Shown: positions 1-64,000 of the stretch, in pieces
How the letters are laid out: every line of letters starts with the position of its first letter
How positions within the stretch are numbered: position 1 is the stretch's first letter
Sequence record: NC_027364.1
Direction: 5' to 3' (one strand)
DNA: 64,000 nucleotides
Made by a program: the position numbers and the translations under genes
The notes under the pieces: model-generated
Databases searched by the model: none
What the model saw: only the letters and a program-made list of their open reading frames with translations
What the model was told of the DNA's origin: nothing

Positions 1-312
1 GCTCTTCATTTCTGCGAATATGTTTTTCTTCACCTTTATGATTTTTGTAAGTATATGCACAACGCATAATGGCTAATCGAACTTCACCTGCTTTGGTGAT
101 AGTGTATGAATGTATTGCATTATCATAATCACTTTCCCATTTCTGACCAGCATATTCGTACCAAAGTTCATTAGTTTCCCATTTAATGAAATCAAATTCT
201 AACAAACTGTCAATCAACTTAGCCAAATTACCACTGTACTCACGGCTAATGATATTGAAACCACCATTGTACTTTGCAAGGTACAGAATCTTTTCTTGTG
301 TTACATTTTTCA

Positions 313-651
313 TTACATGTAATCCTTGATGTATTTTAGCAGTTTAGATTTCTCTTCGGTACTTAATGATTTCTTGTTCATTAAGTGTTTCATTTCTTGA
401 CGTTCAATTTCTTCACATCTTTTAGATTCAGCTTCAATTCGTGTATTATATTCTTCGTCAGTTTCTTCTCTGGTCCAAATTACATTGTATCCATGAAAAC
501 CGCCGTAACCACCGTCGGGTGAAAGACTAATGGGACCGTTATATTCAGCACGATACTTATTAAGAGTGTCAATAAAGGTATCAATGCCACACGGTTCAAT
601 TTCAATATAACCAATCACTACAGTAACGTCAATTTTGTTCATAAAGTTCAC
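313..651 (-). CDS. hypothetical protein
   Basis: 112-aa ORF on the dominant coding strand with AGG SD. Confidence 0.7.
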   Translation of the reverse strand: MNFMNKIDVTVVIGYIEIEPCGIDTFIDTLNKYRAEYNGPISLSPDGGYGGFHGYNVIWTREETDEEYNTRIEAESKRCEEIERQEMKHLMNKKSLSTEEKSKLLKYIKDYM

Positions 652-669
652 CTATAAAATTAGGGAGCA

Positions 670-1227
670 TTAGCTCCCTTTGTATTGATGTTTACGTTTA
701 GTACTGTATTTCCAGCCAGTACTGTGTCTTGTTCTGATATCGTCCCAATACGATGGTAATGAACGCATCTTACGTCTTCCACGTATTTCAGGTTCCCCCT
801 CATCCTTCAGTACTGCACAAGCCATACGACGCTCTTGCTGAGTCTTAGGACGCTTGTATCGGGAGTGGTTATGTTTGTACATATACGAACGCTTATGTCG
901 CCATTCCTTATCACGAGCTTTACGTTTATGTTCCCAGTACTCATTATAGAGTATCATGTATTCACCCATAAGTAAATCAGGAGATACAAGTAATCCTTTT
1001 TCAGTACAAAGATAATAACCTACGAACTTTTCTGGATACATTTCGTAATAGAAACGGTTCTTCCAAAATGTTTCACGATTCTTTTTGTTGAATTCAGCTA
1101 AATCGAATTTCATCTTACTGTGGAAACGGTCTATACCGTCATGTTCCGCAATGTACTCTAACAGATTATCAATAATCTCAACTTTACCAGAATCGTGATA
1201 CAACGTAAATGTTTGGTCAAAAAACAT
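670..1227 (-). CDS. hypothetical protein with basic, Trp-rich C-terminus
   Basis: 185-aa ORF preceded by AGGAG SD. Confidence 0.75.
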   Translation of the reverse strand: MFFDQTFTLYHDSGKVEIIDNLLEYIAEHDGIDRFHSKMKFDLAEFNKKNRETFWKNRFYYEMYPEKFVGYYLCTEKGLLVSPDLLMGEYMILYNEYWEHKRKARDKEWRHKRSYMYKHNHSRYKRPKTQQERRMACAVLKDEGEPEIRGRRKMRSLPSYWDDIRTRHSTGWKYSTKRKHQYKGS

Positions 1228-1323
1228 ATGAAATCTCCTTTAAGTTAAAATAACCTAATGGAAAGTCATTCTTCCTTTAATACATGTTCTCATGATTTGT
1301 TCCTTTTGTCAAGATATAGATAT

Positions 1324-1349
1324 AAAAAATCCCTGCCAAAAGACAGGGA
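1324..1349 (-). terminator. intrinsic terminator
   Basis: minus strand TCCCTGTC-TTTT-GGCAGGGA then T6. Confidence 0.75.
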
Positions 1350-1453
1350 CGAAAAACTGAAATAACACATGGAGTTCTTTTTAATTTAATAAAAAGTATT
1401 ATTATTCTTATAAAAGTATTTATTAAGAACTCCACAATATGGCTTCAAATGAA

Positions 1454-1642
1454 TCAAAAACCTTTCTGAGCTACTAGTTCGCGGTACTGTGCACGAGTTA
1501 GTACACCTTGTTTGCGTAGAGCTTGTAGACCGGATAGGGTTTCACTCTTACGTTGTTCGTACATACGTTGTTCTTTAGATTGAATAACTTTCTCTTTCTT
1601 AACTTTTGCTACTGGTTCTTGTTTCTTAGGTTGTTTAGCCAT
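1454..1642 (-). CDS. small basic protein
   Basis: 62 aa, Lys/Gln-rich, GGAG SD. Confidence 0.7.
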   Translation of the reverse strand: MAKQPKKQEPVAKVKKEKVIQSKEQRMYEQRKSETLSGLQALRKQGVLTRAQYRELVAQKGF

Positions 1643-1673
1643 TTTATATCTCCTTCTGTATTATGATAACAAC

Positions 1674-1707
1674 ATTATATCATGTATGGGACATTATGTC
1701 CCATACA
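1674..1707 (-). promoter_or_regulatory. extended -10 promoter overlapped by a 25-bp palindrome
   Basis: TG-A-TATAAT at 1674-1682; GGGACA 17 bp upstream; arms TGTATGGGACAT/ATGTCCCATACA at 1683-1707. Confidence 0.6.
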
Positions 1708-1710
1708 ATA

Positions 1711-3150
1711 TTACATATTTTCTTCAGCAAATTCTGCAAGTGGTGAACGAACAACACCTTCTAGTTCGATGACACGACAACCTGCCCAATCTTTAAACTT
1801 CTCAGTTACATATGTCAAACCACTGTTAACAGGACTAATAAACTTACTGTCAATCTGACTCAAGTTACCCATAATTACTACTTTACAGTTTAATCCTGCT
1901 CGTGTCAAGATTGTTTTGGCTTGTGCAGGTGTAATGTTTTGGAATTCATCAACTACTAGAATAGTGTTGGTGAATGAACGTCCACGTACAAAGTTTAGTG
2001 CTTTAAATTGAATAACATTACGTTTCATAATCTCTTCAATACTACCTTGTGGGTTAGCATCATCTTTATGAAGAAACTCTAACGCGTCAATTGCGGCTCC
2101 ACAGAATGGAATCACTTTTTCTGCTTCTGAACCTGGCAAGAAACCAATATCTTCAAACTGTGAGTCTTGAGTTTTAGAGAAGATGATTCGGTCGTATTTA
2201 CGTTTTTCCAGTACTAATTCTAATGCAGTAGCAATCGTAATTAGTGTTTTACCAGTACCCGCAGAACCTAGCAGTACTGTTAGATGTACATCAGGATCGA
2301 GAATACTGTTGATGGCGAGTGCTTGTTGGATATTCTTTGCTTTAATATCCCATACTTTAGCACGTAAAGCTACTGATTGTCCAATATCTTGGAATACCAA
2401 AATATCTTCTGGTGTTAGTGTTCCATCATCTTCCTCAATTGCTGATTGACCTTCGTACACAAATAATACGTCTGCATCATCATATAGATAATCACCGATG
2501 CATAGATTTTGTGGGAGCAAATGCTCAATCAAGCTTTTGGAAATGTAATGATACAAACGACGACCAACTTGTTCGGATTGAATATTAGTATTGGTTAAGT
2601 TGCTATATACTTCCCAAAAATTAATTTCCAAATGGTGTTGACCAATGTGAATCAAATCACTATCACCAATAACAATATCATGGCGATAATCTTGTACCTC
2701 GACACCATAACTTAGTGCTTTGATACGCATGTTGATATCACGAGTTACCAGTACTGATTCTGTTGCTAAAGCTACCAGAATGATTTTATCATCAGGTACT
2801 GTGCTTTTGAGAAGGGTTTGAACTTTCTCTTCTGAACCTTTAGTACGAATTAGTGCTTCAGCTTCTTCGTTTGTAATAACAAACAATTTGCTATCAGGAT
2901 TCATATTGGTATGAACATCAGCAATATTAACACCAGTACTACTAATCTCATCATGTGATGCATCTGCAATAATTGCTTCAATGTTACGAATAGCAACACG
3001 AGCATCGCGTGAAACATCTACATTACGACTCTTAATTGAATCCAATTCTTCCAGTACTGTAAATGGTAGAATGATTGCAGCACCATCAAAAGCAATAGAT
3101 GCATTAGGGTCAGATAGTAGTACGTTTGTGTCAATTGTATATTTTTTCAT
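1711..3150 (-). CDS. phoH: PIN-PhoH (PhoH2/YlaK-type) ribonuclease-ATPase
   Basis: PIN motifs IDTNVLL, VLEELD, DDKI, TRDINMRIKA; PhoH ATPase GSAGTGKT, IGFLPG, RGRS, VDEFQN, GNLSQID. Confidence 0.93.
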   Translation of the reverse strand: MKKYTIDTNVLLSDPNASIAFDGAAIILPFTVLEELDSIKSRNVDVSRDARVAIRNIEAIIADASHDEISSTGVNIADVHTNMNPDSKLFVITNEEAEALIRTKGSEEKVQTLLKSTVPDDKIILVALATESVLVTRDINMRIKALSYGVEVQDYRHDIVIGDSDLIHIGQHHLEINFWEVYSNLTNTNIQSEQVGRRLYHYISKSLIEHLLPQNLCIGDYLYDDADVLFVYEGQSAIEEDDGTLTPEDILVFQDIGQSVALRAKVWDIKAKNIQQALAINSILDPDVHLTVLLGSAGTGKTLITIATALELVLEKRKYDRIIFSKTQDSQFEDIGFLPGSEAEKVIPFCGAAIDALEFLHKDDANPQGSIEEIMKRNVIQFKALNFVRGRSFTNTILVVDEFQNITPAQAKTILTRAGLNCKVVIMGNLSQIDSKFISPVNSGLTYVTEKFKDWAGCRVIELEGVVRSPLAEFAEENM

Positions 3151-3210
3151 AAAACATCCTTGAGTTATGAGTACATCCTTGTACTCGACTAATGTTATTG
3201 ACTCGGATTA

Positions 3211-3513
3211 TTACATATTTGGTTCGTATTCAACATAGCAACGTGAACCTCGAACCTTTTCTTCCCAGCACTCCTGGTAAACAAGTTGACCAATTGAAAC
3301 TGGTTCTCTTGATAGTCCATTACGTACTTCACCATTTTGGGTTTTATACATAAATGAACATTTGGACTCGCTACATTGTCCTAAACTAACAACTTCTGCG
3401 GTATTGTAGTGAATGTTGGTACGCTTAGTGTTCTCGTGATACTGTCCGAACCAAAGAACTCCTGCACCTAACAGAACAGTACAAATAAGACTTTTGATGT
3501 GTGTTTGAATCAT
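3211..3513 (-). CDS. membrane-anchored Cys-containing small protein
   Basis: N-terminal hydrophobic helix, four Cys in the soluble part. Confidence 0.7.
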   Translation of the reverse strand: MIQTHIKSLICTVLLGAGVLWFGQYHENTKRTNIHYNTAEVVSLGQCSESKCSFMYKTQNGEVRNGLSREPVSIGQLVYQECWEEKVRGSRCYVEYEPNM

Positions 3514-3830
3514 AATGCGTTAAATCCATTGTTTAAGTATGTTTCAATATTAATTTTACCAACAGGATTACTACTGTGAACAAAGTACTCAAACGGTTCT
3601 TTAATATTATTATCAAACATATAATCAATAAGAAACTTAGCAAAAGAATATCCAGTCTTTTCGTCTTCGCTCACATCACCCAAGTCATGGTCGAATGATA
3701 CAAATGCTGGAATTCCATTTTCAATAACATATTCACATGCACTTTTAAAGTCACGACATACCACCATATCTTGGTTTGGATAATATAGATTTGCATCACG
3801 AATATCATCCAAAAACATTGAGTAAGACAT
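3510..3830 (-). CDS. cyclic-phosphate-processing receiver-like domain protein
   Basis: FLDDIR...VSFDHDLG...GY...VHSSNPVG pattern typical of this family. Confidence 0.8.
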   Translation of the reverse strand: MSYSMFLDDIRDANLYYPNQDMVVCRDFKSACEYVIENGIPAFVSFDHDLGDVSEDEKTGYSFAKFLIDYMFDNNIKEPFEYFVHSSNPVGKINIETYLNNGFNAL

Positions 3831-3839
3831 GTTAAACTC

Positions 3840-4391
3840 CTATAGATAACTAATTAGTAAGTTTTCTTTTTGAACCAGATACTCCAATTCTTGTTTTGCT
3901 GTACCGATGAAGTTCTGTGTCATAAGATTATTATATCCCGCTTCTCGATTTTGTCCCTTAGAATAACGAGAAATATGACATAAATTTACACCAGCAACTT
4001 CTGCACTTGCATGTTTAGCATTAGTGTATCCATCTCTAATGTGTTTCAACTCGTCATAGCTCACTTCATAGCTAAAACTATGACTGTTTGCACCTGGGTA
4101 AATTTCAAAAGTTTTGAGTGGTCGAAGATGGGAAACAAAAATATTGTAATCCATTTCTTCTTGAACTTCACGACGCAACGCATCTTCTAGTGAGATATCA
4201 GTACTTTCTACGGTTCCACCACATCCACCAAGAAGACCATCCCATCGTAATTGCAGTAATACTAAATTTACTTCTGGTATATCATTCAACTCATAGTTTT
4301 TGTAAGGGTTGCATTTTCTTGCAAAGAAATAACAAAATACAAAATTTGCACGTGTGCCATATTCACCAAAGGGAACTTCTTTAACACTCAT
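3840..4391 (-). CDS. Nudix hydrolase, NUDT16-like
   Basis: LLQLRWDGLLGGCGG...SLEDALRREVQEE Nudix box; AKHASAEVAG and NFIGTAKQEL resemble NUDT16 segments. Confidence 0.85.
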   Translation of the reverse strand: MSVKEVPFGEYGTRANFVFCYFFARKCNPYKNYELNDIPEVNLVLLQLRWDGLLGGCGGTVESTDISLEDALRREVQEEMDYNIFVSHLRPLKTFEIYPGANSHSFSYEVSYDELKHIRDGYTNAKHASAEVAGVNLCHISRYSKGQNREAGYNNLMTQNFIGTAKQELEYLVQKENLLISYL

Positions 4392-5146
4392 TTCATACGT
4401 TCCTTAATTATAGTCTCTAGATGCGGTATTGCTTTGGTTGCTGGCTTGATAACTTTTTCATTAAACAAAAAATCATTATCATTTTTACGAATGTTAACAT
4501 TAACACTATAACATGGCAATGCTGCTGCTAATCTCGACCATACCAGTACTGTATCGCTACTACCAATTACAATAACTGTATCATTTTCATTAAGAGATTT
4601 CAACACATTATTTCGTTCTTCGTAAATTGGTAAGCGAATACCATCAACATAACGATGATATTCTCCAATCATTACTACATTTGGTTTAGCAAAAACATCA
4701 TGTTTTGGTATGTATGGTTCGTATCCGCAGTTAATAACATTATAATCATCGGAATTGATACTATAATTTTCAATAACTTCACACAAGTTTCCATGAAGTT
4801 TAAGCTCATGACCACCAATACGAGTATAAAGATCGTCCATGTTAGAAGTCATATGAAGGAAGCAATCACCATATTGATCTTCTAACGATTTTATAAAATA
4901 ATGCATTGCATTCGGTTCGCATTGTCCCAATTTTACACGTAATGTATTATAGAAAGAATGAACAACATGATATTTTGTAGTTAAACTCGCAATGTTACAT
5001 ACATCATTAATTTTAAATGTATCCCACAAACCATCATCAAATCGAAAAGGTTCCATACCACTTTCAACAGAAAGTCCTGCACCTGATATAATCAGTAATC
5101 GCTTTTTACCTTCATTGCTTATAAATTTTTCTGATATCATATTCAA
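4388..5146 (-). CDS. Sir2/CobB-family NAD-dependent deacylase or NADase
   Basis: SGAGLSVESG..FR..DGLW, TSNMDDL, LHG, KPNVVMIGE, VIGSS, VN motifs. Confidence 0.88.
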   Translation of the reverse strand: MNMISEKFISNEGKKRLLIISGAGLSVESGMEPFRFDDGLWDTFKINDVCNIASLTTKYHVVHSFYNTLRVKLGQCEPNAMHYFIKSLEDQYGDCFLHMTSNMDDLYTRIGGHELKLHGNLCEVIENYSINSDDYNVINCGYEPYIPKHDVFAKPNVVMIGEYHRYVDGIRLPIYEERNNVLKSLNENDTVIVIGSSDTVLVWSRLAAALPCYSVNVNIRKNDNDFLFNEKVIKPATKAIPHLETIIKERMK

Positions 5147-5149
5147 TCC

Positions 5150-5344
5150 TTATAAAAAAACAATTAAATATATTGATAATAACAGAATGATTCCAATATG
5201 ATAGGCATACATAAAATTATTATCTTTGTGATAACCATTGGATTTCAAGTCCCTATATAAGCATTTAGCATTGTTATAAATTACAACAATAGAAAAAACT
5301 ATAAAAAAACTCAAAACCCATTCATAAATTGTGTATGCCATCAT
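5150..5344 (-). CDS. small membrane protein
   Basis: 64 aa, two hydrophobic segments. Confidence 0.65.
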   Translation of the reverse strand: MMAYTIYEWVLSFFIVFSIVVIYNNAKCLYRDLKSNGYHKDNNFMYAYHIGIILLLSIYLIVFL

Positions 5345-5371
5345 CTATTCTCTCTTATAATATTAGTACTT

Positions 5372-5965
5372 TTAATATTTTAAAACATCAAACTCTTCGC
5401 TTACGCTTGTTACATTATCACTAACAATTTTAAAAATTGATTTGATACGTTCGTGTAGTGGTTTTTTAGATTCGTTCTCAACTTCAATATATGCTTGCAT
5501 TGCTGCAATTGCATGATATGTCCCACTACCTACTGCGGTAATTCTTGTTTTAGGTTGTAGTACTGAAAAGTCTTCTTGAACTTCATAGATTGTATGATTG
5601 TGGAGAATGATAAATTGTCCACCACCTACATCTTGTGATGCATCTCGTGAACCCCATTCTTCTTTAAACATTTGACGAATGATTGGAATAACTTTAAGAA
5701 CCAAATATTGTGAAAATGTTTGACCAGCAGCTTGTTCAGGTAAATTAAGGTTATAATTTAACAACTGACCCATACGAAATGATGTAGTATAACCCAATGC
5801 CATTACTTCTTTAGTTCTAGTTAGTCCATCATCATGTAACTTGATAAATTCTTTCTCGAATACCTTTGGCTCAGTTTGAACAGTTTTTGTAAATCCATTG
5901 CTTCCTAACTTATCGCCAGCAATAAAAGAACTTACTCCGTCAGTGTGTGCAATAATACAGGTCAT
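5372..5965 (-). CDS. HslV/proteasome beta-like Ntn-hydrolase peptidase
   Basis: start re-set to 5965 (GGAG SD, ATGA overlap) gives MTCIIA with N-terminal Thr; GDK, PKVF and AVGSG..A.AA motifs. Confidence 0.8.
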   Translation of the reverse strand: MTCIIAHTDGVSSFIAGDKLGSNGFTKTVQTEPKVFEKEFIKLHDDGLTRTKEVMALGYTTSFRMGQLLNYNLNLPEQAAGQTFSQYLVLKVIPIIRQMFKEEWGSRDASQDVGGGQFIILHNHTIYEVQEDFSVLQPKTRITAVGSGTYHAIAAMQAYIEVENESKKPLHERIKSIFKIVSDNVTSVSEEFDVLKY

Positions 5966-6222
5966 AAAATAGCTCCAATTGCAAATAATGTTGTGTATAA
6001 GATATAAATTAGTGCTCCTAACAACATTAGGCACACCAAGTATGAAGTTGATAGTACATAATAAATTATTGCTTCGAATTTTGAATTGAACTTCATTGTA
6101 GTTGGATCAATAAAGCCATTACGATAATCTTTGTAAATGAAAACTGTTAGAAAAATAACTGTAGCATACATTACTACAGTAGCATAAAAAATAATAGATG
6201 TCAAGTTTTGGATGTTTGTCAT
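5962..6222 (-). CDS. small membrane protein
   Basis: 86 aa, two TM segments. Confidence 0.65.
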   Translation of the reverse strand: MTNIQNLTSIIFYATVVMYATVIFLTVFIYKDYRNGFIDPTTMKFNSKFEAIIYYVLSTSYLVCLMLLGALIYILYTTLFAIGAIL

Positions 6223-6292
6223 AGTTATATAATCTCAATATAATTAATAACAAAGGAAGTACATCATAATCATCCTGTTATTTTAATTATTT

Positions 6293-6916
6293 TTATTGTT
6301 TGACTGAACCGTAAAAAACCAGTTCTGGTTTTGTTAATATTACAACATCTTCACCACGAGAACGACTAACTCTAAATAGAACTTCTGGTGGGATTCCATT
6401 TGCTGCATATAGTGAAAAAAGGAAACCTACCTTTGTTGCCATTTCTTCGGTAAAAGTTGATAGCTGTCTTACAGACACAAATGAATTATCACCATCAGTA
6501 ACATTACTTTTAATCGAAATGTTATGAAGACCCAGTACTGAGCGATTTGTCATATATCGCTTTTCGGGAGATACACTAAAGAATACCACAGTACATGCTG
6601 AATTGCAATACCTAGAAACAATTAAATTTATCCCATTGTCTCTAACAAAGTTTGCCATTCGAATACCTGCATCAAAATCACCACCAGGAGATGTAATTGT
6701 GATGGTATCATAGTGTTCTTTATCATACAACTCTATCATTCTCTTGAGTGACCCATCTGTAATATCTGATATGAAATATACATTTCGGGTTTCAGGATTA
6801 TACTTTATCACATTTTTACTTTCAATACCAGCACTGGCTGGAAAATTTATTAACAATAGAAACATTGCTGCTTGTATCACTTCAAGCCATAGTCTTTTCA
6901 TATAACAAGTCCTCAA
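6293..6916 (-). CDS. exported ClpP/crotonase-like peptidase
   Basis: signal-like N-terminus; ITITSPGGD..AG, CNSACT, LGLH motifs. Confidence 0.75.
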   Translation of the reverse strand: MRTCYMKRLWLEVIQAAMFLLLINFPASAGIESKNVIKYNPETRNVYFISDITDGSLKRMIELYDKEHYDTITITSPGGDFDAGIRMANFVRDNGINLIVSRYCNSACTVVFFSVSPEKRYMTNRSVLGLHNISIKSNVTDGDNSFVSVRQLSTFTEEMATKVGFLFSLYAANGIPPEVLFRVSRSRGEDVVILTKPELVFYGSVKQ

Positions 6917-6936
6917 TTTTGTTTAGGAAGATATAA

Positions 6937-6965
6937 ATAATATAGTACTTAAACACTTAAGTCAA
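6937..6965 (-). promoter_or_regulatory. sigma70-like promoter
   Basis: TTGACT-17 bp-TATTAT. Confidence 0.6.
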
Positions 6966-7027
6966 ACTTTTTCTGTACTTAACTCAAATTTTTAAAAATA
7001 AAACTTAAGGTGTACAGTTTATAACAG

Positions 7028-7056
7028 ATCATATCATACCACTGATGTTTTGTCAA
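7028..7056 (-). promoter_or_regulatory. sigma70-like promoter with extended -10
   Basis: TTGACA-17 bp-TATGAT preceded by TG. Confidence 0.75.
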
Positions 7057-7126
7057 CTAGTTCATGGTGCATCTGATGTAAAAAACAAATATATTTCATA
7101 CTTATATTTAAAAAAGGAAATAAAAT

Positions 7127-7504
7127 ATGAAAGCTATCGCAGCACAAGGTAAACTACCATTCAATATCGGCGGGTTTTGTGTAACCGCAGCTAATATAAA
7201 CGGTGAATTGAAATATAACTTGAACATCTTTAATCAACGTTCTAGTTGTGTTTACGATCTCATTGATACTGATTTTAATGTTTATCGTTTTGTAACTATC
7301 ACTAGTTATGATAAAGATAAAATTAGATTAGATGCATCTAAAACAGCATTGGAAATTGCACCAACTCTAGCCAAAAACACTTTTTGTATTAAGATTGACG
7401 ATAGTGCATTTGCCGAATCATTCCAGTTTCATAAAATTAAATTGAGTACTGGTGCGATGAAATATCACCCTTGGGATTTGTATTATTGTAACCTCCCTGG
7501 TTAA
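7127..7504 (+). CDS. hypothetical protein, the only credible plus-strand gene
   Basis: 125 aa, AAAGGA SD, starts in a true intergenic gap, ends at a bidirectional terminator. Confidence 0.8.
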   Translation: MKAIAAQGKLPFNIGGFCVTAANINGELKYNLNIFNQRSSCVYDLIDTDFNVYRFVTITSYDKDKIRLDASKTALEIAPTLAKNTFCIKIDDSAFAESFQFHKIKLSTGAMKYHPWDLYYCNLPG

Positions 7505-7793
7505 CAAAAAAAGGAGCCATACGGCTCCTTTTTTTTATTTCTACAGTATTAAGCTTCTGACAAATCATATCAGCTTCTACTCGGTCTTTATAATAAATGG
7601 TAAATCCAAATCTACTTGTTACCCTTTTCTCACTACGGTGTATACAGTTTACAATATAGTACTTATTATTTTGTGCAGAAAAACGAACTTCATAATTTCG
7701 AAAAGAAGTATTAGGTTCATCCATAGCAACTATATATAACATAAAAATGAAAAACACTGTTATTAGAAAAGCAATAATAATTATTACTGTCAT
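7437..7793 (-). CDS. membrane-anchored hypothetical protein (3' end runs through the terminator)
   Basis: N-terminal TM helix; ATGA overlap with the upstream gene. Confidence 0.65.
   Translation of the reverse strand: MTVIIIIAFLITVFFIFMLYIVAMDEPNTSFRNYEVRFSAQNNKYYIVNCIHRSEKRVTSRFGFTIYYKDRVEADMICQKLNTVEIKKRSRMAPFFVNQGGYNNTNPKGDISSHQYSI
7506..7536. terminator. bidirectional intrinsic terminator
   Basis: A7-GGAGCC-ATAC-GGCTCC-T8. Confidence 0.88.
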
Positions 7794-8269
7794 TTATCAA
7801 GACCCTTATCATAAATGCAATTAACAATAATTCCAGCATCTTCCAGTACTTTAATAGCTTCTGGTGGTGTACGAGGATAATTTTTGAGATAAATTACACG
7901 TGAAATCCCACTACCTGCGATCAACTTAGAACAAGTATAACATGGTTGTAGTGTTGTGTAAAGAGTAGCACCTTGACGTTCAGTAGGAGAACTATAGAGT
8001 AAAGCGTTCATTTCAGCATGGATTTCATGAATATTACTCCACTCATGATGTTCATGCTTTGCTTCATCACTAACCCAGTCTTGAAAACGTCCATCATTGA
8101 CTAAGTGTTGATTCACATCACAACAATTTGGTTGTTTTGATGGAGTACCATTGTATCCAGTACTCAATACTCGGTTATTTTTAACAATAACACAACCAAC
8201 TTTTTGTGAAATACATTTACTTTCCTCAGCAACTACTTCTGCTATCTTCAACCAAGTCGTATGTTTCAT
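7790..8269 (-). CDS. cd: dCMP deaminase
   Basis: VGCVIV, STGYNG, HAEMNAL, PCYTC zinc-deaminase motifs; start re-set to GGAG-preceded MKH. Confidence 0.93.
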   Translation of the reverse strand: MKHTTWLKIAEVVAEESKCISQKVGCVIVKNNRVLSTGYNGTPSKQPNCCDVNQHLVNDGRFQDWVSDEAKHEHHEWSNIHEIHAEMNALLYSSPTERQGATLYTTLQPCYTCSKLIAGSGISRVIYLKNYPRTPPEAIKVLEDAGIIVNCIYDKGLDK

Positions 8270-8432
8270 TATAAGCTCCAATACTTAACAATGCGTTTTT
8301 ACACAAATCATGAATTTTCATAACTCGAATATAGTTTAACACATCTGTTTCATTAATTTCAAATGGTTTATCTGCATATGTAGACCACGTTTGATTTAAT
8401 TCAATAACAAATGTAATTTTATCTGTATCCAT
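8226..8432 (-). CDS. hypothetical protein
   Basis: 68-aa ORF in the operon run. Confidence 0.55.
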   Translation of the reverse strand: MDTDKITFVIELNQTWSTYADKPFEINETDVLNYIRVMKIHDLCKNALLSIGAYNETYDLVEDSRSSC

Positions 8433-8490
8433 AATATTATCACAAAATCTACGAAAATCTTGCTCTTCATCGGAAAGTCTGAAATTTAAA

Positions 8491-8751
8491 TCATTTTTTT
8501 AAACCATTAACTGTGAAGCAAATACCAGTACTGTAACCGATGCAAATATCTTCAATATCATATAATCCATAAATTAATTTAGAGATAAACGTGCTATATT
8601 TGTTTCTATGATAATAGTTTAATATTTCTTGTTTAATATTAATTTCAATATCAGTAGTTTTTTGTAATGTAAGTTTAATTAATTCTAATGTCTTGATTAT
8701 GTTATCTAACCAGATATTAGTATCATCTATACTTAGGTGTGTGTATTTCAT
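8491..8751 (-). CDS. hypothetical protein
   Basis: 86-aa ORF. Confidence 0.6.
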   Translation of the reverse strand: MKYTHLSIDDTNIWLDNIIKTLELIKLTLQKTTDIEINIKQEILNYYHRNKYSTFISKLIYGLYDIEDICIGYSTGICFTVNGLKK

Positions 8752-9277
8752 TATGTCCCTCTAGATTCCAATCATCAACGAGTTTAGAACAAACTTCCAT
8801 ATGATTATAGTACTTTTCATCCAATACATACGGTTTATTATGATATTGTCGTACATCAGTGAATATATCATAATTTCTATATATGAATGACATATTTTTA
8901 TGCATTAATTCTATAGTTTTCCAAATTTTCTCAATATCATATAGAATTGTTTCTAATGACAAACCTGTTAACTTGGAAATTCTTTCAACTTTAAACCCTG
9001 ATAACATCATAGTACTGTTGTGTTTAGTTAAGTAACTATATCCAATAGAACTATGTATTAACTCAATACTATCAGTGTATGTGATTGTTTTTAGAAATGA
9101 TTTTATATTTCTATTAAACCAATACCACTTTTTGTTTTTATTATAACAACTATACCATTTCTTCAATATATCAATTGCTTCAGAATTAATTTTTAAAGCA
9201 AATTCATCAATTAAAAACATATGATGGTAAAAAATATCACTTTGTTCTTCAGTTAAATTATATTGCTGCATATTCAC
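8723..9277 (-). CDS. hypothetical protein
   Basis: 184-aa ORF. Confidence 0.7.
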   Translation of the reverse strand: MNMQQYNLTEEQSDIFYHHMFLIDEFALKINSEAIDILKKWYSCYNKNKKWYWFNRNIKSFLKTITYTDSIELIHSSIGYSYLTKHNSTMMLSGFKVERISKLTGLSLETILYDIEKIWKTIELMHKNMSFIYRNYDIFTDVRQYHNKPYVLDEKYYNHMEVCSKLVDDWNLEGHNEIHTPKYR

Positions 9278-9358
9278 CTACCCTAGTAACAATGATTCCT
9301 TGGGTATTTAGCTCATATAGATCAAAATATGATCAATGGAAAATTGATATACAGCAAT

Positions 9359-9390
9359 AAAAATAGGAATCCCATGATAGGATTCCTTTT
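9359..9390 (-). terminator. intrinsic terminator
   Basis: AGGAATCCTA-TCA-TGGGATTCCT followed by a T-rich tail. Confidence 0.75.
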
Positions 9391-9397
9391 CACAATA

Positions 9398-9844
9398 TTA
9401 TTTTTGATATGGGGTGTACTGATATTTTTCACAATCAGAAACAGTTAGAACACCTTCATCATAACCATATTGAAGTACAAGGTCAAATGCTTTATCAACC
9501 ATAGCAACAACATCTTTATAACGAACAATCTTATGAGATTGATTCTCAACTGCTTTCATAATCCCCATTAGCAACCAGCGACCTTCATCGGTGTGTAATT
9601 TAGCAAAGCGTGGACGCTTTGTCGCTGCCATAATATCAGTCCATTCAGCTTTAAAAATGTGTGGACGTTTTGGAATATCATATAGTGTAGTAGGGAAAGT
9701 TACATTATTTTTCTTCATTGCTTCTGCTTGTGCTGCACGATAGCCCTGACGATATAATGGATGCTGCATTTTTAGCTGTTCAGCACTTAGAACTACTTTT
9801 GCTTTGTATGCGTCATAACCATCTTTATATTGTGCATTGGACAT
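9398..9844 (-). CDS. hypothetical protein
   Basis: 148-aa ORF. Confidence 0.7.
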   Translation of the reverse strand: MSNAQYKDGYDAYKAKVVLSAEQLKMQHPLYRQGYRAAQAEAMKKNNVTFPTTLYDIPKRPHIFKAEWTDIMAATKRPRFAKLHTDEGRWLLMGIMKAVENQSHKIVRYKDVVAMVDKAFDLVLQYGYDEGVLTVSDCEKYQYTPYQK

Positions 9845-9845
9845 A

Positions 9846-10136
9846 TTATTCTTTTACCTCATCAGTTTGAATGTATTTTTTGTCAGAGAATGTACCGTGT
9901 TCTTTACGCACAGCTTCTGCATGTTGAACCGCATCAACTGGATTAATGTTCTTTTTAATTAGTACTTCATTCATTAATTCAAGTACAATTGCAAAACCAT
10001 TCAGCACACGCTCAGATTCATCTACATTTTTTAATTCAAGTGCTACTGCACTAATTTGATCGAACGCAACATTAATAAAATCGGAATCTTCTAATACATT
10101 TGCTACTTCCGTATTATTACGTACTAGTACTTTCAT
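9846..10136 (-). CDS. MazG-like (COG4997-type) pyrophosphohydrolase homologue, apparently degenerate
   Basis: KVLVRN N-terminus and HGTFSDKKYI C-terminus match the K-L-V-R-D / R-G-G-F family pattern; acidic catalytic residues largely absent; GGAG SD for the 10136 start. Confidence 0.55.
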   Translation of the reverse strand: MKVLVRNNTEVANVLEDSDFINVAFDQISAVALELKNVDESERVLNGFAIVLELMNEVLIKKNINPVDAVQHAEAVRKEHGTFSDKKYIQTDEVKE

Positions 10137-10184
10137 ATAATCTCCACAAAGATGATGCCCCATATTGAGGCATCACAATCTATC

Positions 10185-10880
10185 TTACACCCACTCTTCT
10201 ACACCGCCGCGACGCTTAACTAAGTACTTGCCTTCTTCGTTACGTGGTCCAAGAATAATACCATCAATGAAACCATGTTCACCATATTCAAGTGCTTCTT
10301 CTGCATTTAACCACAAATCGCGGTCAGCATCTTTTAGTAATTGTTCATGTGATACACCTACAGCTTCTGCAATTTCTTTGGTCAACAATGTATTCAGTGC
10401 ATCAGAATGTTGTAGGGAAATCTTCTGGTCTGTAATTAGACCTTGTGTACCAGAACTTACTTGGTGACACATGAAGTATGAGCGTTTACCACCTAAACGG
10501 AAACCTTTAGTCCCAATAACAGATTGTGTATAGCAACCCATTGATGCTGCATAACCCATAACTACAGTGCGAATTGGGGAAATACAAGACTTAGCAACGT
10601 CTGCAATACCCAAACCTGCGTGTACTGAACCACCCGGTGAACTAATGTAGAATGTAATAGGGGAATCACCTTGTGAGTCTAACCATACCAATTGTTGTTT
10701 GATGATATGTGCCATTTGATCATTGAAATCAGTATCAAGGAAAATGATACGGTCTTGCATCATACGAGATGCTAGATCATATGTACGTTCTGAACCATTA
10801 ACTTTCTCAACTACGTAAGGAATAGAAATGTTACGTACTTCGCCATTAGCATAACCACCAAACATGAATTGTTCAACCAT
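10185..10880 (-). CDS. clpP: ClpP-family protease proteolytic subunit
   Basis: SRMMQDRIIFL, YISSPGGSV.AG, AASMG (Ser), MCHQ (His), DRDLWLNAEEALEYG (Asp). Confidence 0.93.
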   Translation of the reverse strand: MVEQFMFGGYANGEVRNISIPYVVEKVNGSERTYDLASRMMQDRIIFLDTDFNDQMAHIIKQQLVWLDSQGDSPITFYISSPGGSVHAGLGIADVAKSCISPIRTVVMGYAASMGCYTQSVIGTKGFRLGGKRSYFMCHQVSSGTQGLITDQKISLQHSDALNTLLTKEIAEAVGVSHEQLLKDADRDLWLNAEEALEYGEHGFIDGIILGPRNEEGKYLVKRRGGVEEWV

Positions 10881-10914
10881 TATTAATTTCCTCTATTATT
10901 TCGTTGTTGTGAGT

Positions 10915-10943
10915 ATTATATCACTAAGATTTAAAATGTCCAA
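10915..10943 (-). promoter_or_regulatory. sigma70-like promoter upstream of clpP
   Basis: TTGGAC/TGGACA-16/17 bp-TG-A-TATAAT. Confidence 0.7.
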
Positions 10944-10944
10944 A

Positions 10945-11385
10945 CTATTTTACTGGAATATTTGAAAAGAAATCAGTCATCCAATACGCCGTCTCTTTGT
11001 TGAATAATACTGGATCAAACTTAAGTAACTCAACATGACTTGTATCATACACGCTTGTATCGGTAATGTCAAACAAAGTTTTAGTACTGAATAGTGGATT
11101 ACTCACTAGAAAGTAGTAATCAGCAGTAGTGCTAATGTCATCATAAAACACACCGTCATACCATCCATCATCATATACATAAACAGAATCGTCATGAAGA
11201 TAGTAAACTTCTATATGTAAACTCAAGTTCTTCATGGTTTCAATCATTTTTGCCGTATGAGGATTTAACTTATTGACATTTTCAAACACATAAGAGTGTT
11301 TTTTATTCATATCAACAAATGAAAATATTCGTACTGAACGTATATTCATATTACTCCAAATAAACAAGTGAATTAATGAAATCAT
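10945..11385 (-). CDS. hypothetical protein
   Basis: ORF in the operon run; true start may be internal. Confidence 0.65.
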   Translation of the reverse strand: MISLIHLFIWSNMNIRSVRIFSFVDMNKKHSYVFENVNKLNPHTAKMIETMKNLSLHIEVYYLHDDSVYVYDDGWYDGVFYDDISTTADYYFLVSNPLFSTKTLFDITDTSVYDTSHVELLKFDPVLFNKETAYWMTDFFSNIPVK

Positions 11386-11734
11386 ATTTCAATTTATCAT
11401 CAACATAATTCAAATCAACTTTAATCATCGGAGCATGGGAACGTATAGACAGTGTTTCCATAAAGTACTGATTAAGTTTGTATGTATGGAAAAGATGAAT
11501 ATCTCGTTTCAATACCACCATTACTTCCCCGAACAGATCACAGAGTTCAACTTCAGTGTTAGTTGGGTCAAACCCATAACGATTCTTTAATGTACGTGGT
11601 TCTTTATTTCGATAATAATGCACAGCTTTATTACTATTCACTAACAAGTGATGATATGCATTACTATAAACTGAGCAAATAACTCGGCTTGGATAATTGG
11701 TATATTCTGGTAGTTCAAAATAAATTAATGACAC
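11351..11734 (-). CDS. hypothetical protein
   Basis: 127 aa, GAGGA SD. Confidence 0.7.
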   Translation of the reverse strand: MSLIYFELPEYTNYPSRVICSVYSNAYHHLLVNSNKAVHYYRNKEPRTLKNRYGFDPTNTEVELCDLFGEVMVVLKRDIHLFHTYKLNQYFMETLSIRSHAPMIKVDLNYVDDKLKYDFINSLVYLE

Positions 11735-11746
11735 AATATCCTCTCA

Positions 11747-12550
11747 TTAAATTTCAAATACAAATTTAGGATTGTAATCAAAATTCTCACAAGCTCCACT
11801 GTATGATTCATAGCCTCGTGGATTACAAATGATACGTGTCTTACCAATGTGGTAGTCAAAACTACTATGAACATGACCATGAATCCAAACATCAGCACCC
11901 AAATCTTCAATGTACTGATCCATATCGGAACAGTAACAACCATTCAGTGAATCATTTTTATATTTTGGTGAAACACTTTGATAACTTGGTGCGTGATGGG
12001 TAACCACGATGACCTTGAAATCATTATCATGCATAAAGCGAACTGTGTCAATAGAATTTTTGATAAATTGTTTATCTTTGTGATGCATAAACTCAGTATC
12101 ATCTGGTGTCAGTTTCTTACGCCAAGGCTCTGATGTTGTTCCATGACGGATATGTTTGTAATCGTTCATCTTCTGACAAGCATCAAACTTCGTCAAAGAA
12201 TTACCTTTATCGAAGTCTGTCCACAGAGTACTACCAACAAGCAGTACTCCATCCAGCCATACAAATTTGTTTTGCAAAAAGATGAAATTTGGAATCTCAT
12301 CTTGCATATCGGACAGTACTTTATGCGTTTTGTGGATATTGGAACCATAATATTCATGATTGCCAGGAACCAGTACTACATTCTTAAACTGCTTACATAG
12401 TGATTCTATACCAGTACGGTAACGACTGCGTTTAACTTCATCGAAGTCCCCAGCAATAATCAGTACTGTATCACTGTAATCACCACTATGGAGGTAATCA
12501 GTCCCACCGTGTACATCAGATGTTACAACAAATTTCATAATTACCTCCAA
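11747..12550 (-). CDS. calcineurin-like metallophosphoesterase
   Basis: SDVH, AGD, PGNHEYY, GSTLWTD, VTHHAP, WIHGHVH, NPRGY. Confidence 0.92.
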   Translation of the reverse strand: MEVIMKFVVTSDVHGGTDYLHSGDYSDTVLIIAGDFDEVKRSRYRTGIESLCKQFKNVVLVPGNHEYYGSNIHKTHKVLSDMQDEIPNFIFLQNKFVWLDGVLLVGSTLWTDFDKGNSLTKFDACQKMNDYKHIRHGTTSEPWRKKLTPDDTEFMHHKDKQFIKNSIDTVRFMHDNDFKVIVVTHHAPSYQSVSPKYKNDSLNGCYCSDMDQYIEDLGADVWIHGHVHSSFDYHIGKTRIICNPRGYESYSGACENFDYNPKFVFEI

Positions 12551-12557
12551 TAAATGG

Positions 12558-13976
12558 TTAACCTAATGCGTCAATAATACTGTTTGAGAACACTTCAACT
12601 GCACTCTCACGAATTTCTAAGATACGAGTATAATCATCACAAGTGTTTTTGTCAAATCTAAATTCAATAAACACTGGTAAGAACAGTGATGGCTCACCAG
12701 TACGCTTGTCGAATACAATGTCATTACACTCAACTGTAACCACTTTACCAATAAGTTCTTGCATTCTTTCCCAAATGGTTTTAAATGTCCATTCAGCATC
12801 TTTCTCTTTGATACCAGTACCCACATTAACTTTCAATGAACCACAAGCACTTTCCAGTTGTAAAGAACCTAGGCTTCCTTTACGTTTACCTTCACCTTCA
12901 TTGAAACCAACAATACGTAAGTCCAGTTGCATTTTCAATTTCATTTTCAACTGCTTAGGTGAAGTATGAGATTTCCAGATACCATCTTCACATTTCAGTA
13001 CTGAACCCTCTTCACCTTCGTTCATTAGTTCACTATTGTACTCAAATGCTTCTTTAATGTTTAGAACTTTACGGAATCCAACCATACGAACAAAATCACT
13101 ATTGAGTTCGTTAATTGCATCTACTAAGATCTCGCGACGTTCTTTACGTTTTACATCCCATACACCTTCACAAAATGCATCATATGGAACAACATCCCAT
13201 AGAACGAATACAGTACGCATTGCTTCATTCTGACTGATGCTATCTTTACCAGCTTTCTGAATTATACCGTTGCCAGTAGTGCGTGGGAGAATGGTTTCTC
13301 CATCATTGTCCAGTACTACACCTTCCCCCATAAAGACCACACCACTACTAAAACGTTCATCTTTACTTTGGATGATGTGAGCAAGACCTGCCATCTCACC
13401 ATCACGACAACCCAGGAAGTCGTATAGTTTACCATTACGGGATGTAGAAGTTAATGAACCATTAATGACAACGTGGTTCAAGTACTGACCATCCATTTTC
13501 ACTTCTGATATAGCGTAACCATAATCTTTGAAGTTGATGTTCTTTGCAGTCTTTTTGTCAATCAAAGAACAACGCATATATGGTTCGTCTTTAATAAAGC
13601 CTTTACCAAATACATCATTGCAGTTCTTTTCTTGAATACCACAATCAAGGTTTTTAGTAAGCATTTTACGGAGAACTTCTTGATCATCTTCTGATACTGA
13701 ACCCAGTACTGAAGCAATGAAATCACGCCCCGCATTTCCTGTCACATCACGCTTGTAAATGCATTCTAACTTATCAATTGCTTCATCTAACGTCATATGT
13801 TGATATACGTCATCAGCGTCAGGGAGCTTCTTATAGCCACTTACGATAGAAGGGTCTAGAGTATATTTCAGTACTTTTTGTAAAGTTACATTATCTTTAT
13901 TTTGTTCAAGAATAGCTTTTTTGCCTAGTGTACTGCTAGTATTTTTAATGCTTTCAAGAATTGCTAAAATGCTCAT
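12558..13976 (-). CDS. lig: ATP-dependent DNA ligase (T4 gp30-like)
   Basis: motif I EVKMDG, motif III MGEG, WDVV, EGSVLK, KMK, C-terminal OB fold with SLFLPVF..R.DK. Confidence 0.95.
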   Translation of the reverse strand: MSILAILESIKNTSSTLGKKAILEQNKDNVTLQKVLKYTLDPSIVSGYKKLPDADDVYQHMTLDEAIDKLECIYKRDVTGNAGRDFIASVLGSVSEDDQEVLRKMLTKNLDCGIQEKNCNDVFGKGFIKDEPYMRCSLIDKKTAKNINFKDYGYAISEVKMDGQYLNHVVINGSLTSTSRNGKLYDFLGCRDGEMAGLAHIIQSKDERFSSGVVFMGEGVVLDNDGETILPRTTGNGIIQKAGKDSISQNEAMRTVFVLWDVVPYDAFCEGVWDVKRKERREILVDAINELNSDFVRMVGFRKVLNIKEAFEYNSELMNEGEEGSVLKCEDGIWKSHTSPKQLKMKLKMQLDLRIVGFNEGEGKRKGSLGSLQLESACGSLKVNVGTGIKEKDAEWTFKTIWERMQELIGKVVTVECNDIVFDKRTGEPSLFLPVFIEFRFDKNTCDDYTRILEIRESAVEVFSNSIIDALG

Positions 13977-13987
13977 TGTATATTCCT

Positions 13988-15190
13988 TTATAGATAATAC
14001 TTTCCAATATAAAGTGGATTACTAATTGATAGTTGGACGTGACATGGTTTGTCTTGGTAGTAACGAGTGCTTGATGTTTTGCGTTCATTTGGTGGGAAGA
14101 ATGGGGAACGATAGCCATTCCATGTACTAAATGATGAGTGTTCATTAATATCAACATCCATTACCATAATCCCATTATCATCAATTTGAACTGGATATGC
14201 ACTAAAGCGTTCAAATTTATCATTATAATGGATATTATAATCTCCACTACGCCCATAATAACTACGCGTTGTATTATTACTTACACCAAAAAATACGCGA
14301 TATGTTTGTTCATTATCTTTAGTCATAAATGGTACGTTCTCGTTGAAACGTCCATTATTCATAAGATCATCAACATTTATTTCTTCGTATTTAATTTTAA
14401 GGTCTTTTGCTTTAAATGATTTATTGTGTACCAGTACTGGAATGTTAGATTCACCTAATGGGTTATGTCTGTTTGTTCTATAGCTTTGCCAAAATTCATT
14501 AGCAAGTTTAATTTCTTCATCTGCCGTAGTCTTCTTATTCAAGAGTGCACGAGGTTCAAGATTGTAATTATCCAAACGTTGATTCAATGCATAAGTTCCA
14601 CGAGTACTGTTAAAAAGTAAATGATAAACTGAACTTTTGTCGGGATATGCAAATTCTTTAGTTTTCTTTATACAAATTGCATGTACTTTACCGCAGTAAT
14701 AGTAATCTTCTTTAAGATAAGTGAAACCATCACCAACTTTAAGACCTGCTACTGTTTCTTTTTGTTGTTCTTTTTTATTTTCTTTTTCAACTAACTTAGC
14801 AAACGTTTTTGTTTTACCATTAATTAATTCTAAGTTATTGTTGAAAAACATTGGGTCTACAAAAACACCTTTGATTATATCGTTATTGATAATTAAATCA
14901 TTCATGTTTTTTGCACTAATCATAAATTCAAATCCTTCTGGGTGACGGATCGTGAAATATGTTTCTCGTGCATGAGTTGTTAATTTATCAACTACACAAA
15001 ATCCCGTAGTTGGAACGTTGTCAATATATAACGATGGAAGATTGTTCTTCTTTGCCCAGTACTCTGCTCTCTCTTTCTTTGTTTCAAACGCTTTTGTATG
15101 TGATTTTGTTGCATCGATAATAAAACCATCAACTTGGTTGTGGTTTACATAGGAACGTGCAACAAATAACTTCTCTGGAAAATCCATCAA
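13988..15190 (-). CDS. hypothetical protein
   Basis: 400-aa ORF, no recognisable motif. Confidence 0.8.
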   Translation of the reverse strand: MMDFPEKLFVARSYVNHNQVDGFIIDATKSHTKAFETKKERAEYWAKKNNLPSLYIDNVPTTGFCVVDKLTTHARETYFTIRHPEGFEFMISAKNMNDLIINNDIIKGVFVDPMFFNNNLELINGKTKTFAKLVEKENKKEQQKETVAGLKVGDGFTYLKEDYYYCGKVHAICIKKTKEFAYPDKSSVYHLLFNSTRGTYALNQRLDNYNLEPRALLNKKTTADEEIKLANEFWQSYRTNRHNPLGESNIPVLVHNKSFKAKDLKIKYEEINVDDLMNNGRFNENVPFMTKDNEQTYRVFFGVSNNTTRSYYGRSGDYNIHYNDKFERFSAYPVQIDDNGIMVMDVDINEHSSFSTWNGYRSPFFPPNERKTSSTRYYQDKPCHVQLSISNPLYIGKYYL

Positions 15191-15606
15191 ATAGTCCTCA
15201 TTGTACTGATTGCTTTTAATGTGTCAAACAATGCACCATATTTTACTTGCATTAGTTGATCACCAGCAGGAAGATTCATACGCATAACAGCCATGTCTTC
15301 AATCATTTCAGACGTACACAGTACTGCTACACAGGTAATAGCATCATTCAATCCAGCTTCATTGAATTTGGCAAACGGAACTTTTCCCTGTTTGCTAAGG
15401 TTGTTATAATAAGAATTTAACTTATCATGTCCACCAGCATTTAGTACTACAATAGTTTCGTGTTCATAGTACCATTCATCAATAATAGTACTGAAAGCAG
15501 TACCTTCATATTCTTTAATTAGTTTAACACCAGCATGGAATGCTTGAATACCAGCTTGGACACCTTGGCAGTACATATTAGTTAAGCAATACAATTTCAT
15601 TTCCAT
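15187..15606 (-). CDS. Pth2-like (peptidyl-tRNA hydrolase II fold) protein
   Basis: G.QAGIQAFHA...W....TIVVL...F.E.GL...ITCVAV pattern. Confidence 0.6.
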   Translation of the reverse strand: MEMKLYCLTNMYCQGVQAGIQAFHAGVKLIKEYEGTAFSTIIDEWYYEHETIVVLNAGGHDKLNSYYNNLSKQGKVPFAKFNEAGLNDAITCVAVLCTSEMIEDMAVMRMNLPAGDQLMQVKYGALFDTLKAISTMRTI

Positions 15607-15824
15607 ACCTCTTGTTTTTCTACGTAGCCTTTCCCATCACAGTGTGGACAAGCATAAAAGCTGCGGTAATCTTCTGACGGTACTTGTTGTGTTCCATTAC
15701 ATGTAGGACATACTTTACGTGCACCAGAAATAATACGTTCATGGTGTTCAGCTTGTTTAGCTGAATCAAAAATACGACCATCTTCAGTTTGGTATTTTTC
15801 TACCATAACTTGAATTACTTTCAT
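15597..15824 (-). CDS. small DnaJ-type zinc-finger protein
   Basis: CPTCNGT and CPHCDGKG repeats. Confidence 0.75.
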   Translation of the reverse strand: MKVIQVMVEKYQTEDGRIFDSAKQAEHHERIISGARKVCPTCNGTQQVPSEDYRSFYACPHCDGKGYVEKQEVWK

Positions 15825-15834
15825 TTCTATTTCC

Positions 15835-16104
15835 TTATAAAAATGTTAAATCTTCAGTACTTAATTGTGATAATTTACCATCATATTCTATTTCAACATA
15901 TACATCTTGGTCATAAACAGCAACTACACGTTTAATAACTCCAACCTTCACGACATTCTTTTTGTAGTTGAACTCAACTGAACAACCAATAAGTTTATTT
16001 GATAGAATCTCACGTATTTGATTTGCATGGTCTTTTAGGATAGAATTAATAGATTTTTTCATAATATATCTATCATTCAAATATTTTTTAACTACATCAT
16101 GCAT
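15835..16104 (-). CDS. small helix-plus-beta-barrel family protein
   Basis: N-terminal helix then LIGCSVEF...GVIKRV. Confidence 0.7.
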   Translation of the reverse strand: MHDVVKKYLNDRYIMKKSINSILKDHANQIREILSNKLIGCSVEFNYKKNVVKVGVIKRVVAVYDQDVYVEIEYDGKLSQLSTEDLTFL

Positions 16105-16109
16105 AATTA

Positions 16110-16868
16110 TTACCTTTTGAAACGATTGAATGAGTACTCATCTTTTTCTTTACGTAAGTATCTCATCCCACCACTTTGTGGAGTAGCGAGAGTTAAGTCA
16201 CCCGTCAAGAACTGACTATCAATCCAAATGCGATTACCGTAAATGAGTGGGTCTGTAACTGCTGTATGTCCACTAAAGACACAATGCACTCCATCTAACT
16301 TAGGTGCATAATATGTATTATTAGTTCTACAATAATCGAATGTTTTTCTATCCCACAAGCACTTATCAATTATATCAGCACTAAGTGATTTTGTCCCATT
16401 GACAAATCGTTCCCATGTTGTATATTCCAACGGAACACCAGCATGAACTAACCCAATCTTCAATCCTCGGTGATTGATTTGGATAATCATAGGGAGATCC
16501 TTTAAGTACTGACGAAAGAATTGAATGCCTGTTCCTCCAACTTCATCAAGGAATTTATCACCACCATTACTTATCCAACAATGATACCAATCTCGAAGTG
16601 TTTCCGAATCAACGCACATCATCTCATGATTACCCGCAATCATGTAACGATTTTCTCCGAACAAAAATTCAAAAAGGAGCTTTGAATTTTGTTCTCCACG
16701 GTCGATAATATCACCTACACTGAAAACATAATCATTGTGTGTAATACCAAATTCTTTCACTGTAGCATCCCATAGTTTACCATTACCATGCAAATCACCT
16801 ACAATGTATAAATCTTTATCATCAGGTACGGTTACTTCTAAGAAGTGTTTCATTATTACTCCAACCAT
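16110..16868 (-). CDS. Ser/Thr protein phosphatase (lambda NinI/PphA-like)
   Basis: GDLHG, GDIIDRG, GNHE, VHAG, SGHT motifs. Confidence 0.92.
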   Translation of the reverse strand: MVGVIMKHFLEVTVPDDKDLYIVGDLHGNGKLWDATVKEFGITHNDYVFSVGDIIDRGEQNSKLLFEFLFGENRYMIAGNHEMMCVDSETLRDWYHCWISNGGDKFLDEVGGTGIQFFRQYLKDLPMIIQINHRGLKIGLVHAGVPLEYTTWERFVNGTKSLSADIIDKCLWDRKTFDYCRTNNTYYAPKLDGVHCVFSGHTAVTDPLIYGNRIWIDSQFLTGDLTLATPQSGGMRYLRKEKDEYSFNRFKR

Positions 16869-17107
16869 ATAATATTAGTGTGTTTAGTAACTTGTGTTCC
16901 AGCAAAAGAACCATCTTTAAGATAAGTATTAATTTTAAAACGCCATTCACCACCACTAATATACATATCAGTAATAATATACTTTCCATACCCTCTGGAG
17001 TTTATTAATCGTACTTCTTGACCAATATATTTTGGCTTCAGATCATTTATAAAATCATCAGCCAAAGACATAAGATATCGCAAATGTGATAAGTCAGTGT
17101 TGAACAT
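16856..17107 (-). CDS. small helix-plus-beta-barrel family protein
   Basis: KYIGQEVRL segment. Confidence 0.7.
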   Translation of the reverse strand: MFNTDLSHLRYLMSLADDFINDLKPKYIGQEVRLINSRGYGKYIITDMYISGGEWRFKINTYLKDGSFAGTQVTKHTNIIWLE

Positions 17108-17322
17108 TATTTCTTTCTCTTATATTTGTTAATAATATCTTGGGTAAGTGAAATAAAAATATATACTAACGTTATAGGCCAAATAATAGCCATCAGTGCT
17201 GCTGTTTGGAGATTCATGATAATCATGATTTCATCTTTAAAACAACCCCAATTGAGTACTAGAAAGTTGGTTATAAATGTAACAAATGCTACAAATCCAT
17301 ATATTGCAAAAAATGTTATCAT
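17107..17322 (-). CDS. small membrane protein
   Basis: two TM segments, A..WP motif. Confidence 0.7.
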   Translation of the reverse strand: MITFFAIYGFVAFVTFITNFLVLNWGCFKDEIMIIMNLQTAALMAIIWPITLVYIFISLTQDIINKYKRKK

Positions 17323-17324
17323 AA

Positions 17325-17654
17325 TTATTCCTCATCATCCACTAAAACAAGATAATCCAAACTCAACTCTGTATCTATGTAACAATCACAATTCAAGTAC
17401 TCAATTTCAGCACCTATAGTTCTCCCATTCTTAAATATCTCAATGATTTTCATTCTAGTATTGGGATTAATGTGTTCAATGTCGTATTCGTATTCAGGGT
17501 CAATATACTCACTTGTCATACGTTTGATGTATTGTTCCGAATATCGTACAGTTTTACCTATAAGATCATTACTCAACGTCTGATAAAAATCATCTTGAAT
17601 TTTGAATAATGACCTATAAAAAATATTATGTTGAATTAGTGGTTTCATTGACAT
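17325..17654 (-). CDS. small helix-plus-beta-barrel family protein
   Basis: DLIGKTVRY segment. Confidence 0.7.
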   Translation of the reverse strand: MSMKPLIQHNIFYRSLFKIQDDFYQTLSNDLIGKTVRYSEQYIKRMTSEYIDPEYEYDIEHINPNTRMKIIEIFKNGRTIGAEIEYLNCDCYIDTELSLDYLVLVDDEE

Positions 17655-18283
17655 TAATCACAACTTCCAGACGATGAACTTGAATCAGAACTAGAGCTAT
17701 CATAGGAACAAGAATCAGAGGAAGAACTGCTGTGACGGCTATAATCACTGTAATCATCATTGTTGTAGATTGGTGATGTTACGATTGCTGCTGCGGTCGC
17801 TGCCGTTGCAATTTGTGCAGTATGGTCATGAACACCTAGTTGTGGTTCATCCTTAGATTTACCTTTGTTCTTACCTTTAGTGTAACGAGCTTTCTTTGCA
17901 GTTTTAGTATTTTTCTGTACTTTAGGAGCTTTTGGTTTCACATCTTCAACGACTGGAACTACATTCACTACAACTTTAGGATCAGTTTCTTCAAGTGTAT
18001 TATACACTTTAACTTGCATTTGAACTTCAACTTCTTTAACTTCTTCTTTAACTTCTGGAATAACTGTTTCTGGTGCTGGAGTGATTTTATCAAGTTCTTT
18101 AGTAATAAAGAAGCTTGTATTTTTCTCACCTAGCATAACAAGAAGACCAATGGCAATCACTGGACTTAGTACTGTACCAAGTACTACATAACCTAGAACA
18201 CTTCTGTTATAGTTATATGCAAGCATACCAGAAATAATAATACCGATTACATATGCACTGCTAAGAATAATTGGGGTTAACAT
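17654..18283 (-). CDS. membrane protein with Lys-rich linker and Ser/Asp-rich tail
   Basis: two N-terminal TM helices; C-terminus SSSSSDSCSYDSSSSDSSSSSGSCD. Confidence 0.8.
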   Translation of the reverse strand: MLTPIILSSAYVIGIIISGMLAYNYNRSVLGYVVLGTVLSPVIAIGLLVMLGEKNTSFFITKELDKITPAPETVIPEVKEEVKEVEVQMQVKVYNTLEETDPKVVVNVVPVVEDVKPKAPKVQKNTKTAKKARYTKGKNKGKSKDEPQLGVHDHTAQIATAATAAAIVTSPIYNNDDYSDYSRHSSSSSDSCSYDSSSSDSSSSSGSCD

Positions 18284-18587
18284 ATTCTACTCCTTTGTAT
18301 ATAAATTTACTAACTTCTTCGATGTATAAAGACAACCCTGAACGTTCATTTAGAACTAACCAAGCACCAAAACCACATCGAATCTCGGATATATGAAACT
18401 CTTCTACACTATAAATTGAATACGCGTTAAATGGACATATTTCATCAGATATACTTACCACATAGTTATTATTAATTGAATCTAACACCTGGGTATTGTA
18501 TAAATTATTAGTACTGAAAATCTGCATTAACGAGCTAGAAAGCATCTCGGTTGTCTTTTCTAATATTGTTAAAAACGAACCATTCAC
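18261..18587 (-). CDS. hypothetical small protein
   Basis: 108-aa ORF in a coupled run. Confidence 0.65.
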   Translation of the reverse strand: MNGSFLTILEKTTEMLSSSLMQIFSTNNLYNTQVLDSINNNYVVSISDEICPFNAYSIYSVEEFHISEIRCGFGAWLVLNERSGLSLYIEEVSKFIYKGVEYVNPNYS

Positions 18588-18644
18588 TTCAACTTCTCCC
18601 TATTGGTGATGTAATCAAATTATATCACCGAATTCTGATACGTC

Positions 18645-18950
18645 TCATGATATTCGCATTTCATCTATATATAATGAACATGATTCAGAATTATCGTCTA
18701 AACTTAAACCTAAATCGACCATCAAACCGCAATGCGTTCCCCAGAATTTCTTTATGTATAGTTTTTTGCTACTATTACCTAAATCATAAACATATTCATT
18801 TTTAAATATACTTTTTAATTCTTCACATATACATTTTATTATCTTCATTAATTGATTATGATATTCGTATGGTATTCCATCAAGTTCGTTAATTATTAAT
18901 GCAAAACCATCATCATAGTACTTGAGTTTATTGAATGTTTGTATATCCAT
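18645..18950 (-). CDS. hypothetical small protein
   Basis: 101-aa ORF in a coupled run. Confidence 0.65.
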   Translation of the reverse strand: MDIQTFNKLKYYDDGFALIINELDGIPYEYHNQLMKIIKCICEELKSIFKNEYVYDLGNSSKKLYIKKFWGTHCGLMVDLGLSLDDNSESCSLYIDEMRIS

Positions 18951-19247
18951 TTAATATATAATCTCACTAGCTTCTATTGTGTAGACACCATCATCAGTCA
19001 TTAATCTTACTGCAACTTTAATATTACTAGACATTCGTGTAACTATCAATCCAATAATTATACCATTCTTTAAAGTACCATTATGGTATCTAACTTGTAC
19101 TTCAGTTTTATTATCAATTAAGTATCTTCGAATTTGATGAATTTCAGTTCTAAACAGTTCTAAATAAACTTCACTATATTCCTTATCTGAACCGTCTGAA
19201 CACCAGTACAATAAATTTACTTGTTCAAATAATTTTTTTATATTCAT
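18951..19247 (-). CDS. small helix-plus-beta-barrel family protein
   Basis: VQVRY...GIIIG...V. Confidence 0.65.
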   Translation of the reverse strand: MNIKKLFEQVNLLYWCSDGSDKEYSEVYLELFRTEIHQIRRYLIDNKTEVQVRYHNGTLKNGIIIGLIVTRMSSNIKVAVRLMTDDGVYTIEASEIIY

Positions 19248-19603
19248 AAAAATCTCACAGATTTAATATTACTGGTTACATGATTTACCCAAGTGTTATC
19301 GAACTTGTAAACAATTGTATTAAGTGATTTATGAAAATTAACCTCGCACACTAATGCCTTGGAACCATTGATTGTACAGACCGTGGATGGTAAGTTGTTT
19401 GCTAATATCTCTTTTTCATCTAAACATAGTGAACTAATACAATCATAATAGAGAGGTTCAAGAACTTTTTCAGTACTGAGAAAGTCAAAAGAAAGATCAT
19501 CTATTAGTTTTATGTAATCGAATAAATTATGATAATATTCATTCATTGTAGATCCTTTTAAATTTAGCATTATTAGAATATGTATATGAATGACCAAAAT
19601 CAT
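19244..19603 (-). CDS. hypothetical small protein (true start probably the internal MNEYY)
   Basis: AAAGGA SD precedes the internal ATG. Confidence 0.6.
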   Translation of the reverse strand: MILVIHIHILIMLNLKGSTMNEYYHNLFDYIKLIDDLSFDFLSTEKVLEPLYYDCISSLCLDEKEILANNLPSTVCTINGSKALVCEVNFHKSLNTIVYKFDNTWVNHVTSNIKSVRFL

Positions 19604-19790
19604 TTACACCATGTACATTTAGTACACCGTCACTGAAATAAATTCGATCAATCGTGAGTTCACGTTTATAATCCCAATCATCATACCAGCACAGAACACG
19701 AATGCCTTTGTACTTTGTAGTTAAATCATTTTCTAATATAGTCAAGTAATCAATATGACTTTTGAATATCTCTAAGTCCTGCTCAAACAT
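19539..19790 (-). CDS. small helix-plus-beta-barrel family protein
   Basis: KYKGIRVLC segment. Confidence 0.7.
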   Translation of the reverse strand: MFEQDLEIFKSHIDYLTILENDLTTKYKGIRVLCWYDDWDYKRELTIDRIYFSDGVLNVHGVNDFGHSYTYSNNAKFKRIYNE

Positions 19791-20050
19791 TATTGTTCCT
19801 CGTATAATTCTATATCATCAATTCCAACTTGGCGAATTGCAGTACTTCTGTTGAATGTATTTTTTTCAAACAAACATACTGTTAAACGTATTTCACACTT
19901 CAATGCACTGTAATAAATCATATCAATAACACCATATGTTTCATACATTTCTACGTATACATTTCGACCTAAGTACTTTTCTTCTAAATCAGTAATTAGA
20001 CTATTGATAAGATTACCTATCTGTGTTATATCTGTGCGAAATTTATCCAT
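19790..20050 (-). CDS. small helix-plus-beta-barrel family protein
   Basis: KYLGRNVYV segment. Confidence 0.7.
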   Translation of the reverse strand: MDKFRTDITQIGNLINSLITDLEEKYLGRNVYVEMYETYGVIDMIYYSALKCEIRLTVCLFEKNTFNRSTAIRQVGIDDIELYEEQ

Positions 20051-20226
20051 TATAATAAACCTCTCACATAAAACATTGATGAAAATAGATAATCATCAGT
20101 ACTGGAATTTAGTAGTTTATCAAAACTATAATTTTTATGCTTATTTTCATACAAAGACAATCTATAGTATCGTTCTATATTTTCTAAGTAGTCTTTTCGT
20201 AATAACATCTGTGTTGTTACATTCAC
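20050..20226 (-). CDS. 58-aa protein missed by the ORF track
   Basis: GTG start, MNVTTQMLLRKDYL...VRGLL*, TAATG overlap with the next gene. Confidence 0.6.
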   Translation of the reverse strand: MNVTTQMLLRKDYLENIERYYRLSLYENKHKNYSFDKLLNSSTDDYLFSSMFYVRGLL

Positions 20227-20239
20227 TATAATGTACCTT

Positions 20240-20272
20240 AAAAGAAAAAGGGACCAATATATGATCCCTTTT
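20240..20272 (-). terminator. intrinsic terminator after pnk
   Basis: AAAAGGGATCA-TATAT-TGGTCCCTTTTT-CTTTT. Confidence 0.8.
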
Positions 20273-20275
20273 GTA

Positions 20276-21208
20276 TTAGAAATTTCCTTCAGCCACTTGG
20301 AAAACTTTCAACCCAAGTAGTTTACGCCACATGAATACAACTTGATCGCGGTCATCATATACCTTTTTAACATCGTAATGATCAACCACATTTTTCATGT
20401 ACAGGTCGAATTTTACAACATCATCAGGACGTTTATCATCGATATCTCGCATAAACAATGCATCGTAAGGAACACCCCAATTCTTAAGCCACTGTTCGGT
20501 ATCAGCACGACACCCTTCAGTACGCCCACTCATGACGATAATCTTGCGTTTATGAAAAACTGCTTCAGCGATAATAGACAAAATAACTTCTTCATCAGGT
20601 GTATCCTGAAGAACAGTACTTTCATCGTAAGGATTACGACCCCATTTATGAGCAAGAGTACCGTCAATATCAACGATAACAGCAGCTTCTCGTGAATTAC
20701 CATAGTAACCAATGTGCAATGCTTTACTATAATAGTACGTATCTGCCATAGTGTCAATGATATTATCTTGTACTGAACGCTCACGCTGGAGGTTATATTT
20801 CTTACAAAGTTTTACGAACTCTTTAATCTTAAAGAATTCATGAACATCTGCACCACGGTCTTCATTAGGTACAAAATCATCATAGAAGTTCTTTTCTTTG
20901 TAATCATAACCATTATCTATAGCCCATACTTTCCATAGATTACGGAAATGTTGTTTAAGGTTCGTATCGGATATGATGATGTTCCAACCATTCTCTGCTG
21001 CTGAATTTGCTGCACTGAACTGTAAATTAGTTACGTACTGCTCATTAGCATCGTTGAATTTGTAAGCATCATGTGACCCAGCCATAGATTCACGAATATC
21101 ATCACGGTTGATGTTGATAGTCTTGGATTTGGCGTTTTTAATCTCTTGCACTGCCCATGTAGTTTTACCACACCCAGGCAATCCAACTGTTAGTGTGATA
21201 GTTGGCAT
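20276..21208 (-). CDS. pseT: polynucleotide 5'-kinase/3'-phosphatase (T4 PseT-like)
   Basis: GLPGCGKTT P-loop, NRDDIR, IISDTNL; HAD phosphatase DIDGT, SGR, DDRDQVV. Confidence 0.95.
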   Translation of the reverse strand: MPTITLTVGLPGCGKTTWAVQEIKNAKSKTININRDDIRESMAGSHDAYKFNDANEQYVTNLQFSAANSAAENGWNIIISDTNLKQHFRNLWKVWAIDNGYDYKEKNFYDDFVPNEDRGADVHEFFKIKEFVKLCKKYNLQRERSVQDNIIDTMADTYYYSKALHIGYYGNSREAAVIVDIDGTLAHKWGRNPYDESTVLQDTPDEEVILSIIAEAVFHKRKIIVMSGRTEGCRADTEQWLKNWGVPYDALFMRDIDDKRPDDVVKFDLYMKNVVDHYDVKKVYDDRDQVVFMWRKLLGLKVFQVAEGNF

Positions 21209-21211
21209 CCT

Positions 21212-21541
21212 TTAATCCTCTAAAAATTTAACATGCTCTATATTATGATAAGTTAGCCATTCCTGTGGTGTTCCCTTGCGTATTAAAACACCAATATACG
21301 CAATACCATTAATTAGACCATTACTATCAGTATTCACATCAACTTTCACAATCTCGGAATCGTACCAGTGTTTGAATGTGTAATCCCAACATCTGACTTT
21401 CTTCCCAATAAGATTGCTCTTGTATTTGTCAATCATTTCATCGACGATAGTTTGTACTGAATTTTTAATTTCAGCTTCTACTGACTTTATATATAGTAAA
21501 TTACTTTGTGCATTGTTTATCATTATATTTTCCAACTCCAA
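21212..21541 (-). CDS. small helix-plus-beta-barrel family protein
   Basis: NLIGKKVRC segment. Confidence 0.7.
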   Translation of the reverse strand: MELENIMINNAQSNLLYIKSVEAEIKNSVQTIVDEMIDKYKSNLIGKKVRCWDYTFKHWYDSEIVKVDVNTDSNGLINGIAYIGVLIRKGTPQEWLTYHNIEHVKFLED

Positions 21542-21737
21542 ATCGCTTGGAGATTTTCACAAGTACAGATTCATCACAACGAATACTAGCAGTATCATTG
21601 GATGAACTGTACTTTAATGGGGTCCACTGTAATTGAGATTCTTCTAGGAACTTGATACATCTGAAGTAATCTTTCAGAGAAAGAAATTTAACTACTGACA
21701 TATCCTGAACAATACTATGCTGAACTTCAACTTTCAT
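21501..21737 (-). CDS. hypothetical small protein
   Basis: 78 aa, AGGAG SD. Confidence 0.65.
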   Translation of the reverse strand: MKVEVQHSIVQDMSVVKFLSLKDYFRCIKFLEESQLQWTPLKYSSSNDTASIRCDESVLVKISKRFGVGKYNDKQCTK

Positions 21738-21746
21738 ATGAACTCC

Positions 21747-22004
21747 TTATAGTGGATCAAATTTATTTTCACGTTTCGATGTATAGCGAGTTACATCATG
21801 TATTCTCGGCTTAACACCTTTTGGTTTCCTTTTCTTCTTGTATTCAGTACTACTACATCCGAAGGTATTCTCGATTCGTTTCTTACTTATCTTCACACCT
21901 TTCATTGAGCGTTTGTGCTGTAATTCATCGATTTCTTCTTGTATTTTCCTGAACTCAGTCGGAGAAAGGGAACCGTCATTTTTATACTTAGGTTTAGCCA
22001 TCAC
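21747..22004 (-). CDS. small basic protein
   Basis: 85 aa, Lys/Arg-rich, GGAG SD. Confidence 0.7.
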   Translation of the reverse strand: MMAKPKYKNDGSLSPTEFRKIQEEIDELQHKRSMKGVKISKKRIENTFGCSSTEYKKKRKPKGVKPRIHDVTRYTSKRENKFDPL

Positions 22005-22031
22005 TTCTCCTTGTGCTTAGGCTAGATAGTA

Positions 22032-23174
22032 CTAAAAATCCTTTAGTACAATTTTCATGTATTTTATAAGAGTCTCTTTGTAATCAACTTTCTTATTGTT
22101 ATACATTGCAAAGGCCAAGCCCTGACGATTCAGTTCATTAGTTAAACACTCCTGAACCTTCATTGCGAATTCCTTTCGCTCCAAGTGCTTGTGTTCCTTG
22201 ACGAAGCTTTCTACTTCATCTTGTAATGCATTATAGCACGAAAATACCAATTGTTCCATTCTTAATATCTTTTGCATAGCATATTCATCAGTACTGAACA
22301 ATTGTTTTAAATCATCACTAGAACCATTTAATACTGCTTCATATAAATGAGAATCAATAATAATACTATCTTTTGTAAGATGTAATGAACTGTACCAGTC
22401 AGTCTTTATTTTACACATTGTCCCATTATTTAGGATGCACACAAAACCCTCAATATCAAGCATTTTATGAACTTCCTCCACGCTTTCACGGAAGGTATTT
22501 CGTACCGGAAAAGTGTGATGAATATCTTTTCCAGTCATATTAGTACTGTACTGTGCAAGACATGGAAACTTATCACGTAGTGCTTTACCACAAAGCAACT
22601 CACCACTCACACGATGACGAACGTTCAGTACAAACAGTTGTTCTACCTGATATGGTAATACAATTCGGTACTCTGGACTTGTATACTCCATATTAACTGT
22701 GTAACCTAAACGTTCCGCTTCGTCGATGTACTGATACAAATTCTGGTTCTCGTTAATAAGTCGAGTACTGTTAATCGCATGGTCAGAATACAATGCAGTA
22801 TGTGATTTACAACGAATCTCACCATCATTATCACGATAAGTACTGATGATCGAGCCATCCAACTTAGGCATCACTACCGCAATGTCATCGCATGTGGTGT
22901 TAGCAGGGAACATTGTAGCAGGATTCTCGTAAGCATTGAAGAACTTTTTCATTGTACGTGCTGCACAACGTATCATGTCACCTTCTTCATCAATTTCCCA
23001 CATAGAGCCACGGGTTTCCAACGCATTTGGTTGCATGAAATCAGTGTATGATGCTAGACGATAACTGAATACACGATACGTGCCACCAGCAGGACTTTTA
23101 TGATCCACATAAAAGAATGCATCGTTTGTATTACATAAGTGCATTAAATCTTCATATATTTGCAAAAGGGTCAT
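22032..23174 (-). CDS. rnlA: RNA ligase 1 (T4 RnlA-like)
   Basis: FSYRLASY..F, ETRG, KKFFNAYEN, motif I KLDGS, MEY, EGFV, KIKT.WY..LH. Confidence 0.93.
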   Translation of the reverse strand: MTLLQIYEDLMHLCNTNDAFFYVDHKSPAGGTYRVFSYRLASYTDFMQPNALETRGSMWEIDEEGDMIRCAARTMKKFFNAYENPATMFPANTTCDDIAVVMPKLDGSIISTYRDNDGEIRCKSHTALYSDHAINSTRLINENQNLYQYIDEAERLGYTVNMEYTSPEYRIVLPYQVEQLFVLNVRHRVSGELLCGKALRDKFPCLAQYSTNMTGKDIHHTFPVRNTFRESVEEVHKMLDIEGFVCILNNGTMCKIKTDWYSSLHLTKDSIIIDSHLYEAVLNGSSDDLKQLFSTDEYAMQKILRMEQLVFSCYNALQDEVESFVKEHKHLERKEFAMKVQECLTNELNRQGLAFAMYNNKKVDYKETLIKYMKIVLKDF

Positions 23175-23479
23175 TTTATTACCTCTATATCTACATCAGT
23201 TCCATAATATGATATTAATCCATCATCAGATTCACACTGAATAGACAACTCAGATTCATAGTATGTTACTTTATTCACTGTTAGTACTTGTTCTTCAATT
23301 ACTCCAGAAAAATAATTCATCTCACGTACACGAACTTTAGTTCCTTTAGGTAGTTCATCTGAGATTTTTCGAACAAGATCATAAGCAGCCTGTTCAAGTG
23401 TGTACAGTAATTGTAATCTATCTTGAATATTCATATTATTTCCACCAACTGGTATCACGTCCATTAGACAAAGATTCAT
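23171..23479 (-). CDS. small helix-plus-beta-barrel family protein
   Basis: LPKGTKVRV segment. Confidence 0.7.
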   Translation of the reverse strand: MNLCLMDVIPVGGNNMNIQDRLQLLYTLEQAAYDLVRKISDELPKGTKVRVREMNYFSGVIEEQVLTVNKVTYYESELSIQCESDDGLISYYGTDVDIEVIK

Positions 23480-24125
23480 TGTACTGATGCCTAAAATTAG
23501 TTTTTGGATTATTGTTCATAGTACTAATAAAATCAAATTTAACATTCTCTTGAATATATTTTTTAACACTATCTTTAAATTTAATAGTACTGAAGTCTAA
23601 ATCTAGATGTTCATACAATACCGGATGACAAAACTCATGTGTACGCAACGCTGGCATGGTATCCTTAATGTATTGCACTGTGTTAATCATTGCATTGTAT
23701 TCAGGCATAGCACGCATCATCATTAGCTGAAAGTGTTCTTCCTCTGACATTGACTCATCTAAATCAATAACGACTTCATCATTTTTAGAGTCATAAACTT
23801 TAATGGTACTCTTGGTTGGATCAAGCATAGCCCACTCTGGATACAGGCATGTTTTCCAAAAAGGATTATTGCACTGAAACATACTAATGAGATTTTGATT
23901 TTTATCAAAAATAGCAAATCCAAGATCCGAACTTGGTTGTACTTCACATACACAAATATCGTAAGACGAGTCTTCAGTACTGAGTGAACCAACTACATTT
24001 GATATATGTGAATATGGAGTTTCTCTTGACTCCAACTGAAATGTACTTTCAATTCGATTGATTTGTGGATGTAATGTAATTACACCCCTTAGTACATATA
24101 AAATTCTATCTAAATCTTTAATCAA
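23436..24125 (-). CDS. FQ-box family protein
   Basis: MSEEEHFQLMM. Confidence 0.75.
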   Translation of the reverse strand: MIKDLDRILYVLRGVITLHPQINRIESTFQLESRETPYSHISNVVGSLSTEDSSYDICVCEVQPSSDLGFAIFDKNQNLISMFQCNNPFWKTCLYPEWAMLDPTKSTIKVYDSKNDEVVIDLDESMSEEEHFQLMMMRAMPEYNAMINTVQYIKDTMPALRTHEFCHPVLYEHLDLDFSTIKFKDSVKKYIQENVKFDFISTMNNNPKTNFRHQYNESLSNGRDTSWWK

Positions 24126-24700
24126 AATTCTATCCCCGTATCGGTTAATTTCGTTCCGTCCATGTACTTAACAGTTATTTCAATGCGTCTATCAGTACTC
24201 AATTTTTGAAGATCATTGAAGTACAATTTAAATTCTTCAAAGAACTCAAGTGGTGGAATATCGTATAAAGTACTAATCTGGAAGTGCTCAGGTAATCCAA
24301 ATTCCAATATATCAATCTTAGGCATAAGTCCATCGGCTGCTGCACCTTCTGGTGTACTGCTGTCTGCTACATAAAACATAGAATTACCATGACGCTGGAT
24401 AACGAATACGCAATCATCTTCACTTATATAAATCATATTTCCAAGGTATGGATCGTTATCACACCAATTGTCATGGACGAATTGATCAACTTGAAGTAAA
24501 TCGTGTATAATTCCTCGACCACTATCATCGATTCTAATATGTAAACCAGAATCACTTTTGCTCAACCAGCGGTATCTTGAATCACATCCTGATTCCATAA
24601 ATGGATATTTTGAAAAATTCATATCAGTACCATTATAAAACCAATCGTACCACTCATTACGCATACTAATCAGCTTAGTACTTAATTCTAATACATTCAT
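24122..24700 (-). CDS. FQ-box family protein
   Basis: GLPEHFQISTLYD. Confidence 0.75.
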   Translation of the reverse strand: MNVLELSTKLISMRNEWYDWFYNGTDMNFSKYPFMESGCDSRYRWLSKSDSGLHIRIDDSGRGIIHDLLQVDQFVHDNWCDNDPYLGNMIYISEDDCVFVIQRHGNSMFYVADSSTPEGAAADGLMPKIDILEFGLPEHFQISTLYDIPPLEFFEEFKLYFNDLQKLSTDRRIEITVKYMDGTKLTDTGIEF

Positions 24701-24707
24701 TTTAGTT

Positions 24708-25010
24708 TTATCCTCTTAATTTAATAGTACTGGCTGGATATTCTACCAAAGTATTATCTGGTAATCCTATACAGTAATAAGGGAAATACCCCATCTTTAT
24801 ATTAATACCAATTAAAATTCCTGTTTTATATGAAGTATTAATTCCATAGTAATCGTCTATATCAACAGTAAGTCCATATAATGATATGTTACAATCCTTG
24901 ATGTATCGGTCAAACATTTTATACATTGATGGATATAAAGTTCCATTGGATTGTCTCACCAAATCAGCCAACATTTTGATAGTACTGTTAATTAAATCTA
25001 TACTGAACAT
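24708..25010 (-). CDS. small helix-plus-beta-barrel family protein
   Basis: LYGLTVDI...GILIG. Confidence 0.65.
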   Translation of the reverse strand: MFSIDLINSTIKMLADLVRQSNGTLYPSMYKMFDRYIKDCNISLYGLTVDIDDYYGINTSYKTGILIGINIKMGYFPYYCIGLPDNTLVEYPASTIKLRG

Positions 25011-25054
25011 CTTTGTACCTGCGAAAAAAGACCAGCAAACGCTGGTCTAAGAAT

Positions 25055-25336
25055 TTAAATTATTTCATAAAGACAATATACACCATCAACGCCAGCATCA
25101 GGAAAATCAACATAGAAATTCACACTAACAGTGTCGTAATCTATATCAGTGATTCGTCCGGTTTTACCTACACTTTTTACAAATATATCAGACCCAAGAT
25201 ACACAAACTCGAACTCGTCAGCATACTCTTTTATGATATCTGCGAACCAACAACCACACCTAGGTTCTGTGTTAATAATTTCAAGATATAATGTAATATA
25301 TTGTTCGTATGTCCATGTGTGTAGATAAAAATCCAT
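25055..25336 (-). CDS. small helix-plus-beta-barrel family protein
   Basis: YLGSDIFV...GRITDI. Confidence 0.65.
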   Translation of the reverse strand: MDFYLHTWTYEQYITLYLEIINTEPRCGCWFADIIKEYADEFEFVYLGSDIFVKSVGKTGRITDIDYDTVSVNFYVDFPDAGVDGVYCLYEII

Positions 25337-25346
25337 AGAAGTTTCC

Positions 25347-26084
25347 TTAGAAATATATCATACCCATCAATTCAGAATCGGCGGGGCGAGTGTAACTTTG
25401 CTTCTTAACTTTAAAATAGAATGATTCATGCTCTTCTAAATTATAACGTTTTTTCAAGCAACGAGTGTATGTCTGACAATTTGGGTGAACCCACTCATAA
25501 ATGTGAATGCCATTTTCGTCGTAACCATTTATACTACAACGATTTCCTTCATGCTTCATGAAGTTTTTACTTTTTTCAGTAAATTCTTTCACTGTAGTTG
25601 TATATGGAGATTTGTATTCAAAAGGAACTTCAGTCATACGAAAATAATAGTATTCTTCGTCTTCATCATATCCCAAGAGCACTGTGTTAGTTTCACGTAC
25701 ATTGTAATGATTCTTACTTTTTAATTCATTTTCGTATATATCTTTCAGTACTTCTGCAAAAACTTCCTCGCTTGATGCATTAGGATTAGATACACCTGAT
25801 ACTCGGCGTTCAATAATAAAATCAGTGAATTTACGGTCTTCGGCAATATCTTCGTTCATATAAAGACTAACAAACTTATCCTTATATGTCTTTACACTAT
25901 ATTGCTTACTTTGCACTTCACTATAAACATCTGCTAACATATTCTCCTGACCACACTGCACACCACTTACAGAATAAGCACATGCATGTTCAGCCATTAC
26001 TGATGTTAACATTTGGAAATTTGCCATGTTTAATTCATTCGCCATCTCTGTAGCGAAACGGATACGGTCAAGCATTTCACACAC
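25347..26084 (-). CDS. hypothetical protein
   Basis: 245 aa, AAGGAG SD, promoter upstream. Confidence 0.8.
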   Translation of the reverse strand: MCEMLDRIRFATEMANELNMANFQMLTSVMAEHACAYSVSGVQCGQENMLADVYSEVQSKQYSVKTYKDKFVSLYMNEDIAEDRKFTDFIIERRVSGVSNPNASSEEVFAEVLKDIYENELKSKNHYNVRETNTVLLGYDEDEEYYYFRMTEVPFEYKSPYTTTVKEFTEKSKNFMKHEGNRCSINGYDENGIHIYEWVHPNCQTYTRCLKKRYNLEEHESFYFKVKKQSYTRPADSELMGMIYF

Positions 26085-26115
26085 TCCTTGTGTTAATTAT
26101 TGTTCCTTACCCATT

Positions 26116-26143
26116 ATTATATCATGAATTAAACTATTGTCCC
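26116..26143 (-). promoter_or_regulatory. extended -10 promoter
   Basis: TG-A-TATAAT at 26116-26124, GGGACA 16 bp upstream. Confidence 0.55.
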
Positions 26144-26430
26144 TGTTTATAGCAATAAAGATTCTCTAATTTAAAGTCCACTAGGTCACATTCAGAACGT
26201 ACTCGATTCTTGTTCCAGAATAAAATACGAATCCTTTCATAATCACGATAAACACTAATAATGCTTCGGTGCTTGGATTTGTAGTACTCCTGTACTATCC
26301 CCAGATACACAGTCCTCAATAAAGACTTAGTTGGATAGGGCATATTCTGTGCTGACGTGATATTGTAAATCATCTTCATTGTTTCAGCAATAAGTACTTC
26401 ATTTGTTCTCATTGTAATCCTTACATACAC
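26134..26430 (-). CDS. hypothetical protein (start likely a few codons downstream)
   Basis: ORF in the run. Confidence 0.6.
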   Translation of the reverse strand: MYVRITMRTNEVLIAETMKMIYNITSAQNMPYPTKSLLRTVYLGIVQEYYKSKHRSIISVYRDYERIRILFWNKNRVRSECDLVDFKLENLYCYKQGQ

Positions 26431-26575
26431 TATGCAAAGTAAACCCTAAACCAACACCGACAAATGGAAATAGTAAATTGATATACCAAGTATTAATTGA
26501 TGAAAGGAAACAAATCCCACATACTGTCAGTACTGCCAATGAAAAAAGACTCCAGATAAAAAATACTGTTCTCAT
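26399..26575 (-). CDS. 58-aa two-TM membrane protein missed by the ORF track
   Basis: MRTVFFIWSLFSLAVL...KDYNENK*, ATGA overlap with the upstream gene. Confidence 0.6.
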   Translation of the reverse strand: MRTVFFIWSLFSLAVLTVCGICFLSSINTWYINLLFPFVGVGLGFTLHSVCKDYNENK

Positions 26576-26862
26576 AAAAATGTTACCTCATCAAATGAAA
26601 AGTTTAAGTACGTTGTTGAATCTTGGTCTAAACTATGAATAGTAATATGACCATTGAAATAAAAAGAAACATCAACTATTTGAAGTTTTGGGTATTTTCT
26701 AGTACTGAAATACCTTCCTACTACTAAGTCAGAAAACATATTTCTGTATTCTTGTGTTACGTTTTTGTATAGGTTATGTAGAGCACTTTCTTGTGAATCG
26801 AAAGTAATGGAATAATCTTTCACCAATATAGCATATGTTTTCTGCATTAAAATGATATTCAT
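26572..26862 (-). CDS. small helix-plus-beta-barrel family protein
   Basis: DLVVGRYF...IVDV. Confidence 0.65.
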   Translation of the reverse strand: MNIILMQKTYAILVKDYSITFDSQESALHNLYKNVTQEYRNMFSDLVVGRYFSTRKYPKLQIVDVSFYFNGHITIHSLDQDSTTYLNFSFDEVTFL

Positions 26863-27122
26863 AAATCTCCTAATATCTCAAAAATTATTGATATTGGGTA
26901 TACTGGGTTATCAGATGAAGTAACACATACTATTAGTACGTTTTTTCCAGGTGCTACATCCTTTACCGTGAAATTAATATTATTAAGAATCAGTGATTTA
27001 CCAATATAATGCTCTTTCAATAATTCAACAAAATAATCCAGTACTGGATTATCTGCACTATATGATAACTCAGTACTTGATATCATTTTATATGTATGAA
27101 CTATTAGTTCAGCTTTAGTCAT
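26859..27122 (-). CDS. small helix-plus-beta-barrel family protein
   Basis: start re-set to MTKAEL; HYIGKSLI segment. Confidence 0.6.
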   Translation of the reverse strand: MTKAELIVHTYKMISSTELSYSADNPVLDYFVELLKEHYIGKSLILNNINFTVKDVAPGKNVLIVCVTSSDNPVYPISIIFEILGDL

Positions 27123-27315
27123 GAACACGCTCACAATTAAGGCAATAAATGCACTCAATGTCAGGTCGCCATGATTTATCAAAATCTTTGTGCTGTTCTT
27201 CGGTGTATTCTGCATCATCATTAATAGGGAAGAAATCACCAGCACCAGTCGCCCAGTCTGAATCTAAACGGAAACGAGCTAATTGAGTACTGTTACAATA
27301 TGGACACTTATTCAA
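27115..27315 (-). CDS. small zinc-ribbon protein
   Basis: CPYC...CIYCLNC. Confidence 0.7.
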   Translation of the reverse strand: MNKCPYCNSTQLARFRLDSDWATGAGDFFPINDDAEYTEEQHKDFDKSWRPDIECIYCLNCERVHD

Positions 27316-27592
27316 AATTTATTCCTTCTAACTGATATACGTTTAATGAAAATGACCCACTATTATTATCGCATCTGAAACACAGTGTTAAAGAACCATT
27401 AAAACTAACTACATCCGTACAGGTACATTTTTCACCATTGGATATGATAGATTTTCCTATATATAAATCTCTTACTATAGTACGGTAATGTTGCCATAAA
27501 AAATAATACACACTTTCATAGTACTCATCTTTTACATATGATAAGTATAAGAATTTATAAAATACTTGTATTTCCTTTAAGTTGTTTTTCAT
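27308..27592 (-). CDS. YKFLY paralogue 1
   Basis: EIQVFYKFLY...LYIGKSI. Confidence 0.7.
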   Translation of the reverse strand: MKNNLKEIQVFYKFLYLSYVKDEYYESVYYFLWQHYRTIVRDLYIGKSIISNGEKCTCTDVVSFNGSLTLCFRCDNNSGSFSLNVYQLEGINFE

Positions 27593-27866
27593 TCTTCAAT
27601 TCCAGTAAATTTACACCAATCCAATCAACATCACTATCAGTACTTAATTCCAATCGTAGCTTACCGCTATGACTAACAATATCGCGGAATTTGTATATTT
27701 TATTATCACGAACTATACACAAATCATGGTAATATTCATGTAATTCATCCAAAAACTTTATCCATACCGAACGATAGATTTCACTGTAGAGATATTCTCC
27801 AGCATCAACCGTAGCGTATTGGATATACAAAAATTTGTATGTGAATTGTATATCATTTATATTCAT
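27555..27866 (-). CDS. YKFLY paralogue 2
   Basis: INDIQFTYKFLY. Confidence 0.7.
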   Translation of the reverse strand: MNINDIQFTYKFLYIQYATVDAGEYLYSEIYRSVWIKFLDELHEYYHDLCIVRDNKIYKFRDIVSHSGKLRLELSTDSDVDWIGVNLLELKNEKQLKGNTSIL

Positions 27867-27876
27867 ATGTAACCTC

Positions 27877-28188
27877 TTATAAATTCACCAACTTCACAAC
27901 TTTAATCTCGATAAATCCCCTATCGGTTATTTCCTGAAATTGAACATGGATTATACCATTATATGATTGTACACCATAGAAATCGAATTTATCATTTCCA
28001 TCGATAAAAGTACTATAATTCTTTTTGAGATAGTTTTCAATAGAATCTAAGTACTCAATATATAAATCAATAAATTGTTGTTCTTTAGATGGGTTATGTG
28101 AACCTATGTTGTTACTAACAAGGTATGTATCATACAAGTCATATAGGATCTTATAAGTGAATTGTATATCATTTAAATTTAATACCAA
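27877..28188 (-). CDS. YKFLY paralogue 3
   Basis: LNDIQFTYKILY. Confidence 0.7.
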   Translation of the reverse strand: MVLNLNDIQFTYKILYDLYDTYLVSNNIGSHNPSKEQQFIDLYIEYLDSIENYLKKNYSTFIDGNDKFDFYGVQSYNGIIHVQFQEITDRGFIEIKVVKLVNL

Positions 28189-28445
28189 GGGAATATCTCC
28201 AACGGAACACTAGTAAATCCAAAATCAGTGTAGTACTGAACCTCAACTTTACCATCACGTCTAATGATTATATCAGAAAATTCTGCATGGTCGTCATTAA
28301 TAATAACAGTACTGAATTTTTTTTTAATCTTACCACGAATCGTATGAATCATTTCAGTGCATGTGTCTTCTAGACTAGGGCTATCATTGTCGTGTGCTAA
28401 ATCTCGAATAATCTTGTATGTTAGTAGGAAATCTTTATAATTCAT
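28179..28445 (-). CDS. YKFLY paralogue 4
   Basis: MNYKDFLLTYKII. Confidence 0.7.
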   Translation of the reverse strand: MNYKDFLLTYKIIRDLAHDNDSPSLEDTCTEMIHTIRGKIKKKFSTVIINDDHAEFSDIIIRRDGKVEVQYYTDFGFTSVPLEIFPWY

Positions 28446-28717
28446 ATGTCCACCAAATCTATACTATATCTTTCATTAGTATTACTATCTATAAATGATA
28501 GTACTAATTTACCACCAAAACTATTAACTTGTTCTATCTTCTGTTTTTTACCACGAATGATTATCTCACTATTAACAAAATATTCACGTATCATTATTAA
28601 GTGATTAATCCAGATAGTATGAGTGAATGTGTTTTCTCGTATTGTATTGAGATATCTTCCATTGTGATGTAAATCAAACAAAACACTGTATGTATATTGT
28701 AGAACTTTATAATTCAT
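28442..28717 (-). CDS. YKFLY paralogue 5
   Basis: MNYKVLQYTYSVL. Confidence 0.7.
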   Translation of the reverse strand: MNYKVLQYTYSVLFDLHHNGRYLNTIRENTFTHTIWINHLIMIREYFVNSEIIIRGKKQKIEQVNSFGGKLVLSFIDSNTNERYSIDLVDI

Positions 28718-28729
28718 ATATCCCCTTAC

Positions 28730-28758
28730 AAAAATAGCCCGAACTTATGTCGGGCTAT
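28730..28758 (-). terminator. intrinsic terminator
   Basis: ATAGCCCGA-CATAAG-TTCGGGCTAT-TTTT. Confidence 0.8.
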
Positions 28759-28763
28759 GTACA

Positions 28764-29378
28764 TTATTCATCGTCGTCATCGTCATCTAGATCGATATAG
28801 ATACTATCATCACCATCATCAAAGTACTCCACAATAACTCCTGGAATATTAAGAGCAGTAAACATTGCATCATATTTCTCATCAGATGGAATCAAAACAA
28901 ATTCATCAATGTTTTGGACTTCTGGCATTTTATCTTCGGGGATACCCATATCAACAAGTGACTGAATAATCTTTTCTTTGAATTCTAAAAACTTCTCTTC
29001 AGATTCAAAATCCATAATAAGCTGTGCAACATATCCTTCATCGTTACCGAATGAAATTGACATTTGTGCATCCGTACCGACATAGCACCAAACACGTTTA
29101 CCTGTGTGCTGCTCAATAAAGTTTTGAATCTGTAACACAATGTCATGGCGAGAACTGTTAGCAATGTTGTTAAGATTTTCTACACCAGCATTAATTCCAG
29201 TACTGTCATTTGTTTCTTCAAATTCACCATAATCACCCAATACATACTGTACACCTTCATGATGTAATGCATATGCATAGTCAAGGTCAGCGAGTGAATC
29301 GCACTTTCCACGGATCGGACGTAGGGAAAGACCTAATCGAAGATAACGGAAATATGTATTAGTATTTGTATTTGTCAA
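28764..29378 (-). CDS. acidic hypothetical protein, probable TTG start
   Basis: AAGGAG SD 7 nt before the in-frame TTG at 29378; poly-Asp C-terminus. Confidence 0.7.
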   Translation of the reverse strand: MTNTNTNTYFRYLRLGLSLRPIRGKCDSLADLDYAYALHHEGVQYVLGDYGEFEETNDSTGINAGVENLNNIANSSRHDIVLQIQNFIEQHTGKRVWCYVGTDAQMSISFGNDEGYVAQLIMDFESEEKFLEFKEKIIQSLVDMGIPEDKMPEVQNIDEFVLIPSDEKYDAMFTALNIPGVIVEYFDDGDDSIYIDLDDDDDDE

Positions 29379-29658
29379 CGTAATGCTCCTTAACAATATA
29401 AAAGTAGTTGCTGTTATTGTCAAAAAAGATAACCATCCCTTTATAGACATTTACACCAATTTTGATTTCACATATGTTATTTGATTTACTGGCTTCAGTC
29501 AATAACATTTTGTGCTCTTTACTGAAAGTGTGGAACAGTGGTTTGACATGCCACATTTCGATACCATCCAGTACTGAAAATTTATCACTAAATTTAATCA
29601 TTGATTCTTGTAAAAAATATCCTGTAAGATTTATTTCATCACACATGCAAGTTTCCAA
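29359..29658 (-). CDS. hypothetical protein
   Basis: ORF in the run. Confidence 0.6.
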   Translation of the reverse strand: METCMCDEINLTGYFLQESMIKFSDKFSVLDGIEMWHVKPLFHTFSKEHKMLLTEASKSNNICEIKIGVNVYKGMVIFFDNNSNYFYIVKEHYVDKYKY

Positions 29659-29932
29659 GAAAATTAATCACATCTGCATGTGATAATGTATCATTACCTT
29701 CTAGTACATTAATGATAAACGGCACTTGACGATATAGTTCAGCCAGGAATTGAACCTCATCAGATGTGTAAGAATATCCCATAGGAACAACCTGTGCAGT
29801 CCAGTTTCCTAGAGTTTTGTTAGCAATAATTGCAACTACTGTATTACCTTTGTATTCAACATGGATGGAACGAAATCCTGATTGCTCATTTTGATCCCAA
29901 AGTACTGGATTGGTTTTGAACAGTACTGACAT
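29639..29932 (-). CDS. hypothetical protein
   Basis: 97 aa, GAGGA SD. Confidence 0.7.
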   Translation of the reverse strand: MSVLFKTNPVLWDQNEQSGFRSIHVEYKGNTVVAIIANKTLGNWTAQVVPMGYSYTSDEVQFLAELYRQVPFIINVLEGNDTLSHADVINFLGNLHV

Positions 29933-29934
29933 AA

Positions 29935-30468
29935 TTATTTCCTCATGTATTTTATAACGTCTTCAAATAATTGTATTTTTAAGTCCTCGTCATTTCCAGG
30001 TAAAAACTCACGAAAACTATCAAAATCTTCATTTTTTGCGAAGTTACGCATTTGTGTTGAGCTATATTGACTTACATTACGGTCAATACCTGCTTGAATT
30101 GCTTTTATACTACAAAAATTATACAACTTACCATTGTACATGTCAAGAGTTTTTTGAAAAGAATCAATACGGTCAGAACCACATATGAAAAGAACATCTA
30201 AGTACTTTCCATCCAGTTCTCTCATTATATCAAATAGATTGTCTTCTGTGTAGATGTTCTCTTGTACTGAAGGATAGAATCCCTCTGTATAATACATTTT
30301 TAGTTCAGGTGGGAGTGGGTTTTTTATATTGTCAGTACTGGTGCTTAGATATATTTTTAAATCAGCATTGTACTGTTCTTGTAATGTTTTGGCCTTTTCA
30401 AAAACTAAACCATGACCATTGTGGACTGGGTTACATCTCATAAATGATAATACGCATGTTTCTTTCAT
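29935..30468 (-). CDS. HxGH nucleotidyltransferase (cytidylyltransferase-like)
   Basis: RCNPVHNGH, NPL, GSDR, SSTQMR motifs. Confidence 0.85.
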   Translation of the reverse strand: MKETCVLSFMRCNPVHNGHGLVFEKAKTLQEQYNADLKIYLSTSTDNIKNPLPPELKMYYTEGFYPSVQENIYTEDNLFDIMRELDGKYLDVLFICGSDRIDSFQKTLDMYNGKLYNFCSIKAIQAGIDRNVSQYSSTQMRNFAKNEDFDSFREFLPGNDEDLKIQLFEDVIKYMRK

Positions 30469-30986
30469 AAATTCTTCATCACCAACCCAAGAGATTTAAG
30501 ATAATTGATTTTAGCAGTGGTTAAGTACTTATCCAGTACTATCAGACACGAAGGAAATGGTGCTGAATCTGTTTTCTTATCGGGTTCTTCTGGTATACCA
30601 AATCTCAATCTTCCCTTAATAAAACAAATACAATCACATATTTTAGCAGCATAATCCTGAAAAGCAATTGTATCGGTTCTTGAGGGTACAAGAATAACTA
30701 CAGTTGCCCCGTTATTATATGCATCTACTGCTTTAGATAACCAAGTTTTCAAGTCACTATATGGTGGATTCAACCAAACTATATTATTTCCCCAATCCTG
30801 TGACAGTGAATCATCTTCTGGAGTGAAAAAATTATCACACAATGCAGTTTCTTTGACACATGCTGCATCTAGTGTAAATTCCCAGAGTTCATCCAAATCT
30901 TCAAAGAAATCCTTTGGAGTTGTCCAGTTATCTTTTCCAGTACTAAAATGTACTGAATGTTTTTTCGAAGCATCCTTCTTCGACAT
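30465..30986 (-). CDS. phage N6-adenine DNA methyltransferase (Dam-like phage family)
   Basis: WTTP, FTLDAAC, LSQDW, VWLNPPY, LVPSRTDT, FIKGRLRF, SAPFPS. Confidence 0.92.
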   Translation of the reverse strand: MSKKDASKKHSVHFSTGKDNWTTPKDFFEDLDELWEFTLDAACVKETALCDNFFTPEDDSLSQDWGNNIVWLNPPYSDLKTWLSKAVDAYNNGATVVILVPSRTDTIAFQDYAAKICDCICFIKGRLRFGIPEEPDKKTDSAPFPSCLIVLDKYLTTAKINYLKSLGLVMKNL

Positions 30987-31002
30987 TATATAATTCCTTT
31001 TG

Positions 31003-31548
31003 TTAGAGACAGTTGTGTACTATCTTATCAAAAGTACTACTGTCAATGTTATATTCATATAAAAATTTAAAATGTGAACCGTAACGCATCATCAGATTAA
31101 ACTCTTCTTCAGTATTGAACTTGTAATCGTGAATAGTCTCAGGGGTACATTTTAAACCTAAGAACTCTATAATTTCAGATGTTACATCATATCCTGAATT
31201 GAAGTATTTAACCCAAACACATTTTCCTTGTGGGTTGTATTTTCTATATTCTCCTTCTAGTTCTCCTTTAATAATATGAGCCTTAACACTTATTGAATTA
31301 TTACTATATCTTTCTTCAAAATAATTACCATACTGGGCTTTTGATATTGTTGGTTTTTGAGTAGGAAGTAATTTAACTGAAGTTACTTCAATGCCATTTT
31401 GCAATTCCTTTATATAAGAAATGCATCCTTTTTCTTTAATAACCACATATCCAGTAAAGATATCTTCGTCTTGTGATTGATTAATGCAATCATCAAAATT
31501 CAAAGTTTTATAAGTAACAGTTTTTTCTTTTCTAATAAATGCCATCAT
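31003..31548 (-). CDS. MORN-like repeat protein with a C-terminal FQ-box-like motif
   Basis: GELEGEYRKYNPQGKCVWVKYFNSG; FNTEEEFNLMM; start re-set to the AGGA-preceded MMAF. Confidence 0.7.
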   Translation of the reverse strand: MMAFIRKEKTVTYKTLNFDDCINQSQDEDIFTGYVVIKEKGCISYIKELQNGIEVTSVKLLPTQKPTISKAQYGNYFEERYSNNSISVKAHIIKGELEGEYRKYNPQGKCVWVKYFNSGYDVTSEIIEFLGLKCTPETIHDYKFNTEEEFNLMMRYGSHFKFLYEYNIDSSTFDKIVHNCL

Positions 31549-31654
31549 TATTCCTATGGAAACATCAATGAATATACGTGACGTTGATTGCATCAACATC
31601 AGTAGAATTACCATGCTACGCATGTCTAATTCTACAAGTACTATTTTCTTTTAA

Positions 31655-32190
31655 TTAATATTGACGGGGTTTGCTTGAGCATATTTCATCCCCCCGCAGG
31701 GGAAAGAACAAAAAAGTTTGACGCTGGTGGCCTTCACATAGTTCATATCACGAATTCTCTTACGAGACGAAAGCGGGTTGCTCTGTTTCTCTCTATCGCG
31801 GTTCTTGTAGCAACGGTCGTCGGTCTTAAACATCCCGACACATAATACAAATACCATATGACCAGTACTTGTATTTGATTTCACAAAATTTGGACGCAAC
31901 TATATTGTATAATTCCGACCGCATATTTCTTATGAAATCTCCCTTAGATAATTGGTAAGGTGCGATCCTTATATGTCTATCGAGGAACTCTCTTTATCCT
32001 ATTGGAGTTCTTTATACAGCCGCATTGCCGTGAGTGGTTCAAACTATGCCATCATCTAACGGGTTTCATTTGCTGTTCGTACTGAAAGGACTACTCATCT
32101 ACCCTCTACTTTTCGAGTGGATTAGGCTTCAATCATTTCCATATGGAACCTTTCAGGATTAAAAAAAGGTGACAACATATTCTGCTGTCA
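31655..32190 (-). ncRNA. candidate large structured non-coding RNA (~530 nt), family unassigned
   Basis: 670-bp gap in a gene-dense genome, GC-richer, at least seven helices; GNRA loop and several GU pairs favour the minus strand; extended -10 at 32197-32205. Confidence 0.5.
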
Positions 32191-32193
32191 CCT
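32161..32193 (-). terminator. intrinsic terminator overlapping a predicted transcription start
   Basis: GGTGACAGCA-GAATA-TGTTGTCACC-T7. Confidence 0.8.
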
Positions 32194-32196
32194 TAC

Positions 32197-32205
32197 ATTA
32201 TATCA
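32197..32205 (-). promoter_or_regulatory. extended -10 promoter element
   Basis: TGATATAAT. Confidence 0.55.
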
Positions 32206-32222
32206 TAAACTTATGGTATGTC

Positions 32223-33080
32223 TCAGTTGTATTCTGTTTTTTCAGTGAAATTAGTTAAGATATCTGCACTTAAGCTTCTCATAACCTCAATCTTACTTGG
32301 CATGAATCTGTGCTTGTTTTTTACATACAACTCGTCATCTTCAATGAAAGATGTGAACATGAATACCATATCTTCACGTGGGATTGAGAGAATATTACAG
32401 TTTTCATTTTCAGCAACAGGGGAATCATTGTAGTACTTAGAGAATGCAGTACTTTGACGACCGATTATGATAGAATTTCGGATTAGAAAATTACTACAGT
32501 ACTGAAAATCTTTGTAGTACTTGTCAAGGATATATGGCATTAACGCTTCTTTCACTTCTTCATATCCATTGGTACTATCAATTTCAGTACAATAATCTTC
32601 TCGGTCTTTTTTCCCTCGATGATTATCAAACTCGTACTCAAAGAATAAATTTTCATTTAATGAATCATTTAAACCAACTGAACCACTACTGTATGAATTT
32701 CGTGAATTTCTATCCTTCATTCGATCATCTGGGCATGATGCATACATAGAAATGTCATGTGTTGACGTACCGATATAAATTTTCTTAGTAATGTGATTGT
32801 ACGCGATGTAATCATAATCTTGTACTCCAGTGAGCATTAACTGGAACATCAATTCATCAGGAACATCAATTAACGGATACTCAAACTTCGAATATCTACT
32901 ACGACAGAAATTCTTTTCAAATGCTCGATATGCGATGAAATCTTTTAGGTTTGTAATAGATTCATGCTCATGTGTACTACTTCTGCGTACATTGACATTA
33001 GTAGACGAGCAATACCCTTCAGATTCTTCTGCGTAGTCATAATAACCCTTATTGTAGTCAACGATTAGATAAAGTTTCAT
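32223..33080 (-). CDS. hypothetical protein with an internal FQ-box
   Basis: 285 aa, GGAG SD; VPDELMFQLML near residues 73-83. Confidence 0.8.
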   Translation of the reverse strand: MKLYLIVDYNKGYYDYAEESEGYCSSTNVNVRRSSTHEHESITNLKDFIAYRAFEKNFCRSRYSKFEYPLIDVPDELMFQLMLTGVQDYDYIAYNHITKKIYIGTSTHDISMYASCPDDRMKDRNSRNSYSSGSVGLNDSLNENLFFEYEFDNHRGKKDREDYCTEIDSTNGYEEVKEALMPYILDKYYKDFQYCSNFLIRNSIIIGRQSTAFSKYYNDSPVAENENCNILSIPREDMVFMFTSFIEDDELYVKNKHRFMPSKIEVMRSLSADILTNFTEKTEYN

Positions 33081-33092
33081 ACATCTCCAGAC

Positions 33093-33124
33093 AAAAAAAG
33101 GACGAGATATTATATCCCGTCCTT
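33093..33124 (-). terminator. intrinsic terminator
   Basis: AAGGACGGGATAT-A-ATATCTCGTCC-T7. Confidence 0.85.
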
Positions 33125-33131
33125 TGGTTTA

Positions 33132-33437
33132 TTAGTGGCTTGCCCAGCAGTAAACAGGACGTAGATTTTCCATTGGGTTTACTTCAGGCTTCAGTACTGT
33201 TACACGTACTTCATATGGAGTTCCATCTGCATGATGGAATGTTTCATAATGAATACTTTCAATAAATGTTTCGTATTCTTCTTGTGAACGTGAACGTACT
33301 GCTGATGAATATTTCTTCTTAGAATCTGCTTTAAGTGTAACACTGACTAGTTCGGATTCCTCACCTTCTTCAAGTTTGTTGAAATCGAACTCTGGTACAC
33401 CTTCAAACATATCAAATTTCATTCCATTGTCTTCCAT
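33132..33437 (-). CDS. acidic hypothetical protein
   Basis: 101 aa, AAGGA SD. Confidence 0.75.
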   Translation of the reverse strand: MEDNGMKFDMFEGVPEFDFNKLEEGEESELVSVTLKADSKKKYSSAVRSRSQEEYETFIESIHYETFHHADGTPYEVRVTVLKPEVNPMENLRPVYCWASH

Positions 33438-33486
33438 TTTTAAATTCCTTTTATATAATGTTAATTAGATATTTTTAATAAGCAGA

Positions 33487-33873
33487 TTAGATTGTGTCAT
33501 ACTGTAGTGTTCCGTGACGGAATTTTTCAAGTCGTGCTAGGACTTCTTTTCGTTCGACAATTTCTGGAACATCTTCTTGTAGTTGATCACAAACTTCAAC
33601 AATGAAGTCCCAATCACTCTCACAACTTTGTCGTACCGCCTCAATTGTTTTCCAATCAGTACTGATATCACCATCAGCATTTTGATATACAGGCCAAACT
33701 TTTCCATAATCAGCAATGGATTTGTCATTTAGAATACGAATGGCATTGAAAATCTGACCAGTACTGAAGTGTTTTGTATTCTTCATATCTTCTAAACAGC
33801 ATAGCTTTGGCTCACCTTTTACTTCAATGAGTAAAACACCACCAATTGCTTTTAGGATTGAACTTGTATTCAT
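33487..33873 (-). CDS. hypothetical protein
   Basis: 128 aa, GGAG SD. Confidence 0.75.
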   Translation of the reverse strand: MNTSSILKAIGGVLLIEVKGEPKLCCLEDMKNTKHFSTGQIFNAIRILNDKSIADYGKVWPVYQNADGDISTDWKTIEAVRQSCESDWDFIVEVCDQLQEDVPEIVERKEVLARLEKFRHGTLQYDTI

Positions 33874-33889
33874 CTATATCTCCGTTATC

Positions 33890-33936
33890 AAAAAAAGATG
33901 TGAACATTATATCACAAGAATCTAATATGTTCACAT
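33890..33936 (-). terminator. terminator with an extended -10 promoter in its 3' arm
   Basis: ATGTGAACAT...ATGTTCACAT-C-T7 containing TGTGATATAAT. Confidence 0.7.
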
Positions 33937-33944
33937 TATTTTCA

Positions 33945-34238
33945 TTAGATTTTAATAATATTGTACCAGTTATCAAAATCCTCGATTGCTAGAATGAACA
34001 TATTTTCATCATTGAAATCTAAAATATGTTCATTGTATAGGTAACTAATGTACTTGTTTTTGCATAGTCTAGCATTCATTAGTAACATTTCTACTGCACG
34101 TTCATAAGAACAAGGAACAAGGTATAACTTAGTACCATCTTGGTGAATAATTTCCTCAGCACCATGTGGTATAAAACGTTCTGCTGTATGTGGAATATAC
34201 GGCTTAGTTTTAAAAATAATTTTGAATTTAGTATCCAT
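33945..34238 (-). CDS. hypothetical protein
   Basis: 97 aa, GGAGG SD. Confidence 0.7.
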   Translation of the reverse strand: MDTKFKIIFKTKPYIPHTAERFIPHGAEEIIHQDGTKLYLVPCSYERAVEMLLMNARLCKNKYISYLYNEHILDFNDENMFILAIEDFDNWYNIIKI

Positions 34239-34254
34239 ACCAAATCCTCCAGAT

Positions 34255-35109
34255 TTATAATGTTTCTTTTATGTTATGTAACATAGTATTAACTATGCAC
34301 ATCTTACCACCTAACTTGTAGTAATATTCTAACTTATTAATAATATTACTTTTTAATATATCAAATATTTGATATTCATTTGGATCGAAACTAAGTTCGA
34401 ATTGGAATGTATATAAATTGTTAAAGAGGTGAACTAATGATGCATCTGGTGATTCCATTGTAACTGTATATTTTTCACGATAACCAGTACTAATCACTAC
34501 TTCGGATATATCACCTTTCATGTATATATCAATATTGTACATCATTGGTCTGCCTGTGGCAATATCTTTCATGCGAAAGAATGCAGTGCTACGATATACA
34601 ATGCCTTCTGAAACCTGTTCTTGTATAGTGATATTTGAAACTTCACTCTCTTGGAATTTGGACTCGAATGAATGAGTGTAATTTGTTTTTTCATTATCCG
34701 TGTGCATAGTACATGTGTATTTTCCAAAATCATCTCTAGATGTATATGATTTATCACTGCTAGTTTTATAGAACGAAACACCATTGATATGTTGTTCTTT
34801 ATACATCATCGTGTCATGGGATTTGTAGTATGAACAATTAGGTGTTGCAAGAGATTCAAACTTGTTCACATCATGACAGTAAGAAATAGAAGAATCGCTA
34901 TACATTACTACATCACGAATTGCAACTTCTTTTGTAATACCTTTTTTGACGGAAATTTGAAAGTCATTGTATGGGAAGATTGTATATCCATCGTATGCAT
35001 CTGATGTACTGATACCAAATGGTGTAGTAGAATTCAGAAATTCGTTGATATGTTCAAGTACTGAATACTTTTTAAAATTAAGAAAATCTGAAATGTCTAA
35101 CATATACAA
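34255..35109 (-). CDS. hypothetical beta-rich protein
   Basis: 284 aa, GAGGA SD. Confidence 0.8.
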   Translation of the reverse strand: MYMLDISDFLNFKKYSVLEHINEFLNSTTPFGISTSDAYDGYTIFPYNDFQISVKKGITKEVAIRDVVMYSDSSISYCHDVNKFESLATPNCSYYKSHDTMMYKEQHINGVSFYKTSSDKSYTSRDDFGKYTCTMHTDNEKTNYTHSFESKFQESEVSNITIQEQVSEGIVYRSTAFFRMKDIATGRPMMYNIDIYMKGDISEVVISTGYREKYTVTMESPDASLVHLFNNLYTFQFELSFDPNEYQIFDILKSNIINKLEYYYKLGGKMCIVNTMLHNIKETL

Positions 35110-35126
35110 TCCTCATAAATTTAGAC

Positions 35127-35155
35127 AAAAAATTAGTCGAGAATAAATCTCGACT
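35127..35155 (-). terminator. intrinsic terminator
   Basis: AGTCGAGA-TTTAT-TCTCGACT-AA-T6. Confidence 0.75.
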
Positions 35156-35264
35156 TGTGTTTTACTTTACCATTTTTCATTTCTTTTTTACGATCCACAT
35201 GTGTCTGAGGTTTATTAAACTCATTCATGTGTTTCTGTACGAAATTGTTAACTTTCTTCGACAT
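35133..35264 (-). CDS. 43-aa basic protein missed by the ORF track
   Basis: MSKKVNNFVQKHMNEFNKPQTHVDRKKEMKNGKVKHKSRFILD*, GGAG SD. Confidence 0.65.
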   Translation of the reverse strand: MSKKVNNFVQKHMNEFNKPQTHVDRKKEMKNGKVKHKSRFILD

Positions 35265-35266
35265 AA

Positions 35267-35740
35267 TTACTCCAAACTAGGATCTTTAACTGTTAGACTT
35301 TCTATGTCACTCGCATAAAGAACTACATTGGATTGATTTTCAGATACTTTAAAGTCGTGATAACTGTCTTTTACGATAAAATTATCTAATATAAACCCTT
35401 TACTACAGCACATCATAATTTTATCATCTTTGATTGTGTAGGTGTTTTTCTTTTTACGTACTTCAGATTGTGGCGTAATACTATCGTTATTACGAATAAC
35501 ACAATCAATATATTGTTCATTTGTACTCATAGGCATACCCATGATAAACGAGTTTTCAGTACTGATTGTTAGTATAAAAACGTTAGTATTTGGGTTGTGA
35601 AAAAAATCATGCATTGTCTTGCTACACAAAAATAGACATTGAATAATGTCCTTCACATTAAACATTATATCATGAACTTTGAATGCGTCCAACTCTAAAA
35701 TGTCATCAATTTTCCCATTTTCAACAGTTTTAATCTCCAT
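35267..35740 (-). CDS. hypothetical protein
   Basis: 157 aa, AAGGA SD. Confidence 0.75.
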   Translation of the reverse strand: MEIKTVENGKIDDILELDAFKVHDIMFNVKDIIQCLFLCSKTMHDFFHNPNTNVFILTISTENSFIMGMPMSTNEQYIDCVIRNNDSITPQSEVRKKKNTYTIKDDKIMMCCSKGFILDNFIVKDSYHDFKVSENQSNVVLYASDIESLTVKDPSLE

Positions 35741-35782
35741 GATCTATCCTTGATCTTCTAATGCACTCCATGTGCGTTTTTA

Positions 35783-36280
35783 TTAAGTCACTGCATTATA
35801 CTTCTCTATAGCATTAGTAATATTTAATATAGCTTCAGGAACCATTTCTTTATTGTATTCACGTTTTAAATTTTCCATTTTCTTAATAATTTCCAAGAAA
35901 AATGGCAAAATACATGAAGTATCTGTAAAATTACATGAGTACAAAGTACTCATTTGAAATAATTCACCTGAATCAATATTAAGAGTATTGTATTCCTTAA
36001 CAATGTTTTCGTTTGAATTGAAAATGTGAAATACTGTTCCCATGTGATGAAGATATACACCATTCTCATTTTGAATATTGCATGGTGTGATTACAATAGC
36101 AGTGTTGTCAATATTATTTACTATTGATAAACGCAGACTATGTAAACCAAAAATAACAGTGCAATCACTTGAACTGCTTTGAATTTGGTCAGCAGTTTGT
36201 GTAACACTTGTAATATTTTCTCCATCAAGACAACTCTTGATTTTATCAAATGAATTTTTCATTGATTTAGTTAGATACAT
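35783..36280 (-). CDS. FQ-box family protein
   Basis: DSGELFQMSTLY. Confidence 0.75.
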   Translation of the reverse strand: MYLTKSMKNSFDKIKSCLDGENITSVTQTADQIQSSSSDCTVIFGLHSLRLSIVNNIDNTAIVITPCNIQNENGVYLHHMGTVFHIFNSNENIVKEYNTLNIDSGELFQMSTLYSCNFTDTSCILPFFLEIIKKMENLKREYNKEMVPEAILNITNAIEKYNAVT

Positions 36281-36684
36281 TTATGAACACCTTCGAAATA
36301 TTTGATTAATGATTTTATCATATCGCTACTAATGCCATGTAAGTCAACACCTAAACACTCGTATTGAAAAAAATCAATATCCTCCAGCGTGTTTAGATCA
36401 ATTTCCACCTTATCATGACCCAACGAATTCATAATAACACTGCTATCATTAATTGTCAAGAAAGTTTTATTACTTGAACCTAAAAAGATTTTAACATGTT
36501 TATTTGGCATTGCATCATAAGACAACGATTGTGAACCATAAATGTATGTACCTTCCATCGAACCAGTATCTATAAAGTATAGACGAATCCCTTTATGGTA
36601 TTTTGACTCCTTAGTGATCGCCTCTATTAGTTCATCTGTGGTTGTTAACCTTGTTTCTTTCTTCTCTAAATTGCTCAAATGCAT
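36271..36684 (-). CDS. FQ-box family protein
   Basis: LEDIDFFQYECL. Confidence 0.75.
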   Translation of the reverse strand: MHLSNLEKKETRLTTTDELIEAITKESKYHKGIRLYFIDTGSMEGTYIYGSQSLSYDAMPNKHVKIFLGSSNKTFLTINDSSVIMNSLGHDKVEIDLNTLEDIDFFQYECLGVDLHGISSDMIKSLIKYFEGVHKCI

Positions 36685-37105
36685 AAAATAATACCTTGAT
36701 CATTTGTAATGTTTCTGACATTACATCAGCAGAAAATTGAACATCAGTGTATTTTACCATAGTACTTTGAGTAAAGAAAGTAGCTTCAATATCTTCAAGG
36801 TCAAATGGCTCATCAAATAAATTAGTACTGAACATATCAGTTTTTTTCTTATAAGTCAACATAAACTTAGCACTGTATCTCAGTACTATTTCATCTTTAC
36901 TTACTAAAATTCGTGCAATGTTCTGTCTTCCAAGCGTCGTAATGTTAACATTAAATGTATTTTTACGTGTCTCGATAATATCAACAAAATATCCATCACC
37001 CTGATAAACATTGTGGTGAACTTCTAAACCTTGTTGTACTGTATTAAACAATGCATCTTGAATAAAATAATTTGCAGTGTCGATGTTTCCTAAAATATCT
37101 AACAT
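36632..37105 (-). CDS. FQ-box family protein (variant)
   Basis: DIEATFFTQSTMV. Confidence 0.7.
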   Translation of the reverse strand: MLDILGNIDTANYFIQDALFNTVQQGLEVHHNVYQGDGYFVDIIETRKNTFNVNITTLGRQNIARILVSKDEIVLRYSAKFMLTYKKKTDMFSTNLFDEPFDLEDIEATFFTQSTMVKYTDVQFSADVMSETLQMIKVLFYAFEQFREERNKVNNHR

Positions 37106-37617
37106 AACTTCTCCTTTATAGCTGTCATATTTAGAAGAAATTCAGTAAGCAATTCCTCCGTAACATGCTCTGTATACCAGAATATCACAATATCTTTTGA
37201 AAGTCGTGTATTCATAAAAATATCTACTAACTCTTTGTAGTACTCTAAATCATTAAGATCTTTTAAAATCAATGAGTACTGAAAGAGTAATTCTTCAGTT
37301 AGATTAAATTCTGGGTAGAGTAAATCATTAAATTCATGTGACGCTGTTTGAACTTTAATTTCTTTGAAATCATTTGTTATTCCTCCACATGTTCCATATA
37401 AAGCTGCATAGTCCATGAATCTGGCTTTGGGGTTCAAGTCAAGAACCGTTTCCCCTTTATAGGATAAACGATGGAACGCAGAGAACTTGGTTAATTCCCA
37501 CGGTTGCTTAATGCCTAATTCAAGTATATCAACCCCACTGTACAAAATATCAGTGAATATCTCACCAATCCTCAATAATAATTTAGTACGTGCTAGTACT
37601 GTCATAGGTTCAATCAT
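37099..37617 (-). CDS. FQ-box family protein
   Basis: LTEELLFQYSLI. Confidence 0.75.
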   Translation of the reverse strand: MIEPMTVLARTKLLLRIGEIFTDILYSGVDILELGIKQPWELTKFSAFHRLSYKGETVLDLNPKARFMDYAALYGTCGGITNDFKEIKVQTASHEFNDLLYPEFNLTEELLFQYSLILKDLNDLEYYKELVDIFMNTRLSKDIVIFWYTEHVTEELLTEFLLNMTAIKEKLC

Positions 37618-38030
37618 TATACACCTTCATATTCATCAAGGAAATCTTCGATGATCATTTCAGCTTCATCCATATGCATCGCATCAACTTCAATAATACG
37701 AATTTTAGATGTATCCCAAATCATAAAGCTAGGAACATTGTCTGGCTCGTAATCATTTTTGTACTGAACAGCATCATAACCTTGAGCCGTGCAATTCTCA
37801 ATAAGTGAACGCCACTCATCATCACTGCCTAAATCTTCACACAGAAGCACGTTATCAACATCAACTTCTAAGGTATGCAAGTATACTGTACATGCGTCAA
37901 CAACGTTTAGTGGGCTTCTCAGCTTGCGTAATGCAGCTTCCAAAGCACTGTGTTTGCCTCCCATATGAAGTCCACCATACGGGATATAAAAGTTATCAAT
38001 TTTTACAGTACTCGCATGATACAGTTTCAT
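37617..38030 (-). CDS. ADP-ribosyltransferase-fold protein (ART-PolyVal-like)
   Basis: LYHAST, GLHMG, A...A, GYDAVQYKN..E, SFMIWD..IRI match the H-type ART core. Confidence 0.6.
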   Translation of the reverse strand: MKLYHASTVKIDNFYIPYGGLHMGGKHSALEAALRKLRSPLNVVDACTVYLHTLEVDVDNVLLCEDLGSDDEWRSLIENCTAQGYDAVQYKNDYEPDNVPSFMIWDTSKIRIIEVDAMHMDEAEMIIEDFLDEYEGV

Positions 38031-38039
38031 ATTTCATTC

Positions 38040-38624
38040 CTATTTCAGTACTTTAGTCAATGCTTTCACAGCGGTTTCGAGTTGAGCATAGTCGTTAATT
38101 GTAAGGTAATGAATACCATGTGCATTCATTTCAGCATCTATTTTACTATATAAATCAAACATGTCAAGGATATGATTGTATGCATATGAAGTATTTGAAA
38201 CACACAATTCTTGGAACAAACGTTCTTCCAAGTCATTCACAACTTCACCATGAATGTCAAGTACTACACCATCTTTGTAAGTATAGTATTCTTCACTCCA
38301 CTCTTCAGAAAGTCGGAACAGTAACGGATTCCCGCCGAACACTTCCATGTCATAGGAATTTATCTCACTAAGTAGTGTTTCACCTGGTTCTGGTGTGAAG
38401 TCGAAATATGCGAGTGTTGAACCATCATAGTCCTTGAGTGATATACCAGTATGATTTAAGCTTACTTCACCATAATTATTATTCTTGAACTTGATTTTGA
38501 TATTAATCTCAATGTATTTTATTGTCTCATCATCACTGAAATTGTAATCAATTTTATACTTTTCCCAAAGAAGTTTGATATCTTTGAAGTACTTTAATTT
38601 ACTTTCAATTTCTTTAAAGTCCAT
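38040..38624 (-). CDS. FQ-box family protein
   Basis: DLEERLFQELCV. Confidence 0.75.
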   Translation of the reverse strand: MDFKEIESKLKYFKDIKLLWEKYKIDYNFSDDETIKYIEINIKIKFKNNNYGEVSLNHTGISLKDYDGSTLAYFDFTPEPGETLLSEINSYDMEVFGGNPLLFRLSEEWSEEYYTYKDGVVLDIHGEVVNDLEERLFQELCVSNTSYAYNHILDMFDLYSKIDAEMNAHGIHYLTINDYAQLETAVKALTKVLK

Positions 38625-39216
38625 CTGGAACCACCATTTCTTGAATGTGCTTACATTTTATATTTGCCATATTAGTATGCAATATAAGGGTGTGATTACG
38701 CAATGATTTTACTTTATAGCACTCATTGAGTACTGAAATAATTCCCCATAACTCTTCTACACTAATAGTGATAGGTTCACTTGTACTCAGTTGCATTAGT
38801 GCTGCTTCAACATCATCTTTGTTATTAATAGTGAACTGAATTCCTCTTTTGAGAATTTTAGTTTTTGGATTGTATTCAGCTAATACATCACCTTCTGGAT
38901 AACCCTCATGAAGTAATAATGTTGTTTCAAAATCACCGCAGTTGAAGTTAATTTCATCATAATCAGGTACACAAATGTTTCCTTCCCCGTACTCATTAGG
39001 TTCAGATTCTAGTGTTAAAATACGCTGAGTCTCATTGCTCAGGATGATAGAATCATTCCAGTACTGGGTAGTGAATGCTCTACGTTTCTTTTGAAAGCAC
39101 ATACTCGACATTGACCCATACTTCTTGTATATGGACTTCTTGAACTCAATAGCAGCAGGAGCCACCTTGATAACTTCACGAATTAAGTCAATAGCTTCTT
39201 GATAACTTTTTCTCAT
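38614..39216 (-). CDS. FQ-box family protein (variant)
   Basis: DVEAALMQLSTS. Confidence 0.7.
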   Translation of the reverse strand: MRKSYQEAIDLIREVIKVAPAAIEFKKSIYKKYGSMSSMCFQKKRRAFTTQYWNDSIILSNETQRILTLESEPNEYGEGNICVPDYDEINFNCGDFETTLLLHEGYPEGDVLAEYNPKTKILKRGIQFTINNKDDVEAALMQLSTSEPITISVEELWGIISVLNECYKVKSLRNHTLILHTNMANIKCKHIQEMVVPDGL

Positions 39217-39764
39217 TTATCGTATCCATATAAAATATGATCTAGTGTACTTTGGACTTCTTCATGAAAGAATGAAGGGTAAACTAGTATTAATTTATCT
39301 TTAAGTTCAAGGGAATGGCATAGTTCTAATGTTTTGTAACAATCCTCGTACTGTGCCAGAACATGCAATGTACTTAACTGAAAATGTTGTTCTTCAGAGT
39401 ACAATAAATCATAAACCATATTATCGGATAAAAGATTAGATTTGATTGAAGGATCAAGTACTGTCTGATGGTGACCAACCCAAAAGATAGCTTTGGAGTT
39501 AATGTTATTACAACCCCATCCTTTCCCCATCTTTTGGTGAATAGCAAATACACAGGAATCATACAAATTAATGTTCAGACGTTCTTCGTCTGCATGGATA
39601 GTTACACCATCAATAGATAGTGTATATTTGAAATCCATAGCCCCCTCACTTCGTGCACGGGAACTAAAGACGATATATCGATGAATTATGGTATTGATTT
39701 TATCTGCCCATCCTTCAACACATTTGGATGCACATAATGTAAAAAGATCATGATTGTAGTTCAT
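39213..39764 (-). CDS. FQ-box family protein
   Basis: YSEEQHFQLSTLH. Confidence 0.75.
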   Translation of the reverse strand: MNYNHDLFTLCASKCVEGWADKINTIIHRYIVFSSRARSEGAMDFKYTLSIDGVTIHADEERLNINLYDSCVFAIHQKMGKGWGCNNINSKAIFWVGHHQTVLDPSIKSNLLSDNMVYDLLYSEEQHFQLSTLHVLAQYEDCYKTLELCHSLELKDKLILVYPSFFHEEVQSTLDHILYGYDK

Positions 39765-39782
39765 AAAATTCTCCTTGAGAAC

Positions 39783-39820
39783 AATGTATCATACAAAAAA
39801 ACCAGAGTCAACCCCTGGTA
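39783..39820 (-). promoter_or_regulatory. promoter whose -35 lies in a terminator loop
   Basis: ACCAGGG-GTTG-ACTCTGGT-T-tract hairpin; TTGACT-17 bp-TG-A-TACATT. Confidence 0.65.
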
Positions 39821-39825
39821 CAAAT

Positions 39826-40407
39826 TTAATCCATCATAAGTGGGATGATTGCCCATATCTTTTTCATAATCATATCTTCAGTAAAAACAAATGTTTTAGG
39901 AGCAGTATATGATATTGACACACCAAATGGAAGTTTGATTGCATCATCAATTATATTATGAATATCAAACCATGTTTTAACATAATCATATGGTGGAAGT
40001 TCATGAATTGTACTTAACTGAAAGTAATGTTCTTCACCAAAATCATTATATTCAATTTCACAAATTTTAGTGAATTGTTGATTCCATTTAGATATAATAC
40101 TATTTTTATTATTGTACATAGTAGTTCTATGCATAAAACCATTTTTGCTAGTATGATTTGATATTACGTTTTCTTCAATGTCAGTATCTATTTTAAAATT
40201 CATATCAAAGTTGTAGTACGGACTCGAAGATTCTTTGAATTTTAAATGTAAATTACGATTGTTATTAATTTCAATTTCAATACAAAACACATCTGAATCA
40301 AAACGATTAAACTTGTAATCGTTATCTTCCGGTAGATTCTGTATTTTTTTCATAATACTAAGCATAGGGTGTACTACACTTTTAATAAAATCATTTGTTA
40401 TTTTCAT
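39826..40407 (-). CDS. FQ-box family protein
   Basis: FGEEHYFQLSTIH. Confidence 0.75.
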   Translation of the reverse strand: MKITNDFIKSVVHPMLSIMKKIQNLPEDNDYKFNRFDSDVFCIEIEINNNRNLHLKFKESSSPYYNFDMNFKIDTDIEENVISNHTSKNGFMHRTTMYNNKNSIISKWNQQFTKICEIEYNDFGEEHYFQLSTIHELPPYDYVKTWFDIHNIIDDAIKLPFGVSISYTAPKTFVFTEDMIMKKIWAIIPLMMD

Positions 40408-40900
40408 AGTATTCCTTTAGAACTTTATATGATTCAACAATACTATCTTGTGTATAATTTGAACTATATACAACAGCACTTGTTTTAGTTGACCATAGAT
40501 ATGACATAAAGGTTATAACACTACTACATGGACTTAATGTATTGTTTTGGAATTCAATTTCTTCAATGTTATCAGTACTGGTATTGATGAATTGTAAAGT
40601 ATCCATTGATTTATTGTACAGCGATACTATAGTAGAATCCGTACCAGGACTATACATGAATGTCTCATTGCTAATAGTACTATCATTAGTATATGATGGT
40701 TTAGGAATATAAATCAAACGCATGATATCACGCTCCAGACCTGACTTATTACTTTCCACCAAAGAAATCATATCTATATTTGTTATATGTTCAACACTGA
40801 CATGGAACTTTTTGTTTAGAATTACATCTTTTGGAGAATTTTTATATGAAGATAAGATCTCATACATCTCAACTAATTCTCGTGCATTTAATAAACTCAT
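40391..40900 (-). CDS. FQ-box family protein (variant)
   Basis: IEEIEFQNNTL. Confidence 0.7.
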   Translation of the reverse strand: MSLLNARELVEMYEILSSYKNSPKDVILNKKFHVSVEHITNIDMISLVESNKSGLERDIMRLIYIPKPSYTNDSTISNETFMYSPGTDSTIVSLYNKSMDTLQFINTSTDNIEEIEFQNNTLSPCSSVITFMSYLWSTKTSAVVYSSNYTQDSIVESYKVLKEYYENNK

Positions 40901-41325
40901 GTTTTGTCTCTTAATGAAAGAATATCCTTAGTATAAACTGAAACAGAAATATGATTATATTTCATCATTAATTTATACACATAAGAAGCTAGTACTAAAT
41001 CGTAAATTAATTTAGTATTATATAGTACTTGGTATTGTAACGCAAGTGAATCAATATCATCTTTACTTTCAATATCCAGAAATGTACCAAAAATTGTAGT
41101 ACCGTGGAGATGAAAAGTGGAATTAATGCAATCAATGCATTCATTGTCCAACAGAGTAGATGATGATGCCCTCGGTGAATCCCAAATAGTCACTGCGTGT
41201 ATGCCCTCAACGAACAAATCTATCCATATTTTGTGTCGTTGTCTTTTTTTTGTTTTATAATTTTCTGGATTTGAAAGTGTAGTTTCAATTATATCCCATA
41301 TGTACAAACAATCATCTCTTGTCAT
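40897..41325 (-). CDS. FQ-box family protein (divergent)
   Basis: DIDSLALQYQVLY. Confidence 0.65.
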   Translation of the reverse strand: MTRDDCLYIWDIIETTLSNPENYKTKKRQRHKIWIDLFVEGIHAVTIWDSPRASSSTLLDNECIDCINSTFHLHGTTIFGTFLDIESKDDIDSLALQYQVLYNTKLIYDLVLASYVYKLMMKYNHISVSVYTKDILSLRDKT

Positions 41326-41903
41326 TATAGCACCTTATCCATTGCTGCATTTAATGCTTTTAAACGATCTACATTCAAATTATTGAAGATGTATGTTCCT
41401 AACATGTGGAAATCGAACTGGTACTTTTTGTATTCATGATAAATTAAACTACAAAAAATAACAGTACTAAGAACCTCTTCATGTATAACAGTGCTCATCT
41501 GGAACAGTTCTTCTTCAACTGTACTTGATTCTGGATTGATAGCTTTTAACACATACTCTTCATCACCGAATAGTACTTTAATATTATATAAAACACTAAT
41601 AGTACTAATATGGAATGGGTGGTGTGAAAAACTTCCATCATCCTTAATTTGTATATCGGTTCTAATCTCACACTCTTCATTACTTTTATTTTTATTTTTT
41701 ACAATACAAATATTTCTAGCCCCAGAAATAGTAAGAATACCGTGATCGTAATATTCATTGGACCAACATTTAGATGAAATTGCTACATCACGGATGAGGT
41801 ATTGTTTTTCAATTTCTTTTGCACTACTAACAATTGATAACATTTTTGTACTGATATCATATAATAACTGATGGCGTTCTGTCATATAACTATAAGCGTT
41901 CAT
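41325..41903 (-). CDS. FQ-box family protein
   Basis: TVEEELFQMSTVI. Confidence 0.75.
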   Translation of the reverse strand: MNAYSYMTERHQLLYDISTKMLSIVSSAKEIEKQYLIRDVAISSKCWSNEYYDHGILTISGARNICIVKNKNKSNEECEIRTDIQIKDDGSFSHHPFHISTISVLYNIKVLFGDEEYVLKAINPESSTVEEELFQMSTVIHEEVLSTVIFCSLIYHEYKKYQFDFHMLGTYIFNNLNVDRLKALNAAMDKVL

Positions 41904-42474
41904 ATTTTTCCTTAACCGATTCTATATTTTGAAGTAGTGTATTCAGAACATCAGTCTTGTAATTGATAAAATCATTGTACATAACTAGTTCACCACAATC
42001 AAGAACTTTTGCAGTATCGTAACAAAGCATTAAGTACTCGAATTCTTTGTAATTGTCCAACAATGATTTCTGGAAAATGAATGCATCTCGAATATCTTCA
42101 CTTTGGTCTAATTCTGGTGGAACATCCAACCCAATAAAACCATCATCTTCACTGAAATCAGATTCTACAATTTTATTCATTTTTTCATGTAATGCATTCG
42201 CAAATACCATATTAGAAGAAATAGAACCAATACGTTCACGATTTCTGGATGTGCGAATGTACATAGTAATCGTATCCCATGAACTTTTAATTTTTTTAGA
42301 AAATTCATAAGTTTTATATACATCCAACTGAACTGAACCAAAACGATGTTTGGATTTGTTTTCAATTTTCAGTCGATAATCATCAAATTCAACAATTTCT
42401 GTAATGTCATGAATCTCTGAAAGTTCTGCAATGTCATGCATGAGTCTCAAAATTTTAGTTCTGATATGGTTCAT
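41890..42474 (-). CDS. FQ-box family protein
   Basis: IRDAFIFQKSLL. Confidence 0.75.
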   Translation of the reverse strand: MNHIRTKILRLMHDIAELSEIHDITEIVEFDDYRLKIENKSKHRFGSVQLDVYKTYEFSKKIKSSWDTITMYIRTSRNRERIGSISSNMVFANALHEKMNKIVESDFSEDDGFIGLDVPPELDQSEDIRDAFIFQKSLLDNYKEFEYLMLCYDTAKVLDCGELVMYNDFINYKTDVLNTLLQNIESVKEKYERL

Positions 42475-43037
42475 TGTGCATCCTCGAATTTAACAGGTAC
42501 ATATTCATTAATGAAATTCTTAAGAGCCTGTACTAAATCCTCTAATTCTTTTGTACTGTATTTTAAAATAGTTTTAAAGTGAATCAAATCTTTTCTTTCC
42601 ATGATCTTTGGAATTTTATATGCTAACTCTAAACAGCGTACAGTACTGGCATCATACAAAAGGTTTGCGTTGAACATTAGCACATTGTATTCATCAGATG
42701 AAATTTTATAATTATATGTATCAATCACTTCATGTGTGTATAAATTCTTATACACAATTTTATTCTCACTGAAGTTTGAGCAAACACACAGATAATCGTT
42801 GTAAAATGAAGAACGATAATCTTGTTTACGTTGTACATCTGCTATGATTTGTAATACTGTATATTTTTCTTCAGAATCCAACTCAATGTTAGCATAACTG
42901 CTCGCAGTTTCAGATACAAGGATATTGATGTTATATTTCTCATTAACTTTAATGTACTGGCGTGAACCAGTATCAGGAATGAACTTAAAACAATGCTTCA
43001 GAAGTAAGGTAACTTCTTTAATTAATTCAGTACTCAT
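42471..43037 (-). CDS. FQ-box family protein (divergent)
   Basis: DEYNVLMFNANLLYD. Confidence 0.7.
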   Translation of the reverse strand: MSTELIKEVTLLLKHCFKFIPDTGSRQYIKVNEKYNINILVSETASSYANIELDSEEKYTVLQIIADVQRKQDYRSSFYNDYLCVCSNFSENKIVYKNLYTHEVIDTYNYKISSDEYNVLMFNANLLYDASTVRCLELAYKIPKIMERKDLIHFKTILKYSTKELEDLVQALKNFINEYVPVKFEDAQ

Positions 43038-43064
43038 ATCTTCTCCTATCCTCTATTAAAAGCG

Positions 43065-43093
43065 ATTATAACACATCTGAATGCTACTGTAAA
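43065..43093 (-). promoter_or_regulatory. sigma70-like promoter
   Basis: TTTACA-17 bp-TG-T-TATAAT. Confidence 0.75.
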
Positions 43094-43104
43094 GACATAA
43101 ACAC

Positions 43105-43126
43105 AAAAAGACCCATAAGGGTCTTT
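43105..43126 (-). terminator. intrinsic terminator
   Basis: AAAGACCC-TTAT-GGGTCTTTTT. Confidence 0.75.
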
Positions 43127-43691
43127 ATTTTGGTAAAACACTGTCAATGTACGCTAGAGCTTCATCTCTAAGGTACGTCCCATCTATTGTTAGGTAATAG
43201 TTCATGGGAATATCACTCCCAACGTTCTCATAAATTTTCATACATGATATCACATCTTCATCACAAATGGTACTCAATTGAAAAAGTACTTCATCGGTTA
43301 ACGGTACGATATCAAGTTTAGATATAGGATTGGTATTTTCATTCAACACAATATTAATCAAGTTAGGAGTATTCTTTGACGAAATGTAACGATGCTTACT
43401 ACGAATTACCATTCTCGATAGTGAAATACTGGAACTCCATCTTGGATCAACATCTTCATATGATAACGATATTAACATCTCGTGAAAATCTTGAAATTTC
43501 ATTGACGCATAATATGTTTTGTCCTCACCGTACATTCCAAATGATTTGAATTCAATATCCCCTACTTTGTATGTATCGACATCATTATTTGAGAACTTTA
43601 TTAAACTCTTAATTAGTCTAATTAGAATATCATCTTTATCCATTCTTAAATAACTCCAAGTGCATGTCGTATAAATCTCTGAAGTCTTCAT
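43125..43691 (-). CDS. FQ-box family protein
   Basis: LTDEVLFQLSTI. Confidence 0.75.
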   Translation of the reverse strand: MKTSEIYTTCTWSYLRMDKDDILIRLIKSLIKFSNNDVDTYKVGDIEFKSFGMYGEDKTYYASMKFQDFHEMLISLSYEDVDPRWSSSISLSRMVIRSKHRYISSKNTPNLINIVLNENTNPISKLDIVPLTDEVLFQLSTICDEDVISCMKIYENVGSDIPMNYYLTIDGTYLRDEALAYIDSVLPK

Positions 43692-44199
43692 AGAAATCTT
43701 TTTCTACCAGAATATCCTTTAAACTAGGAAACTCTTCCATAATTTCTTCTATATCCGATTCTATGAAAAACCCTGATCGATTATCGTAGTTTTGTAACAG
43801 ATAACTGAAAGTAATAATGTAAAGAAGTTCATTAGGATTGTGAATTAAACTTAGCTGGAACATAGCTGATTCTAAATCGGATTCAGTACTAAGATCAACC
43901 CAACGTGAATTTCTATAATCAATTCGTACTTGACTTGTATTTGGATTCCATGTGAAGCAATGTGTACCAATATGACCTATACAACCAACCCTTGTACTGT
44001 CTCCGGTATCAACACTGATATCAACAAATAGTTCAACACAGATATCGGATGATGTTACACGACCTTTTTTCAGAAATAAATCATTATCCTTACGAAATTG
44101 TTTGGATGAAAGAGTGTCAATGATGCACATCAATGTTTTTGCAAATGCAACACAATGACGAAATTCAAGCCTATGAAATTGGTAATCATTGATATTCAT
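43636..44199 (-). CDS. FQ-box family protein
   Basis: DLESAMFQLSLIH. Confidence 0.75.
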   Translation of the reverse strand: MNINDYQFHRLEFRHCVAFAKTLMCIIDTLSSKQFRKDNDLFLKKGRVTSSDICVELFVDISVDTGDSTRVGCIGHIGTHCFTWNPNTSQVRIDYRNSRWVDLSTESDLESAMFQLSLIHNPNELLYIITFSYLLQNYDNRSGFFIESDIEEIMEEFPSLKDILVEKDFYEDFRDLYDMHLELFKNG

Positions 44200-44738
44200 A
44201 ATTCAACCCCCAATATTTTATCAGCAATTGATATAACCTTATCATTGAATACATTACCAATCTCAATCCTTATATACATAGCAGGTGGAATCTTTCCTTG
44301 TAGTGAATAATATGTTTGTATACCTAAGTACTCATTATCTGATAATGAAAATTTGATTCTCTCCATATCAATGTCTGTTACTGGTAAATCAATCATTTCA
44401 TAATGGTAGTCAACGTTTTCAGTGTATATTTTATCGAAGTAATTTGAATAATCACTACTAATATAGATGCTATCATCACGAATAATCACTTTATAATCAG
44501 AAGGTTCAAATTTATCTTTAGAAGAAAAGAATGCATCATCTATCTTCTCTTCTCTTATACCGAATAACATTTTACCATCATATTTTACATCAAGAATACT
44601 ACCTAGTATATTAATGGTACAATGCTCATCAATATTATGACGTAAAGAATGAGTCTTGTATTTTGGGTTAATGAAAATTTTCATTAATTTTATACAAATG
44701 TCAGTAATGCATTTTACATTCTCATTTTCTATGTACAT
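44196..44738 (-). CDS. hypothetical protein, possibly a divergent FQ-box family member
   Basis: same size and context; motif not clear. Confidence 0.7.
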   Translation of the reverse strand: MYIENENVKCITDICIKLMKIFINPKYKTHSLRHNIDEHCTINILGSILDVKYDGKMLFGIREEKIDDAFFSSKDKFEPSDYKVIIRDDSIYISSDYSNYFDKIYTENVDYHYEMIDLPVTDIDMERIKFSLSDNEYLGIQTYYSLQGKIPPAMYIRIEIGNVFNDKVISIADKILGVEL

Positions 44739-45216
44739 TAAAAGCCCTCTTTAATTCTTTTACATTTTTAATGAATACTTTCATTGCAGAAATCTCAAAA
44801 GATAATGTATTAAATTTGCAGTACTTTTTAAAGTACGACATAATGAATAGCATTTTGAGTTCTTTTTCTGTGTAAATTAAACTATTTTGAAAGTAACTTT
44901 CTTCTGATAAATCATCAAGAAACGGATATAAAACTCCATTTGTTCTCAAGAACATGATACCTTCACTCCATGATCTAAATGAAAGGTAATCAGTCTTACC
45001 ACATTCATATAAGGAGTTTATCATTCCATCAATCATTAAGGAGAACTCAATACTGTATCCTAATCTTTCACACTTGTATCTCTTATCTTCTTTCTTTGTA
45101 ATTACGAAGTGATGACCCAGTGAGTCTTTGTTATCGAAAATGAAATCAACTGTCTCTAAACACTCCTTAGCGAACTTCATAGTTTCTCTGTACTTTCGGT
45201 TCATTAGTCTCTCCAA
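44722..45216 (-). CDS. FQ-box family protein
   Basis: LSEESYFQNSLIY. Confidence 0.75.
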   Translation of the reverse strand: MERLMNRKYRETMKFAKECLETVDFIFDNKDSLGHHFVITKKEDKRYKCERLGYSIEFSLMIDGMINSLYECGKTDYLSFRSWSEGIMFLRTNGVLYPFLDDLSEESYFQNSLIYTEKELKMLFIMSYFKKYCKFNTLSFEISAMKVFIKNVKELKRAFNVHRK

Positions 45217-45617
45217 ACTTTACCAGGGAAGTGTTTCTCGTAGTACTCATCATCACTTAACATATAATCAGGAGTTTCTACTTCTATGGTTTTGAAGATT
45301 GTTTCTGGAATGTGTGTGACTTTATTGGGTTGTACTTTATGTTCGCGTAAAACCTTCTGTATCGCTCCTAGACGTTGTAAATCGATACATGTAGGAAAGA
45401 CTAAGCTGTACTGAAATAACTCATCAGGGGTCATTATAGACACATCTTTCGCTTGTTTGATTTGATAATTAGTACTAATGAATATATCAAATCCTTGTAC
45501 AGCATTATAGCTTACATAGGTTGTTTTATTTTTGTCAATAGGAGCACTTAAACGATATCCATATACCCCGTGTTGATCAACAAGACAGCGTTGTATAATT
45601 TTAATCATTTCTAACAT
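45204..45617 (-). CDS. FQ-box family protein
   Basis: MTPDELFQYSLVF. Confidence 0.75.
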   Translation of the reverse strand: MLEMIKIIQRCLVDQHGVYGYRLSAPIDKNKTTYVSYNAVQGFDIFISTNYQIKQAKDVSIMTPDELFQYSLVFPTCIDLQRLGAIQKVLREHKVQPNKVTHIPETIFKTIEVETPDYMLSDDEYYEKHFPGKVWRD

Positions 45618-45963
45618 AATTTACCTCATATGTATTGTAACACCACGGTTTAACAATATCGATTTGTATATCATTTGCTTCATGAAAATGTTTAAGTACC
45701 TTCTGGTATTCCATTATTTCGTACACATCTTCAGTACTGATAGTGCTCTCCTGAAATAATTCCTCTTCTGATAAAGTACTATAATCAGGGATTTTTATTT
45801 CTGAATATATATCATTTATCTTTCCATTATTTTGATAAATCTGGATATAAAATTGATTGTACTCTGGAATATAGGTTACATAATGGTTGTGGTTGATTAC
45901 ATATCTTGAAACAAAGTATTCAGTACCATCCGTCATGTACTGAATTGTTGTTGTATTATGCAT
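45601..45963 (-). CDS. FQ-box family protein, short class
   Basis: PDYSTLSEEELFQESTI. Confidence 0.75.
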   Translation of the reverse strand: MHNTTTIQYMTDGTEYFVSRYVINHNHYVTYIPEYNQFYIQIYQNNGKINDIYSEIKIPDYSTLSEEELFQESTISTEDVYEIMEYQKVLKHFHEANDIQIDIVKPWCYNTYEVNYVRND

Positions 45964-46438
45964 TCAAATAATCCACGCATTGATGGTATACAACTAAATC
46001 TATAAAGAATCGTTGTTTGTATTTGTAATGATGAAGTAGTGCACCATAAAGTAATATAGCATTAAGTACTTTTGCATCATGAATACAAGACCCTTGGAAG
46101 TACATTTCTTCTGTCATGAAAACTAACTCACTATAAGGGACAAGCACTGAATCTCTAAAGGTATCAATATTAATCTTCAAATCAGACCCAGGGCAATATG
46201 AAATATATTCGGTTTTGTAATGAAAGTCATTATCATCAAAGTACTCCGCGTAGATTTGATTACCTCTAACATTAGTAAATGCTAGTCTTCCTTTAGATGA
46301 ACTGAACTCATCGTATTGAAACATACCACCAAAAGGCATTCCACCAAAAGGCTTAGGACTTCTGAACTCCTTTGCAATGCGATAGATATTTTCTGTAAAT
46401 TCTAAAACACCATCGTAATCATATTCTGTAGTAATCAT
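45956..46438 (-). CDS. FQ-box family protein, long class
   Basis: MTEEMYFQGSCIH. Confidence 0.75.
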   Translation of the reverse strand: MITTEYDYDGVLEFTENIYRIAKEFRSPKPFGGMPFGGMFQYDEFSSSKGRLAFTNVRGNQIYAEYFDDNDFHYKTEYISYCPGSDLKINIDTFRDSVLVPYSELVFMTEEMYFQGSCIHDAKVLNAILLYGALLHHYKYKQRFFIDLVVYHQCVDYLNA

Positions 46439-46911
46439 AAACCATTTTTCTCCAGGTACTCAATAATACAATCGACATTGTTCAGGTCCAAGTAGAAATG
46501 ATCACTATCGGAATTTAGTTCATTTTTAAGGGCAGTGTAAATCACAGAACTGAAAACAATCCTCTCTGGATACACAGTACTGTACTGGAAGAACTCTTCT
46601 TCAGTGTTAATTACAATCGTATTAAATGCTTCATTTATAAGAAGATGATTGTAGTATTTGAAATTATCTGAACTTGGAAAATGGTATGAAATAAAATCAC
46701 CACTTGGTACTTCATCAAGTACTCTAATGCTACAAGTTGATTCATCTGAACTATAGAGTAACCCATCCATAAATGAAAGGTATCCATTTCGTTTAATAAC
46801 TTTATGTTCCCCCACGGAAAAATCTTCAGTAACATTCGCAAGGAATTTATAAACCCTGATAATGTCTTTTGCTATTTTTTGTGCATTGCTAAATGATAGG
46901 TCTTTGGACAT
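46435..46911 (-). CDS. FQ-box family protein, long class
   Basis: NTEEEFFQYSTVY. Confidence 0.75.
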   Translation of the reverse strand: MSKDLSFSNAQKIAKDIIRVYKFLANVTEDFSVGEHKVIKRNGYLSFMDGLLYSSDESTCSIRVLDEVPSGDFISYHFPSSDNFKYYNHLLINEAFNTIVINTEEEFFQYSTVYPERIVFSSVIYTALKNELNSDSDHFYLDLNNVDCIIEYLEKNGL

Positions 46912-46944
46912 TGTGATATAACCCTTTACAATTAATATAAAGAG

Positions 46945-46974
46945 ATTATATCACAAAGAATCGGAGGGTGTCAA
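46945..46974 (-). promoter_or_regulatory. consensus sigma70-like promoter
   Basis: TTGACA-18 bp-TG-A-TATAAT. Confidence 0.8.
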
Positions 46975-47555
46975 GATGGGTTGCGAAGTTCTACCATTTC
47001 TTTCCAAACTAATTGGTAATCTTCTAAGTCCAGATAGAAGTCTTCATTCCAGTGCTCATAAAAGTACTTATACATGAATAGAACTCCTAAATCGTATGCA
47101 GGAAACAATAATGATAGTTGAAAGTAGTATTCCTGATTTAAAACTATATCAATGAACTCTAATGTACGTATGCCACCTTTCGATGAACGTATCTCAATGT
47201 GTGAGGTATCCTTTATACTGTAACACATGAAACCGCCTCTGAATTCTGGATCATATTCACATTCGAACTGCTCACTGTTGTTATAGAAATCTCTCCCACT
47301 TTCTTTATCTTTCGGTCTACGTACTGATACATGAATATTGTTATCACGGTACATTGAACGATTTAGTATTTTCAAACATTTGAACTTATTTTCTTTAATG
47401 AACTTGATAATATCAATTATATCTTGTGCTGTACTGATAGCTGATTCGAATGTATCCAACTTAAGATGATTATATTGTGTTCCATTGTTCATTTTTTCAT
47501 CTAACATATAAACCTCATAATTCATACATTTTTGATTTGAACTGCATATGACCAC
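46971..47555 (-). CDS. FQ-box family protein, long class (true start likely internal)
   Basis: LNQEYYFQLSLLF. Confidence 0.75.
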   Translation of the reverse strand: MVICSSNQKCMNYEVYMLDEKMNNGTQYNHLKLDTFESAISTAQDIIDIIKFIKENKFKCLKILNRSMYRDNNIHVSVRRPKDKESGRDFYNNSEQFECEYDPEFRGGFMCYSIKDTSHIEIRSSKGGIRTLEFIDIVLNQEYYFQLSLLFPAYDLGVLFMYKYFYEHWNEDFYLDLEDYQLVWKEMVELRNPS

Positions 47556-47850
47556 CTATTTCACATGGATAACAATTCATAATTTTGTTCAATAAAATCT
47601 GGTATTTTTTAATAACTTCTATATCAATTTTTATATTACTATTAAAAACTAATGATTCTTGAAATAATTCACCCTCGTCAAGTGAAGTAAAATCATTTAT
47701 CTTCAACGGTATATTGTTGCATCGCAAGGAGAATGTATTTTCATCACGAATTAAAGTATAGAAATCATTATGTTTTTTATTATAATCAAATTTCACAAGT
47801 AGTAGTTTAATATGAGTAGCGTACATTACTTTCACTAATTCAGTCTTCAT
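47515..47850 (-). CDS. FQ-box family protein, short class
   Basis: LDEGELFQESLVF. Confidence 0.75.
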   Translation of the reverse strand: MKTELVKVMYATHIKLLLVKFDYNKKHNDFYTLIRDENTFSLRCNNIPLKINDFTSLDEGELFQESLVFNSNIKIDIEVIKKYQILLNKIMNCYPCEIGGHMQFKSKMYEL

Positions 47851-48202
47851 AACGGAATAAAATTCTCCTGTACTGCTCCGGTCCAGTACTCAATCTCTTC
47901 ACTGGATAATTATCAAAGATTCTTTTCATTTCTTTCTGGATTAAACATAAGAAATCAAAGTTACAATCGTACTTATTATCCCATACTAAACTTTCTTGGA
48001 ATAACTCATCCTCTTGCATTAGTGTAGTGTCAATTACATCTTCACGAACATAGCTATATACTTCATAGCTCTTGAAGCCATCTTCTGATAATTCTAATTC
48101 ATATGCAGCCATATCAAACATATCATCATGGTTTGTCTTCAATGATATAAAACAAGTAACTAATTTTTTAGTTGTATAGTATGTAATACTTAATGTGTTC
48201 AT
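47840..48202 (-). CDS. FQ-box family protein, short class
   Basis: MQEDELFQESLVWD. Confidence 0.75.
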   Translation of the reverse strand: MNTLSITYYTTKKLVTCFISLKTNHDDMFDMAAYELELSEDGFKSYEVYSYVREDVIDTTLMQEDELFQESLVWDNKYDCNFDFLCLIQKEMKRIFDNYPVKRLSTGPEQYRRILFRYED

Positions 48203-48207
48203 TTGTT

Positions 48208-48810
48208 TTATACCTCAGTATAAAGCTTACAATAGCTTTCATCAAAATCACAAACACTTCTCAAGTACTGACACAGGTCAGTAAAAATATTTACATTTGC
48301 TATATATACATTATCAAATTCTACTCGTTGAAAGAATGTATGCATAGAATTTGTAATATATCTCATTGCAGATTCACGTTCCATCGTTAAATCATTTGTG
48401 AACATTGCATCTTCATCAGTACTGACTAATTCAATATCAAATGATTGCATATATGGAATACTCTTTCCTAGGGCATAACTATCACCATATGATGCTTCTA
48501 CTGCACCGTTAGAATACACCAATTGATATAAGTCCGAAATAGGGTTATAAAAAGTGCGGCAAATTGAGGAACATAATTTATTATTCATCCAATAGAAAAC
48601 CCTATTTGAATTACCGTCAAATGCTATACGCAATCCATCACCATCTAGAGTAATAATCCCATCCAGAATAAAAGAGAACTGAACTAATGCTTTTTCTAAG
48701 TCCATTCTTTTGTGATAAATGATTTCTTGCATATAGATAATATCATTTACTAATTTCTTAAAAAACAAATGCACATCTGCACTACAACATTTATTTGCAT
48801 TTATTGGCAT
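48208..48810 (-). CDS. FQ-box family protein (divergent)
   Basis: TDEDAMFTNDL. Confidence 0.7.
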   Translation of the reverse strand: MPINANKCCSADVHLFFKKLVNDIIYMQEIIYHKRMDLEKALVQFSFILDGIITLDGDGLRIAFDGNSNRVFYWMNNKLCSSICRTFYNPISDLYQLVYSNGAVEASYGDSYALGKSIPYMQSFDIELVSTDEDAMFTNDLTMERESAMRYITNSMHTFFQRVEFDNVYIANVNIFTDLCQYLRSVCDFDESYCKLYTEV

Positions 48811-49361
48811 AATAGTTCCTTATACATATTATGTACTTTACAAATCTCATTATAGTATTTCATATCAATATCATTTGTATTAAAAACGGAAACAGACAAT
48901 ACCGCTAAATCATCAATGAAGTAATTATTATCGGCGTACTCTTTTAACTTATTGAACATATAGATGCATTTTATACTTAATTCATCATGCAACACACTGT
49001 TCTGAAAAATATTCTCTTCAGTATTAGGAGATAAGTAATCTTCAATTATATACGATAAACTACTATCGCAATCTTTATAGATTGAAATTGATGGATGTAA
49101 TGTGTCATACATTACACAAAACAGATCACCGTCATATGTGGATATTAAACTATTATTGGAAACAGTAGGATGATAATATTTCAGTACTGAAAACTTTGAA
49201 CAATCAGTGCAGTAAAAATGATCCATCCCTCGACGACTTTCGTATGAGAATAGTTTACTTGTATATTCAATCCCTTTGGTGCGACGGATTGTTTCATGCA
49301 TTTCATTGCATTGCATTAAAATTACCATACGTTCAAACGCAAGATCTAAATCATCGTACAT
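48801..49361 (-). CDS. FQ-box family protein
   Basis: NTEENIFQNSVLH. Confidence 0.75.
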   Translation of the reverse strand: MYDDLDLAFERMVILMQCNEMHETIRRTKGIEYTSKLFSYESRRGMDHFYCTDCSKFSVLKYYHPTVSNNSLISTYDGDLFCVMYDTLHPSISIYKDCDSSLSYIIEDYLSPNTEENIFQNSVLHDELSIKCIYMFNKLKEYADNNYFIDDLAVLSVSVFNTNDIDMKYYNEICKVHNMYKELLCQ

Positions 49362-49542
49362 AACGGATATCCTTCTTCAACGAATTAATATATTCTAAAA
49401 TAACTTGTTCTTGGTATTGGGTTCCTAAGTACATCAGTACTTTCAACTCTTTGAATTCAGTACTATATGAGTCTGTTTGCATCATTCTAGTAGAATATAT
49501 ATTGAATAGTTTAGCAATGTCATTTTGGTCTATTATTATCAT
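49351..49542 (-). CDS. LGTxxQE small-protein family
   Basis: VLMYLGTQYQEQ. Confidence 0.7.
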   Translation of the reverse strand: MIIIDQNDIAKLFNIYSTRMMQTDSYSTEFKELKVLMYLGTQYQEQVILEYINSLKKDIRYVR

Positions 49543-49738
49543 ATATTCTCTTCTGGATTAGTTCCTGTAAGTGCTGAATATAACCCTTCATTGCAACATC
49601 CTGTTTGTTAGAGCCAACGAAGAACAAGAGCTTAAAGTCATGGTAATCCATTTTTGGTTTAGTAGTGAACCATATGTCCCACACTGCACTCACAGTTCTC
49701 ATGTATTCAATTCGATTAAATGTTTTTGAATACTTCAT
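49520..49738 (-). CDS. LGTxxQE small-protein family
   Basis: LLFFVGSNKQDV. Confidence 0.7.
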   Translation of the reverse strand: MKYSKTFNRIEYMRTVSAVWDIWFTTKPKMDYHDFKLLFFVGSNKQDVAMKGYIQHLQELIQKRIYDNNRPK

Positions 49739-50252
49739 CGATGTTCATCGCCAATAAGTTAATATACAAATTACTGTTAAATGCAATCTGCAATTCCATA
49801 TAGAACTGAATGATAGCATAGTCAGGGTCAGTACACGATAGTTGAAAACACTGTTCGTCAAATGCATTGTAATTGTACTTAGGGATGTGAATTTCACGCT
49901 TCAAATCAGGTTGACCCCACTTCATCGCATACACACCAATGTTATTGTTCTTTTTCCTTTTCTTAAATGTTAATTGTTGAATATTTCCAGCGTTGTCTAG
50001 GAAAATAGTATTATTCGACACAGGTGCACCAATAGAAAACAATGATGTATCAATTACGTGTGTCTCACGCACCTCACACTTCTGGAATGCCCCAGTACCC
50101 TGTAATACATAATGAAAATTGTACTTCTCATTAACAACAGTACTAGGATCGATTAAACCAGTACTGCATTTTTTGAGTACTGGTACAATGGTGCGAATCT
50201 TTTTTGATAAATCTTGTAATGCATCAAAGTCATTGATGTTAACTTTCATCAC
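49716..50252 (-). CDS. FQ-box family protein
   Basis: AFDEQCFQLSCT. Confidence 0.75.
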   Translation of the reverse strand: MMKVNINDFDALQDLSKKIRTIVPVLKKCSTGLIDPSTVVNEKYNFHYVLQGTGAFQKCEVRETHVIDTSLFSIGAPVSNNTIFLDNAGNIQQLTFKKRKKNNNIGVYAMKWGQPDLKREIHIPKYNYNAFDEQCFQLSCTDPDYAIIQFYMELQIAFNSNLYINLLAMNIDEVFKNI

Positions 50253-50698
50253 TCGAATGTAGCCTCTTCAGTAGTAACAAAATTGGTTAGTGTATCCAGT
50301 TCAGCAGTGTCAAGATAAAATACATCTAGTACAGATTTCTGATATATTACACTGAATGTGCATAGATTGTCAAGTGTTCCTTGTTCATAAACAGTACTAC
50401 CCTGGAAGTACCCTTCTTCAGTACTCAGGGATAAAATATCTGAAATTTTAAAAGATTCTTCAGTTGTATGTCTTTCTATATTAACTATATTGCCGTTTCG
50501 GTTCAATGAAATATAATCGTATGCTAACTCAATTAGACTATAATTATCCGCATTAGTGTCAAATAAAGCGACAATTTTTCGTCTCAATCTCTCATCGTGA
50601 TCATGGTTTTCATCAGCTAAGTATTCAGGATTTTCTTTGAAGAACTTAACAACTTTTAGAATATCATTTGCTTTCTTGATTGCACTTTCGTAACTCAT
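50249..50698 (-). CDS. FQ-box family protein, long class
   Basis: STEEGYFQGSTVY. Confidence 0.75.
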   Translation of the reverse strand: MSYESAIKKANDILKVVKFFKENPEYLADENHDHDERLRRKIVALFDTNADNYSLIELAYDYISLNRNGNIVNIERHTTEESFKISDILSLSTEEGYFQGSTVYEQGTLDNLCTFSVIYQKSVLDVFYLDTAELDTLTNFVTTEEATFE

Positions 50699-51003
50699 AA
50701 TAATTCAACCACTCCATCTCTAAAGTACATATAACTACCACCATTGGATACTGTGAATTCTATTGTCCCCAATAATATATTATATTTTTTTATTTCACAT
50801 GTAGTACTTGTAGTGTAAGGCTCACCATCTCCTAAGTACATTGACATATGACATAGAACTTTTCTACCAGCATATTTCTCTTCAAACGATTGTTCAAAAC
50901 TATGCATAATTTGATTTAAAGCTGAAATGTAATTAATAAAGTCAGGTATTTCTGTCAATGAATTATAAACCGTACAAAGTGAATCAAATTCATTTTTAGT
51001 CAT
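50695..51003 (-). CDS. small helix-plus-beta-barrel family protein
   Basis: EKYAGRKVLC segment. Confidence 0.7.
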   Translation of the reverse strand: MTKNEFDSLCTVYNSLTEIPDFINYISALNQIMHSFEQSFEEKYAGRKVLCHMSMYLGDGEPYTTSTTCEIKKYNILLGTIEFTVSNGGSYMYFRDGVVELL

Positions 51004-51317
51004 TATATTTCTATCTCAATGTAATCCTGTGTGATTAAGTAATCCCAATGATACTTCACCTGCTTTTGTAATTCAATTAACGTAAAGAAGTTGATCGATT
51101 TATCCCACACGAGCGATTCCTGGAAAATAAATGATTCATGTTCATCGTAATAATCACACTCTAAAAAATCAGGTATATATTCACTATCGTGAATGTATTC
51201 AACAAACGAACTAGCTTGGCATTTCTTTACTACTAGTAATAATGAATTATCATGATCAAACAGATACAATAAACTAATTTCACCAGGGACGTACTGAACA
51301 CTGAATAAGTTTTTCAT
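51003..51317 (-). CDS. FQ-box family protein, short class
   Basis: EHESFIFQESLVWD. Confidence 0.75.
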   Translation of the reverse strand: MKNLFSVQYVPGEISLLYLFDHDNSLLLVVKKCQASSFVEYIHDSEYIPDFLECDYYDEHESFIFQESLVWDKSINFFTLIELQKQVKYHWDYLITQDYIEIEI

Positions 51318-51766
51318 TCTATACCTTCTGGATCTTTACGAAGTTCTTCGAAATCCAAATAAAATCGAGGACAGTTAACACTCTTTAAGTACCACATAAT
51401 AACTAATGCTTCAAGTACTTCATCATCGTAAACAGTACTGTTTTGGAAGTAATATTCTTCACTATCCCACGGACCATCCAGTACTTCATAATTCAAAATT
51501 AATGGTTTTTTGCGATTAATAAAACGAATGCTACCATTTTCAACATAACTAATAAATTCTGCATCTCTATTGTATTCAGAAAACGATATAGGACTATTGG
51601 AATTCAACCCAAGAATAACCCTTACACCAACGGAGTTATTATACATTTCATCTTTGTAGTAGTTGCCGTTCTCGGCTTTGTACACTTCTTTGAACTTTCC
51701 TGCCTTTATATCGTCAAAGTATCCATGTAGTTCTTTTGCTTTTTCAAGAGCACTTTGTAATGACAT
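51314..51766 (-). CDS. FQ-box family, tandem copy 1 of 5
   Basis: VLDGPWDSEEYYFQNSTVY. Confidence 0.8.
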   Translation of the reverse strand: MSLQSALEKAKELHGYFDDIKAGKFKEVYKAENGNYYKDEMYNNSVGVRVILGLNSNSPISFSEYNRDAEFISYVENGSIRFINRKKPLILNYEVLDGPWDSEEYYFQNSTVYDDEVLEALVIMWYLKSVNCPRFYLDFEELRKDPEGIE

Positions 51767-52232
51767 TACCTTCTCCTACAGTATTCTCTACATATTCATA
51801 ATCAAAATAGAAACTACTGGAGTCAATACTTTTGAAATACCACATAATCACAATAACATCCAGTTCTTCTTCATTGTACAACGTACTATTCTGGAAGTAA
51901 TACTCTTCACTATCCCACGGACCTTCTAGTACTGAATAAGGAATGATAGTGTCATCAGCATCACTATCTGTGTTGTAGATGGTAATATCTTCATTACGGC
52001 AATAACTAATGTACTGATTGTACATATGATATTCACAGTTATCACTGTCACCAGTATCAGTGTGCAGTACTAATGTTTCTGCACATATCTCGGACTCGTC
52101 ATAATCGTCACGGTCTTTTACAAAAAATTCAGTATCAGATGTTTTATATACACCTGGAACTGAACCTTCTTGTACCATAATCATATACTCATGAATCTTC
52201 TTTGCTTCTTTCAATGCACTTTGTAACGACAT
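51744..52232 (-). CDS. FQ-box family, tandem copy 2 of 5
   Basis: VLEGPWDSEEYYFQNSTLY. Confidence 0.8.
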   Translation of the reverse strand: MSLQSALKEAKKIHEYMIMVQEGSVPGVYKTSDTEFFVKDRDDYDESEICAETLVLHTDTGDSDNCEYHMYNQYISYCRNEDITIYNTDSDADDTIIPYSVLEGPWDSEEYYFQNSTLYNEEELDVIVIMWYFKSIDSSSFYFDYEYVENTVGEGNVITKCS

Positions 52233-52675
52233 TACAAATCCCCTGAACTTAAATATTCACATGCTCCCCAGTCAAGAAAGAATGGTTCAAAATTCAATTC
52301 CTTAAAGTACCACAACACAACCAAGGAATCAAGCATTTCTTGGTTAAAAATGAAACTCTGTTGGAAGTAATACTCTTCAGTACCCCACGGGCCATCAAGT
52401 ACCCCGAAGTCAACAGGTGCATTTGATGTGTCAAACGTAATCTTAGTACCTGGAATATATACAAAAAAACTAGTATATTGACTACATGAAGAGTACTGTA
52501 TAGTATTGTCTTTATCCTGTCCCATAAGTAAAATATCATCAGAATATGTCTTTATACCTGATAGATAATACTCATCACCAAATGCACTTACTTTATCACC
52601 ATAGAACCCACTTTTTATGTTATCGTGGAAGTGATGTATTCTGTGTGCTAGTTCAAGTGCACTTGCTAAACTCAT
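52232..52675 (-). CDS. FQ-box family, tandem copy 3 of 5
   Basis: VLDGPWGTEEYYFQQSFIF. Confidence 0.8.
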   Translation of the reverse strand: MSLASALELAHRIHHFHDNIKSGFYGDKVSAFGDEYYLSGIKTYSDDILLMGQDKDNTIQYSSCSQYTSFFVYIPGTKITFDTSNAPVDFGVLDGPWGTEEYYFQQSFIFNQEMLDSLVVLWYFKELNFEPFFLDWGACEYLSSGDL

Positions 52676-53142
52676 ATATCCTCTTTAATAACTCGTAGTA
52701 GATCCAAGTCCAAATAGAAGCTAGGACAATCTGTATTATTAAAGTACCACAGAATGACAAGCTTGTCAAGTACATCTTCTGCGTAGATCGTATTCTGCTG
52801 GAAGTAGTACTCTTCACTTCCCCAGTCATTATCCAGTACTGAATACGGAAGATGTTTCTCTGCTGCACCAGATATAATGTCAGAATCTTGTATTAAAATA
52901 TCAGCATCACGACAGAAGTACATGTAATTATCTTCCAAATTAACATCACACCCATTGAGTGTTGTTTCAGAAGAATCTAAGTTTTCTTCATACATGTGAA
53001 TGTACTCACTACTGTCATCGTATCTCATTCGACAATAAGATTTACCTTCCTTGAATAGATATCCATTGAGACAATTTGCTACAATTTCTTTGCTGCATAA
53101 ATCAATTAACTTCGCAATCTCTAATGCTCTTTCTAAACTCAT
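52672..53142 (-). CDS. FQ-box family, tandem copy 4 of 5
   Basis: VLDNDWGSEEYYFQQNTIY. Confidence 0.8.
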   Translation of the reverse strand: MSLERALEIAKLIDLCSKEIVANCLNGYLFKEGKSYCRMRYDDSSEYIHMYEENLDSSETTLNGCDVNLEDNYMYFCRDADILIQDSDIISGAAEKHLPYSVLDNDWGSEEYYFQQNTIYAEDVLDKLVILWYFNNTDCPSFYLDLDLLRVIKEDI

Positions 53143-53143
53143 T

Positions 53144-53635
53144 TTAACCCCTGTTAATACCGTTATCTACAGTTTTCTTTACGTATTTGTAATCGAAATA
53201 GAAGTTCCCAGAACCAATACTTTTAAAGTACCACATAATTATAATAACATCAAGCACTTCATTATCGTATACAGTACTTTGTTGGAAGTAATACTCTTCA
53301 CTATCCCACGGACCTTCCAGTACTTCACTCGGAATTATAATGTCATCGGAATCGCTATCAGTACTGTAGATGGTATCTGTATCATTAATATAGACCATGT
53401 ACTCATTATGCATATTAATGAAGCATTCATAATCATTAGGGTCGGTATCCAGTACACACGTTTCTGTATCCAGTACGCACGTTTCTGTATCTGAGTCGTC
53501 ATTATTAAGGAGGTTATCCGGTACATAATATTGAGTACTTGTGTCTTTGAAAACACCGTAAACTGAACCTTCTTTTGCCATATTCATGTACTCATGAATC
53601 TTCTTTGCTTTTTCCAATGAACTCTGTAATGTCAT
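53144..53635 (-). CDS. FQ-box family, tandem copy 5 of 5
   Basis: VLEGPWDSEEYYFQQSTVY. Confidence 0.8.
   Translation of the reverse strand: MTLQSSLEKAKKIHEYMNMAKEGSVYGVFKDTSTQYYVPDNLLNNDDSDTETCVLDTETCVLDTDPNDYECFINMHNEYMVYINDTDTIYSTDSDSDDIIIPSEVLEGPWDSEEYYFQQSTVYDNEVLDVIIIMWYFKSIGSGNFYFDYKYVKKTVDNGINRG
53445..53491. repeat. 21-bp in-frame tandem duplication (about 2.2 copies)
   Basis: GTATCCAGTACACACGTTTCT / GTATCCAGTACGCACGTTTCT / GTATC, encoding ETCVLDT twice. Confidence 0.9.
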
Positions 53636-53644
53636 TTTATAATC

Positions 53645-53998
53645 TCATATATTGAAATAATAATTATTCGTTCTTGATGGGGATGGATTAAATACGTTTT
53701 CTTTTTCAAATCTCTTCATTTCATTTTGCAAAGAAACCATTTCTTCAAATGTACAGGAGTACTTATTCTTATCAAACACTAATGCAGCCTGAAATAGTTC
53801 ACCATCGTCCAGTACTGTATAATCTATAAGACTCTCAGATTCATAGTCATCATGTGATACATGAATAAATTTAAAACAAGAATCTTTGTAATGCATATAT
53901 AAACTCAACTCATGTTCCGAGTCTCCCTTAATAAGATTACAGCACAAGTCCCATCCTTTAGGTAACTTATAATAGTACATAGAATAATCATATGTCAT
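53645..53998 (-). CDS. FQ-box family, short class, triplet copy 1
   Basis: DYTVLDDGELFQAALVFDK. Confidence 0.8.
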   Translation of the reverse strand: MTYDYSMYYYKLPKGWDLCCNLIKGDSEHELSLYMHYKDSCFKFIHVSHDDYESESLIDYTVLDDGELFQAALVFDKNKYSCTFEEMVSLQNEMKRFEKENVFNPSPSRTNNYYFNI

Positions 53999-54354
53999 TC
54001 TTGAATTCCTAAATTGAATTTGTATTCTTGATTAATACTTGCATTGGGTTTATTCAAAGCAGCATACTCTTTCATTTCATTTTGTATTGCAATAACTTCT
54101 TCAAATGTACACAAGTACTTCTTATCAAATACTAATGATTCTTGGAATAGTTCTGCGGTATCCATTAATGTATAGTCAGGCATATCTTGGTGTGGATACT
54201 GTAATGAACTGTAATCAATGAATGTAAATTTACCCTGAGTGTAATGAATATACTCATTTGCACTGTGCATTAAATCACCTTTGTTTAAATTACAAAAGTA
54301 CTGATAACTGTGCTTAAAAGAATGTACTGATATTAAAAAATCAAATTCCATCAC
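53995..54354 (-). CDS. FQ-box family, short class, triplet copy 2
   Basis: DYTLMDTAELFQESLVFDK. Confidence 0.8.
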   Translation of the reverse strand: MMEFDFLISVHSFKHSYQYFCNLNKGDLMHSANEYIHYTQGKFTFIDYSSLQYPHQDMPDYTLMDTAELFQESLVFDKKYLCTFEEVIAIQNEMKEYAALNKPNASINQEYKFNLGIQE

Positions 54355-54728
54355 TCTTCCCCTAGATTGAAATGATTACAAAAATTATCTTCACCAGTAC
54401 TGCACCAGATATCTATACATTCCCTGTGAATACATTTAATTCTACGCTGTAATTCAATCATCTCTTCTAATGTACAGATGTACTTCTTATCAAATACTAA
54501 TGCCTCCTGAAACAGTGCAGCATCATCAAGTACTGTATAGTCCAACATCTCGGTTGCTTTACCCCTAAACCCAGTACTAAAATCCATCAAATAAAAGTCA
54601 GCATTCCAGTACTTTAAAATCTTGTCCCTAGCGTAGTTTAAATCACCCTTGTATAAGTTAGAGTGCGTAACTAACTCACCAGTGTACATCCATGTCCTTG
54701 CACAAAATTCATTATATTTTATTTCCAT
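54351..54728 (-). CDS. FQ-box family, short class, triplet copy 3
   Basis: DYTVLDDAALFQEALVFDK; start re-set to MEIKY. Confidence 0.8.
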   Translation of the reverse strand: MEIKYNEFCARTWMYTGELVTHSNLYKGDLNYARDKILKYWNADFYLMDFSTGFRGKATEMLDYTVLDDAALFQEALVFDKKYICTLEEMIELQRRIKCIHRECIDIWCSTGEDNFCNHFNLGEE

Positions 54729-54769
54729 CTTAATCTCTACTATAATTAATAAGGTAAACTCCAATATAA

Positions 54770-54920
54770 GGAGCACGTTGCGGGGCGGGGTATTTTTTTG
54801 TTTCAGGAAACATGCCCTGTACTCTGAAAAACACAATATAAAACTTTATATTAAACATATACCTTAACATGTTTTTCAGCGGAAATTTTTTTGACCCCCC
54901 CCTGCGGCCTGTCAAAATGA
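54770..54920. other. non-coding element with G/C runs and nested inverted repeats
   Basis: GCGGGGCGGGG; CTGAAAAACA/TGTTTTTCAG (54824-33, 54870-79); TTTTGAC-C-run-GTCAAAA (54889-917). Confidence 0.55.
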
Positions 54921-54927
54921 AACGTCT

Positions 54928-55137
54928 CTATTTATTCAGCCTAGAAAGCTTGATTTCTTCAATCCTTTTCATTGCACAAAGCCTTCGACTCGTCATCTCG
55001 TATAAATTCAATACTCGGTTTACCGTATTATCTACACTCTGAACCAAATATGTATCCTTCAAAATCAAATCCATCATGTATTCAAAACCCTTAATACTAT
55101 GCGAACTTATCACTTCCGGCTCTTCAAACGTAATCAT
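54928..55137 (-). CDS. small helical hypothetical protein
   Basis: 69 aa. Confidence 0.65.
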   Translation of the reverse strand: MITFEEPEVISSHSIKGFEYMMDLILKDTYLVQSVDNTVNRVLNLYEMTSRRLCAMKRIEEIKLSRLNK

Positions 55138-55327
55138 AATTCCAATCCCCTATTCCCTCTAACCTTCTAAGATATCTTGCGTAAATTATTTCGAAATATC
55201 TGTGCAACGAAATTACGGATTGCTCATAATCATCATTCCTGTACATTGTGCATGTAAGAAAATCATTTAAACCGTAATCTAAACTGCACTTGAACTTCTC
55301 CTTTGCAACATCTCTAAAATTATTCAT
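55124..55327 (-). CDS. small helical hypothetical protein
   Basis: 67 aa, GAGGA SD. Confidence 0.65.
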   Translation of the reverse strand: MNNFRDVAKEKFKCSLDYGLNDFLTCTMYRNDDYEQSVISLHRYFEIIYARYLRRLEGIGDWNYDYV

Positions 55328-55487
55328 AATATGTCCTCTGTACAGCGTAGGTGTACTGTGAACTCAGCACCACTAATAGGTAATCTATATTGTAAGCACG
55401 ATTTCCTCGTTGACTAGCACGACTGGAATAAAGAATATTATCCACATATGCATTGAACTGATCTTCAAATAACTCTTTCATCAGCAT
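55320..55487 (-). CDS. 55-aa protein missed by the ORF track
   Basis: MLMKELFEDQFNAY...VQRTYYE*, stop overlaps the next start. Confidence 0.55.
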   Translation of the reverse strand: MLMKELFEDQFNAYVDNILYSSRASQRGNRAYNIDYLLVVLSSQYTYAVQRTYYE

Positions 55488-55509
55488 TATACCATCACAT
55501 AATCATACA

Positions 55510-56061
55510 TCATACATTAACAACTTTATCGATGTAATCTTCTAACATATCAATATATCTGGTATTGGTTCTAACTAAAAGGTATGCAAATCCAGAAAAC
55601 TCCTGTGTATAATGCTTTACAGCGTACATACAACGAAGCTTATCATTGTCATACATTGTACTGTACTGAAACAAACTCTCGTCTGATAGCTCTAATAACG
55701 CTTGGGCTTCACTTCTCGTGAACTTCATAGGGTCATGTACTGCATCACAAAAACAAACCTGTGTCTCGCTATTGAAACCCTGTGATAGATATATACCTTC
55801 ACACTCTGAACGCACCGATACTGCATTATAACTATGTGTTGCCCCCATCATATCTGAACTCAAAACTAAAATCAACCCATTTTTATTTTTAATCAACAAA
55901 TCTGACTTAAGGGATTTGATCTCCGTATGGGAAATATCACCAAATCTTCCTGGGACTTCAAACTTATCAACGTTGTATACAATCTTTTGTACTTGCTCTT
56001 TTAAACGCTTAATTGCACTTCTGTCTTTTTCTAATGTATCTAATAAACTCATTGAACTCAT
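55510..56061 (-). CDS. FQ-box family protein
   Basis: LSDESLFQYSTMYD; start re-set to the AAGGA-preceded MSSM. Confidence 0.75.
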   Translation of the reverse strand: MSSMSLLDTLEKDRSAIKRLKEQVQKIVYNVDKFEVPGRFGDISHTEIKSLKSDLLIKNKNGLILVLSSDMMGATHSYNAVSVRSECEGIYLSQGFNSETQVCFCDAVHDPMKFTRSEAQALLELSDESLFQYSTMYDNDKLRCMYAVKHYTQEFSGFAYLLVRTNTRYIDMLEDYIDKVVNV

Positions 56062-56071
56062 TGTACTTTCC

Positions 56072-56416
56072 TTACATATTTGTACCGAACAAAACGGAAC
56101 TTTGAATGCCATTAATCGACACTTCATGTACATATATATTTTGTCTGAACAAAGGAACTAATTGAACTAAACTCGTTTGCATAATAATATGCATATGTAC
56201 ATTGTCATATGCCGTTTCGTATTGGAATCGTGCAGCTTCATCTTCTATGAAATTCGGAACTTGGACTGGATTCTCAAAATTTGTCCTTGTACTGAACTGT
56301 ACATCATTGTCCTGTACCTTAATACCATATGAATTATCATTGTTATCAACTACATCAAATTCAATTAAACTACCATCTTTACTGACGTTTACTATATAAA
56401 CCGAAAATCGACTCAT
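56072..56416 (-). CDS. FQ-box family protein, short class
   Basis: EDEAARFQYETAYD. Confidence 0.75.
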   Translation of the reverse strand: MSRFSVYIVNVSKDGSLIEFDVVDNNDNSYGIKVQDNDVQFSTRTNFENPVQVPNFIEDEAARFQYETAYDNVHMHIIMQTSLVQLVPLFRQNIYVHEVSINGIQSSVLFGTNM

Positions 56417-56928
56417 AAACCTATTTCCTCTAAATCTTTGACAAATGTATCATAATCCGATAATGACAAAAATATGTCTGTACTGATGTTCTGACGTAAT
56501 GTATTAAACAAATTATGTACCTGTAATAAATCAGGTGAATAAATCAGGGATTGCTGGAAATACGATTCTTCTGTATCTAATATATCCCTGCACTCAATTT
56601 CACGAACTCGTTGGTATATTGAATTTAATAATACATTTTCATCTTTGAGCATTGGAAGGTATCGGATGTACATGTTCTCCATCAACTCATCTTGGATTGA
56701 ACCCCTGAACTGCAACACGTATTCAAAACACATCACTACATCTTGTAGGTAATTGGCACTGTACTGATTACTATACACGATTTTATGACAACTGAACTCG
56801 GAATCATTTCTGAACCAATTGTTACCCTCTTTCCTGTACTTATGACTAAGCTTCCCATCCTCCAACGCTCGAATGAACTTCATAATGTTAATTGCAAAAT
56901 CATATGAATGATGCTTGTGTTGATGCAT
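56413..56928 (-). CDS. FQ-box family protein, long class
   Basis: DTEESYFQQSLIY. Confidence 0.75.
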   Translation of the reverse strand: MHQHKHHSYDFAINIMKFIRALEDGKLSHKYRKEGNNWFRNDSEFSCHKIVYSNQYSANYLQDVVMCFEYVLQFRGSIQDELMENMYIRYLPMLKDENVLLNSIYQRVREIECRDILDTEESYFQQSLIYSPDLLQVHNLFNTLRQNISTDIFLSLSDYDTFVKDLEEIGL

Positions 56929-56936
56929 TTTTTACC

Positions 56937-57131
56937 TCAATTCTGTCCGAAAAAATAACCAAAATGTTTAAAGCAAGAAAGCATTACTATGTTCATCACT
57001 CTATCATCAAATTCATCTTGTGTTTCTGCACATAATGTTTCACTGATATTCATATGTAATAATTCAAGCTGGAAACTATCGGTGAACCAATCAAACTTAC
57101 GGTATTTTTGTTTAACATCAACTGTAAGCAT
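56937..57131 (-). CDS. small hypothetical protein
   Basis: 64 aa filling the gap in the run. Confidence 0.6.
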   Translation of the reverse strand: MLTVDVKQKYRKFDWFTDSFQLELLHMNISETLCAETQDEFDDRVMNIVMLSCFKHFGYFFGQN

Positions 57132-57132
57132 A

Positions 57133-57756
57133 CTATATATCCAACCCTTTTACAACATCTACGAAATGTTCAAACACTTCTTTTGAAAAATAACCACCTT
57201 CACAAAAAAGCATACTAAACGGTGGCAGCATGTCCGATAACTCTTTAGCTAAATTGATTTCTGCTCTTAACTCTTGAACATCAATGATATCATGTACTAA
57301 AGATAATTGAAACATGAATGCATCTACATCTTCATTCATTTCTGAATTGTAATATAACTCTTCAGGGAATTTGTCGGTTTCGTAATAATAAAAAACTTTA
57401 TTGTTGAACACACCACTAATAGGAACATCATTTTCATCTTTCTTTGAAATGTTTGTTTCCCATGACTCTATATTATTAGGAACAAAAAAATCATAGGCTG
57501 ATTTTGAACCCTGTACTGAATCCAACTTTATTCCATAATATTCCGTATCCATGTATTTCTGCTGTAATGTAATACCACGTGTACTGACATTCACTTGGAA
57601 TATATCATCTTTATCTGGAACGCTAAATGGAATACATAACACTGAATTCTCAGGGTATTTGGCAATGAATGCATCCAGCACTTTATTAAGCACTGGAATG
57701 GCAATTTTACTGTACTGCATCAAATCATACATTTTAATTCTGGTCATATCATTCAC
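57133..57756 (-). CDS. FQ-box family protein
   Basis: DVDAFMFQLSLVHD. Confidence 0.75.
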   Translation of the reverse strand: MNDMTRIKMYDLMQYSKIAIPVLNKVLDAFIAKYPENSVLCIPFSVPDKDDIFQVNVSTRGITLQQKYMDTEYYGIKLDSVQGSKSAYDFFVPNNIESWETNISKKDENDVPISGVFNNKVFYYYETDKFPEELYYNSEMNEDVDAFMFQLSLVHDIIDVQELRAEINLAKELSDMLPPFSMLFCEGGYFSKEVFEHFVDVVKGLDI

Positions 57757-58279
57757 CTGTGTATGTTTTCACCCTTAGCGATTCAAAATCCCATACATCA
57801 CTGATTGTACCATTGTGCCTGTAATCATAATATTCTACTAATACATTATACAATAACTTCAACGATACAAATTCATGATTCCACGGAGCTTTATTCTCAT
57901 GAACACATTTGGTGATATAAGGTATAATATATAAACTAAACAACACTAATGGTGAATGTATACATTGCATTTGAAAATATTCTTCTTCTTGCATACAATG
58001 TTCAGGAATAATTAGATCATAATGTGTCTCAAATAAATGTAAACCTATTGTGGTTTTTTTCGTATCACATGCGTACCATATTGTACTATCCGAAATAAAT
58101 GGAATGATACCATTATTGTTTGCAATGTACATCATATGGTAAGAGCGATTTGTCTTGTTAAATATCTCGATACTTTCGATATTACTACAAATCATGTATT
58201 CAAGGCAATCAATGATCTTATCTTTAAATGTACCAATTTCATTGAATGACATTGCTTTCTGTACTGTTGTACTGCTCAT
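57749..58279 (-). CDS. FQ-box family protein
   Basis: MQEEEYFQMQCIH. Confidence 0.75.
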   Translation of the reverse strand: MSSTTVQKAMSFNEIGTFKDKIIDCLEYMICSNIESIEIFNKTNRSYHMMYIANNNGIIPFISDSTIWYACDTKKTTIGLHLFETHYDLIIPEHCMQEEEYFQMQCIHSPLVLFSLYIIPYITKCVHENKAPWNHEFVSLKLLYNVLVEYYDYRHNGTISDVWDFESLRVKTYTGE

Positions 58280-58788
58280 ATGTTCTCCTTAAAAAAATCC
58301 AAATACTCTTCATTGAAAGCATATGTATCATCTTTTATGTTATGCACCACATAATCATAAAGAGCTATGAATGCAGGGATTATGATCTTACATGATGTAT
58401 TATTATATTTGTGCTGCTCCAAATCAACGGTATTCAATTTAGCAATAAGCATAGCAACAAAGATATCTTCATGGCGGTGTACTGTACTGTACTGAAAATA
58501 TTCATCCTCTCCAATATCAGGATGATATAACGGTATATCCAAATTATTACGAATTGACATTTTATATTTTTGTAATGCAGCTAAATGCATGAACCACAAT
58601 CTATCTTCATGGAAAGATGGAAAAATAATTTTGTCTGTGCTAATAAAAATTTCTTCATTTCGATTATTTGTCACAAGAGGTGCATACATTTTAATTTTTG
58701 CAGATCTAATAATTAAATTAAAAATATAATGAATCTTATGAACTGCACTTGATGCATCTTCGTATGTACTTGGGATTATGAAACTCAC
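58276..58788 (-). CDS. FQ-box family protein
   Basis: IGEDEYFQYSTVH; GTG start after AAAGGAG. Confidence 0.75.
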   Translation of the reverse strand: MSFIIPSTYEDASSAVHKIHYIFNLIIRSAKIKMYAPLVTNNRNEEIFISTDKIIFPSFHEDRLWFMHLAALQKYKMSIRNNLDIPLYHPDIGEDEYFQYSTVHRHEDIFVAMLIAKLNTVDLEQHKYNNTSCKIIIPAFIALYDYVVHNIKDDTYAFNEEYLDFFKENI

Positions 58789-58816
58789 TATATGTTCTCC
58801 TTTAAAATGATTACAC

Positions 58817-58845
58817 ATGATAACAGCTTTGGTCTTCTATGTCAA
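58817..58845 (-). promoter_or_regulatory. sigma70-like promoter
   Basis: TTGACA-17 bp-TG-T-TATCAT. Confidence 0.75.
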
Positions 58846-58855
58846 TACCAAAACG

Positions 58856-58883
58856 AAAAAAGCCCATATCTTACGATACAGGC
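58856..58883 (-). terminator. intrinsic terminator
   Basis: GCCTGTATC-GTAA-GATATGGGC-T6. Confidence 0.8.
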
Positions 58884-59377
58884 GTTCTGGGCATGTTTAT
58901 TTGAATTTCATTGTACAAATCATCAATATATAGACATGAAAACGATACACTTTCTTTAACTATATTGTTGTGATAAAGCATTTTAAATGCAATATAGAAA
59001 AATAAATCAATATCATCATGTACTAAATTCTGCTGGAACCACCACTCTTCTGTTAAATCTTGTGCATTAAAATCATCAGGAACTACAATTGACGACATAT
59101 CAGAATCTTCTTTGTACTCAAACCACATGTCGTCATTCGGATAACGTTCATGCTTCTCTGGGTAACAATTGGTGGGATTAAATGCTAAAATATAAAATGC
59201 CGTCGAAGAATGTTCTTTATTAAAAAATGAATTATTCCACACCTGATACCTTTCACCAACATCAAGCTCTTTTGATACTGATGTTATTGCACATAATGTA
59301 CTGTATATTGTTTCTATTTTGTGAACAAATTTAAATGCTGCATCTAAACTGAACTCTAAATCAGACATGCGGTGCAT
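58871..59377 (-). CDS. FQ-box family protein, long class
   Basis: LTEEWWFQQNLVHD. Confidence 0.75.
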   Translation of the reverse strand: MHRMSDLEFSLDAAFKFVHKIETIYSTLCAITSVSKELDVGERYQVWNNSFFNKEHSSTAFYILAFNPTNCYPEKHERYPNDDMWFEYKEDSDMSSIVVPDDFNAQDLTEEWWFQQNLVHDDIDLFFYIAFKMLYHNNIVKESVSFSCLYIDDLYNEIQINMPRTPVS

Positions 59378-59697
59378 AAAATTACCTCAACTAAAACAAG
59401 AACGGTATTGAATTCGATGCAACCTTTGATTCCTTGATTGTACATGTACTTTGCTACTACATATTTCTGTACTAAATTATAATTTTTAAATTCCTCAAAA
59501 TTGTAATTTAGAACAAAATCTGTACTCAAAAATAACTTATGCATCTCTAATGCACTTTGATAATACGCGTACAACTCACGGATATCAATACTGGTTAAAT
59601 TATATTGTTCATATCTATGATACGGGATGGCTTCAATTTCAATACTATAAAACCATTCTCTTAACTTATTAATATCAAATGTATTATTCAGCTTCAT
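59356..59697 (-). CDS. hypothetical protein
   Basis: 113 aa. Confidence 0.65.
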   Translation of the reverse strand: MKLNNTFDINKLREWFYSIEIEAIPYHRYEQYNLTSIDIRELYAYYQSALEMHKLFLSTDFVLNYNFEEFKNYNLVQKYVVAKYMYNQGIKGCIEFNTVLVLVEVILCTACLI

Positions 59698-60250
59698 AAC
59701 TCAATACCTCCATTAAACACTCATACACACCATCAATCGCATAAGCACAAAAATTGAAATTAATTTTGTGATTCTTGTGTAATGGACTATTGTGTACTGT
59801 ACTCATTATGACATTATAAAATAACAAACGCACTGGTACAAGCATTGAACCTTGGAAAAATTCTTCCTCTGATTTATATGTATTGTACTCTATTGCTTTG
59901 TTCGTTTCTGTATCATATTTTACCATTACTAACGGGGCATTTTTATTATACCATGCGTACTCTAAATCATTCTTTCCAATAACAGCACCAGGTGCAAAAT
60001 CCAAAAGACCAATAACACTACGGGCATTTGGTGTATCAGGTGTATTGAATCGTTTATCAAAATGACTCGTGCACGTAATATATGTATTGTACTTCGATGG
60101 AATAATACCAATACATTTGTGGAAATGACGCTTGTGATATTTCTGGGCATTATATAAGGCTGCAACAATACAAGCTAACTTTTGTCCCATAAGGATGGCA
60201 TTAGCGTAGGTGTACTGAATATCATTGCTGGTACGGTACTTCGAGGTCAT
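59684..60250 (-). CDS. FQ-box family protein, long class
   Basis: KSEEEFFQGSML. Confidence 0.75.
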   Translation of the reverse strand: MTSKYRTSNDIQYTYANAILMGQKLACIVAALYNAQKYHKRHFHKCIGIIPSKYNTYITCTSHFDKRFNTPDTPNARSVIGLLDFAPGAVIGKNDLEYAWYNKNAPLVMVKYDTETNKAIEYNTYKSEEEFFQGSMLVPVRLLFYNVIMSTVHNSPLHKNHKINFNFCAYAIDGVYECLMEVLSYEAE

Positions 60251-60533
60251 AATATTTCCTTTGCCATATCATGGGCTTAAAATCAATAACAGCTTTCTGT
60301 ATCTTTTTTAATAATAAGACATCATAACCACCCGTGTCAATCACTAATTGCTGTTGGAACAATTCTTCATCGGATAATGTATTGAAATCTACAAAATAAT
60401 CTGTAACTATCGAATCATTTAAATGTGCCATGTACCAACCTGAACTTCTTGAATAAATCAAATTCCACCCATCGTCATCATCTTCTAATTCAACATAAAT
60501 CATATCTGGGGTATACATCATTTTATACTTCAT
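60222..60533 (-). CDS. FQ-box family protein, short class
   Basis: LSDEELFQQQLVI. Confidence 0.75.
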   Translation of the reverse strand: MKYKMMYTPDMIYVELEDDDDGWNLIYSRSSGWYMAHLNDSIVTDYFVDFNTLSDEELFQQQLVIDTGGYDVLLLKKIQKAVIDFKPMIWQRKYYDLEVPYQQ

Positions 60534-61077
60534 AACTATATCCTTGCATTAATAAATCATAAACTACATGGACTAAATTTAATTGAATATAAAATTTTAA
60601 ACCTTTAATTAATGAATTCAAATGCATTGTACTGAATAACATTAGATACATCATCTCATGCGGTTTTGTGATTAATGATTTTTGAAATACTTCAGCTTCA
60701 TCATAAGGGTCTATGAACTGAAATTTGTCTTCATCATAATTTGTATTGGAATGCTGATATATAAAATAATCATCATTGGTATTGTACCACAAATATCCTT
60801 CGAATCCTGTACTAACATCTTTGGTCAATGGGGATGCTGATACTGGATTTGAACTGATTAATGCACCTACATCAACAATCCCCGTTGTATCATATTCGAT
60901 TTCAACATCAATGTCAATATCAATGTATTTCCTTGCGATATCTGCGTTTATGGACAAATATAAACTACCACCTGTCCTCTGACTCAGGATTCCATCTATC
61001 TGCGATATAGGATGGTTGTTATTGAGGATAAGCATTATTGTACTTATCTTGTGTGCTAATAACTCTATCTCATTCAT
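60523..61077 (-). CDS. FQ-box family protein
   Basis: YDEAEVFQKSLI. Confidence 0.75.
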   Translation of the reverse strand: MNEIELLAHKISTIMLILNNNHPISQIDGILSQRTGGSLYLSINADIARKYIDIDIDVEIEYDTTGIVDVGALISSNPVSASPLTKDVSTGFEGYLWYNTNDDYFIYQHSNTNYDEDKFQFIDPYDEAEVFQKSLITKPHEMMYLMLFSTMHLNSLIKGLKFYIQLNLVHVVYDLLMQGYSYEV

Positions 61078-61277
61078 AATTTACCTATCGATGGATACCT
61101 AGGATTTGTAGGATGTAAAATCCTGTCCTGTACTGAAAGGTGCTCAAATGTAATTAAACTCAAATAATAATCGTAATTATCAATACCACCCTTCAAATGT
61201 ATATTGTAATACATCTTAATACTATCTAATAATGAATCCTGTAATGCATTTAATGTTATCGTATTAATCTTTTGCAT
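61074..61277 (-). CDS. small hypothetical protein
   Basis: 67 aa. Confidence 0.6.
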   Translation of the reverse strand: MQKINTITLNALQDSLLDSIKMYYNIHLKGGIDNYDYYLSLITFEHLSVQDRILHPTNPRYPSIGKL

Positions 61278-61438
61278 TAATGTTCTTCTCTTAAAAATCG
61301 TTTGATAGCATAATCTAAATAAAATTCATAACACATGCTATCTCTGTTCTTTATCCATATTTTGTAATCGGATTTTATATTACGCAACAAATAATTTGTA
61401 TTAATTGTGTAATAATCTAATCGCCCTAATCTTTCCAT
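61277..61438 (-). CDS. 53-aa protein missed by the ORF track
   Basis: MERLGRLDYY...RFLREEH*, TAATG overlap. Confidence 0.55.
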   Translation of the reverse strand: MERLGRLDYYTINTNYLLRNIKSDYKIWIKNRDSMCYEFYLDYAIKRFLREEH

Positions 61439-61812
61439 TTAATAGGATACTCCTTTCCTTGTACTATATATGACAAAATCCATCCGTAATGAATAGGATG
61501 ATTTTTATCTGAATCAGGAATAAAATATAAAGCTGTACTTGGATTATGACTGAATAAATCTTTATTGTCAAATGTAAAATGTGATAATATAATTTTCCTT
61601 GTACTTGGACGAATAACATTCTTAACACTGAACTCTGTTCCTTTGTATTTCTCCGAGAATTCAAATAATGCATCTGTAATTAAATCACTGAACTCTTGGA
61701 TTACAAAATTCTGATAAAATGCATTAATCTCTTTTAACTCTGTATACAATTCACTTCTGGTATTCAAAAGGAATATTACTTGTTTAAGATCCTGTACTAT
61801 TGTTGGGTTCAT
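61426..61812 (-). CDS. helix-plus-beta family protein
   Basis: EKYKGTEFSV segment. Confidence 0.7.
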   Translation of the reverse strand: MNPTIVQDLKQVIFLLNTRSELYTELKEINAFYQNFVIQEFSDLITDALFEFSEKYKGTEFSVKNVIRPSTRKIILSHFTFDNKDLFSHNPSTALYFIPDSDKNHPIHYGWILSYIVQGKEYPIKWKD

Positions 61813-62071
61813 ATTTGTTTATCTCATTATGTACCTTAAGCATAAAAATTTGCATATGAATTTTTTGTTCAAGGTGCTTGATAAATTTCTGTACTGTATC
61901 TTCTTGATCTTTTGTACCAAGATAAAATAACATATTAAATTCAGATAATCTCAGAGAGAAATCTTCCTCTCCCCCTCGTAAACAAAAATCCCTGTACTTT
62001 GAAGCGTACAATAAAGAATCTACCTTTTTATATATTTGGGTCTGCATTGTATCTCCATTTTCAAGGACCAT
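61784..62071 (-). CDS. LGTxxQE small-protein family
   Basis: MLFYLGTKDQED. Confidence 0.7.
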   Translation of the reverse strand: MVLENGDTMQTQIYKKVDSLLYASKYRDFCLRGGEEDFSLRLSEFNMLFYLGTKDQEDTVQKFIKHLEQKIHMQIFMLKVHNEINKYEPNNSTGS

Positions 62072-62232
62072 ATGAGCTTATCAACGCATTGATCCTGTGC
62101 TATTGTCCCTAGATAAAATAATACATCAAAATCTGATATTTTGATATTAAAAGGATCGGTGTGTACATTTTTAATAAACTCCCTGTACTTCATTTCATAT
62201 GCATTAGGTATATTCTTATATGTCAATTTCAA
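62020..62232 (-). CDS. LGTxxQE small-protein family
   Basis: VLFYLGTIAQDQ. Confidence 0.7.
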   Translation of the reverse strand: MKLTYKNIPNAYEMKYREFIKNVHTDPFNIKISDFDVLFYLGTIAQDQCVDKLIWSLKMEIQCRPKYIKR

Positions 62233-62533
62233 TGATCCTCCCTGACATACCTTGTATTAGCTTATCATACATATCGAGCATCACTTTTTGAATACTAATT
62301 AGTACTGGCATCGTGCAAATATCAATGTCGTATACTAAGCTGTACTGGAATAATTCATCTTCCTGCATTTGTACTAAATTAGGTAAAAGATAATTGTCTG
62401 CCTCTTCATCCTGGTACTTGAAATGCATAACACCATCCTTTTTGTACAAAAGAATGTCAATATCACCCAACTCTTCGGCATAACCAAATATACATATATT
62501 AGATGTTTTTGCTATATTAAATTTCATCTCCAC
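62216..62533 (-). CDS. FQ-box family protein, short class
   Basis: MQEDELFQYSLVYD. Confidence 0.75.
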   Translation of the reverse strand: MEMKFNIAKTSNICIFGYAEELGDIDILLYKKDGVMHFKYQDEEADNYLLPNLVQMQEDELFQYSLVYDIDICTMPVLISIQKVMLDMYDKLIQGMSGRIIEIDI

Positions 62534-62769
62534 CTCTCTCCGTCAGCACAAGAGTACTGGTACGTTGTCGTTAGGGTAGGGACCATGTTCGTAATGGGCA
62601 TGTTGTTAACAATAACCGTAACAGGCATAAGAATCGTCTCTACTCTACTCTGTCCTGTCCTTGTGCAATTCATCTTCTGCATTTCATCTGAATCCATGAA
62701 ATACAATACAAATGGTGCAATCCCAAGAACAATACACAAGACGATAAGGAAATTTAAAAAATTTAACAT
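62524..62769 (-). CDS. membrane-anchored small protein
   Basis: N-terminal TM helix, two Cys in the soluble part. Confidence 0.7.
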   Translation of the reverse strand: MLNFLNFLIVLCIVLGIAPFVLYFMDSDEMQKMNCTRTGQSRVETILMPVTVIVNNMPITNMVPTLTTTYQYSCADGERWR

Positions 62770-62830
62770 AATTTTCTACCCTAATGATTAACGTACAGGT
62801 ACTATATCAGTAATGAAAAGTACTGTCAAG

Positions 62831-63226
62831 CTAGTATTGCACTGTTCTAATGAAAGTACCTTTACTCATGGATTTAAGCTTATGAACCTCTTCCTGTATA
62901 CCCTTGATTAACCCTAAAGGTATAGGTACATCATGTACTAAGCTGTACTGAAAGTATTCTTCTTCAGATAAAGTACTAACATCTGGAACGCCAATTTTAG
63001 TTAGATAATCTTGATGTGTTGACCAATAAATTATATCTTCAGTACTATTGTACTCCCCATATACTGAACAATATTGATGAATATCTTTCCTGTACCCTTG
63101 AGCAATAAAGAACTTATCTACTGCATTACCAGCATTAATAGAATTCACTTCGATTGTCACAGTACTTGAGCTTGTATAACTCTTAATATTATCAGTACTC
63201 AACTGTGTGTTCTTCATAATCACCAT
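62831..63226 (-). CDS. FQ-box family protein, short class
   Basis: LSEEEYFQYSLVHD. Confidence 0.75.
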   Translation of the reverse strand: MVIMKNTQLSTDNIKSYTSSSTVTIEVNSINAGNAVDKFFIAQGYRKDIHQYCSVYGEYNSTEDIIYWSTHQDYLTKIGVPDVSTLSEEEYFQYSLVHDVPIPLGLIKGIQEEVHKLKSMSKGTFIRTVQY

Positions 63227-63536
63227 TAGGCTCCTGTTTAGATTCTTTCATTAGTACTATCATCTTATGTACTAATGGCATAGGAAACTCTAAATCCCAT
63301 ACTAATGATTCCTGAAAGTATTCCTCTGGTGATAAAGTACTTAAATCTTTAATATCAACGTGCTTGTATATTTTATTTTCGTAATTAACAAATGATATAT
63401 ATAAATCACTAACATAAGAATCATAGGTAATTGTGAATGGCTTACCCTTGTAATCCATTACATCTCTACATAGACTACTTTTGATATATGTATGTTCAAA
63501 TGATTTATATACCTTGAGTTGTATATTAGTTTTCAT
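63192..63536 (-). CDS. FQ-box family protein, short class
   Basis: LSPEEYFQESLVWD. Confidence 0.75.
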   Translation of the reverse strand: MKTNIQLKVYKSFEHTYIKSSLCRDVMDYKGKPFTITYDSYVSDLYISFVNYENKIYKHVDIKDLSTLSPEEYFQESLVWDLEFPMPLVHKMIVLMKESKQEPNGDYEEHTVEY

Positions 63537-63801
63537 ATTTCTCTTTATTAGCTTGTTTGGTTTTATAGTGAATTAAATCTATTAATGTAATCAAGTACAA
63601 CGTCAAATAGTACTCTTGTTGATCTGTACCTAATGATACAAAGAACTTGTGCTCATAGATTAAAACCTGTTTCTCTTCAAATGGACATTTAATCCTCTGT
63701 ATAGGCTTAAGTAAATGATAGTACTTATTAAATCTATGATACATTTCTAGTTCTGTCAGTACTTTCATATTAAACATGTACTCCATTAGCAGTAGCATCA
63801 C
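63526..63801 (-). CDS. LGTxxQE small-protein family
   Basis: FFVSLGTDQQEY. Confidence 0.7.
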   Translation of the reverse strand: MMLLLMEYMFNMKVLTELEMYHRFNKYYHLLKPIQRIKCPFEEKQVLIYEHKFFVSLGTDQQEYYLTLYLITLIDLIHYKTKQANKEKYEN

Positions 63802-63991
63802 GTAAAGCTGTCAAATACTTCTGTACGGCTTGCTCTTGCTTATTTGTACCTAAAAGTATATACATCCATAATTCACTGTAATGTACATCTTGTGTATAAG
63901 GGTTGTTGTAACTTTTTGATAATATAGCATCAAATTCAGATGCATGAACCCTTGTGAACTTAAGAATATCTTGTTGTGTTATGATTCTCAT
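63770..63991 (-). CDS. LGTxxQE small-protein family
   Basis: MYILLGTNKQEQ. Confidence 0.7.
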   Translation of the reverse strand: MRIITQQDILKFTRVHASEFDAILSKSYNNPYTQDVHYSELWMYILLGTNKQEQAVQKYLTALRDATANGVHV

Positions 63992-64000
63992 ATCTTTTCC

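Follow-up and report, generated by a model that had tools for sequence, protein, structure and literature searches.

AGTACT, a highly iterated palindrome maintained by selection in RaK2-like jumbo phages

AGTACT is a clade-specific, selectively maintained and highly iterated palindrome in the genome of Escherichia phage PBECO4 (Asteriusvirus, 348 kb) and its relatives, and we assign a probability of roughly 0.4 to the reading that its copies are recognition sites of a putative phage-encoded two-fold symmetric (homodimeric) DNA-binding factor. The window, by which we mean the entire 64-kb stretch analysed here, corresponds to positions 62001-126000 of record NC_027364.1; coordinates refer to the window unless record positions are indicated. 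From position 1 to 64000 it harbours a dispersed population of 542 GTAC, 192 AGTACT and 42 CAGTACTG sites, which is spread over all codon frames as well as intergenic DNA. From base composition 189, 21.4 and 0.6 sites, respectively, would be expected, and a maximal-order Markov model predicts 336 GTAC (z 11). The hand count given in the preliminary description for positions 1-2300 turned out to be exact on recount (20 GTAC, 6 AGTACT), and the same segment contains three copies of CAGTACTG (717-724 and, further on, at 808 and 2272). The two 12-bp palindromes TTCAGTACTGAA of the window are found within the DNA ligase gene (12994-13005; gene at 12558-13976, minus strand) and within a small ORF (49180-49191); the only fully intergenic copy of CAGTACTG is located at 26528-26535. 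The spacing of sites is near-Poisson, and no helical periodicity was found in it. The sole significant GTAC-free gap coincides with a mobile endonuclease gene.

Genes contain 182 of the 192 AGTACT copies of the window, with every codon frame represented (80/41/61; GTAC 170/178/160), and non-coding DNA is enriched both in GTAC (37 versus 17.4 expected, P 3e-5) and in AGTACT (10 versus 2.0, P 5e-5). One might attribute the enrichment to coding itself, as a by-product of Ser-Thr, Gln-Tyr and Val-Leu dipeptides, codon bias, phage tRNAs or expanded small-gene families. In support of this, many of the small genes arranged in tandem arrays on the minus strand (35267-63458) encode a (Y)FQxST motif with Ser-Thr written as AGT-ACN, which gives rise to a bump of sites between 35 and 63 kb. 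Shuffles preserving amino acids, codon usage and dinucleotides, however, refute this explanation, and we consider its probability negligible. If synonymous codons are shuffled within genes, 342 GTAC, 49 AGTACT and 3.8 CAGTACTG are expected compared to 508, 182 (z 19-21) and 41 present in the genes, which places these words at rank 1 among all 4-, 6- and 8-mers, respectively. A third-position shuffle keeping every dinucleotide likewise yields an excess of AGTACT (182 versus 115, z 11) and of CAGTACTG (41 versus 16.6, z 8.8). Outside the 35-64 kb arrays AGTACT is similarly enriched (101 versus 25, z 19), the arrays constituting a local bump of sites and not the cause of the enrichment. Equal enrichment across frames, the excess in non-coding DNA and the constraint on silent positions described below are also at odds with a coding origin. 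The view of the preliminary description that the enrichment is real and frame-independent and that amino-acid or codon choice does not explain it is thereby borne out. Loss of the enrichment upon shuffling and unconserved sites had been named there as grounds for abandoning it; instead, the enrichment persists and silent positions are conserved in a relative.

Throughout the 348-kb genome AGTACT occurs 891 times compared to 118 expected (7.6-fold), each 10-kb bin being enriched and the density peaking in early and accessory regions. The phage carries 2.6 sites per kb, a density about 40 times that of a 50-kb sample of E. coli (about 0.06 per kb). It is 7- to 12-fold over-represented in Asterius-, Alcyoneus-, Mimas- and Eneladusvirus as well as in XaC1, the trait being common to RaK2-like jumbo phages of five host genera (Escherichia, Klebsiella, Cronobacter, Serratia and Xanthomonas). 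No enrichment is present in PA5oct, Phosso, T4 or E. coli, in all of which the motif is depleted. Phages normally avoid restriction targets, and the PBECO4 genome is entirely free of 23 other hexamer palindromes. Because of this complete purge, the enrichment of AGTACT is indeed unusual, as had been pointed out before. That AGTACT is itself a restriction target under avoidance can be dismissed, as it is enriched rather than depleted.

At silent sites, purifying selection acts on the hexamer as a unit. Compared to an 86%-identical relative, silent third codon positions inside AGTACT are changed in 12 of 165 cases (7.3%), versus 25.0% outside (P 7e-9) and versus 44.5 changes expected from the same codons elsewhere; GTAC not embedded in AGTACT changes at the background rate. 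Conservation of AGTACT sites amounts to 78.6% compared to 47.9% for flank controls in the same frame and, within the early region, to 89.9% compared to 71% across all 6-mers. Being about eightfold too frequent in PBECO4 and its relatives and kept at silent positions, AGTACT appears to be read by something on the DNA. Alternatively, a sequence-biased mutation or repair process, resembling very-short-patch repair or biased gene conversion, might drive the genome toward AGTACT, the sites being functionless. In keeping with this, the pressure extends over the entire genome, non-coding DNA and every codon frame included, the gap at the mobile endonuclease gene resembles incomplete amelioration, and there is a mild depletion (0.74) of the transition neighbours AGTATT/AATACT. 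Yet about 28 missing neighbour sites are faced with about 133 excess sites, the remaining pair of such neighbours, AGCACT/AGTGCT, is enriched, gains of AGTACT balance losses with orthologous sites being strongly retained, and the annotation of the PBECO4 record names no Vsr-like repair gene. As the preference is, in addition, graded, symmetric to 14 bp and concentrated at promoters, we regard such a bias as unlikely.

Starting from its core the palindrome grades symmetrically to about 14 bp (ATTCAGTACTGAAT). TCAGTACTGA is found at 47 of 191 CAGTACTG sites (P 6e-8), TTCAGTACTGAA at 15 of these 47 (P 8e-5) and the 14-mer at 5 of these 15 (P 0.02). The position-weight matrix is mirror-symmetric with its information confined to positions -2 to +5, and across 2382 GTAC sites no flank information is present beyond +/-7. 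All five 14-mers sit beside early promoters, in intergenic or ORF-free DNA, and the longest palindromes fall into two promoter-rich regions outside the window (record positions 148-154 kb and 206-210 kb). At record positions 133-152 kb, repeated units occur in which a GC stem-loop comes after a strong early promoter and before small ORFs; in about 19 strong sigma70-type early promoters of this region an invariant AGTACT abuts the -35 box. In at least five promoters CAGTACTG is fused to the -10 box, taking the form CAGTACTGTATAAT, and the early-promoter consensus reads AAAAAGTACTTGCA-N-GTATAAT. The promoters counted in both classes all lie outside the window. Inside it, as judged from the sequence, a promoter-like stretch (TTGACT..AGTACTATATT) precedes the protease gene (6293-6901) and contains an intergenic AGTACT (6944-6949, minus strand) immediately upstream of a -10-like TATATT; a further intergenic AGTACT (62819-62824, minus strand) overlaps a -35-like box (TTGACAGTACT, 17 nt, TATAGT). 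The promoter association is seen in the one genus whose early regions were compared, and what few promoter fusions occur in the sequence examined from other genera are unconvincing. Promoter-borne sites amount to about 20-40 of the 891 copies, and they can be rejected as the bulk of AGTACT since nearly all copies in the window are genic.

The grading to 14 bp and the fusion to early-promoter boxes are more reminiscent of a dimeric DNA-binding protein than of a methyltransferase target. No binder was found, the small proteins adjoining the strongest palindromes being devoid of a recognisable DNA-binding domain. Most sites are bare intragenic hexamers whose flanks carry no information, a pattern more in keeping with 6-bp-specific enzymes. 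One conceivable reader is a cutting or nicking enzyme of the phage (type II topoisomerase, nickase or recombination-initiating nuclease) with a preference for AGTACT, in which case the density of sites would speed up decatenation or recombination-dependent replication of the 350-kb genome. The symmetric 8-bp shape with its 4-bp GTAC core fits a dimer cutting with a 4-base stagger, and the phage encodes topoisomerase II subunits along with several HNH and GIY-YIG nucleases. The relatives T4 and PA5oct, however, which possess the same kind of replication machinery, are depleted of AGTACT, and the fusion of sites with promoters is left unexplained, so that we deem this explanation quite improbable.

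A host protein may be envisaged as well, for instance SlmA, which acts in nucleoid occlusion; by binding the phage sites it would keep the infected cell from dividing. In the SlmA box (GTGAGTACTCAC) the six central bases are AGTACT, and the close relative Sharanji, for which no division inhibitor is known, makes infected cells filament. Both the SlmA box and the Noc box (ATTTCCCGGGAAAT) are, like AGTACT, scattered over the genome and palindromic, extending over 12-14 bp and being bound by dimers, but they are present in tens of copies per genome compared to 891 AGTACT in 348 kb. SlmA, moreover, strongly requires G and T at box positions 1 and 2 and a purine at position 3, and the phage sites do not comply with these outer positions. 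GT is found at positions 1 and 2 in 4.6% of them versus 6.0% in the background, a pyrimidine (C or T) occupies position 3 in 64% and G in 10%, and a single GT.AGTACT.AC exists in 348 kb. As the trait is also present in a Xanthomonas phage and T4, likewise growing on E. coli, is depleted of AGTACT, recognition by a host protein of this kind seems very improbable indeed.

The candidate writer put forward in the preliminary description is gp148 (30465-30986, minus strand), an N6-adenine DNA methyltransferase of 173 amino acids belonging to the phage Dam family. Its match to PF05869 (2e-31) and its NPPY motif mark it as an amino-methyltransferase by catalytic motif, while its score against TIGR01712 (89.6 bits) is under the cut-off of 97. 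Its reading frame overlaps that of gp147 (29935-30468, minus strand), a cytidyltransferase-like protein, and the gene pair is syntenic across the AGTACT-rich clade, namely in 7 of 7 lineages examined (PBECO4, 121Q, WPEC3, RaK2, GAP32, Serratia BF and Xanthomonas XaC1). It is possible, albeit doubtful, that this orphan enzyme acts on AGTACT (or GTAC) and that the density of sites is kept for a function of the methylated sites as a self-mark, as protection or as an epigenetic switch of early promoters. Besides the true Dam-family nature of gp148 and the conserved synteny, the perfect 6-bp palindrome, a classic type of methyltransferase site, is in line with this. ScaI and Eco255I recognise AGTACT, and RsaI and CviQI recognise GTAC; these identical palindromes are read by dimeric or methylating enzymes, although, unlike usual restriction sites in phages, AGTACT is enriched and conserved. 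If a palindrome-hostile genome tolerates 891 ScaI-type sites, protection is to be expected, which points toward modification. PA5oct lacks the motif, and the main text of its paper mentions no methyltransferase.

Several observations argue against methylation by gp148 as the reason for the enrichment. The gene is present in every enriched lineage tested, yet these lineages form one clade, and the co-occurrence represents a single, phylogenetically confounded event. As far as is known, characterised members of the family are either GATC-specific or non-specific. Orphan methyltransferases do not, as a rule, have over-represented targets, so that even under this model the abundance of sites would call for an explanation of its own. 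The closest homologue outside the clade, that of Paenibacillus phage Lily (43% identity), resides in a genome depleted of both GTAC and AGTACT, and the graded 14-bp palindrome is larger than a typical methyltransferase footprint. The only modification reported in the RaK2 paper is m5CpG (bisulfite, data not shown there), according to which the C5 methyltransferase of the clade is CpG-specific. Methylation of AGTACT would nonetheless be compatible with the sites being recognised by a DNA-binding factor.

Among known systems, HIP1 (GCGATCGC) of cyanobacteria is a highly iterated, dispersed, lineage-specific and conserved palindrome alongside which a candidate methyltransferase occurs. AGTACT shares with it the four features of over-representation, genome-wide dispersal, site conservation and lineage specificity: both are short perfect palindromes in many-fold excess, present in all coding frames and in non-coding DNA, conserved beyond neutral expectation and accompanied by a candidate methyltransferase in the same genomes. 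AGTACT differs in its AT-rich sequence, in being carried by a clade of lytic jumbo phages and not by a cellular lineage, in its grading to 14 bp and in its position within early promoters. The literature searched contains no report of a phage with an iterated palindrome resembling HIP1. Chi, KOPS and DNA uptake sequences (DUS) are, like AGTACT, short dense words far more common in their own genome than in foreign DNA, and the 40-fold density contrast with E. coli means that AGTACT could serve as a self-identifier. These words, however, serve a translocase that moves in one direction, which is why they lack symmetry and keep to a strand orientation; AGTACT has no direction, and its perfect palindromy with mirror-symmetric flanks leads us to reject it as an oriented word of this type. 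The units at record positions 133-152 kb resemble the PeSL cassettes of T4-type phages, in which an early promoter and a stem-loop precede small ORFs; the likeness is limited to the promoter-borne sites, and to our knowledge an AGTACT box is not a described feature of PeSL cassettes. Of the earlier interpretation, the real, frame-independent, unusual and HIP1-like character of the enrichment stands, and the analogy with HIP1 fits, whereas a role in packaging or recombination found no support.

Returning to the DNA-binding factor which we favour, a dimeric protein, either synthesised early or brought in by the virion, would bind the long palindromes as operators of early promoters and thereby time or shut off early transcription. 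The same protein would also occupy the numerous weaker intragenic hexamers, an occupancy which might coat phage DNA or mark it as distinct from that of the host; that weak sites within genes, hundreds in number, benefit the phage is conjecture. More tentatively, AGTACT might mark identity within an epigenetic or self-recognition system of the virus. In it a symmetric reader, possibly together with the conserved Dam-family writer, would tell phage from host DNA and, via those copies that are joined to -35 and -10 boxes, would time the firing and shut-off of early promoters. If this is true, the system would be the equivalent, encoded by a virus, of HIP1, Chi or DUS, and its output would be directly regulatory.

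The window is identical to positions 62001-126000 of NC_027364.1, the 348,113-bp genome of Escherichia phage PBECO4 from the genus Asteriusvirus. It contains 128 complete annotated genes, of which a single one is not on the minus strand. To give the motif its context, the remaining PBECO4 genome and pieces of the genomes of relatives were added. The preliminary description had proposed a frame-independent excess of the palindrome AGTACT, and its hand count for window positions 1-2300 (20 GTAC and 6 AGTACT) is exact; the 8-bp palindrome CAGTACTG is present there in 3 copies. Over the whole window GTAC is present 542 times, compared to 189 copies expected from base composition and 336 predicted by a maximal-order Markov model (z 11), while AGTACT occurs 192 times (21 expected from base composition) and CAGTACTG 42 times (0.6 expected from base composition). 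In agreement with the claimed frame independence, the three codon phases contain similar numbers of GTAC (170/178/160). The word is likewise in excess within the 6.4 kb of non-coding DNA of the window (37 vs 17), as is AGTACT (10 vs 2; P < 1e-4 each). In the whole PBECO4 genome 891 AGTACT are observed and 118 expected, and a ScaI-type site is encountered once per 390 bp in these phages. The excess is present in every 10-kb bin of the genome, with its minimum in core genes for replication and structure and its maximum at 100-170 kb. Within the NGTACN family, TGTACA follows with 197 copies, while GGTACC and CGTACG are completely absent. Spacing, whose periodicity the preliminary description had suggested checking, is near-Poisson, and a helical period was not found. 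Given this spacing, and as there is no information past +/-7 bp, a dispersed repeat or mobile element as source of the sites was rejected.

As main null model, synonymous codons were permuted within each gene, which preserves both protein sequence and codon usage. Under this shuffle, the window genes are expected to harbour 49 AGTACT and 3.8 CAGTACTG but actually contain 182 and 41, respectively, and GTAC, AGTACT and CAGTACTG are the highest-scoring 4-, 6- and 8-mer of all words. Even a stricter third-position shuffle which keeps every dinucleotide leaves a clear excess (182 vs 115, z 11). A local bump of sites between 35 and 63 kb of the window arises from small-gene arrays whose frequent (Y)FQxST motif is written AGT-ACN; the first 35 kb alone contain 101 AGTACT vs 25 expected. 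An origin of the excess in codon or amino-acid choice is thus refuted by three null models and by leaving out these arrays, and the disappearance under shuffling which the preliminary description had envisaged does not occur in these codon- and dinucleotide-preserving shuffles. The arrays themselves (window 35267-63458) are long tandem series of small genes of about 45-200 aa with no assigned function, some of which BLASTP groups into subfamilies of 10 and 8, while the (Y)FQxST motif is common to many others; arrays with similar gene sizes are also found in Serratia phage BF, GAP32 and XaC1. The 6-mers most depleted against the codon shuffle are TAAATA and TATTTA (8 vs 46-52 in all window coding sequences), as if the T4-type late promoter TATAAATA were avoided within genes on both strands.

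To assess selection on the sites, the window was aligned to the relatives 121Q (95.4% identity) and WPEC3 (85.6% identity, window 2-33711). Compared to WPEC3, AGTACT ranks first in conservation among 145 frequent 6-mers (78.6% vs 46.5% overall), same-frame 6-mers in its own flanks being conserved to 47.9%. Per-base divergence drops from about 0.15 to 0.01-0.10 exactly across the six bases of AGTACT. When only third-codon positions of codons with unchanged amino acid are considered, 12 of 165 positions (7.3%) inside AGTACT differ from WPEC3, in contrast to 25.0% outside any GTAC (Fisher P 7e-9); from the same codons elsewhere 44.5 changes would be expected. The comparison with 121Q yields 9 silent changes where 24.2 are expected (P 0.001). 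GTAC devoid of the AGTACT context changes silently at the background rate (23.0%). The sites, whose possible lack of conservation the preliminary description had considered, are under purifying selection, which acts on the hexamer as its unit. Gains and losses are balanced between lineages: 71 sites are common, 19 are shared by PBECO4 and 121Q and missing from WPEC3, and 17 occur in WPEC3 only. A biased-repair drive towards AGTACT is an unlikely source of the excess: among the one-step neighbours AGTATT/AATACT alone are mildly depleted (0.74) and AGCACT/AGTGCT are enriched, a pattern at odds with a simple deamination-repair drive. The sole statistically significant GTAC-free gap of the PBECO4 genome (1637 bp, record 173,972-175,609; positions 47972-49609 of the genome piece L004) spans gp305 and the 'endonuclease' gp306. 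The RaK2 homologue resides elsewhere, between uvsX and an exonuclease gene, which suggests a mobile, recently acquired gene that still has to adopt the motif.

The ratio of observed AGTACT to the number expected from base composition, calculated from pieces of genomes except for the complete PBECO4 (7.6x), amounts to 8.9x in 121Q, 9.2x in WPEC3, 6.9x in Klebsiella phage RaK2, 6.8x and 10.4x in two pieces of Cronobacter phage GAP32, 11.1x in Serratia phage BF and 11.7x in Xanthomonas phage XaC1. Conversely, AGTACT is found once in Pseudomonas phage PA5oct (13.3 expected), never in Sinorhizobium phage Phosso (10 expected), six times in T4 (17 expected; GTAC 0.51x) and three times in a 50-kb sample of E. 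coli K-12 (11.6 expected), the latter being about 40 times less dense in this word than the phage. The enrichment is therefore a trait of the RaK2-like clade and not of one host family; an effect of the host family was rejected as XaC1 from Xanthomonas is enriched while T4 from E. coli is depleted. PA5oct (piece 100-140 kb), a relative of similar GC content with almost no AGTACT, over-represents TCTGCA/TGCAGA and CTGCAG most strongly (CTGCAG 15 vs 3), and CTGCAG is also the top hexamer palindrome of T4 (16 vs 5). An equivalent iterated palindrome built from these words in PA5oct was not borne out among 8-mers, and no enriched 8-bp palindrome was found in the PA5oct piece or in T4. Our search of the accessible literature yielded no paper which mentions that GTAC or AGTACT is enriched in phages of this group. 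The suggested analogy to cyanobacterial HIP1 is apt insofar as both are iterated, conserved, frame-independent and lineage-specific palindromes. Unlike HIP1, however, AGTACT has another sequence, is carried by a lytic phage clade, shows a graded 14-bp extension and is built into early promoters. HIP1 is further defined by its relation to a methyltransferase.

Alignment of all 2382 GTAC sites confines the information to positions -2 to +5 in the mirror-symmetric form C-A-GTAC-T-G. The symmetry extends weakly outward, with 47 of 191 CAGTACTG sites forming TCAGTACTGA (P 6e-8), 15 of these 47 forming TTCAGTACTGAA (P 8e-5) and 5 of these 15 the 14-bp ATTCAGTACTGAAT (P 0.02). AGTACT does not belong with oriented words such as Chi, KOPS or DUS, and a CTGGTG/Chi-like link that was considered bears no relation to it. 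Recognition by a host protein such as SlmA is very improbable. AGTACT does form the centre of the SlmA box, and a close relative filaments its host, but the phage sites lack the outer positions which SlmA requires; the sites are not SlmA boxes, this identity having been rejected on positions 1-3.

The 12-14 bp palindromes are concentrated outside the window, in two promoter-rich regions at record 148-154 kb and 206-210 kb. At record 133-152 kb (L004:7000-26000), a strong sigma70-type early promoter, AAAAAGTACTTGCA-(N16)-GTATAATGTTTTACATCGAG with a GC stem-loop after it, is repeated about 19 times, with AGTACT invariant directly beside the -35 hexamer. At least five promoters contain CAGTACTG joined to the -10 box (CAGTACTGTATAAT), where the TG of the palindrome forms an extended -10. 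Early promoters are found, for example, at record 143,833 and 151,020. In the early region AGTACT is conserved to 89.9% in WPEC3, compared to 71% for all 6-mers. Inside the window, too, a few intergenic sites touch -35- or -10-like boxes, but most sites are intragenic; the word is not merely a promoter element. The promoter/stem-loop cassettes precede very small ORFs, show good conservation in WPEC3 and are reminiscent of the PeSL cassettes known from T4-type phages. Record 151,710-153,706 (L004:25710-27706) comprises 2 kb without annotated gene, in which ten CAGTACTG are found along with perfect sigma70 promoters in divergent orientation. Two 14-bp palindromes are contained in a direct repeat of 53 bp, and tandem repeats of 8 bp form a series at 152,540-152,650. 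A search for non-coding RNA in this stretch returned no hit in Rfam; it may act as a control region or as an origin.

Restriction-type palindromes are purged from PBECO4 to an extreme degree. Zero copies are found for 27 of the 64 six-bp palindromes in the window and for 23 in the whole 348-kb genome, where 31 copies per 4-GC and 8 per all-GC palindrome are expected; CCATGG, CTGCAG, GGATCC, GGTACC, CGTACG, GAGCTC, GCATGC, GTCGAC and CTCGAG are among the absent 4-GC words. GATC is present at 0.56x, and GTGCAC, with 77 copies (2.5x), is an exception to the purge. A phage so exposed to restriction pressure would carry its many ScaI-type sites only if they were protected or indispensable. This lends some weight to the proposal of the preliminary description that AGTACT is the target of gp148 (window 30465-30986), an NPPY-containing N6-adenine methyltransferase of 173 aa from the phage Dam family. 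The synteny of gp148 and its cytidyltransferase-like neighbour in every AGTACT-rich lineage examined is also compatible with this idea. Their co-occurrence with AGTACT is, however, one phylogenetic event, and the closest homologue outside the clade (43% identity) belongs to Paenibacillus phage Lily, whose genome is depleted of GTAC (0.57x) and AGTACT (4 vs 13). We regard a methyltransferase target as doubtful, while noting that it could coexist with a binding factor. Methylation of the GTAC core as GTm6AC blocks cleavage by CviQI but not by its isoschizomer Csp6I (PMC3299994). The Dam-family gene lies beside or near the cytidyltransferase-like gene in PBECO4, 121Q, RaK2, GAP32, BF and XaC1 (window 29935-30986; L016:11476-12573, L020:11342-12445 and L019:19983-22665 in further genome pieces), with a 4-nt overlap of the reading frames in PBECO4, which suggests that the two proteins are a functional pair. 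The second methyltransferase of the clade (PF00145) is CpG-specific, producing m5CpG, according to the RaK2 paper (data not shown there); as GTACG is moreover disfavoured at the sites, this C5 enzyme, gp416, is unlikely to be the writer. The main text of the PA5oct paper does not contain the word 'methyl'. RaK2 harbours a Mom-family DNA-modification gene (PF25680; piece L010:35505-36089) between frd and dda where PBECO4 has an RNase H gene, so DNA-modification gene content varies within the clade.

We consider solid the graded symmetry to 14 bp, the purifying selection on the hexamer, the invariant early-promoter copies, the density gradient towards early and accessory regions, the restriction to one clade and the large contrast to the host. 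Together these are best accommodated by a phage-encoded homodimeric DNA-binding factor, for which the long palindromes would serve as operators and the intragenic hexamers as weaker, very numerous sites. We assign this model a probability of about 0.4, since Pfam and PHROGs searches near gp148 and the strongest palindromes revealed no informative candidate for a DNA-binding protein, nor for a second methyltransferase. That AGTACT is instead the site of a cutting or nicking enzyme seems quite improbable.

To our knowledge, iterated palindromes such as HIP1 have resisted explanation for decades, in part owing to the difficulty of manipulating cyanobacteria. A signal of this type is now at hand in phages of E. 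coli, Klebsiella and Cronobacter that can be cultured. Purifying selection on it can be measured, its consensus of 6-14 bp is defined, and there are copies fused to promoters as well as a short list of candidate genes, so that the identity of its reader can be tested directly. The dense ScaI-type sites and the lack of sites for 23 common 6-cutters are relevant to cloning, typing and engineering, and the site content to predicting which restriction systems are able to stop therapeutic phages of this group. Finally, the finding bears on how jumbo phages with neither nucleus nor base-substituted DNA distinguish their own DNA from that of the host, and on how they schedule their early genes.

Follow-up and report, generated by a model that had tools for sequence, protein, structure and literature searches.

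What unites a long run of small phage proteins that have little in common beyond a Phe-Gln (FQ) box, and what might such proteins do? The window, i.e. the whole stretch of 64,000 nucleotides analysed here, corresponds at 100% identity to record positions 62001-126000 of Escherichia phage PBECO4 (KC295538/NC_027364), an Asteriusvirus and Rak2-like jumbo phage whose host is E. coli. Its genes lie on the minus strand, except for one annotated plus-strand gene (7127-7504). In this report, we found that about 45 old paralogues having one small, acidic, soluble α/β fold form a tandem array in the window and are translationally coupled. The family is previously undescribed. Searches of Pfam, NCBIfam, PADLOC, and of the PDB by sequence and by fold, returned no match to it; three members match PHROGs (Table 1).

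A profile derived from the box and iterated to convergence identified 40 firm members (E<=4e-10) and matched none of 680 shuffled proteins. Five interleaved ORFs (starting at 38040, 40391, 40897, 41890 and 57133) align to the family with hhalign probabilities of 13-76%, compared with at most 0.6% for 22 negative controls. Judged from these alignments, they are probably degenerate members; the one at 40897..41325 lacks the FQ, and that at 40391..40900 has a box-like FQ. The sequence-only reading that preceded this work correctly perceived that an FQ-centred block unites one very large and very divergent paralogue family, as the profile, the alignment and the pooled counts all attest. Its two size classes are also real (11 members of 103-137 aa and 29 of 147-229 aa), and the four boxes that it quoted as examples are present in the ORFs at 53144, 45601, 43125 and 39826. 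Its figures were too generous: “about 50” paralogues become 40 firm and about five probable ones, the 40% of the window assigned to the family becomes 30.1% (34.4% with the probable members), and “nearly every ORF” becomes 38 of the 63 ORFs of at least 60 aa between 35.7 and 63.6 kb. Two of the outlying ORFs that it included, 23436-24125 and 24122-24700, belong to the family. The other two were rejected: 31003-31623 and 32223-33080 have no HMM match, and the latter reaches an hhalign probability of 0.38%. The first of the outlying members adjoins an RNA ligase, and syntenic members are found beside RNA ligase in fENko-Kae01 and fEgEco12. The proteins are acidic (median pI 4.8, median net charge -9), and with a TM-like segment in 1 of 40 we read the family as soluble. 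Overlaps with a neighbour occur in 77% of adjacent array genes.

Table 1. FQ-family members and promoter-like and terminator-like sites in the window (HMM E, E-value from the family profile)
Feature	Coordinates	Strand	Evidence
FQ-family member, 229 aa, outlier next to RNA ligase	23436..24125	-	HMM E 1e-14
FQ-family member, 192 aa, outlier	24122..24700	-	HMM E 4e-12
FQ-family member, 165 aa	35783..36280	-	HMM E 2e-13
FQ-family member, 172 aa	37099..37617	-	HMM E 2e-10
Probable degenerate member, 194 aa	38040..38624	-	hhalign 76% vs family
FQ-family member, 183 aa	39213..39764	-	HMM E 8e-12
FQ-family member, 193 aa	39826..40407	-	HMM E 1e-16
Probable degenerate member, 169 aa	40391..40900	-	hhalign 13%; box-like FQ
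Probable degenerate member without FQ, 142 aa	40897..41325	-	hhalign 36%
FQ-family member, 192 aa	41325..41903	-	HMM E 7e-16
Probable degenerate member, 194 aa	41890..42474	-	hhalign 33%
FQ-family member, 188 aa	43125..43691	-	HMM E 3e-15
FQ-family member, 187 aa; first start codon taken, true start may be downstream	43636..44199	-	HMM E 1e-13
FQ-family member, 164 aa	44722..45216	-	HMM E 9e-18
FQ-family member, 137 aa, short class	45204..45617	-	HMM E 5e-13
FQ-family member, 120 aa, short class	45601..45963	-	HMM E 1e-15
FQ-family member, 160 aa	45956..46438	-	HMM E 3e-18; phrog_12674
FQ-family member, 158 aa	46435..46911	-	HMM E 1e-18
FQ-family member, 194 aa	46971..47555	-	HMM E 2e-16
FQ-family member, 111 aa, short class	47515..47850	-	HMM E 1e-13
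FQ-family member, 120 aa, short class	47840..48202	-	HMM E 2e-17; phrog_13866
FQ-family member, 186 aa	48801..49361	-	HMM E 5e-13
FQ-family member, 178 aa	49716..50252	-	HMM E 4e-10
FQ-family member, 149 aa	50249..50698	-	HMM E 2e-15
FQ-family member, 104 aa, short class	51003..51317	-	HMM E 1e-10
FQ-family member, 150 aa, recent tandem cluster	51314..51766	-	HMM E 3e-21; phrog_9317
FQ-family member, 162 aa, recent tandem cluster	51744..52232	-	HMM E 4e-20
FQ-family member, 147 aa, recent tandem cluster	52232..52675	-	HMM E 2e-17
FQ-family member, 156 aa, recent tandem cluster	52672..53142	-	HMM E 2e-19
FQ-family member, 163 aa, long-class model	53144..53635	-	HMM E 8e-22; AlphaFold (AF2) pLDDT 82, pTM 0.77
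FQ-family member, 117 aa, short class	53645..53998	-	HMM E 6e-17
FQ-family member, 119 aa, short-class model	53995..54354	-	HMM E 3e-19; AlphaFold (AF2) pLDDT 76, pTM 0.74
FQ-family member, 161 aa by first start codon	54351..54836	-	HMM E 4e-15
FQ-family member, 207 aa	55510..56133	-	HMM E 1e-17
FQ-family member, 171 aa	56413..56928	-	HMM E 5e-15
Probable degenerate member, 207 aa	57133..57756	-	hhalign 46%; full-length HMM E 0.009
FQ-family member, 176 aa	57749..58279	-	HMM E 3e-20
FQ-family member, 180 aa	58276..58818	-	HMM E 6e-12
FQ-family member, 168 aa	58871..59377	-	HMM E 7e-15
FQ-family member, 188 aa	59684..60250	-	HMM E 4e-16
FQ-family member, 103 aa, short class	60222..60533	-	HMM E 1e-16
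FQ-family member, 184 aa	60523..61077	-	HMM E 9e-15
FQ-family member, 105 aa, short class	62216..62533	-	HMM E 4e-15
FQ-family member, 131 aa, short class	62831..63226	-	HMM E 2e-15
FQ-family member, 114 aa, short class	63192..63536	-	HMM E 4e-15
Sigma-70-like promoter, intergenic gap of array	46945..46974	-	12/12, extended -10
Sigma-70-like promoter, gap directly downstream of terminator-like hairpin	43065..43093	-	11/12, extended -10
Sigma-70-like promoter, gap directly downstream of terminator-like hairpin	58817..58845	-	11/12, extended -10
Sigma-70-like promoter, in gap	62801..62829	-	11/12, extended -10
Terminator-like hairpin + T run	43107..43126	-	
Terminator-like hairpin + T run	58862..58883	-	
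Terminator-like hairpin + T run, in gap	39801..39819	-	
Terminator-like hairpin, downstream of last array gene	35135..35155	-	

AlphaFold models of one long and one short member (Table 1) each form a single α/β domain with its elements in the same order. The shared core consists of a β-meander, a short FQ helix with two acidic residues before it, a long amphipathic helix and a closing β-strand; in long copies, an N-terminal and a C-terminal helix are added to this core. The extra N-terminal helix had been anticipated for the long class, and it is present in the long model (H3-21) and missing from the short one. In both proteins, model confidence peaks at the FQ helix. The recurrence of the same single domain in the two models therefore argues for one fold, as opposed to a box attached to domains of unrelated kinds. 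In Foldseek comparisons, full-length superposition (TM 0.5-0.7) extends to paralogues with 13-27% identity, with matches only in Rak2-like phages, and database matches align from profile position 4 onward. Further, when the box was removed and BLAST-detectable relatives were excluded, the N-terminal parts of 16 of 30 long-class proteins were recognised by the profile of the others. In this box-free test, 14 of the 30 N-terminal parts from long proteins and 9 of the 10 from short ones gave no sequence signal of common origin, and the shared fold of those 14 and 9 proteins rests only on the two models and BFVD matches. The earlier picture of a constant box set on diverse N-terminal domains finds no support in the models, the superpositions and the N-terminal homology.

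Conservation in the family centres on the FQ pair. The start Met, F and Q are the only invariant columns of the 40-sequence alignment, in which mean column identity is 12%; median pairwise identity among members is 16%. Among 171 members pooled from six phage lineages, F and Q are each conserved at 99%, Ser at +3 at 84%, an acidic residue at -4 and -3 at 88% and 81%, Ser/Thr at -5 at 59%, a hydrophobic residue at +5 at 96%, and an aromatic residue or His at +6 at 68%, whereas the top residue reaches only 22-46% in every other hydrophobic core column. The F is never exchanged for Y, L or W. The most conserved columns after F and Q are polar (S, E, E, D), such that five of the top six are polar. 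With F and Q fixed and other core columns degenerate, this pattern appears odd for a purely structural motif. The distance of the box from the C-terminus is 40-75 residues, and in the 229-aa protein it is 98. The amphipathic helix proposed to follow it is borne out by hydrophobic residues at +11, +14, +17 and +20 (77-96%) and by a helix in the models. Variability is indeed greatest in the β-rich part upstream of the box, where non-synonymous divergence is about twice that of the box module (31 of 37 orthologue pairs, p=2.6e-5).

We give an even chance to the explanation that, as a whole, we favour: an early host-takeover or counter-defence binder repertoire, by analogy, built on one FQ-keystone scaffold. 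The FQ helix would be the keystone of that scaffold in the models. The constancy of F and Q, together with the polar nature of the conserved residues beside them, makes it probable that the FQ patch doubles as a functional surface common to the members. It is possible, if rather doubtful, that we are dealing instead with an ordinary paralogue family bearing a purely structural motif, the copies having unrelated functions and no common partner or ligand. The F would then plug the sheet-helix core, and the Q and flanking Ser/Thr/Asp/Glu would cap helices, a tentative assignment that agrees with a helical box located where the single domain is predicted best. Ser/Thr at -5, acidic residues at the start of the helix and Asp at +7 occupy classic capping positions and favour the same assignment, as do conserved positions running for ~80 columns with helix and strand periodicity and the location of the variable box positions (-2, +2) on the opposite helix face. 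What speaks against it is the contrast between the near-fixed F and the degenerate remainder of the hydrophobic core, the equally constant Q, and the polar character of the top columns, which is unusual for a packing role alone.

In the favoured scaffold, the FQ patch would be built into the fold, as modelled, and would not be a linear docking motif that could be detached from it. Modular adaptors are unlikely; in these, unrelated N-terminal target binders would be fused to an unchanging linear docking box, which recruits the targets to a single hub such as the phage ClpP-like or HslV-like peptidases. The near-absolute F-Q within an acidic stretch and the faster evolution upstream fit such adaptors, and the window holds three peptidase-like genes, one of the ClpP family (Pfam E 4e-41), one weakly similar to ClpP and one of the HslV family (PHROG E 6e-25). 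However, these peptidases are common to the whole phage clade, and their co-occurrence with the FQ family therefore says nothing. The models also depict a single domain instead of two modules, with the box helical and packed, unlike a degron or linear motif; distant paralogues match structurally throughout, half of the long class has detectable N-terminal homology, and a Pfam search of the members found no F-box, ankyrin, BTB or Kelch domain, nor any other adaptor-type domain. It is quite improbable that the helix-turn-helix module is a self-association surface, forming homo- or mixed oligomers through the FQ patch with the variable sheets outward. The constant amphipathic helix after the box is in keeping with this arrangement, and some 45 co-expressed, translationally coupled copies would favour co-assembly, but the acidic net charge disfavours tight self-packing without counter-charge. 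Finally, the box has a likeness in form to the recognition sites of Gln-specific chymotrypsin-fold (3C-like) proteases, and that likeness is all that favours a cleavage site at which all members are processed alike. We consider this very improbable: no 3C-like protease was found among the peptidase-like genes of the window, the site would lie inside a confidently predicted domain helix instead of a linker, and conservation reaches far past a site-sized stretch.

The fold is restricted to Rak2-like jumbo phages. When 1.84 billion protein representatives were scanned exhaustively, only 137 clusters matched; every named source sampled was either a Rak2-like phage or a contig of phage size. Asteriusvirus, Alcyoneusvirus and Munch-like phages carry arrays, with copy numbers of at least 18-44 (phAPEC6, at least 40; fEgEco12, 44; Muenster, at least 29; fENko-Kae01, at least 18), and one metagenome contig has 30 copies within 20 kb. 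Reciprocal orthologues of 37 of the 40 members are present in fEgEco12 (median dN/dS 0.25), and 16 of 40 resemble a Muenster protein more closely than they do any PBECO4 paralogue. These comparisons indicate that the copies are old, each maintained as its own orthologue under purifying selection. Four adjacent genes constitute a recent tandem cluster (Table 1). Positive selection acting gene-wide might have been expected from an arms-race role, but was not found (dN/dS 0.25-0.30).

The family was not detected in virions: none of the 62 proteins of the phAPEC6 virion falls in gp404c-466c, and no fENko-Kae01 member carries an LC-MS/MS flag. In fENko-Kae01, where the terminal repeat has been mapped physically, the array begins about 86 bp past it. 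In fEgEco12 the array is found no more than 30 kb from the left end, and in Muenster it is located behind a PhageTerm-predicted repeat; its transcription runs inward in all three. Neighbouring genes in relatives have a host-takeover flavour: the repeat contains a protein kinase gene, and the Muenster array includes a gene for an ADP-ribosyltransferase. In the PBECO4 array, there are nine gene-strand σ70 matches of at least 11/12. Four of these, all with an extended -10, are in gaps longer than 40 bp, which by arithmetic estimate make up about 2.7% of the array; the total of promoter-like sites equals the shuffle expectation. In PA5oct, a distant relative, terminal-repeat genes belong to the early class and the phage relies on host RNA polymerase for transcription (PMC7318152).

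It is from genome position and analogy that we infer the timing and role of the array proteins. Host RNA polymerase would transcribe the array early, from σ70-type promoters just inside the leading genome end. In the infected cell, the products may serve these phages as a set of binding proteins by which different host components are neutralised or redirected.

The FQ proteins of Escherichia phage PBECO4, about 45 copies of a small protein with an invariant Phe-Gln box, constitute one family that is tightly packed, proximal to the terminal repeat and undetected in virions. The window is 100% identical to positions 62001-126000 of the PBECO4 record (a 348-kb Rak2-like jumbo myovirus of the genus Asteriusvirus) and has a GC content of about 32%. 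Between 23.2 and 64 kb, RefSeq labels every product "hypothetical protein" except a cytidyltransferase and a DNA methyltransferase. A mechanical scan found dozens of minus-strand ORFs in which F-Q, with acidic residues before it and x-Ser after it, lies 40-75 residues from the C-terminus. A profile seeded on the strictest box matches and iterated to convergence gathered 40 proteins at E<=4e-10 and matched none of 680 shuffled control proteins; a full-length profile added no members beyond these 40. Five interleaved ORFs matched the family with profile-profile probabilities of 13-76% (negative controls, <=0.6%) and are probable degenerate members.

These counts revise a sequence-only reading of the window, which had proposed about 50 paralogues. 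Forty are firm by profile, and the remainder shrinks to the five probable members. That reading had also assigned nearly every ORF of the main array to the family, where we find 38 of 63, and had put the family's share of the window at about 40%, which we compute as 30%, or 34% with the probable members counted. The ORFs at 31.0 and 32.2 kb, which it had included, are rejected by both the full-length profile and the profile-profile comparison. Its two size classes, on the other hand, are borne out: 11 proteins have 103-137 aa and 29 have 147-229 aa, with ORF starts taken as the first ATG/GTG/TTG, a choice that may place some of them too far upstream.

All 40 members lie on the same strand, and 38 of them fall within 27.8 kb. 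The non-member ORFs interleaved with them had no Pfam match, and their PHROG matches are all of unknown function. The two longest stretches of the array in which no gene reaches 90 aa hold only ORFs of 61-69 aa; Rfam and tRNA scans of the window, these stretches included, returned nothing. An extension of the FQ array past the right edge of the window was sought with three profiles at 126-170 kb of the record and rejected, there being no convincing match: the first FQ profile gave one weak match (E 0.003) and the other two gave none. The stretch past that edge is occupied by a different small-protein family.

This second family of paralogues, of 65-95 aa, adjoins the FQ array, is partly interleaved with it and is unrelated to it (hhalign 0.38%). 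Six copies lie in the window and 25 just past its right edge (record 126001-131883); a Thr, a Gln three columns on and a Leu eleven columns after the Gln are 100% conserved. In the related phage fEgEco12, 28 of the 29 small ORFs between 21.1 and 28.2 kb belong to it; phAPEC6 has 31 copies, Muenster has 10, and the stretch of fENko-Kae01 examined has none. Elsewhere in the PBECO4 record, at 157841-170100, at least ten RCC1-like paralogues ("regulator of chromosome condensation") form an array on the plus strand at a transcription divergence point; their homologues in phAPEC6 are virion proteins, there called "DNA condensation protein". The genes of the window itself lie on the minus strand save one annotated gene, which is surrounded by minus-strand metabolic genes. 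Among the relatives, Muenster carries a putative ADP-ribosyltransferase gene within its FQ array, and YafQ-like and ParE-like small toxin-type genes and a protein kinase gene occur in the terminal-repeat region. Genes of these three kinds are typical of host takeover or conflict.

Features of the PBECO4 window, with modelled FQ members and selected loci of relatives (window coordinates unless stated; model elements in residues)
Feature	Position	Strand	Remark
HslV-family gene	5372-6034	-	close to the next peptidase genes
'Protease' gene	6293-6916	-	close to the other two
ClpP-family protein	10185-10880	-	close to the other two
Virion structural protein (annotated)	7127-7504	+	only plus-strand gene among the annotations of window 1-36 kb
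RNA ligase gene	22032-23174		
Two FQ members outside the main array	23436-24700	-	directly upstream of the RNA ligase gene
Second family, five of 6 copies	49351-49542, 49520-49738, 61784-62071, 63526-63801, 63770-63991	-	65-95 aa
FQ long member, model	53144-53635	-	pLDDT 82, pTM 0.77; N-terminal helix 3-21, five β-strands, short helix, FQ helix 113-120, long helix 125-139, final strand, last helix
FQ short member, model	53995-54354	-	pLDDT 76, pTM 0.74; no N-terminal helix, five β-strands, short helix, FQ helix 66-75, long helix 84-100, final strand, no last helix
Array stretches without a gene >=90 aa	54837-55509, 61078-61425		ORFs of 61-69 aa
Putative ADP-ribosyltransferase gene, Muenster	record 48161-48571 (L011, the Muenster stretch, 34161-34571)		within FQ array
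Toxin-type and kinase genes, relatives	L011 2393-2641; L003 (a stretch of a relative) 1088-1339		terminal-repeat region

Predicted structures of one long and one short member are single domains of the same topology, and in both the confidence peaks at the FQ helix or adjoining residues. Foldseek found no match for them in the PDB, to a characterised anti-defence inhibitor fold or otherwise (best E 3.2 and 0.09 for the long and short models, low TM); the sheet-plus-helices platforms returned there, at TM about 0.2, are not significant. Among predicted viral structures, matches at E<=0.001 are uncharacterised proteins, belonging to Asteriusvirus phages where a source is named, and weaker ones (TM 0.4-0.7) come from RaK2, GAP32, Serratia phage BF and Yersinia phage fHe-Yen9-04. 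Full-length alignments, at 13-27% identity, were obtained for the better of these matches, with TM 0.5-0.7 between distant paralogues. Pairwise BLASTP joined the N-terminal parts into three small groups only. The unrelated N-terminal domains that this suggested are an interpretation softened by the profile and fold evidence: with the box and everything downstream removed, and BLAST-detectable relatives kept out of training, the N-terminal parts of 16 of 30 long-class and 1 of 10 short-class proteins were recognised by the profile of the others (z>3). The models, the full-length structure matches and this N-terminal recognition show that the family has a single predicted fold; in about half of the copies its upstream half has diverged too far to be recognised by sequence. 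The same three lines of evidence contradict the earlier picture of a constant box set on diverse domains, and the models contain no separable docking module joined to variable target-binding domains of another fold.

Divergence within this fold is deep. Median pairwise identity among members is 16%, mean column identity in the 40-sequence alignment is 12%, and the only invariant columns are F, Q and the start Met. A pool of 171 members, drawn from six phage lineages, served to measure conservation, with positions counted from F. Both F (0) and Q (+1) reach 99%, followed among the polar columns by acidic residues at -4 (88%), -3 (81%) and -10 (70%), Ser at +3 (84%) and Ser/Thr at -5 (59%). Hydrophobic residues hold -1 (87%), +5 (96%) and +14, +17 and +20 (89-96%), and an aromatic residue or His holds +6 (68%); -2 and +2 are variable. 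Beyond about +29 the hydrophobic columns alternate in a β-strand-like manner. Apart from F, no hydrophobic column has a top residue above 46%.

The fixed pair can be understood in two ways, to which we give about equal weight. F-Q may be a structural keystone of the fold, as helix capping, the packing periodicity and its place in the best-ordered part of the models suggest. Alternatively, it may be a functional surface built into the fold: F and Q are absolutely fixed, whereas neighbouring core positions are degenerate, and the next most conserved columns are polar. A bolder extension of the functional reading, which we think unlikely, is that some 45 early proteins, each with its own variable β-face, all dock on a single host or phage hub through the acidic E-E-x-x-F-Q-x-S patch. 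If so, the phage would encode in this family a combinatorial library of adaptors or inhibitors, one conserved in those Rak2-like jumbo phages whose hosts are Escherichia, Klebsiella and Salmonella.

Peptidases of the ClpP and HslV families encoded in the window had been put forward as partners of the box, but nothing ties them to the FQ family. The HslV-family gene has a PHROG match (E 6e-25) and no Pfam match; the neighbouring "protease" gene has a weak ClpP match only; and neither matched PDB sequences. The clear ClpP-family protein (Pfam E 4e-41) carries the RefSeq label "head maturation protease", and the prohead protease detected by mass spectrometry in phAPEC6 is a different gene, gp227c. 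We also considered the FQ proteins as substrates of a phage 3C-like protease, a reading that we think very unlikely: within the window, the part of the genome scanned, the peptidases are of the ClpP and HslV families, and the box lies in a confidently predicted helix.

Ten representative FQ members had no Pfam match reaching the curated cut-off, and none to an F-box, PRANC or BTB domain at E<=1. PADLOC and NCBIfam matched single members only (E>=7e-4), with no family hit by more than one of the 40, and a profile search of PDB sequences returned noise (E 0.72). Nine PHROG families (9317, 12674, 13866, 15629, 33775, 34636, 30243, 32531 and 37163) consist of FQ-family proteins at E 1e-50 to 1e-166, and all nine are of "unknown function". 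The PHROGs thus divide the FQ proteins among many unlinked families and record neither the common fold nor the invariant F-Q. We found no description of the family in the literature searched; the RaK2 paper counts nearly 10% of RaK2 proteins as paralogues, and term searches of the jumbo-phage survey of Iyer et al. (PMC7824862) yielded no passage on the expansion.

When 1.84 billion representative proteins were scanned exhaustively with HMMER, 137 clusters were retrieved at E<=0.001, and F-Q stands at the expected C-terminal distance in 163 of 164 retrieved proteins. Every named source among the sampled matches is either a Rak2-like phage (PBECO4 relatives, A4, JNE01, RaK2, K64-1 and KP13-7) or an E. 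coli assembly that includes a contig of 350-359 kb. The family is restricted to Rak2-like phages, the scope of the profile distribution scan leaving out GAP32, CBB, Eneladusvirus and PA5oct. Copy number is 40 in PBECO4, 44 in fEgEco12, at least 29 in Muenster and at least 18 in fENko-Kae01, where the counts for the last two, as for metagenome contigs, cover only the stretches examined and are lower bounds. Alignments to closely related genomes extend over 71-100% of the array DNA.

For 16 of the 40 members, the Klebsiella phage Muenster encodes a protein that is closer than every paralogue in PBECO4. The family is therefore old, its expansion predating the split of the genera. Some tandem duplications, such as that of five genes at 51.3-53.6 kb, are later; in 10 of 29 members the closest paralogue is at most two genes away, where chance predicts 6.8%. 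Between species clusters the set of copies changes rather little, with reciprocal best-hit orthologues in fEgEco12 for 37 of the 40. These pairs have a median identity of 78% and a median dN/dS of 0.25, compared with 86.5% and 0.17 for 90 neighbouring non-family genes (p=0.004). Within members, dN/dS is 0.30 in the upstream part, 0.20 in the box module and 0.28 in the C-terminal tail, and non-synonymous divergence is greater upstream than in the box module in 31 of 37 genes (p=2.6e-5). Every copy is maintained individually.

The terminus-proximal position of the PBECO4 array is assigned by synteny with relatives whose ends are determined. In fEgEco12, whose 20,993-bp direct terminal repeat has mapped ends, all genes from the left end are transcribed inward, and the order is a repeat with spaced small genes, an array of genes of about 70 aa and, at about 27-56 kb, the FQ array. 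The order is identical in Muenster, where the FQ array lies behind a 20-kb repeat, and the array of fENko-Kae01 starts about 86 bp past the terminal repeat. The outpost beside the RNA ligase gene recurs in fEgEco12 and in fENko-Kae01 (three members before RNA ligase), and is conserved across genus-level groups. Adjacent array genes overlap in 77% of cases (median -4 bp), against 39% elsewhere in the window.

Promoter-like sites are overall no more frequent than in shuffles. Nine of the ten σ70 matches of at least 11/12 are on the gene strand; four of these nine, all of the extended -10 type, lie within the eight gaps that exceed 40 bp and together amount to about 2.7% of the array, and two of the four follow terminator-like hairpins. 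PA5oct, a distant Rak2-like relative, needs the host RNA polymerase, and its terminal-repeat genes are early genes (PMC7318152). No FQ protein is among the 62 virion proteins of phAPEC6, none of which maps to gp404c-466c, and no FQ member was flagged in the fENko-Kae01 proteome, an ultrafiltered lysate that includes non-structural proteins. The FQ proteins are acidic (median pI 4.8, net charge -9), with a TM-like segment in one of 40. We suggest that the array genes would be transcribed early by the host polymerase, and that their products may be a varied set of binding proteins that act inside the cell in host takeover or counter-defence.

The FQ family fits the pattern of a viral multigene family, or lineage-specific expansion, in being made of co-oriented tandem paralogues that are near a terminus (in relatives) and vary in copy number. 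The multigene families of asfarviruses and the ankyrin/PRANC families of poxviruses are likewise tandem and terminus-proximal, with divergent copies, variable copy number and presumed host roles. Those proteins have separable, recognisable domains, with a docking partner proven for some, whereas the FQ protein is one compact domain with no recognisable module; what is shared is the tandem array near an end, the deep divergence and the varying copy number. SPO1, T5 and T7 keep early host-takeover regions at the leading genome end. The FQ array resembles these regions and that of PA5oct in its terminus-adjacent, co-directional small genes, host-type promoters and products undetected in virions, but they hold unrelated genes and the FQ array is one expanded family. 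T4-type internal head proteins, which are packaged and cleaved, share a short conserved N-terminal targeting element and are otherwise unrelated. The FQ proteins too carry a short conserved element on dissimilar small proteins, but theirs is internal and structured, and the phAPEC6 virion proteome rules them out as internal head proteins.

The jumbo Bacillus phage G has a lineage-specific expansion of about 35 copies of a zinc-ribbon family, as described by Iyer et al. (2021, PMC7824862). Both are sets of dozens of small-domain paralogues of unproven function in one jumbo genome. The zinc ribbon, however, is a known fold in a single phage, whereas the FQ family has no known fold, has an invariant F-Q and forms arrays in at least three genus-level groups.

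Phage therapy counts Rak2-like jumbo phages among its candidates, and no function is known for about 83% of their genes. The FQ family supplies 40 to about 45 of the 551 annotated genes of PBECO4 (7-8%); it and the second family beside it take up most of the sequence that immediately follows the terminal repeat. Once they are seen as one fold with one invariant site, dozens of hypothetical proteins, and PHROGs that had no link to each other, become a single tractable object of study. Solving one structure and following expression through one time-course would shed light on dozens of genes in each genome. If the copies are binders for host takeover or counter-defence, the array would be a ready catalogue of inhibitors of enterobacterial functions.

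Follow-up and report, generated by a model that had tools for sequence, protein, structure and literature searches.

A conserved non-coding gap in the PBECO4 genome

The window analyzed in this study, a 64,000-nucleotide stretch of NC_027364.1, is identical in sequence to positions 62001-126000 of Escherichia phage PBECO4 (KC295538.1), a jumbo phage of the Rak2-like group (348 kb; genus Asteriusvirus); coordinates below refer to the window unless stated otherwise. Two GenBank coding sequences, one ending at 31614 and the other starting at 32223, leave a gap at 31615-32222. AGC34830 (32223-33080) lies upstream of the RNA element described here and AGC34829 (31003-31614) downstream of it. Both encode hypothetical proteins in which a Pfam search found no domains, and both are on the minus strand, the strand of all annotated genes around the gap. 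The gene order (cytidylyltransferase, Dam methylase, 175-aa protein, gap, 265-285-aa protein) is kept across genera, and the element sits between complete genes, each of which has separate homologues in all genera. A preliminary description, made from the sequence without database searches, had singled out the gap (given as 31549-32222) as the largest in the window and as GC-richer than its flanks. The GC content is indeed higher (0.40 versus 0.28-0.35 in the flanks), and the gap itself is real; its 31549 edge presupposes that the downstream gene begins at a later codon, in agreement with homologues of 174-176 aa. In a rough check it was the longest ORF-free stretch when ORFs of at least 50 aa were counted, but not at a 70-aa cut-off.

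Homologues were found in related jumbo phages. BLAST matched some 480 nt within the gap (roughly 31640-32130) to phages of other genera, with the core 66-76% identical across genera; the matched phages were GAP32, CBB, BF, fHe-Yen9-04, 7t3, EJP2, XbC2, XaC1 and Erwinia phages. These alignments end at the flanking genes, where no DNA-level match between genera was seen. By BLAST, every Asteriusvirus genome contains four matching places and genomes of the other genera contain five. In PBECO4 the other copies, which share the orientation of the window copy, occupy genome positions 37973-38502, 195040-195492 and 304922-305388, and the four paralogues are dispersed at about 38, 94, 195 and 305 kb of the genome. 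Within the window, a family profile (nhmmer) detected a single copy, at 32160-31717 on the minus strand (E = 2e-99). The core measures about 440 nt in the window copy and 379-513 nt across the family. It is common to Asteriusvirus, Mimasvirus, Eneladusvirus and XaC1-like phages and is found more weakly in Alcyoneusvirus; the known phage hosts are E. coli, Salmonella, Klebsiella, Erwinia, Serratia, Yersinia and Cronobacter, and Klebsiella phages RaK2 and Muenster carry divergent members.

Pattern searches of viral, genome and metagenome collections provided the 71 distinct full-length copies that were used for covariation analysis, with the family recovered by the pattern AGAAAC-N-G-NNNN-ACCCGCUU from the pseudoknotted core. 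Scans of genome and metagenome collections with a 16-base pattern gave mostly chance matches, and 18 loci survived a multi-motif screen; 17 of them carry the remaining family motifs in full or for the most part, and one is truncated by a contig end. The larger contigs among these loci, where a size was given, are 230-360 kb long and phage-like, and copies whose origin could be checked belong to the genomes of jumbo phages or to phage-like contigs, the longest of about 380 kb. In a tree of the copies, each paralogue clade spans several genera, which indicates that the duplications predate the genera and that every copy has been kept. The copies are also syntenic across genera.

We searched the whole window against the 4227 models of Rfam 15, which cover RNase P, tmRNA, group I and group II introns, GOLLD, ROOL, OLE, HEARO, riboswitches and self-cleaving ribozymes, and obtained no match at gathering thresholds. 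When E values up to 10 were admitted for 31400-32400, five weak hits appeared, none in the core and all far below threshold, and at nine paralogue loci no family consistently matched the element. ARAGORN predicted no tRNA or tmRNA gene in the 64-kb window. The impression from the letters alone that hallmarks of tmRNA, RNase P and group I/II introns are missing therefore holds in model-based searches. The suggestion of a possibly undescribed RNA likewise agrees with the searchable literature, in which, genome papers of Rak2-like phages included, we found neither a description of this RNA nor any RNA-seq work on a Rak2-like phage.

Among the homologues there is no sign of gene decay or of a coding ORF, two of the outcomes that the preliminary description had regarded as fatal to its proposal. 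No reading frame is conserved in the 71 copies: the longest stop-free runs are at the level of shuffled sequences (median 65 versus 63 codons), indel lengths are multiples of three in 178 cases and of other sizes in 839, and substitutions lack a three-base periodicity. The small ORFs annotated across the region in GenBank (e.g., in 7t3, Kaldavass and Hallingskeid) vary in strand and position between genomes.

A covariation-based structure of the RNA

RNAalifold applied to 43 copies predicted 72 base pairs, 44 of which show compensatory double changes. We combined these pairs with helices from a covariation scan and a sequence-by-sequence check of the poorly aligned 5′ end into a model of 90 pairs. 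Across the 71 copies, 94.7% of the modeled pairs are canonical, compared with 36-44% when the pairing was slid by 1-3 columns and about 75% in 200 column shuffles. Compensatory change on both sides was seen at 70 of the 90 pairs (slid, 33-34; shuffled, about 57), and 1189 sequence-pair cells contain double changes (slid, 147-177; shuffled, about 338); because the copies are mutually related these figures are counts and not probabilities, although the slid controls preserve that relatedness and differ from the observed values by a very large gap. None of the 200 shuffles reached any observed value. The covariation on which the preliminary description had staked its case is thus present. The helices that it had listed also occur at the positions given, although their density is no evidence by itself: taken alone, the window copy does not surpass shuffled sequences in predicted folding energy (z about -1.1 for each strand), so that the evidence comes entirely from homologues. 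The minus strand is the RNA strand, as had been proposed, since the frequent G-U pairs are compatible with that strand only and would read as A-C on the opposite one.

The structured core lies at 31718-32156 on the minus strand, to which all features in this section belong. The model contains three pseudoknots (P1/Px, the kissing interaction PK1 of the P9 loop, and P11 across P12 and P13) and at least 14 helices. The 5′ domain (32079-32156) comprises P1, P1a, P2, the invariant GAUGAG and Px. P1 (32156-32149 with 32089-32082) occurs in at least nine compensatory versions, and the hairpin P1a (32148-32137) as well as P2 (32125-32099) lie inside the domain; comparative analysis supports both the CTGAAAGG/CCTTTCAG helix and the TTCC-ATAT-GGAA hairpin recognized earlier. 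Px, a 3-bp helix (32094-32092 with 32081-32079), brackets the 3′ strand of P1 and thereby creates a pseudoknot. It is found as GUA/UAC, GAA/UUC, GCA/UGC, GCU/AGC and GUU/AAC, with non-canonical versions in 0 of 71 sequences. A hammerhead-like reading of GAUGAG together with CGAAA was considered and rejected, as the essential U is absent and no model matched.

The next domain (32016-32076) is built from P3 (32076-32072 with 32020-32016) and P4 (32062-32059 with 32031-32028), both based on RNAalifold and pair counts. These helices enclose a variable hairpin, P5, which takes two alternative forms across the family, and the strands AAACCCGUUAG and CACGGCAAUGCGGC of the domain are highly conserved, with a few variable positions. 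The GAACUC/GAGUUC hairpin P6 (31985-32010), already noted as GAACTC/GAGTTC in the DNA, is represented by four to five pair types at each position. P7 (UAAG/CUUA; 31956-31971) covaries at three of its four pairs, and on its 3′ side follows the invariant stretch UAAGGGA (31952-31946), which is unpaired in the model. The CCTTA/TAAGG helix of the preliminary description was not borne out in this region: it shows no covariation and is non-canonical at three pairs in 13-22 of the 71 sequences, and the partner of the CCUU strand is the upstream AAGG, not the downstream UAAGG.

An insertion domain (31877-31939), closed by a covarying GAU/AUC helix, carries a conserved module, GUACAAUAUAG...CCGUC, which other members carry within the P14 hairpin, either in place of this site or in addition to it. 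It is followed by P9, a 13-bp hairpin (31844-31875) that corresponds to the long hairpin seen earlier at 31845-31875 and has comparative support. The P9 loop (31862-31856) pairs with 31748-31742 to form PK1. All seven pairs of PK1 covary, six of them without any non-canonical case in about 60 sequences, and the PK1 sequence differs in each of the four PBECO4 paralogues. PK1 could form within one molecule or between molecules, as covariation within single copies is compatible with either. The 3′ tail was also considered for pairing with the P9 loop in place of 31748-31742 and was rejected because the tail is constant whereas PK1 varies.

The pseudoknotted core (31742-31839) contains P10-P14, all of which covary, linked by near-invariant joining strands. 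P10 (31839-31835 with 31823-31819) is the GTCGG/CCGAC pairing of the preliminary description; its GTTGCT/AGCAAC pairing is also supported, and is actually a pseudoknot, P11 (31814-31810 with 31781-31777), which crosses P12 (31800-31796 with 31753-31749) and P13 (31793-31789 with 31773-31769). P14 occupies 31767-31756. For the TCTC-GTAA-GAGA hairpin, the stem covaries and the proposed GNRA loop is not conserved. Unpaired stretches that are invariant or nearly so are GAUGAG, GAUAGACAUAU, UAAGGGA, ACGACCGUU and AGAAAC...ACCCGCUU. Neither inspection nor a complement search revealed an alternative pairing of the core of the kind expected of a riboswitch-type platform. Invariant strands and a module placed in alternative helices characterize RNAs that adopt a defined three-dimensional fold, and the long invariant single strands point to tertiary contacts or to a binding or active site.

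The gap is not empty DNA, and neither gene decay nor a chance assembly of hairpins accounts for it. We conclude that it encodes one of four paralogous PBECO4 genes for a large structured non-coding RNA, and our confidence that it is a conserved structured-RNA gene is very high.

Promoter motif, 3′ tail and genomic setting

A consensus scan recovered an extended -10 (TGnTATAAT) at 32205-32197 on the minus strand, without a good -35, and we regard it as the predicted promoter. TGnTATAAT is present 10-50 nt upstream of P1 in 61 of the 71 copies, a plain -10 in 7 more, and the predicted extended -10 is visible in all four PBECO4 paralogues. A terminator scan identified a hairpin followed by a U-run at 32159-32194 on the same strand (hairpin, 32194-32166), the terminator of the AGC34830 gene. 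The promoter and terminator that had been described in front of the element were thus both recovered. The terminator hairpin begins 2 nt after the -10, and its stem covaries in group-A orthologues; paralogues B, C and D lack it, and there the promoter stands directly before the first helix. A transcript starting about 7 nt past the -10 would miss part of the 5′ arm of this hairpin and may escape termination, while the same terminator may block read-through from the upstream gene.

At the 3′ end of the core lies r1 (A-YC-A-N-CGUCAR; 31718-31728, minus strand), a repeat with an invariant CGUCA. The molecule can be closed by three pairs between the UCA of r1 and the UGA in GAUGAG (32097-32095); these three pairs are invariant in the 71 sequences and hence give no covariation evidence either way. 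More than half of the copies have an extra 30-55 nt after r1, the long forms of which are a hairpin plus a U-run, and a stricter automatic count found post-r1 terminators in 15 of 71. Beyond the core, a conserved 3′ tail extends to near 31656. It includes the hairpin CCCC-UGC-GGGG(GG) followed by AUGA (31685-31707, minus strand), which is conserved in nearly all copies and is kept even where a terminator-like hairpin separates the tail from the core. Comparative analysis supports this C4/G6 hairpin, whose pairs vary only between C-G and U-G. The tail and r2 lie beyond the terminator-like hairpin in many copies, which is at odds with an RNA ending at the terminator and counts against the explanation that we favor below.

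The second repeat, r2 (AA-YC-N-CGUCAR; 31656-31666, minus strand), is a copy of the r1 motif, and the two change together: in RaK2 and Muenster each of them reads CUUCAA, and the two repeats likewise agree in their YC dinucleotide. The TTGACG repeats reported at 31661 and 31718 are therefore real, conserved and co-varying. The other reported direct repeat, GCATATTTC, is present as well, but it is specific to PBECO4 and its frequency is near chance, about 0.7 nine-base repeats being expected in 600 nt by our estimate. A search for an internal complementary partner of r1 and r2 yielded no consistent one; a U-to-G change at 32024, found only in the RaK2 group, was rejected as such a partner, since the region is poorly aligned. 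A small ORF at GGGGGGAUG in the tail was also discarded, because neither its frame nor its start codon is conserved. The tail (UUCCCC...GGGGAU) may resemble a type I-E CRISPR repeat, a likeness that we treat as a lead toward an RNA anti-CRISPR of the solitary-repeat-mimic type and not as a finding: stem and loop lengths differ, and the tail hairpin is the same in phages whose hosts have different CRISPR types.

The surroundings of the paralogues differ. Co-oriented genes follow paralogues A, B and C; together with the island copy described below, this arrangement would also fit a leader and so weighs against our main explanation. Paralogue D points away from an endonuclease VII gene and toward two oppositely oriented genes in both PBECO4 and Serratia phage BF, and has its own terminator-like hairpin; in Yersinia phage fHe-Yen9-04 a methyltransferase gene is placed downstream of it. 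With such divergent and oppositely oriented neighbors, paralogue D cannot be the leader of an adjacent gene, and its arrangement argues for a free-standing RNA gene. The preliminary description had left the choice between an independent phage RNA and a long regulatory leader; a structured minus-strand RNA is supported by conservation, covariation and the promoter motif. Among the proteins encoded next to all four PBECO4 copies and the island copy, Pfam, PADLOC and tblastn searches indicated no RNA-binding or RNA-processing partner.

A full-length copy was also found in 2 of 5426 complete E. coli genomes, where it is complete with promoter motif, terminator-like hairpin, tail and r2. It lies inside an island of about 10.7 kb adjoining ffs, which contains an integrase split by IS3, a resolvase and candidate defence genes (mSLOG-DUF4326, DUF488, DuOB = PDC-M45, and PDC-S16). 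The phage match is limited to the RNA region of about 545 nt, with 80.6% identity to the BF paralogue D. The proteins encoded around it in the island lack homologues in Rak2-like phages, and one partially matches an unrelated Pseudomonas phage record. The next gene is on the same strand, 700 nt from the RNA. The island copy retains 84 of 87 pairs, and 11 pairs are doubly changed relative to the nearest phage relative yet still paired, from which it follows that the copy is maintained as an RNA. The RNA gene is a self-contained module and is of value outside a phage genome.

Mode of action and relation to known RNAs

The best explanation, and on balance a probable one, is an independently transcribed folded RNA that acts in trans. 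Host RNA polymerase would start early in infection at the element's own extended -10 and produce a transcript of about 530 nt, from the predicted start near 32190 through the 3′ tail. This RNA would fold into a compact body of at least 14 helices and three pseudoknots and would act in trans as the RNA part of a ribonucleoprotein, as a self-assembling or catalytic RNA, or as a decoy. We think it unlikely to function as a small RNA that base-pairs with targets, a DNA site or the leader of the next gene.

In kind, such an RNA is comparable to GOLLD, ROOL and OLE: all are several hundred nucleotides long, with many helices, pseudoknots and conserved unpaired strands, have functions that cannot be deduced from context, occur in phage genomes and have their own transcription (predicted here from the promoter motif). 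The present RNA does not match the Rfam models of these families, and the hosts and phages are different. We know of no GOLLD, ROOL or OLE RNA with four or five diverged paralogues per genome. GOLLD and ROOL are described as phage- or prophage-associated RNAs that form RNA-only multimers (bioRxiv 10.1101/2024.12.08.627333). In the Pseudomonas jumbo phage PA5oct, RNA-seq revealed transcription of four ORF-free regions of 236-619 nt (ncRNA001-004), two of them at 1-5% of phage reads, with neither structure nor paralogy reported (PMC7318152). PA5oct is a distant relative of 121Q/PBECO4, and the wider jumbo-phage group thus makes abundant long non-coding RNAs; ncRNA002, the one of the four that we compared, was rejected as a homologue, as it lacks the family motifs and has no profile match. 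RNase P RNA and group I introns (300-450 nt) share the size, the long-range core pseudoknots, the invariant joining strands and the peripheral modules found in alternative helices of different members. They differ in that no Rfam match was obtained at E = 10 and that the element is not inside a gene, and the helix order does not fit what we take to be the group I P3-P7 pseudoknot and the RNase P P4.

A more far-reaching reading is possible, although we hold it tentatively: a new class of large triple-pseudoknotted RNA, several specialized versions of which would be needed by giant phages, perhaps as a catalytic or self-assembling particle or as the structured primer at each origin, and which bacteria would have taken into a defence island for use against these phages. 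The two co-varying CGUCA repeats would then be read by one dedicated factor or by an active site of the RNA itself.

Rather unlikely, in our assessment, is a cis-acting leader, in which the nascent RNA would serve as a processive antiterminator, or as a very large attenuator or riboswitch, and act on polymerase or a downstream terminator; four or five strong early promoters would then drive long operons of the 350-kb genome. This reading draws on the position of the RNA directly after a strong promoter motif, on the terminator-like hairpin straight after the closing strand r1 in many copies, on the same-strand genes after paralogues A, B and C and the island copy, and on a loose likeness of the tail hairpin plus linear motif to boxB plus boxA. 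HK022 put and Bacillus EAR are similarly folded RNAs that come directly behind a promoter and ahead of terminators, and several transcription units per genome begin with one. These, however, are simple stem-loops of about 70-120 nt without sequence or model similarity to our RNA, which is roughly four to seven times the size of known antitermination RNAs. Moreover, paralogue D lacks a co-oriented downstream gene and faces oppositely oriented genes in two genera, no alternative pairing between core and terminator was seen while the terminator hairpins vary freely, and the distance to the next gene in the island is 700 nt.

An origin transcript for replication, which would form a persistent hybrid with its template near the C4/G6 tail and be processed to a primer, so that the copies would be the phage origins, is improbable. 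Four or five dispersed copies per genome would suit it, T4 having a similar number of origins, as would the T4-like replisome and RNase H genes of PBECO4, and an island with a helper-phage origin could be amplified on infection. ColE1 RNA II and the T4 R-loop origins are alike in their length of about 550 nt (the distance from promoter to r2 being about 540 nt here), the importance of folding, the 3′ G-run, the presence of several origins and the dependence on host RNA polymerase. There is no relation in sequence, however, and RNA II is not known to have pseudoknots and invariant strands. The constraint on the RNA goes beyond the apparent needs of a primer; many copies have a terminator-like hairpin that separates the core from the G-run, and casual inspection revealed no iterons or AT-rich unwinding element.

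The pseudoknotted core with invariant strands, as in ribozymes, the number of copies and the variety of their contexts, the passage of only the RNA into a bacterial island and the co-varying direct repeats might also recall a mobile or selfish RNA element, intron-like or ribozyme-based, with r1 and r2 as processing or joining sites. We consider this highly improbable. The copies are syntenic within old paralogue clades, which indicates no recent mobility; they lie between genes rather than within them, the group I/II intron and all self-cleaving ribozyme models of Rfam are silent even at E = 10, and r1 and r2 bracket only the 60-100-nt tail instead of the whole element. A group I or group II intron in particular was rejected, given the location between complete genes, the predicted own promoter and the frequent terminator-like hairpin. 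Finally, a decayed or unusual protein gene, or conserved DNA without RNA function, can be practically discounted: short ORFs are annotated across the region in several GenBank records, but they are inconsistent in strand and position, stop-free runs, indel lengths and periodicity have no coding pattern, and the compensatory changes and G-U pairs reflect selection on RNA.

The RNA represents a new class of large structured RNA, similar in kind to GOLLD, ROOL and OLE and a member of none of them; its multi-paralogue arrangement, the co-varying r1 and r2 and the chromosomal island copy are new. To our knowledge, large RNAs with comparably conserved tertiary-type structure are rare, and nearly every class that has been studied has proved to be a ribozyme, the core of a ribonucleoprotein or an unexpected RNA assembly. 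Our analysis corrects the annotation of several GenBank records, in which spurious small ORFs cover the region, and shows the RNA to be common to a whole lineage of cultured 350-kb phages, some of which grow on laboratory E. coli K-12 (phage Sharanji is on record with strain MG1655), so that it is directly testable. It is unusual for four or five old paralogues to be kept, as it is for an RNA gene alone to be transferred to a defence-type island, and together these observations suggest a role in phage-host conflict or in the running of a very large genome.

A module in alternative positions and the terminal repeats

A conserved module of the RNA, in which CCGUC and AAAAUU come after a GUACAAUAUAG loop, lies at 31877-31939 in the window and at columns 635-670 of the family alignment A3 in other members. 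In most copies it lies in the insertion domain in the middle of the RNA, in others it lies in the P14 hairpin, and PBECO4 paralogue B carries it in both places. The direct repeats r1 (31718-31728, at the 3′ end of the core) and r2 (31656-31666, at the end of the tail) each comprise CGUCAR with a YC dinucleotide upstream, and they co-vary across the RNA family; RaK2 and Muenster have CUUCAA in r1 as well as in r2. Between the repeats lie a C4/G6 hairpin and an optional terminator-like hairpin. A search for a complementary partner of r1 and r2 found none.

Two further stretches, the invariant UAAGGGA (31946-31952) and GGGGGGAUG in the tail (31687-31695), resemble strong Shine-Dalgarno sequences, and no conserved ORF follows either of them. 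That they might contact the 3′ end of 16S rRNA is pure speculation.

Gene starts and annotation around the RNA

The hypothetical protein AGC34829, encoded downstream of the RNA, comprises 203-206 aa when read from its annotated start (31614) or from the start of the longest ORF (31623), whereas its homologues comprise 174-176 aa. Its true start may therefore be the ATG at 31548, as chosen from sequence in the preliminary description, in which case the gap would be 674 nt. Another stretch of the window without an ORF of at least 70 aa spans 54868-55509 (~640 nt). The GenBank records of phages 7t3 (L005:2347-2947), Kaldavass (L004:2327-2985) and Hallingskeid (L010:2394-3128) place three to five short hypothetical ORFs over the RNA, on either strand, and these are very likely spurious.

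Neighbourhoods of other copies

Directly upstream of PBECO4 paralogue C (L014:19040-19513, corresponding to PBECO4 195040-195513) lies AGC35036, an RpoD-like sigma factor gene matching Sigma70 regions 2, 3 and 4, with regions 2 and 4 slightly under the Pfam cut-offs.

A chromosomal copy was located in E. coli LR-29-1 (L346:8913-9560, corresponding to NZ_AP027515.1 about 3478960-3479605) and also at NZ_CM130020.1 245240-245618. It is intact, with its structure maintained, and resides in an integrative island that adjoins ffs and also carries the candidate defence genes PDC-M45 and PDC-S16; 3′ of it, a further ~700 nt (L346:9560-10260) have no annotation. The RNA is the sole part shared between the jumbo phages and this island.
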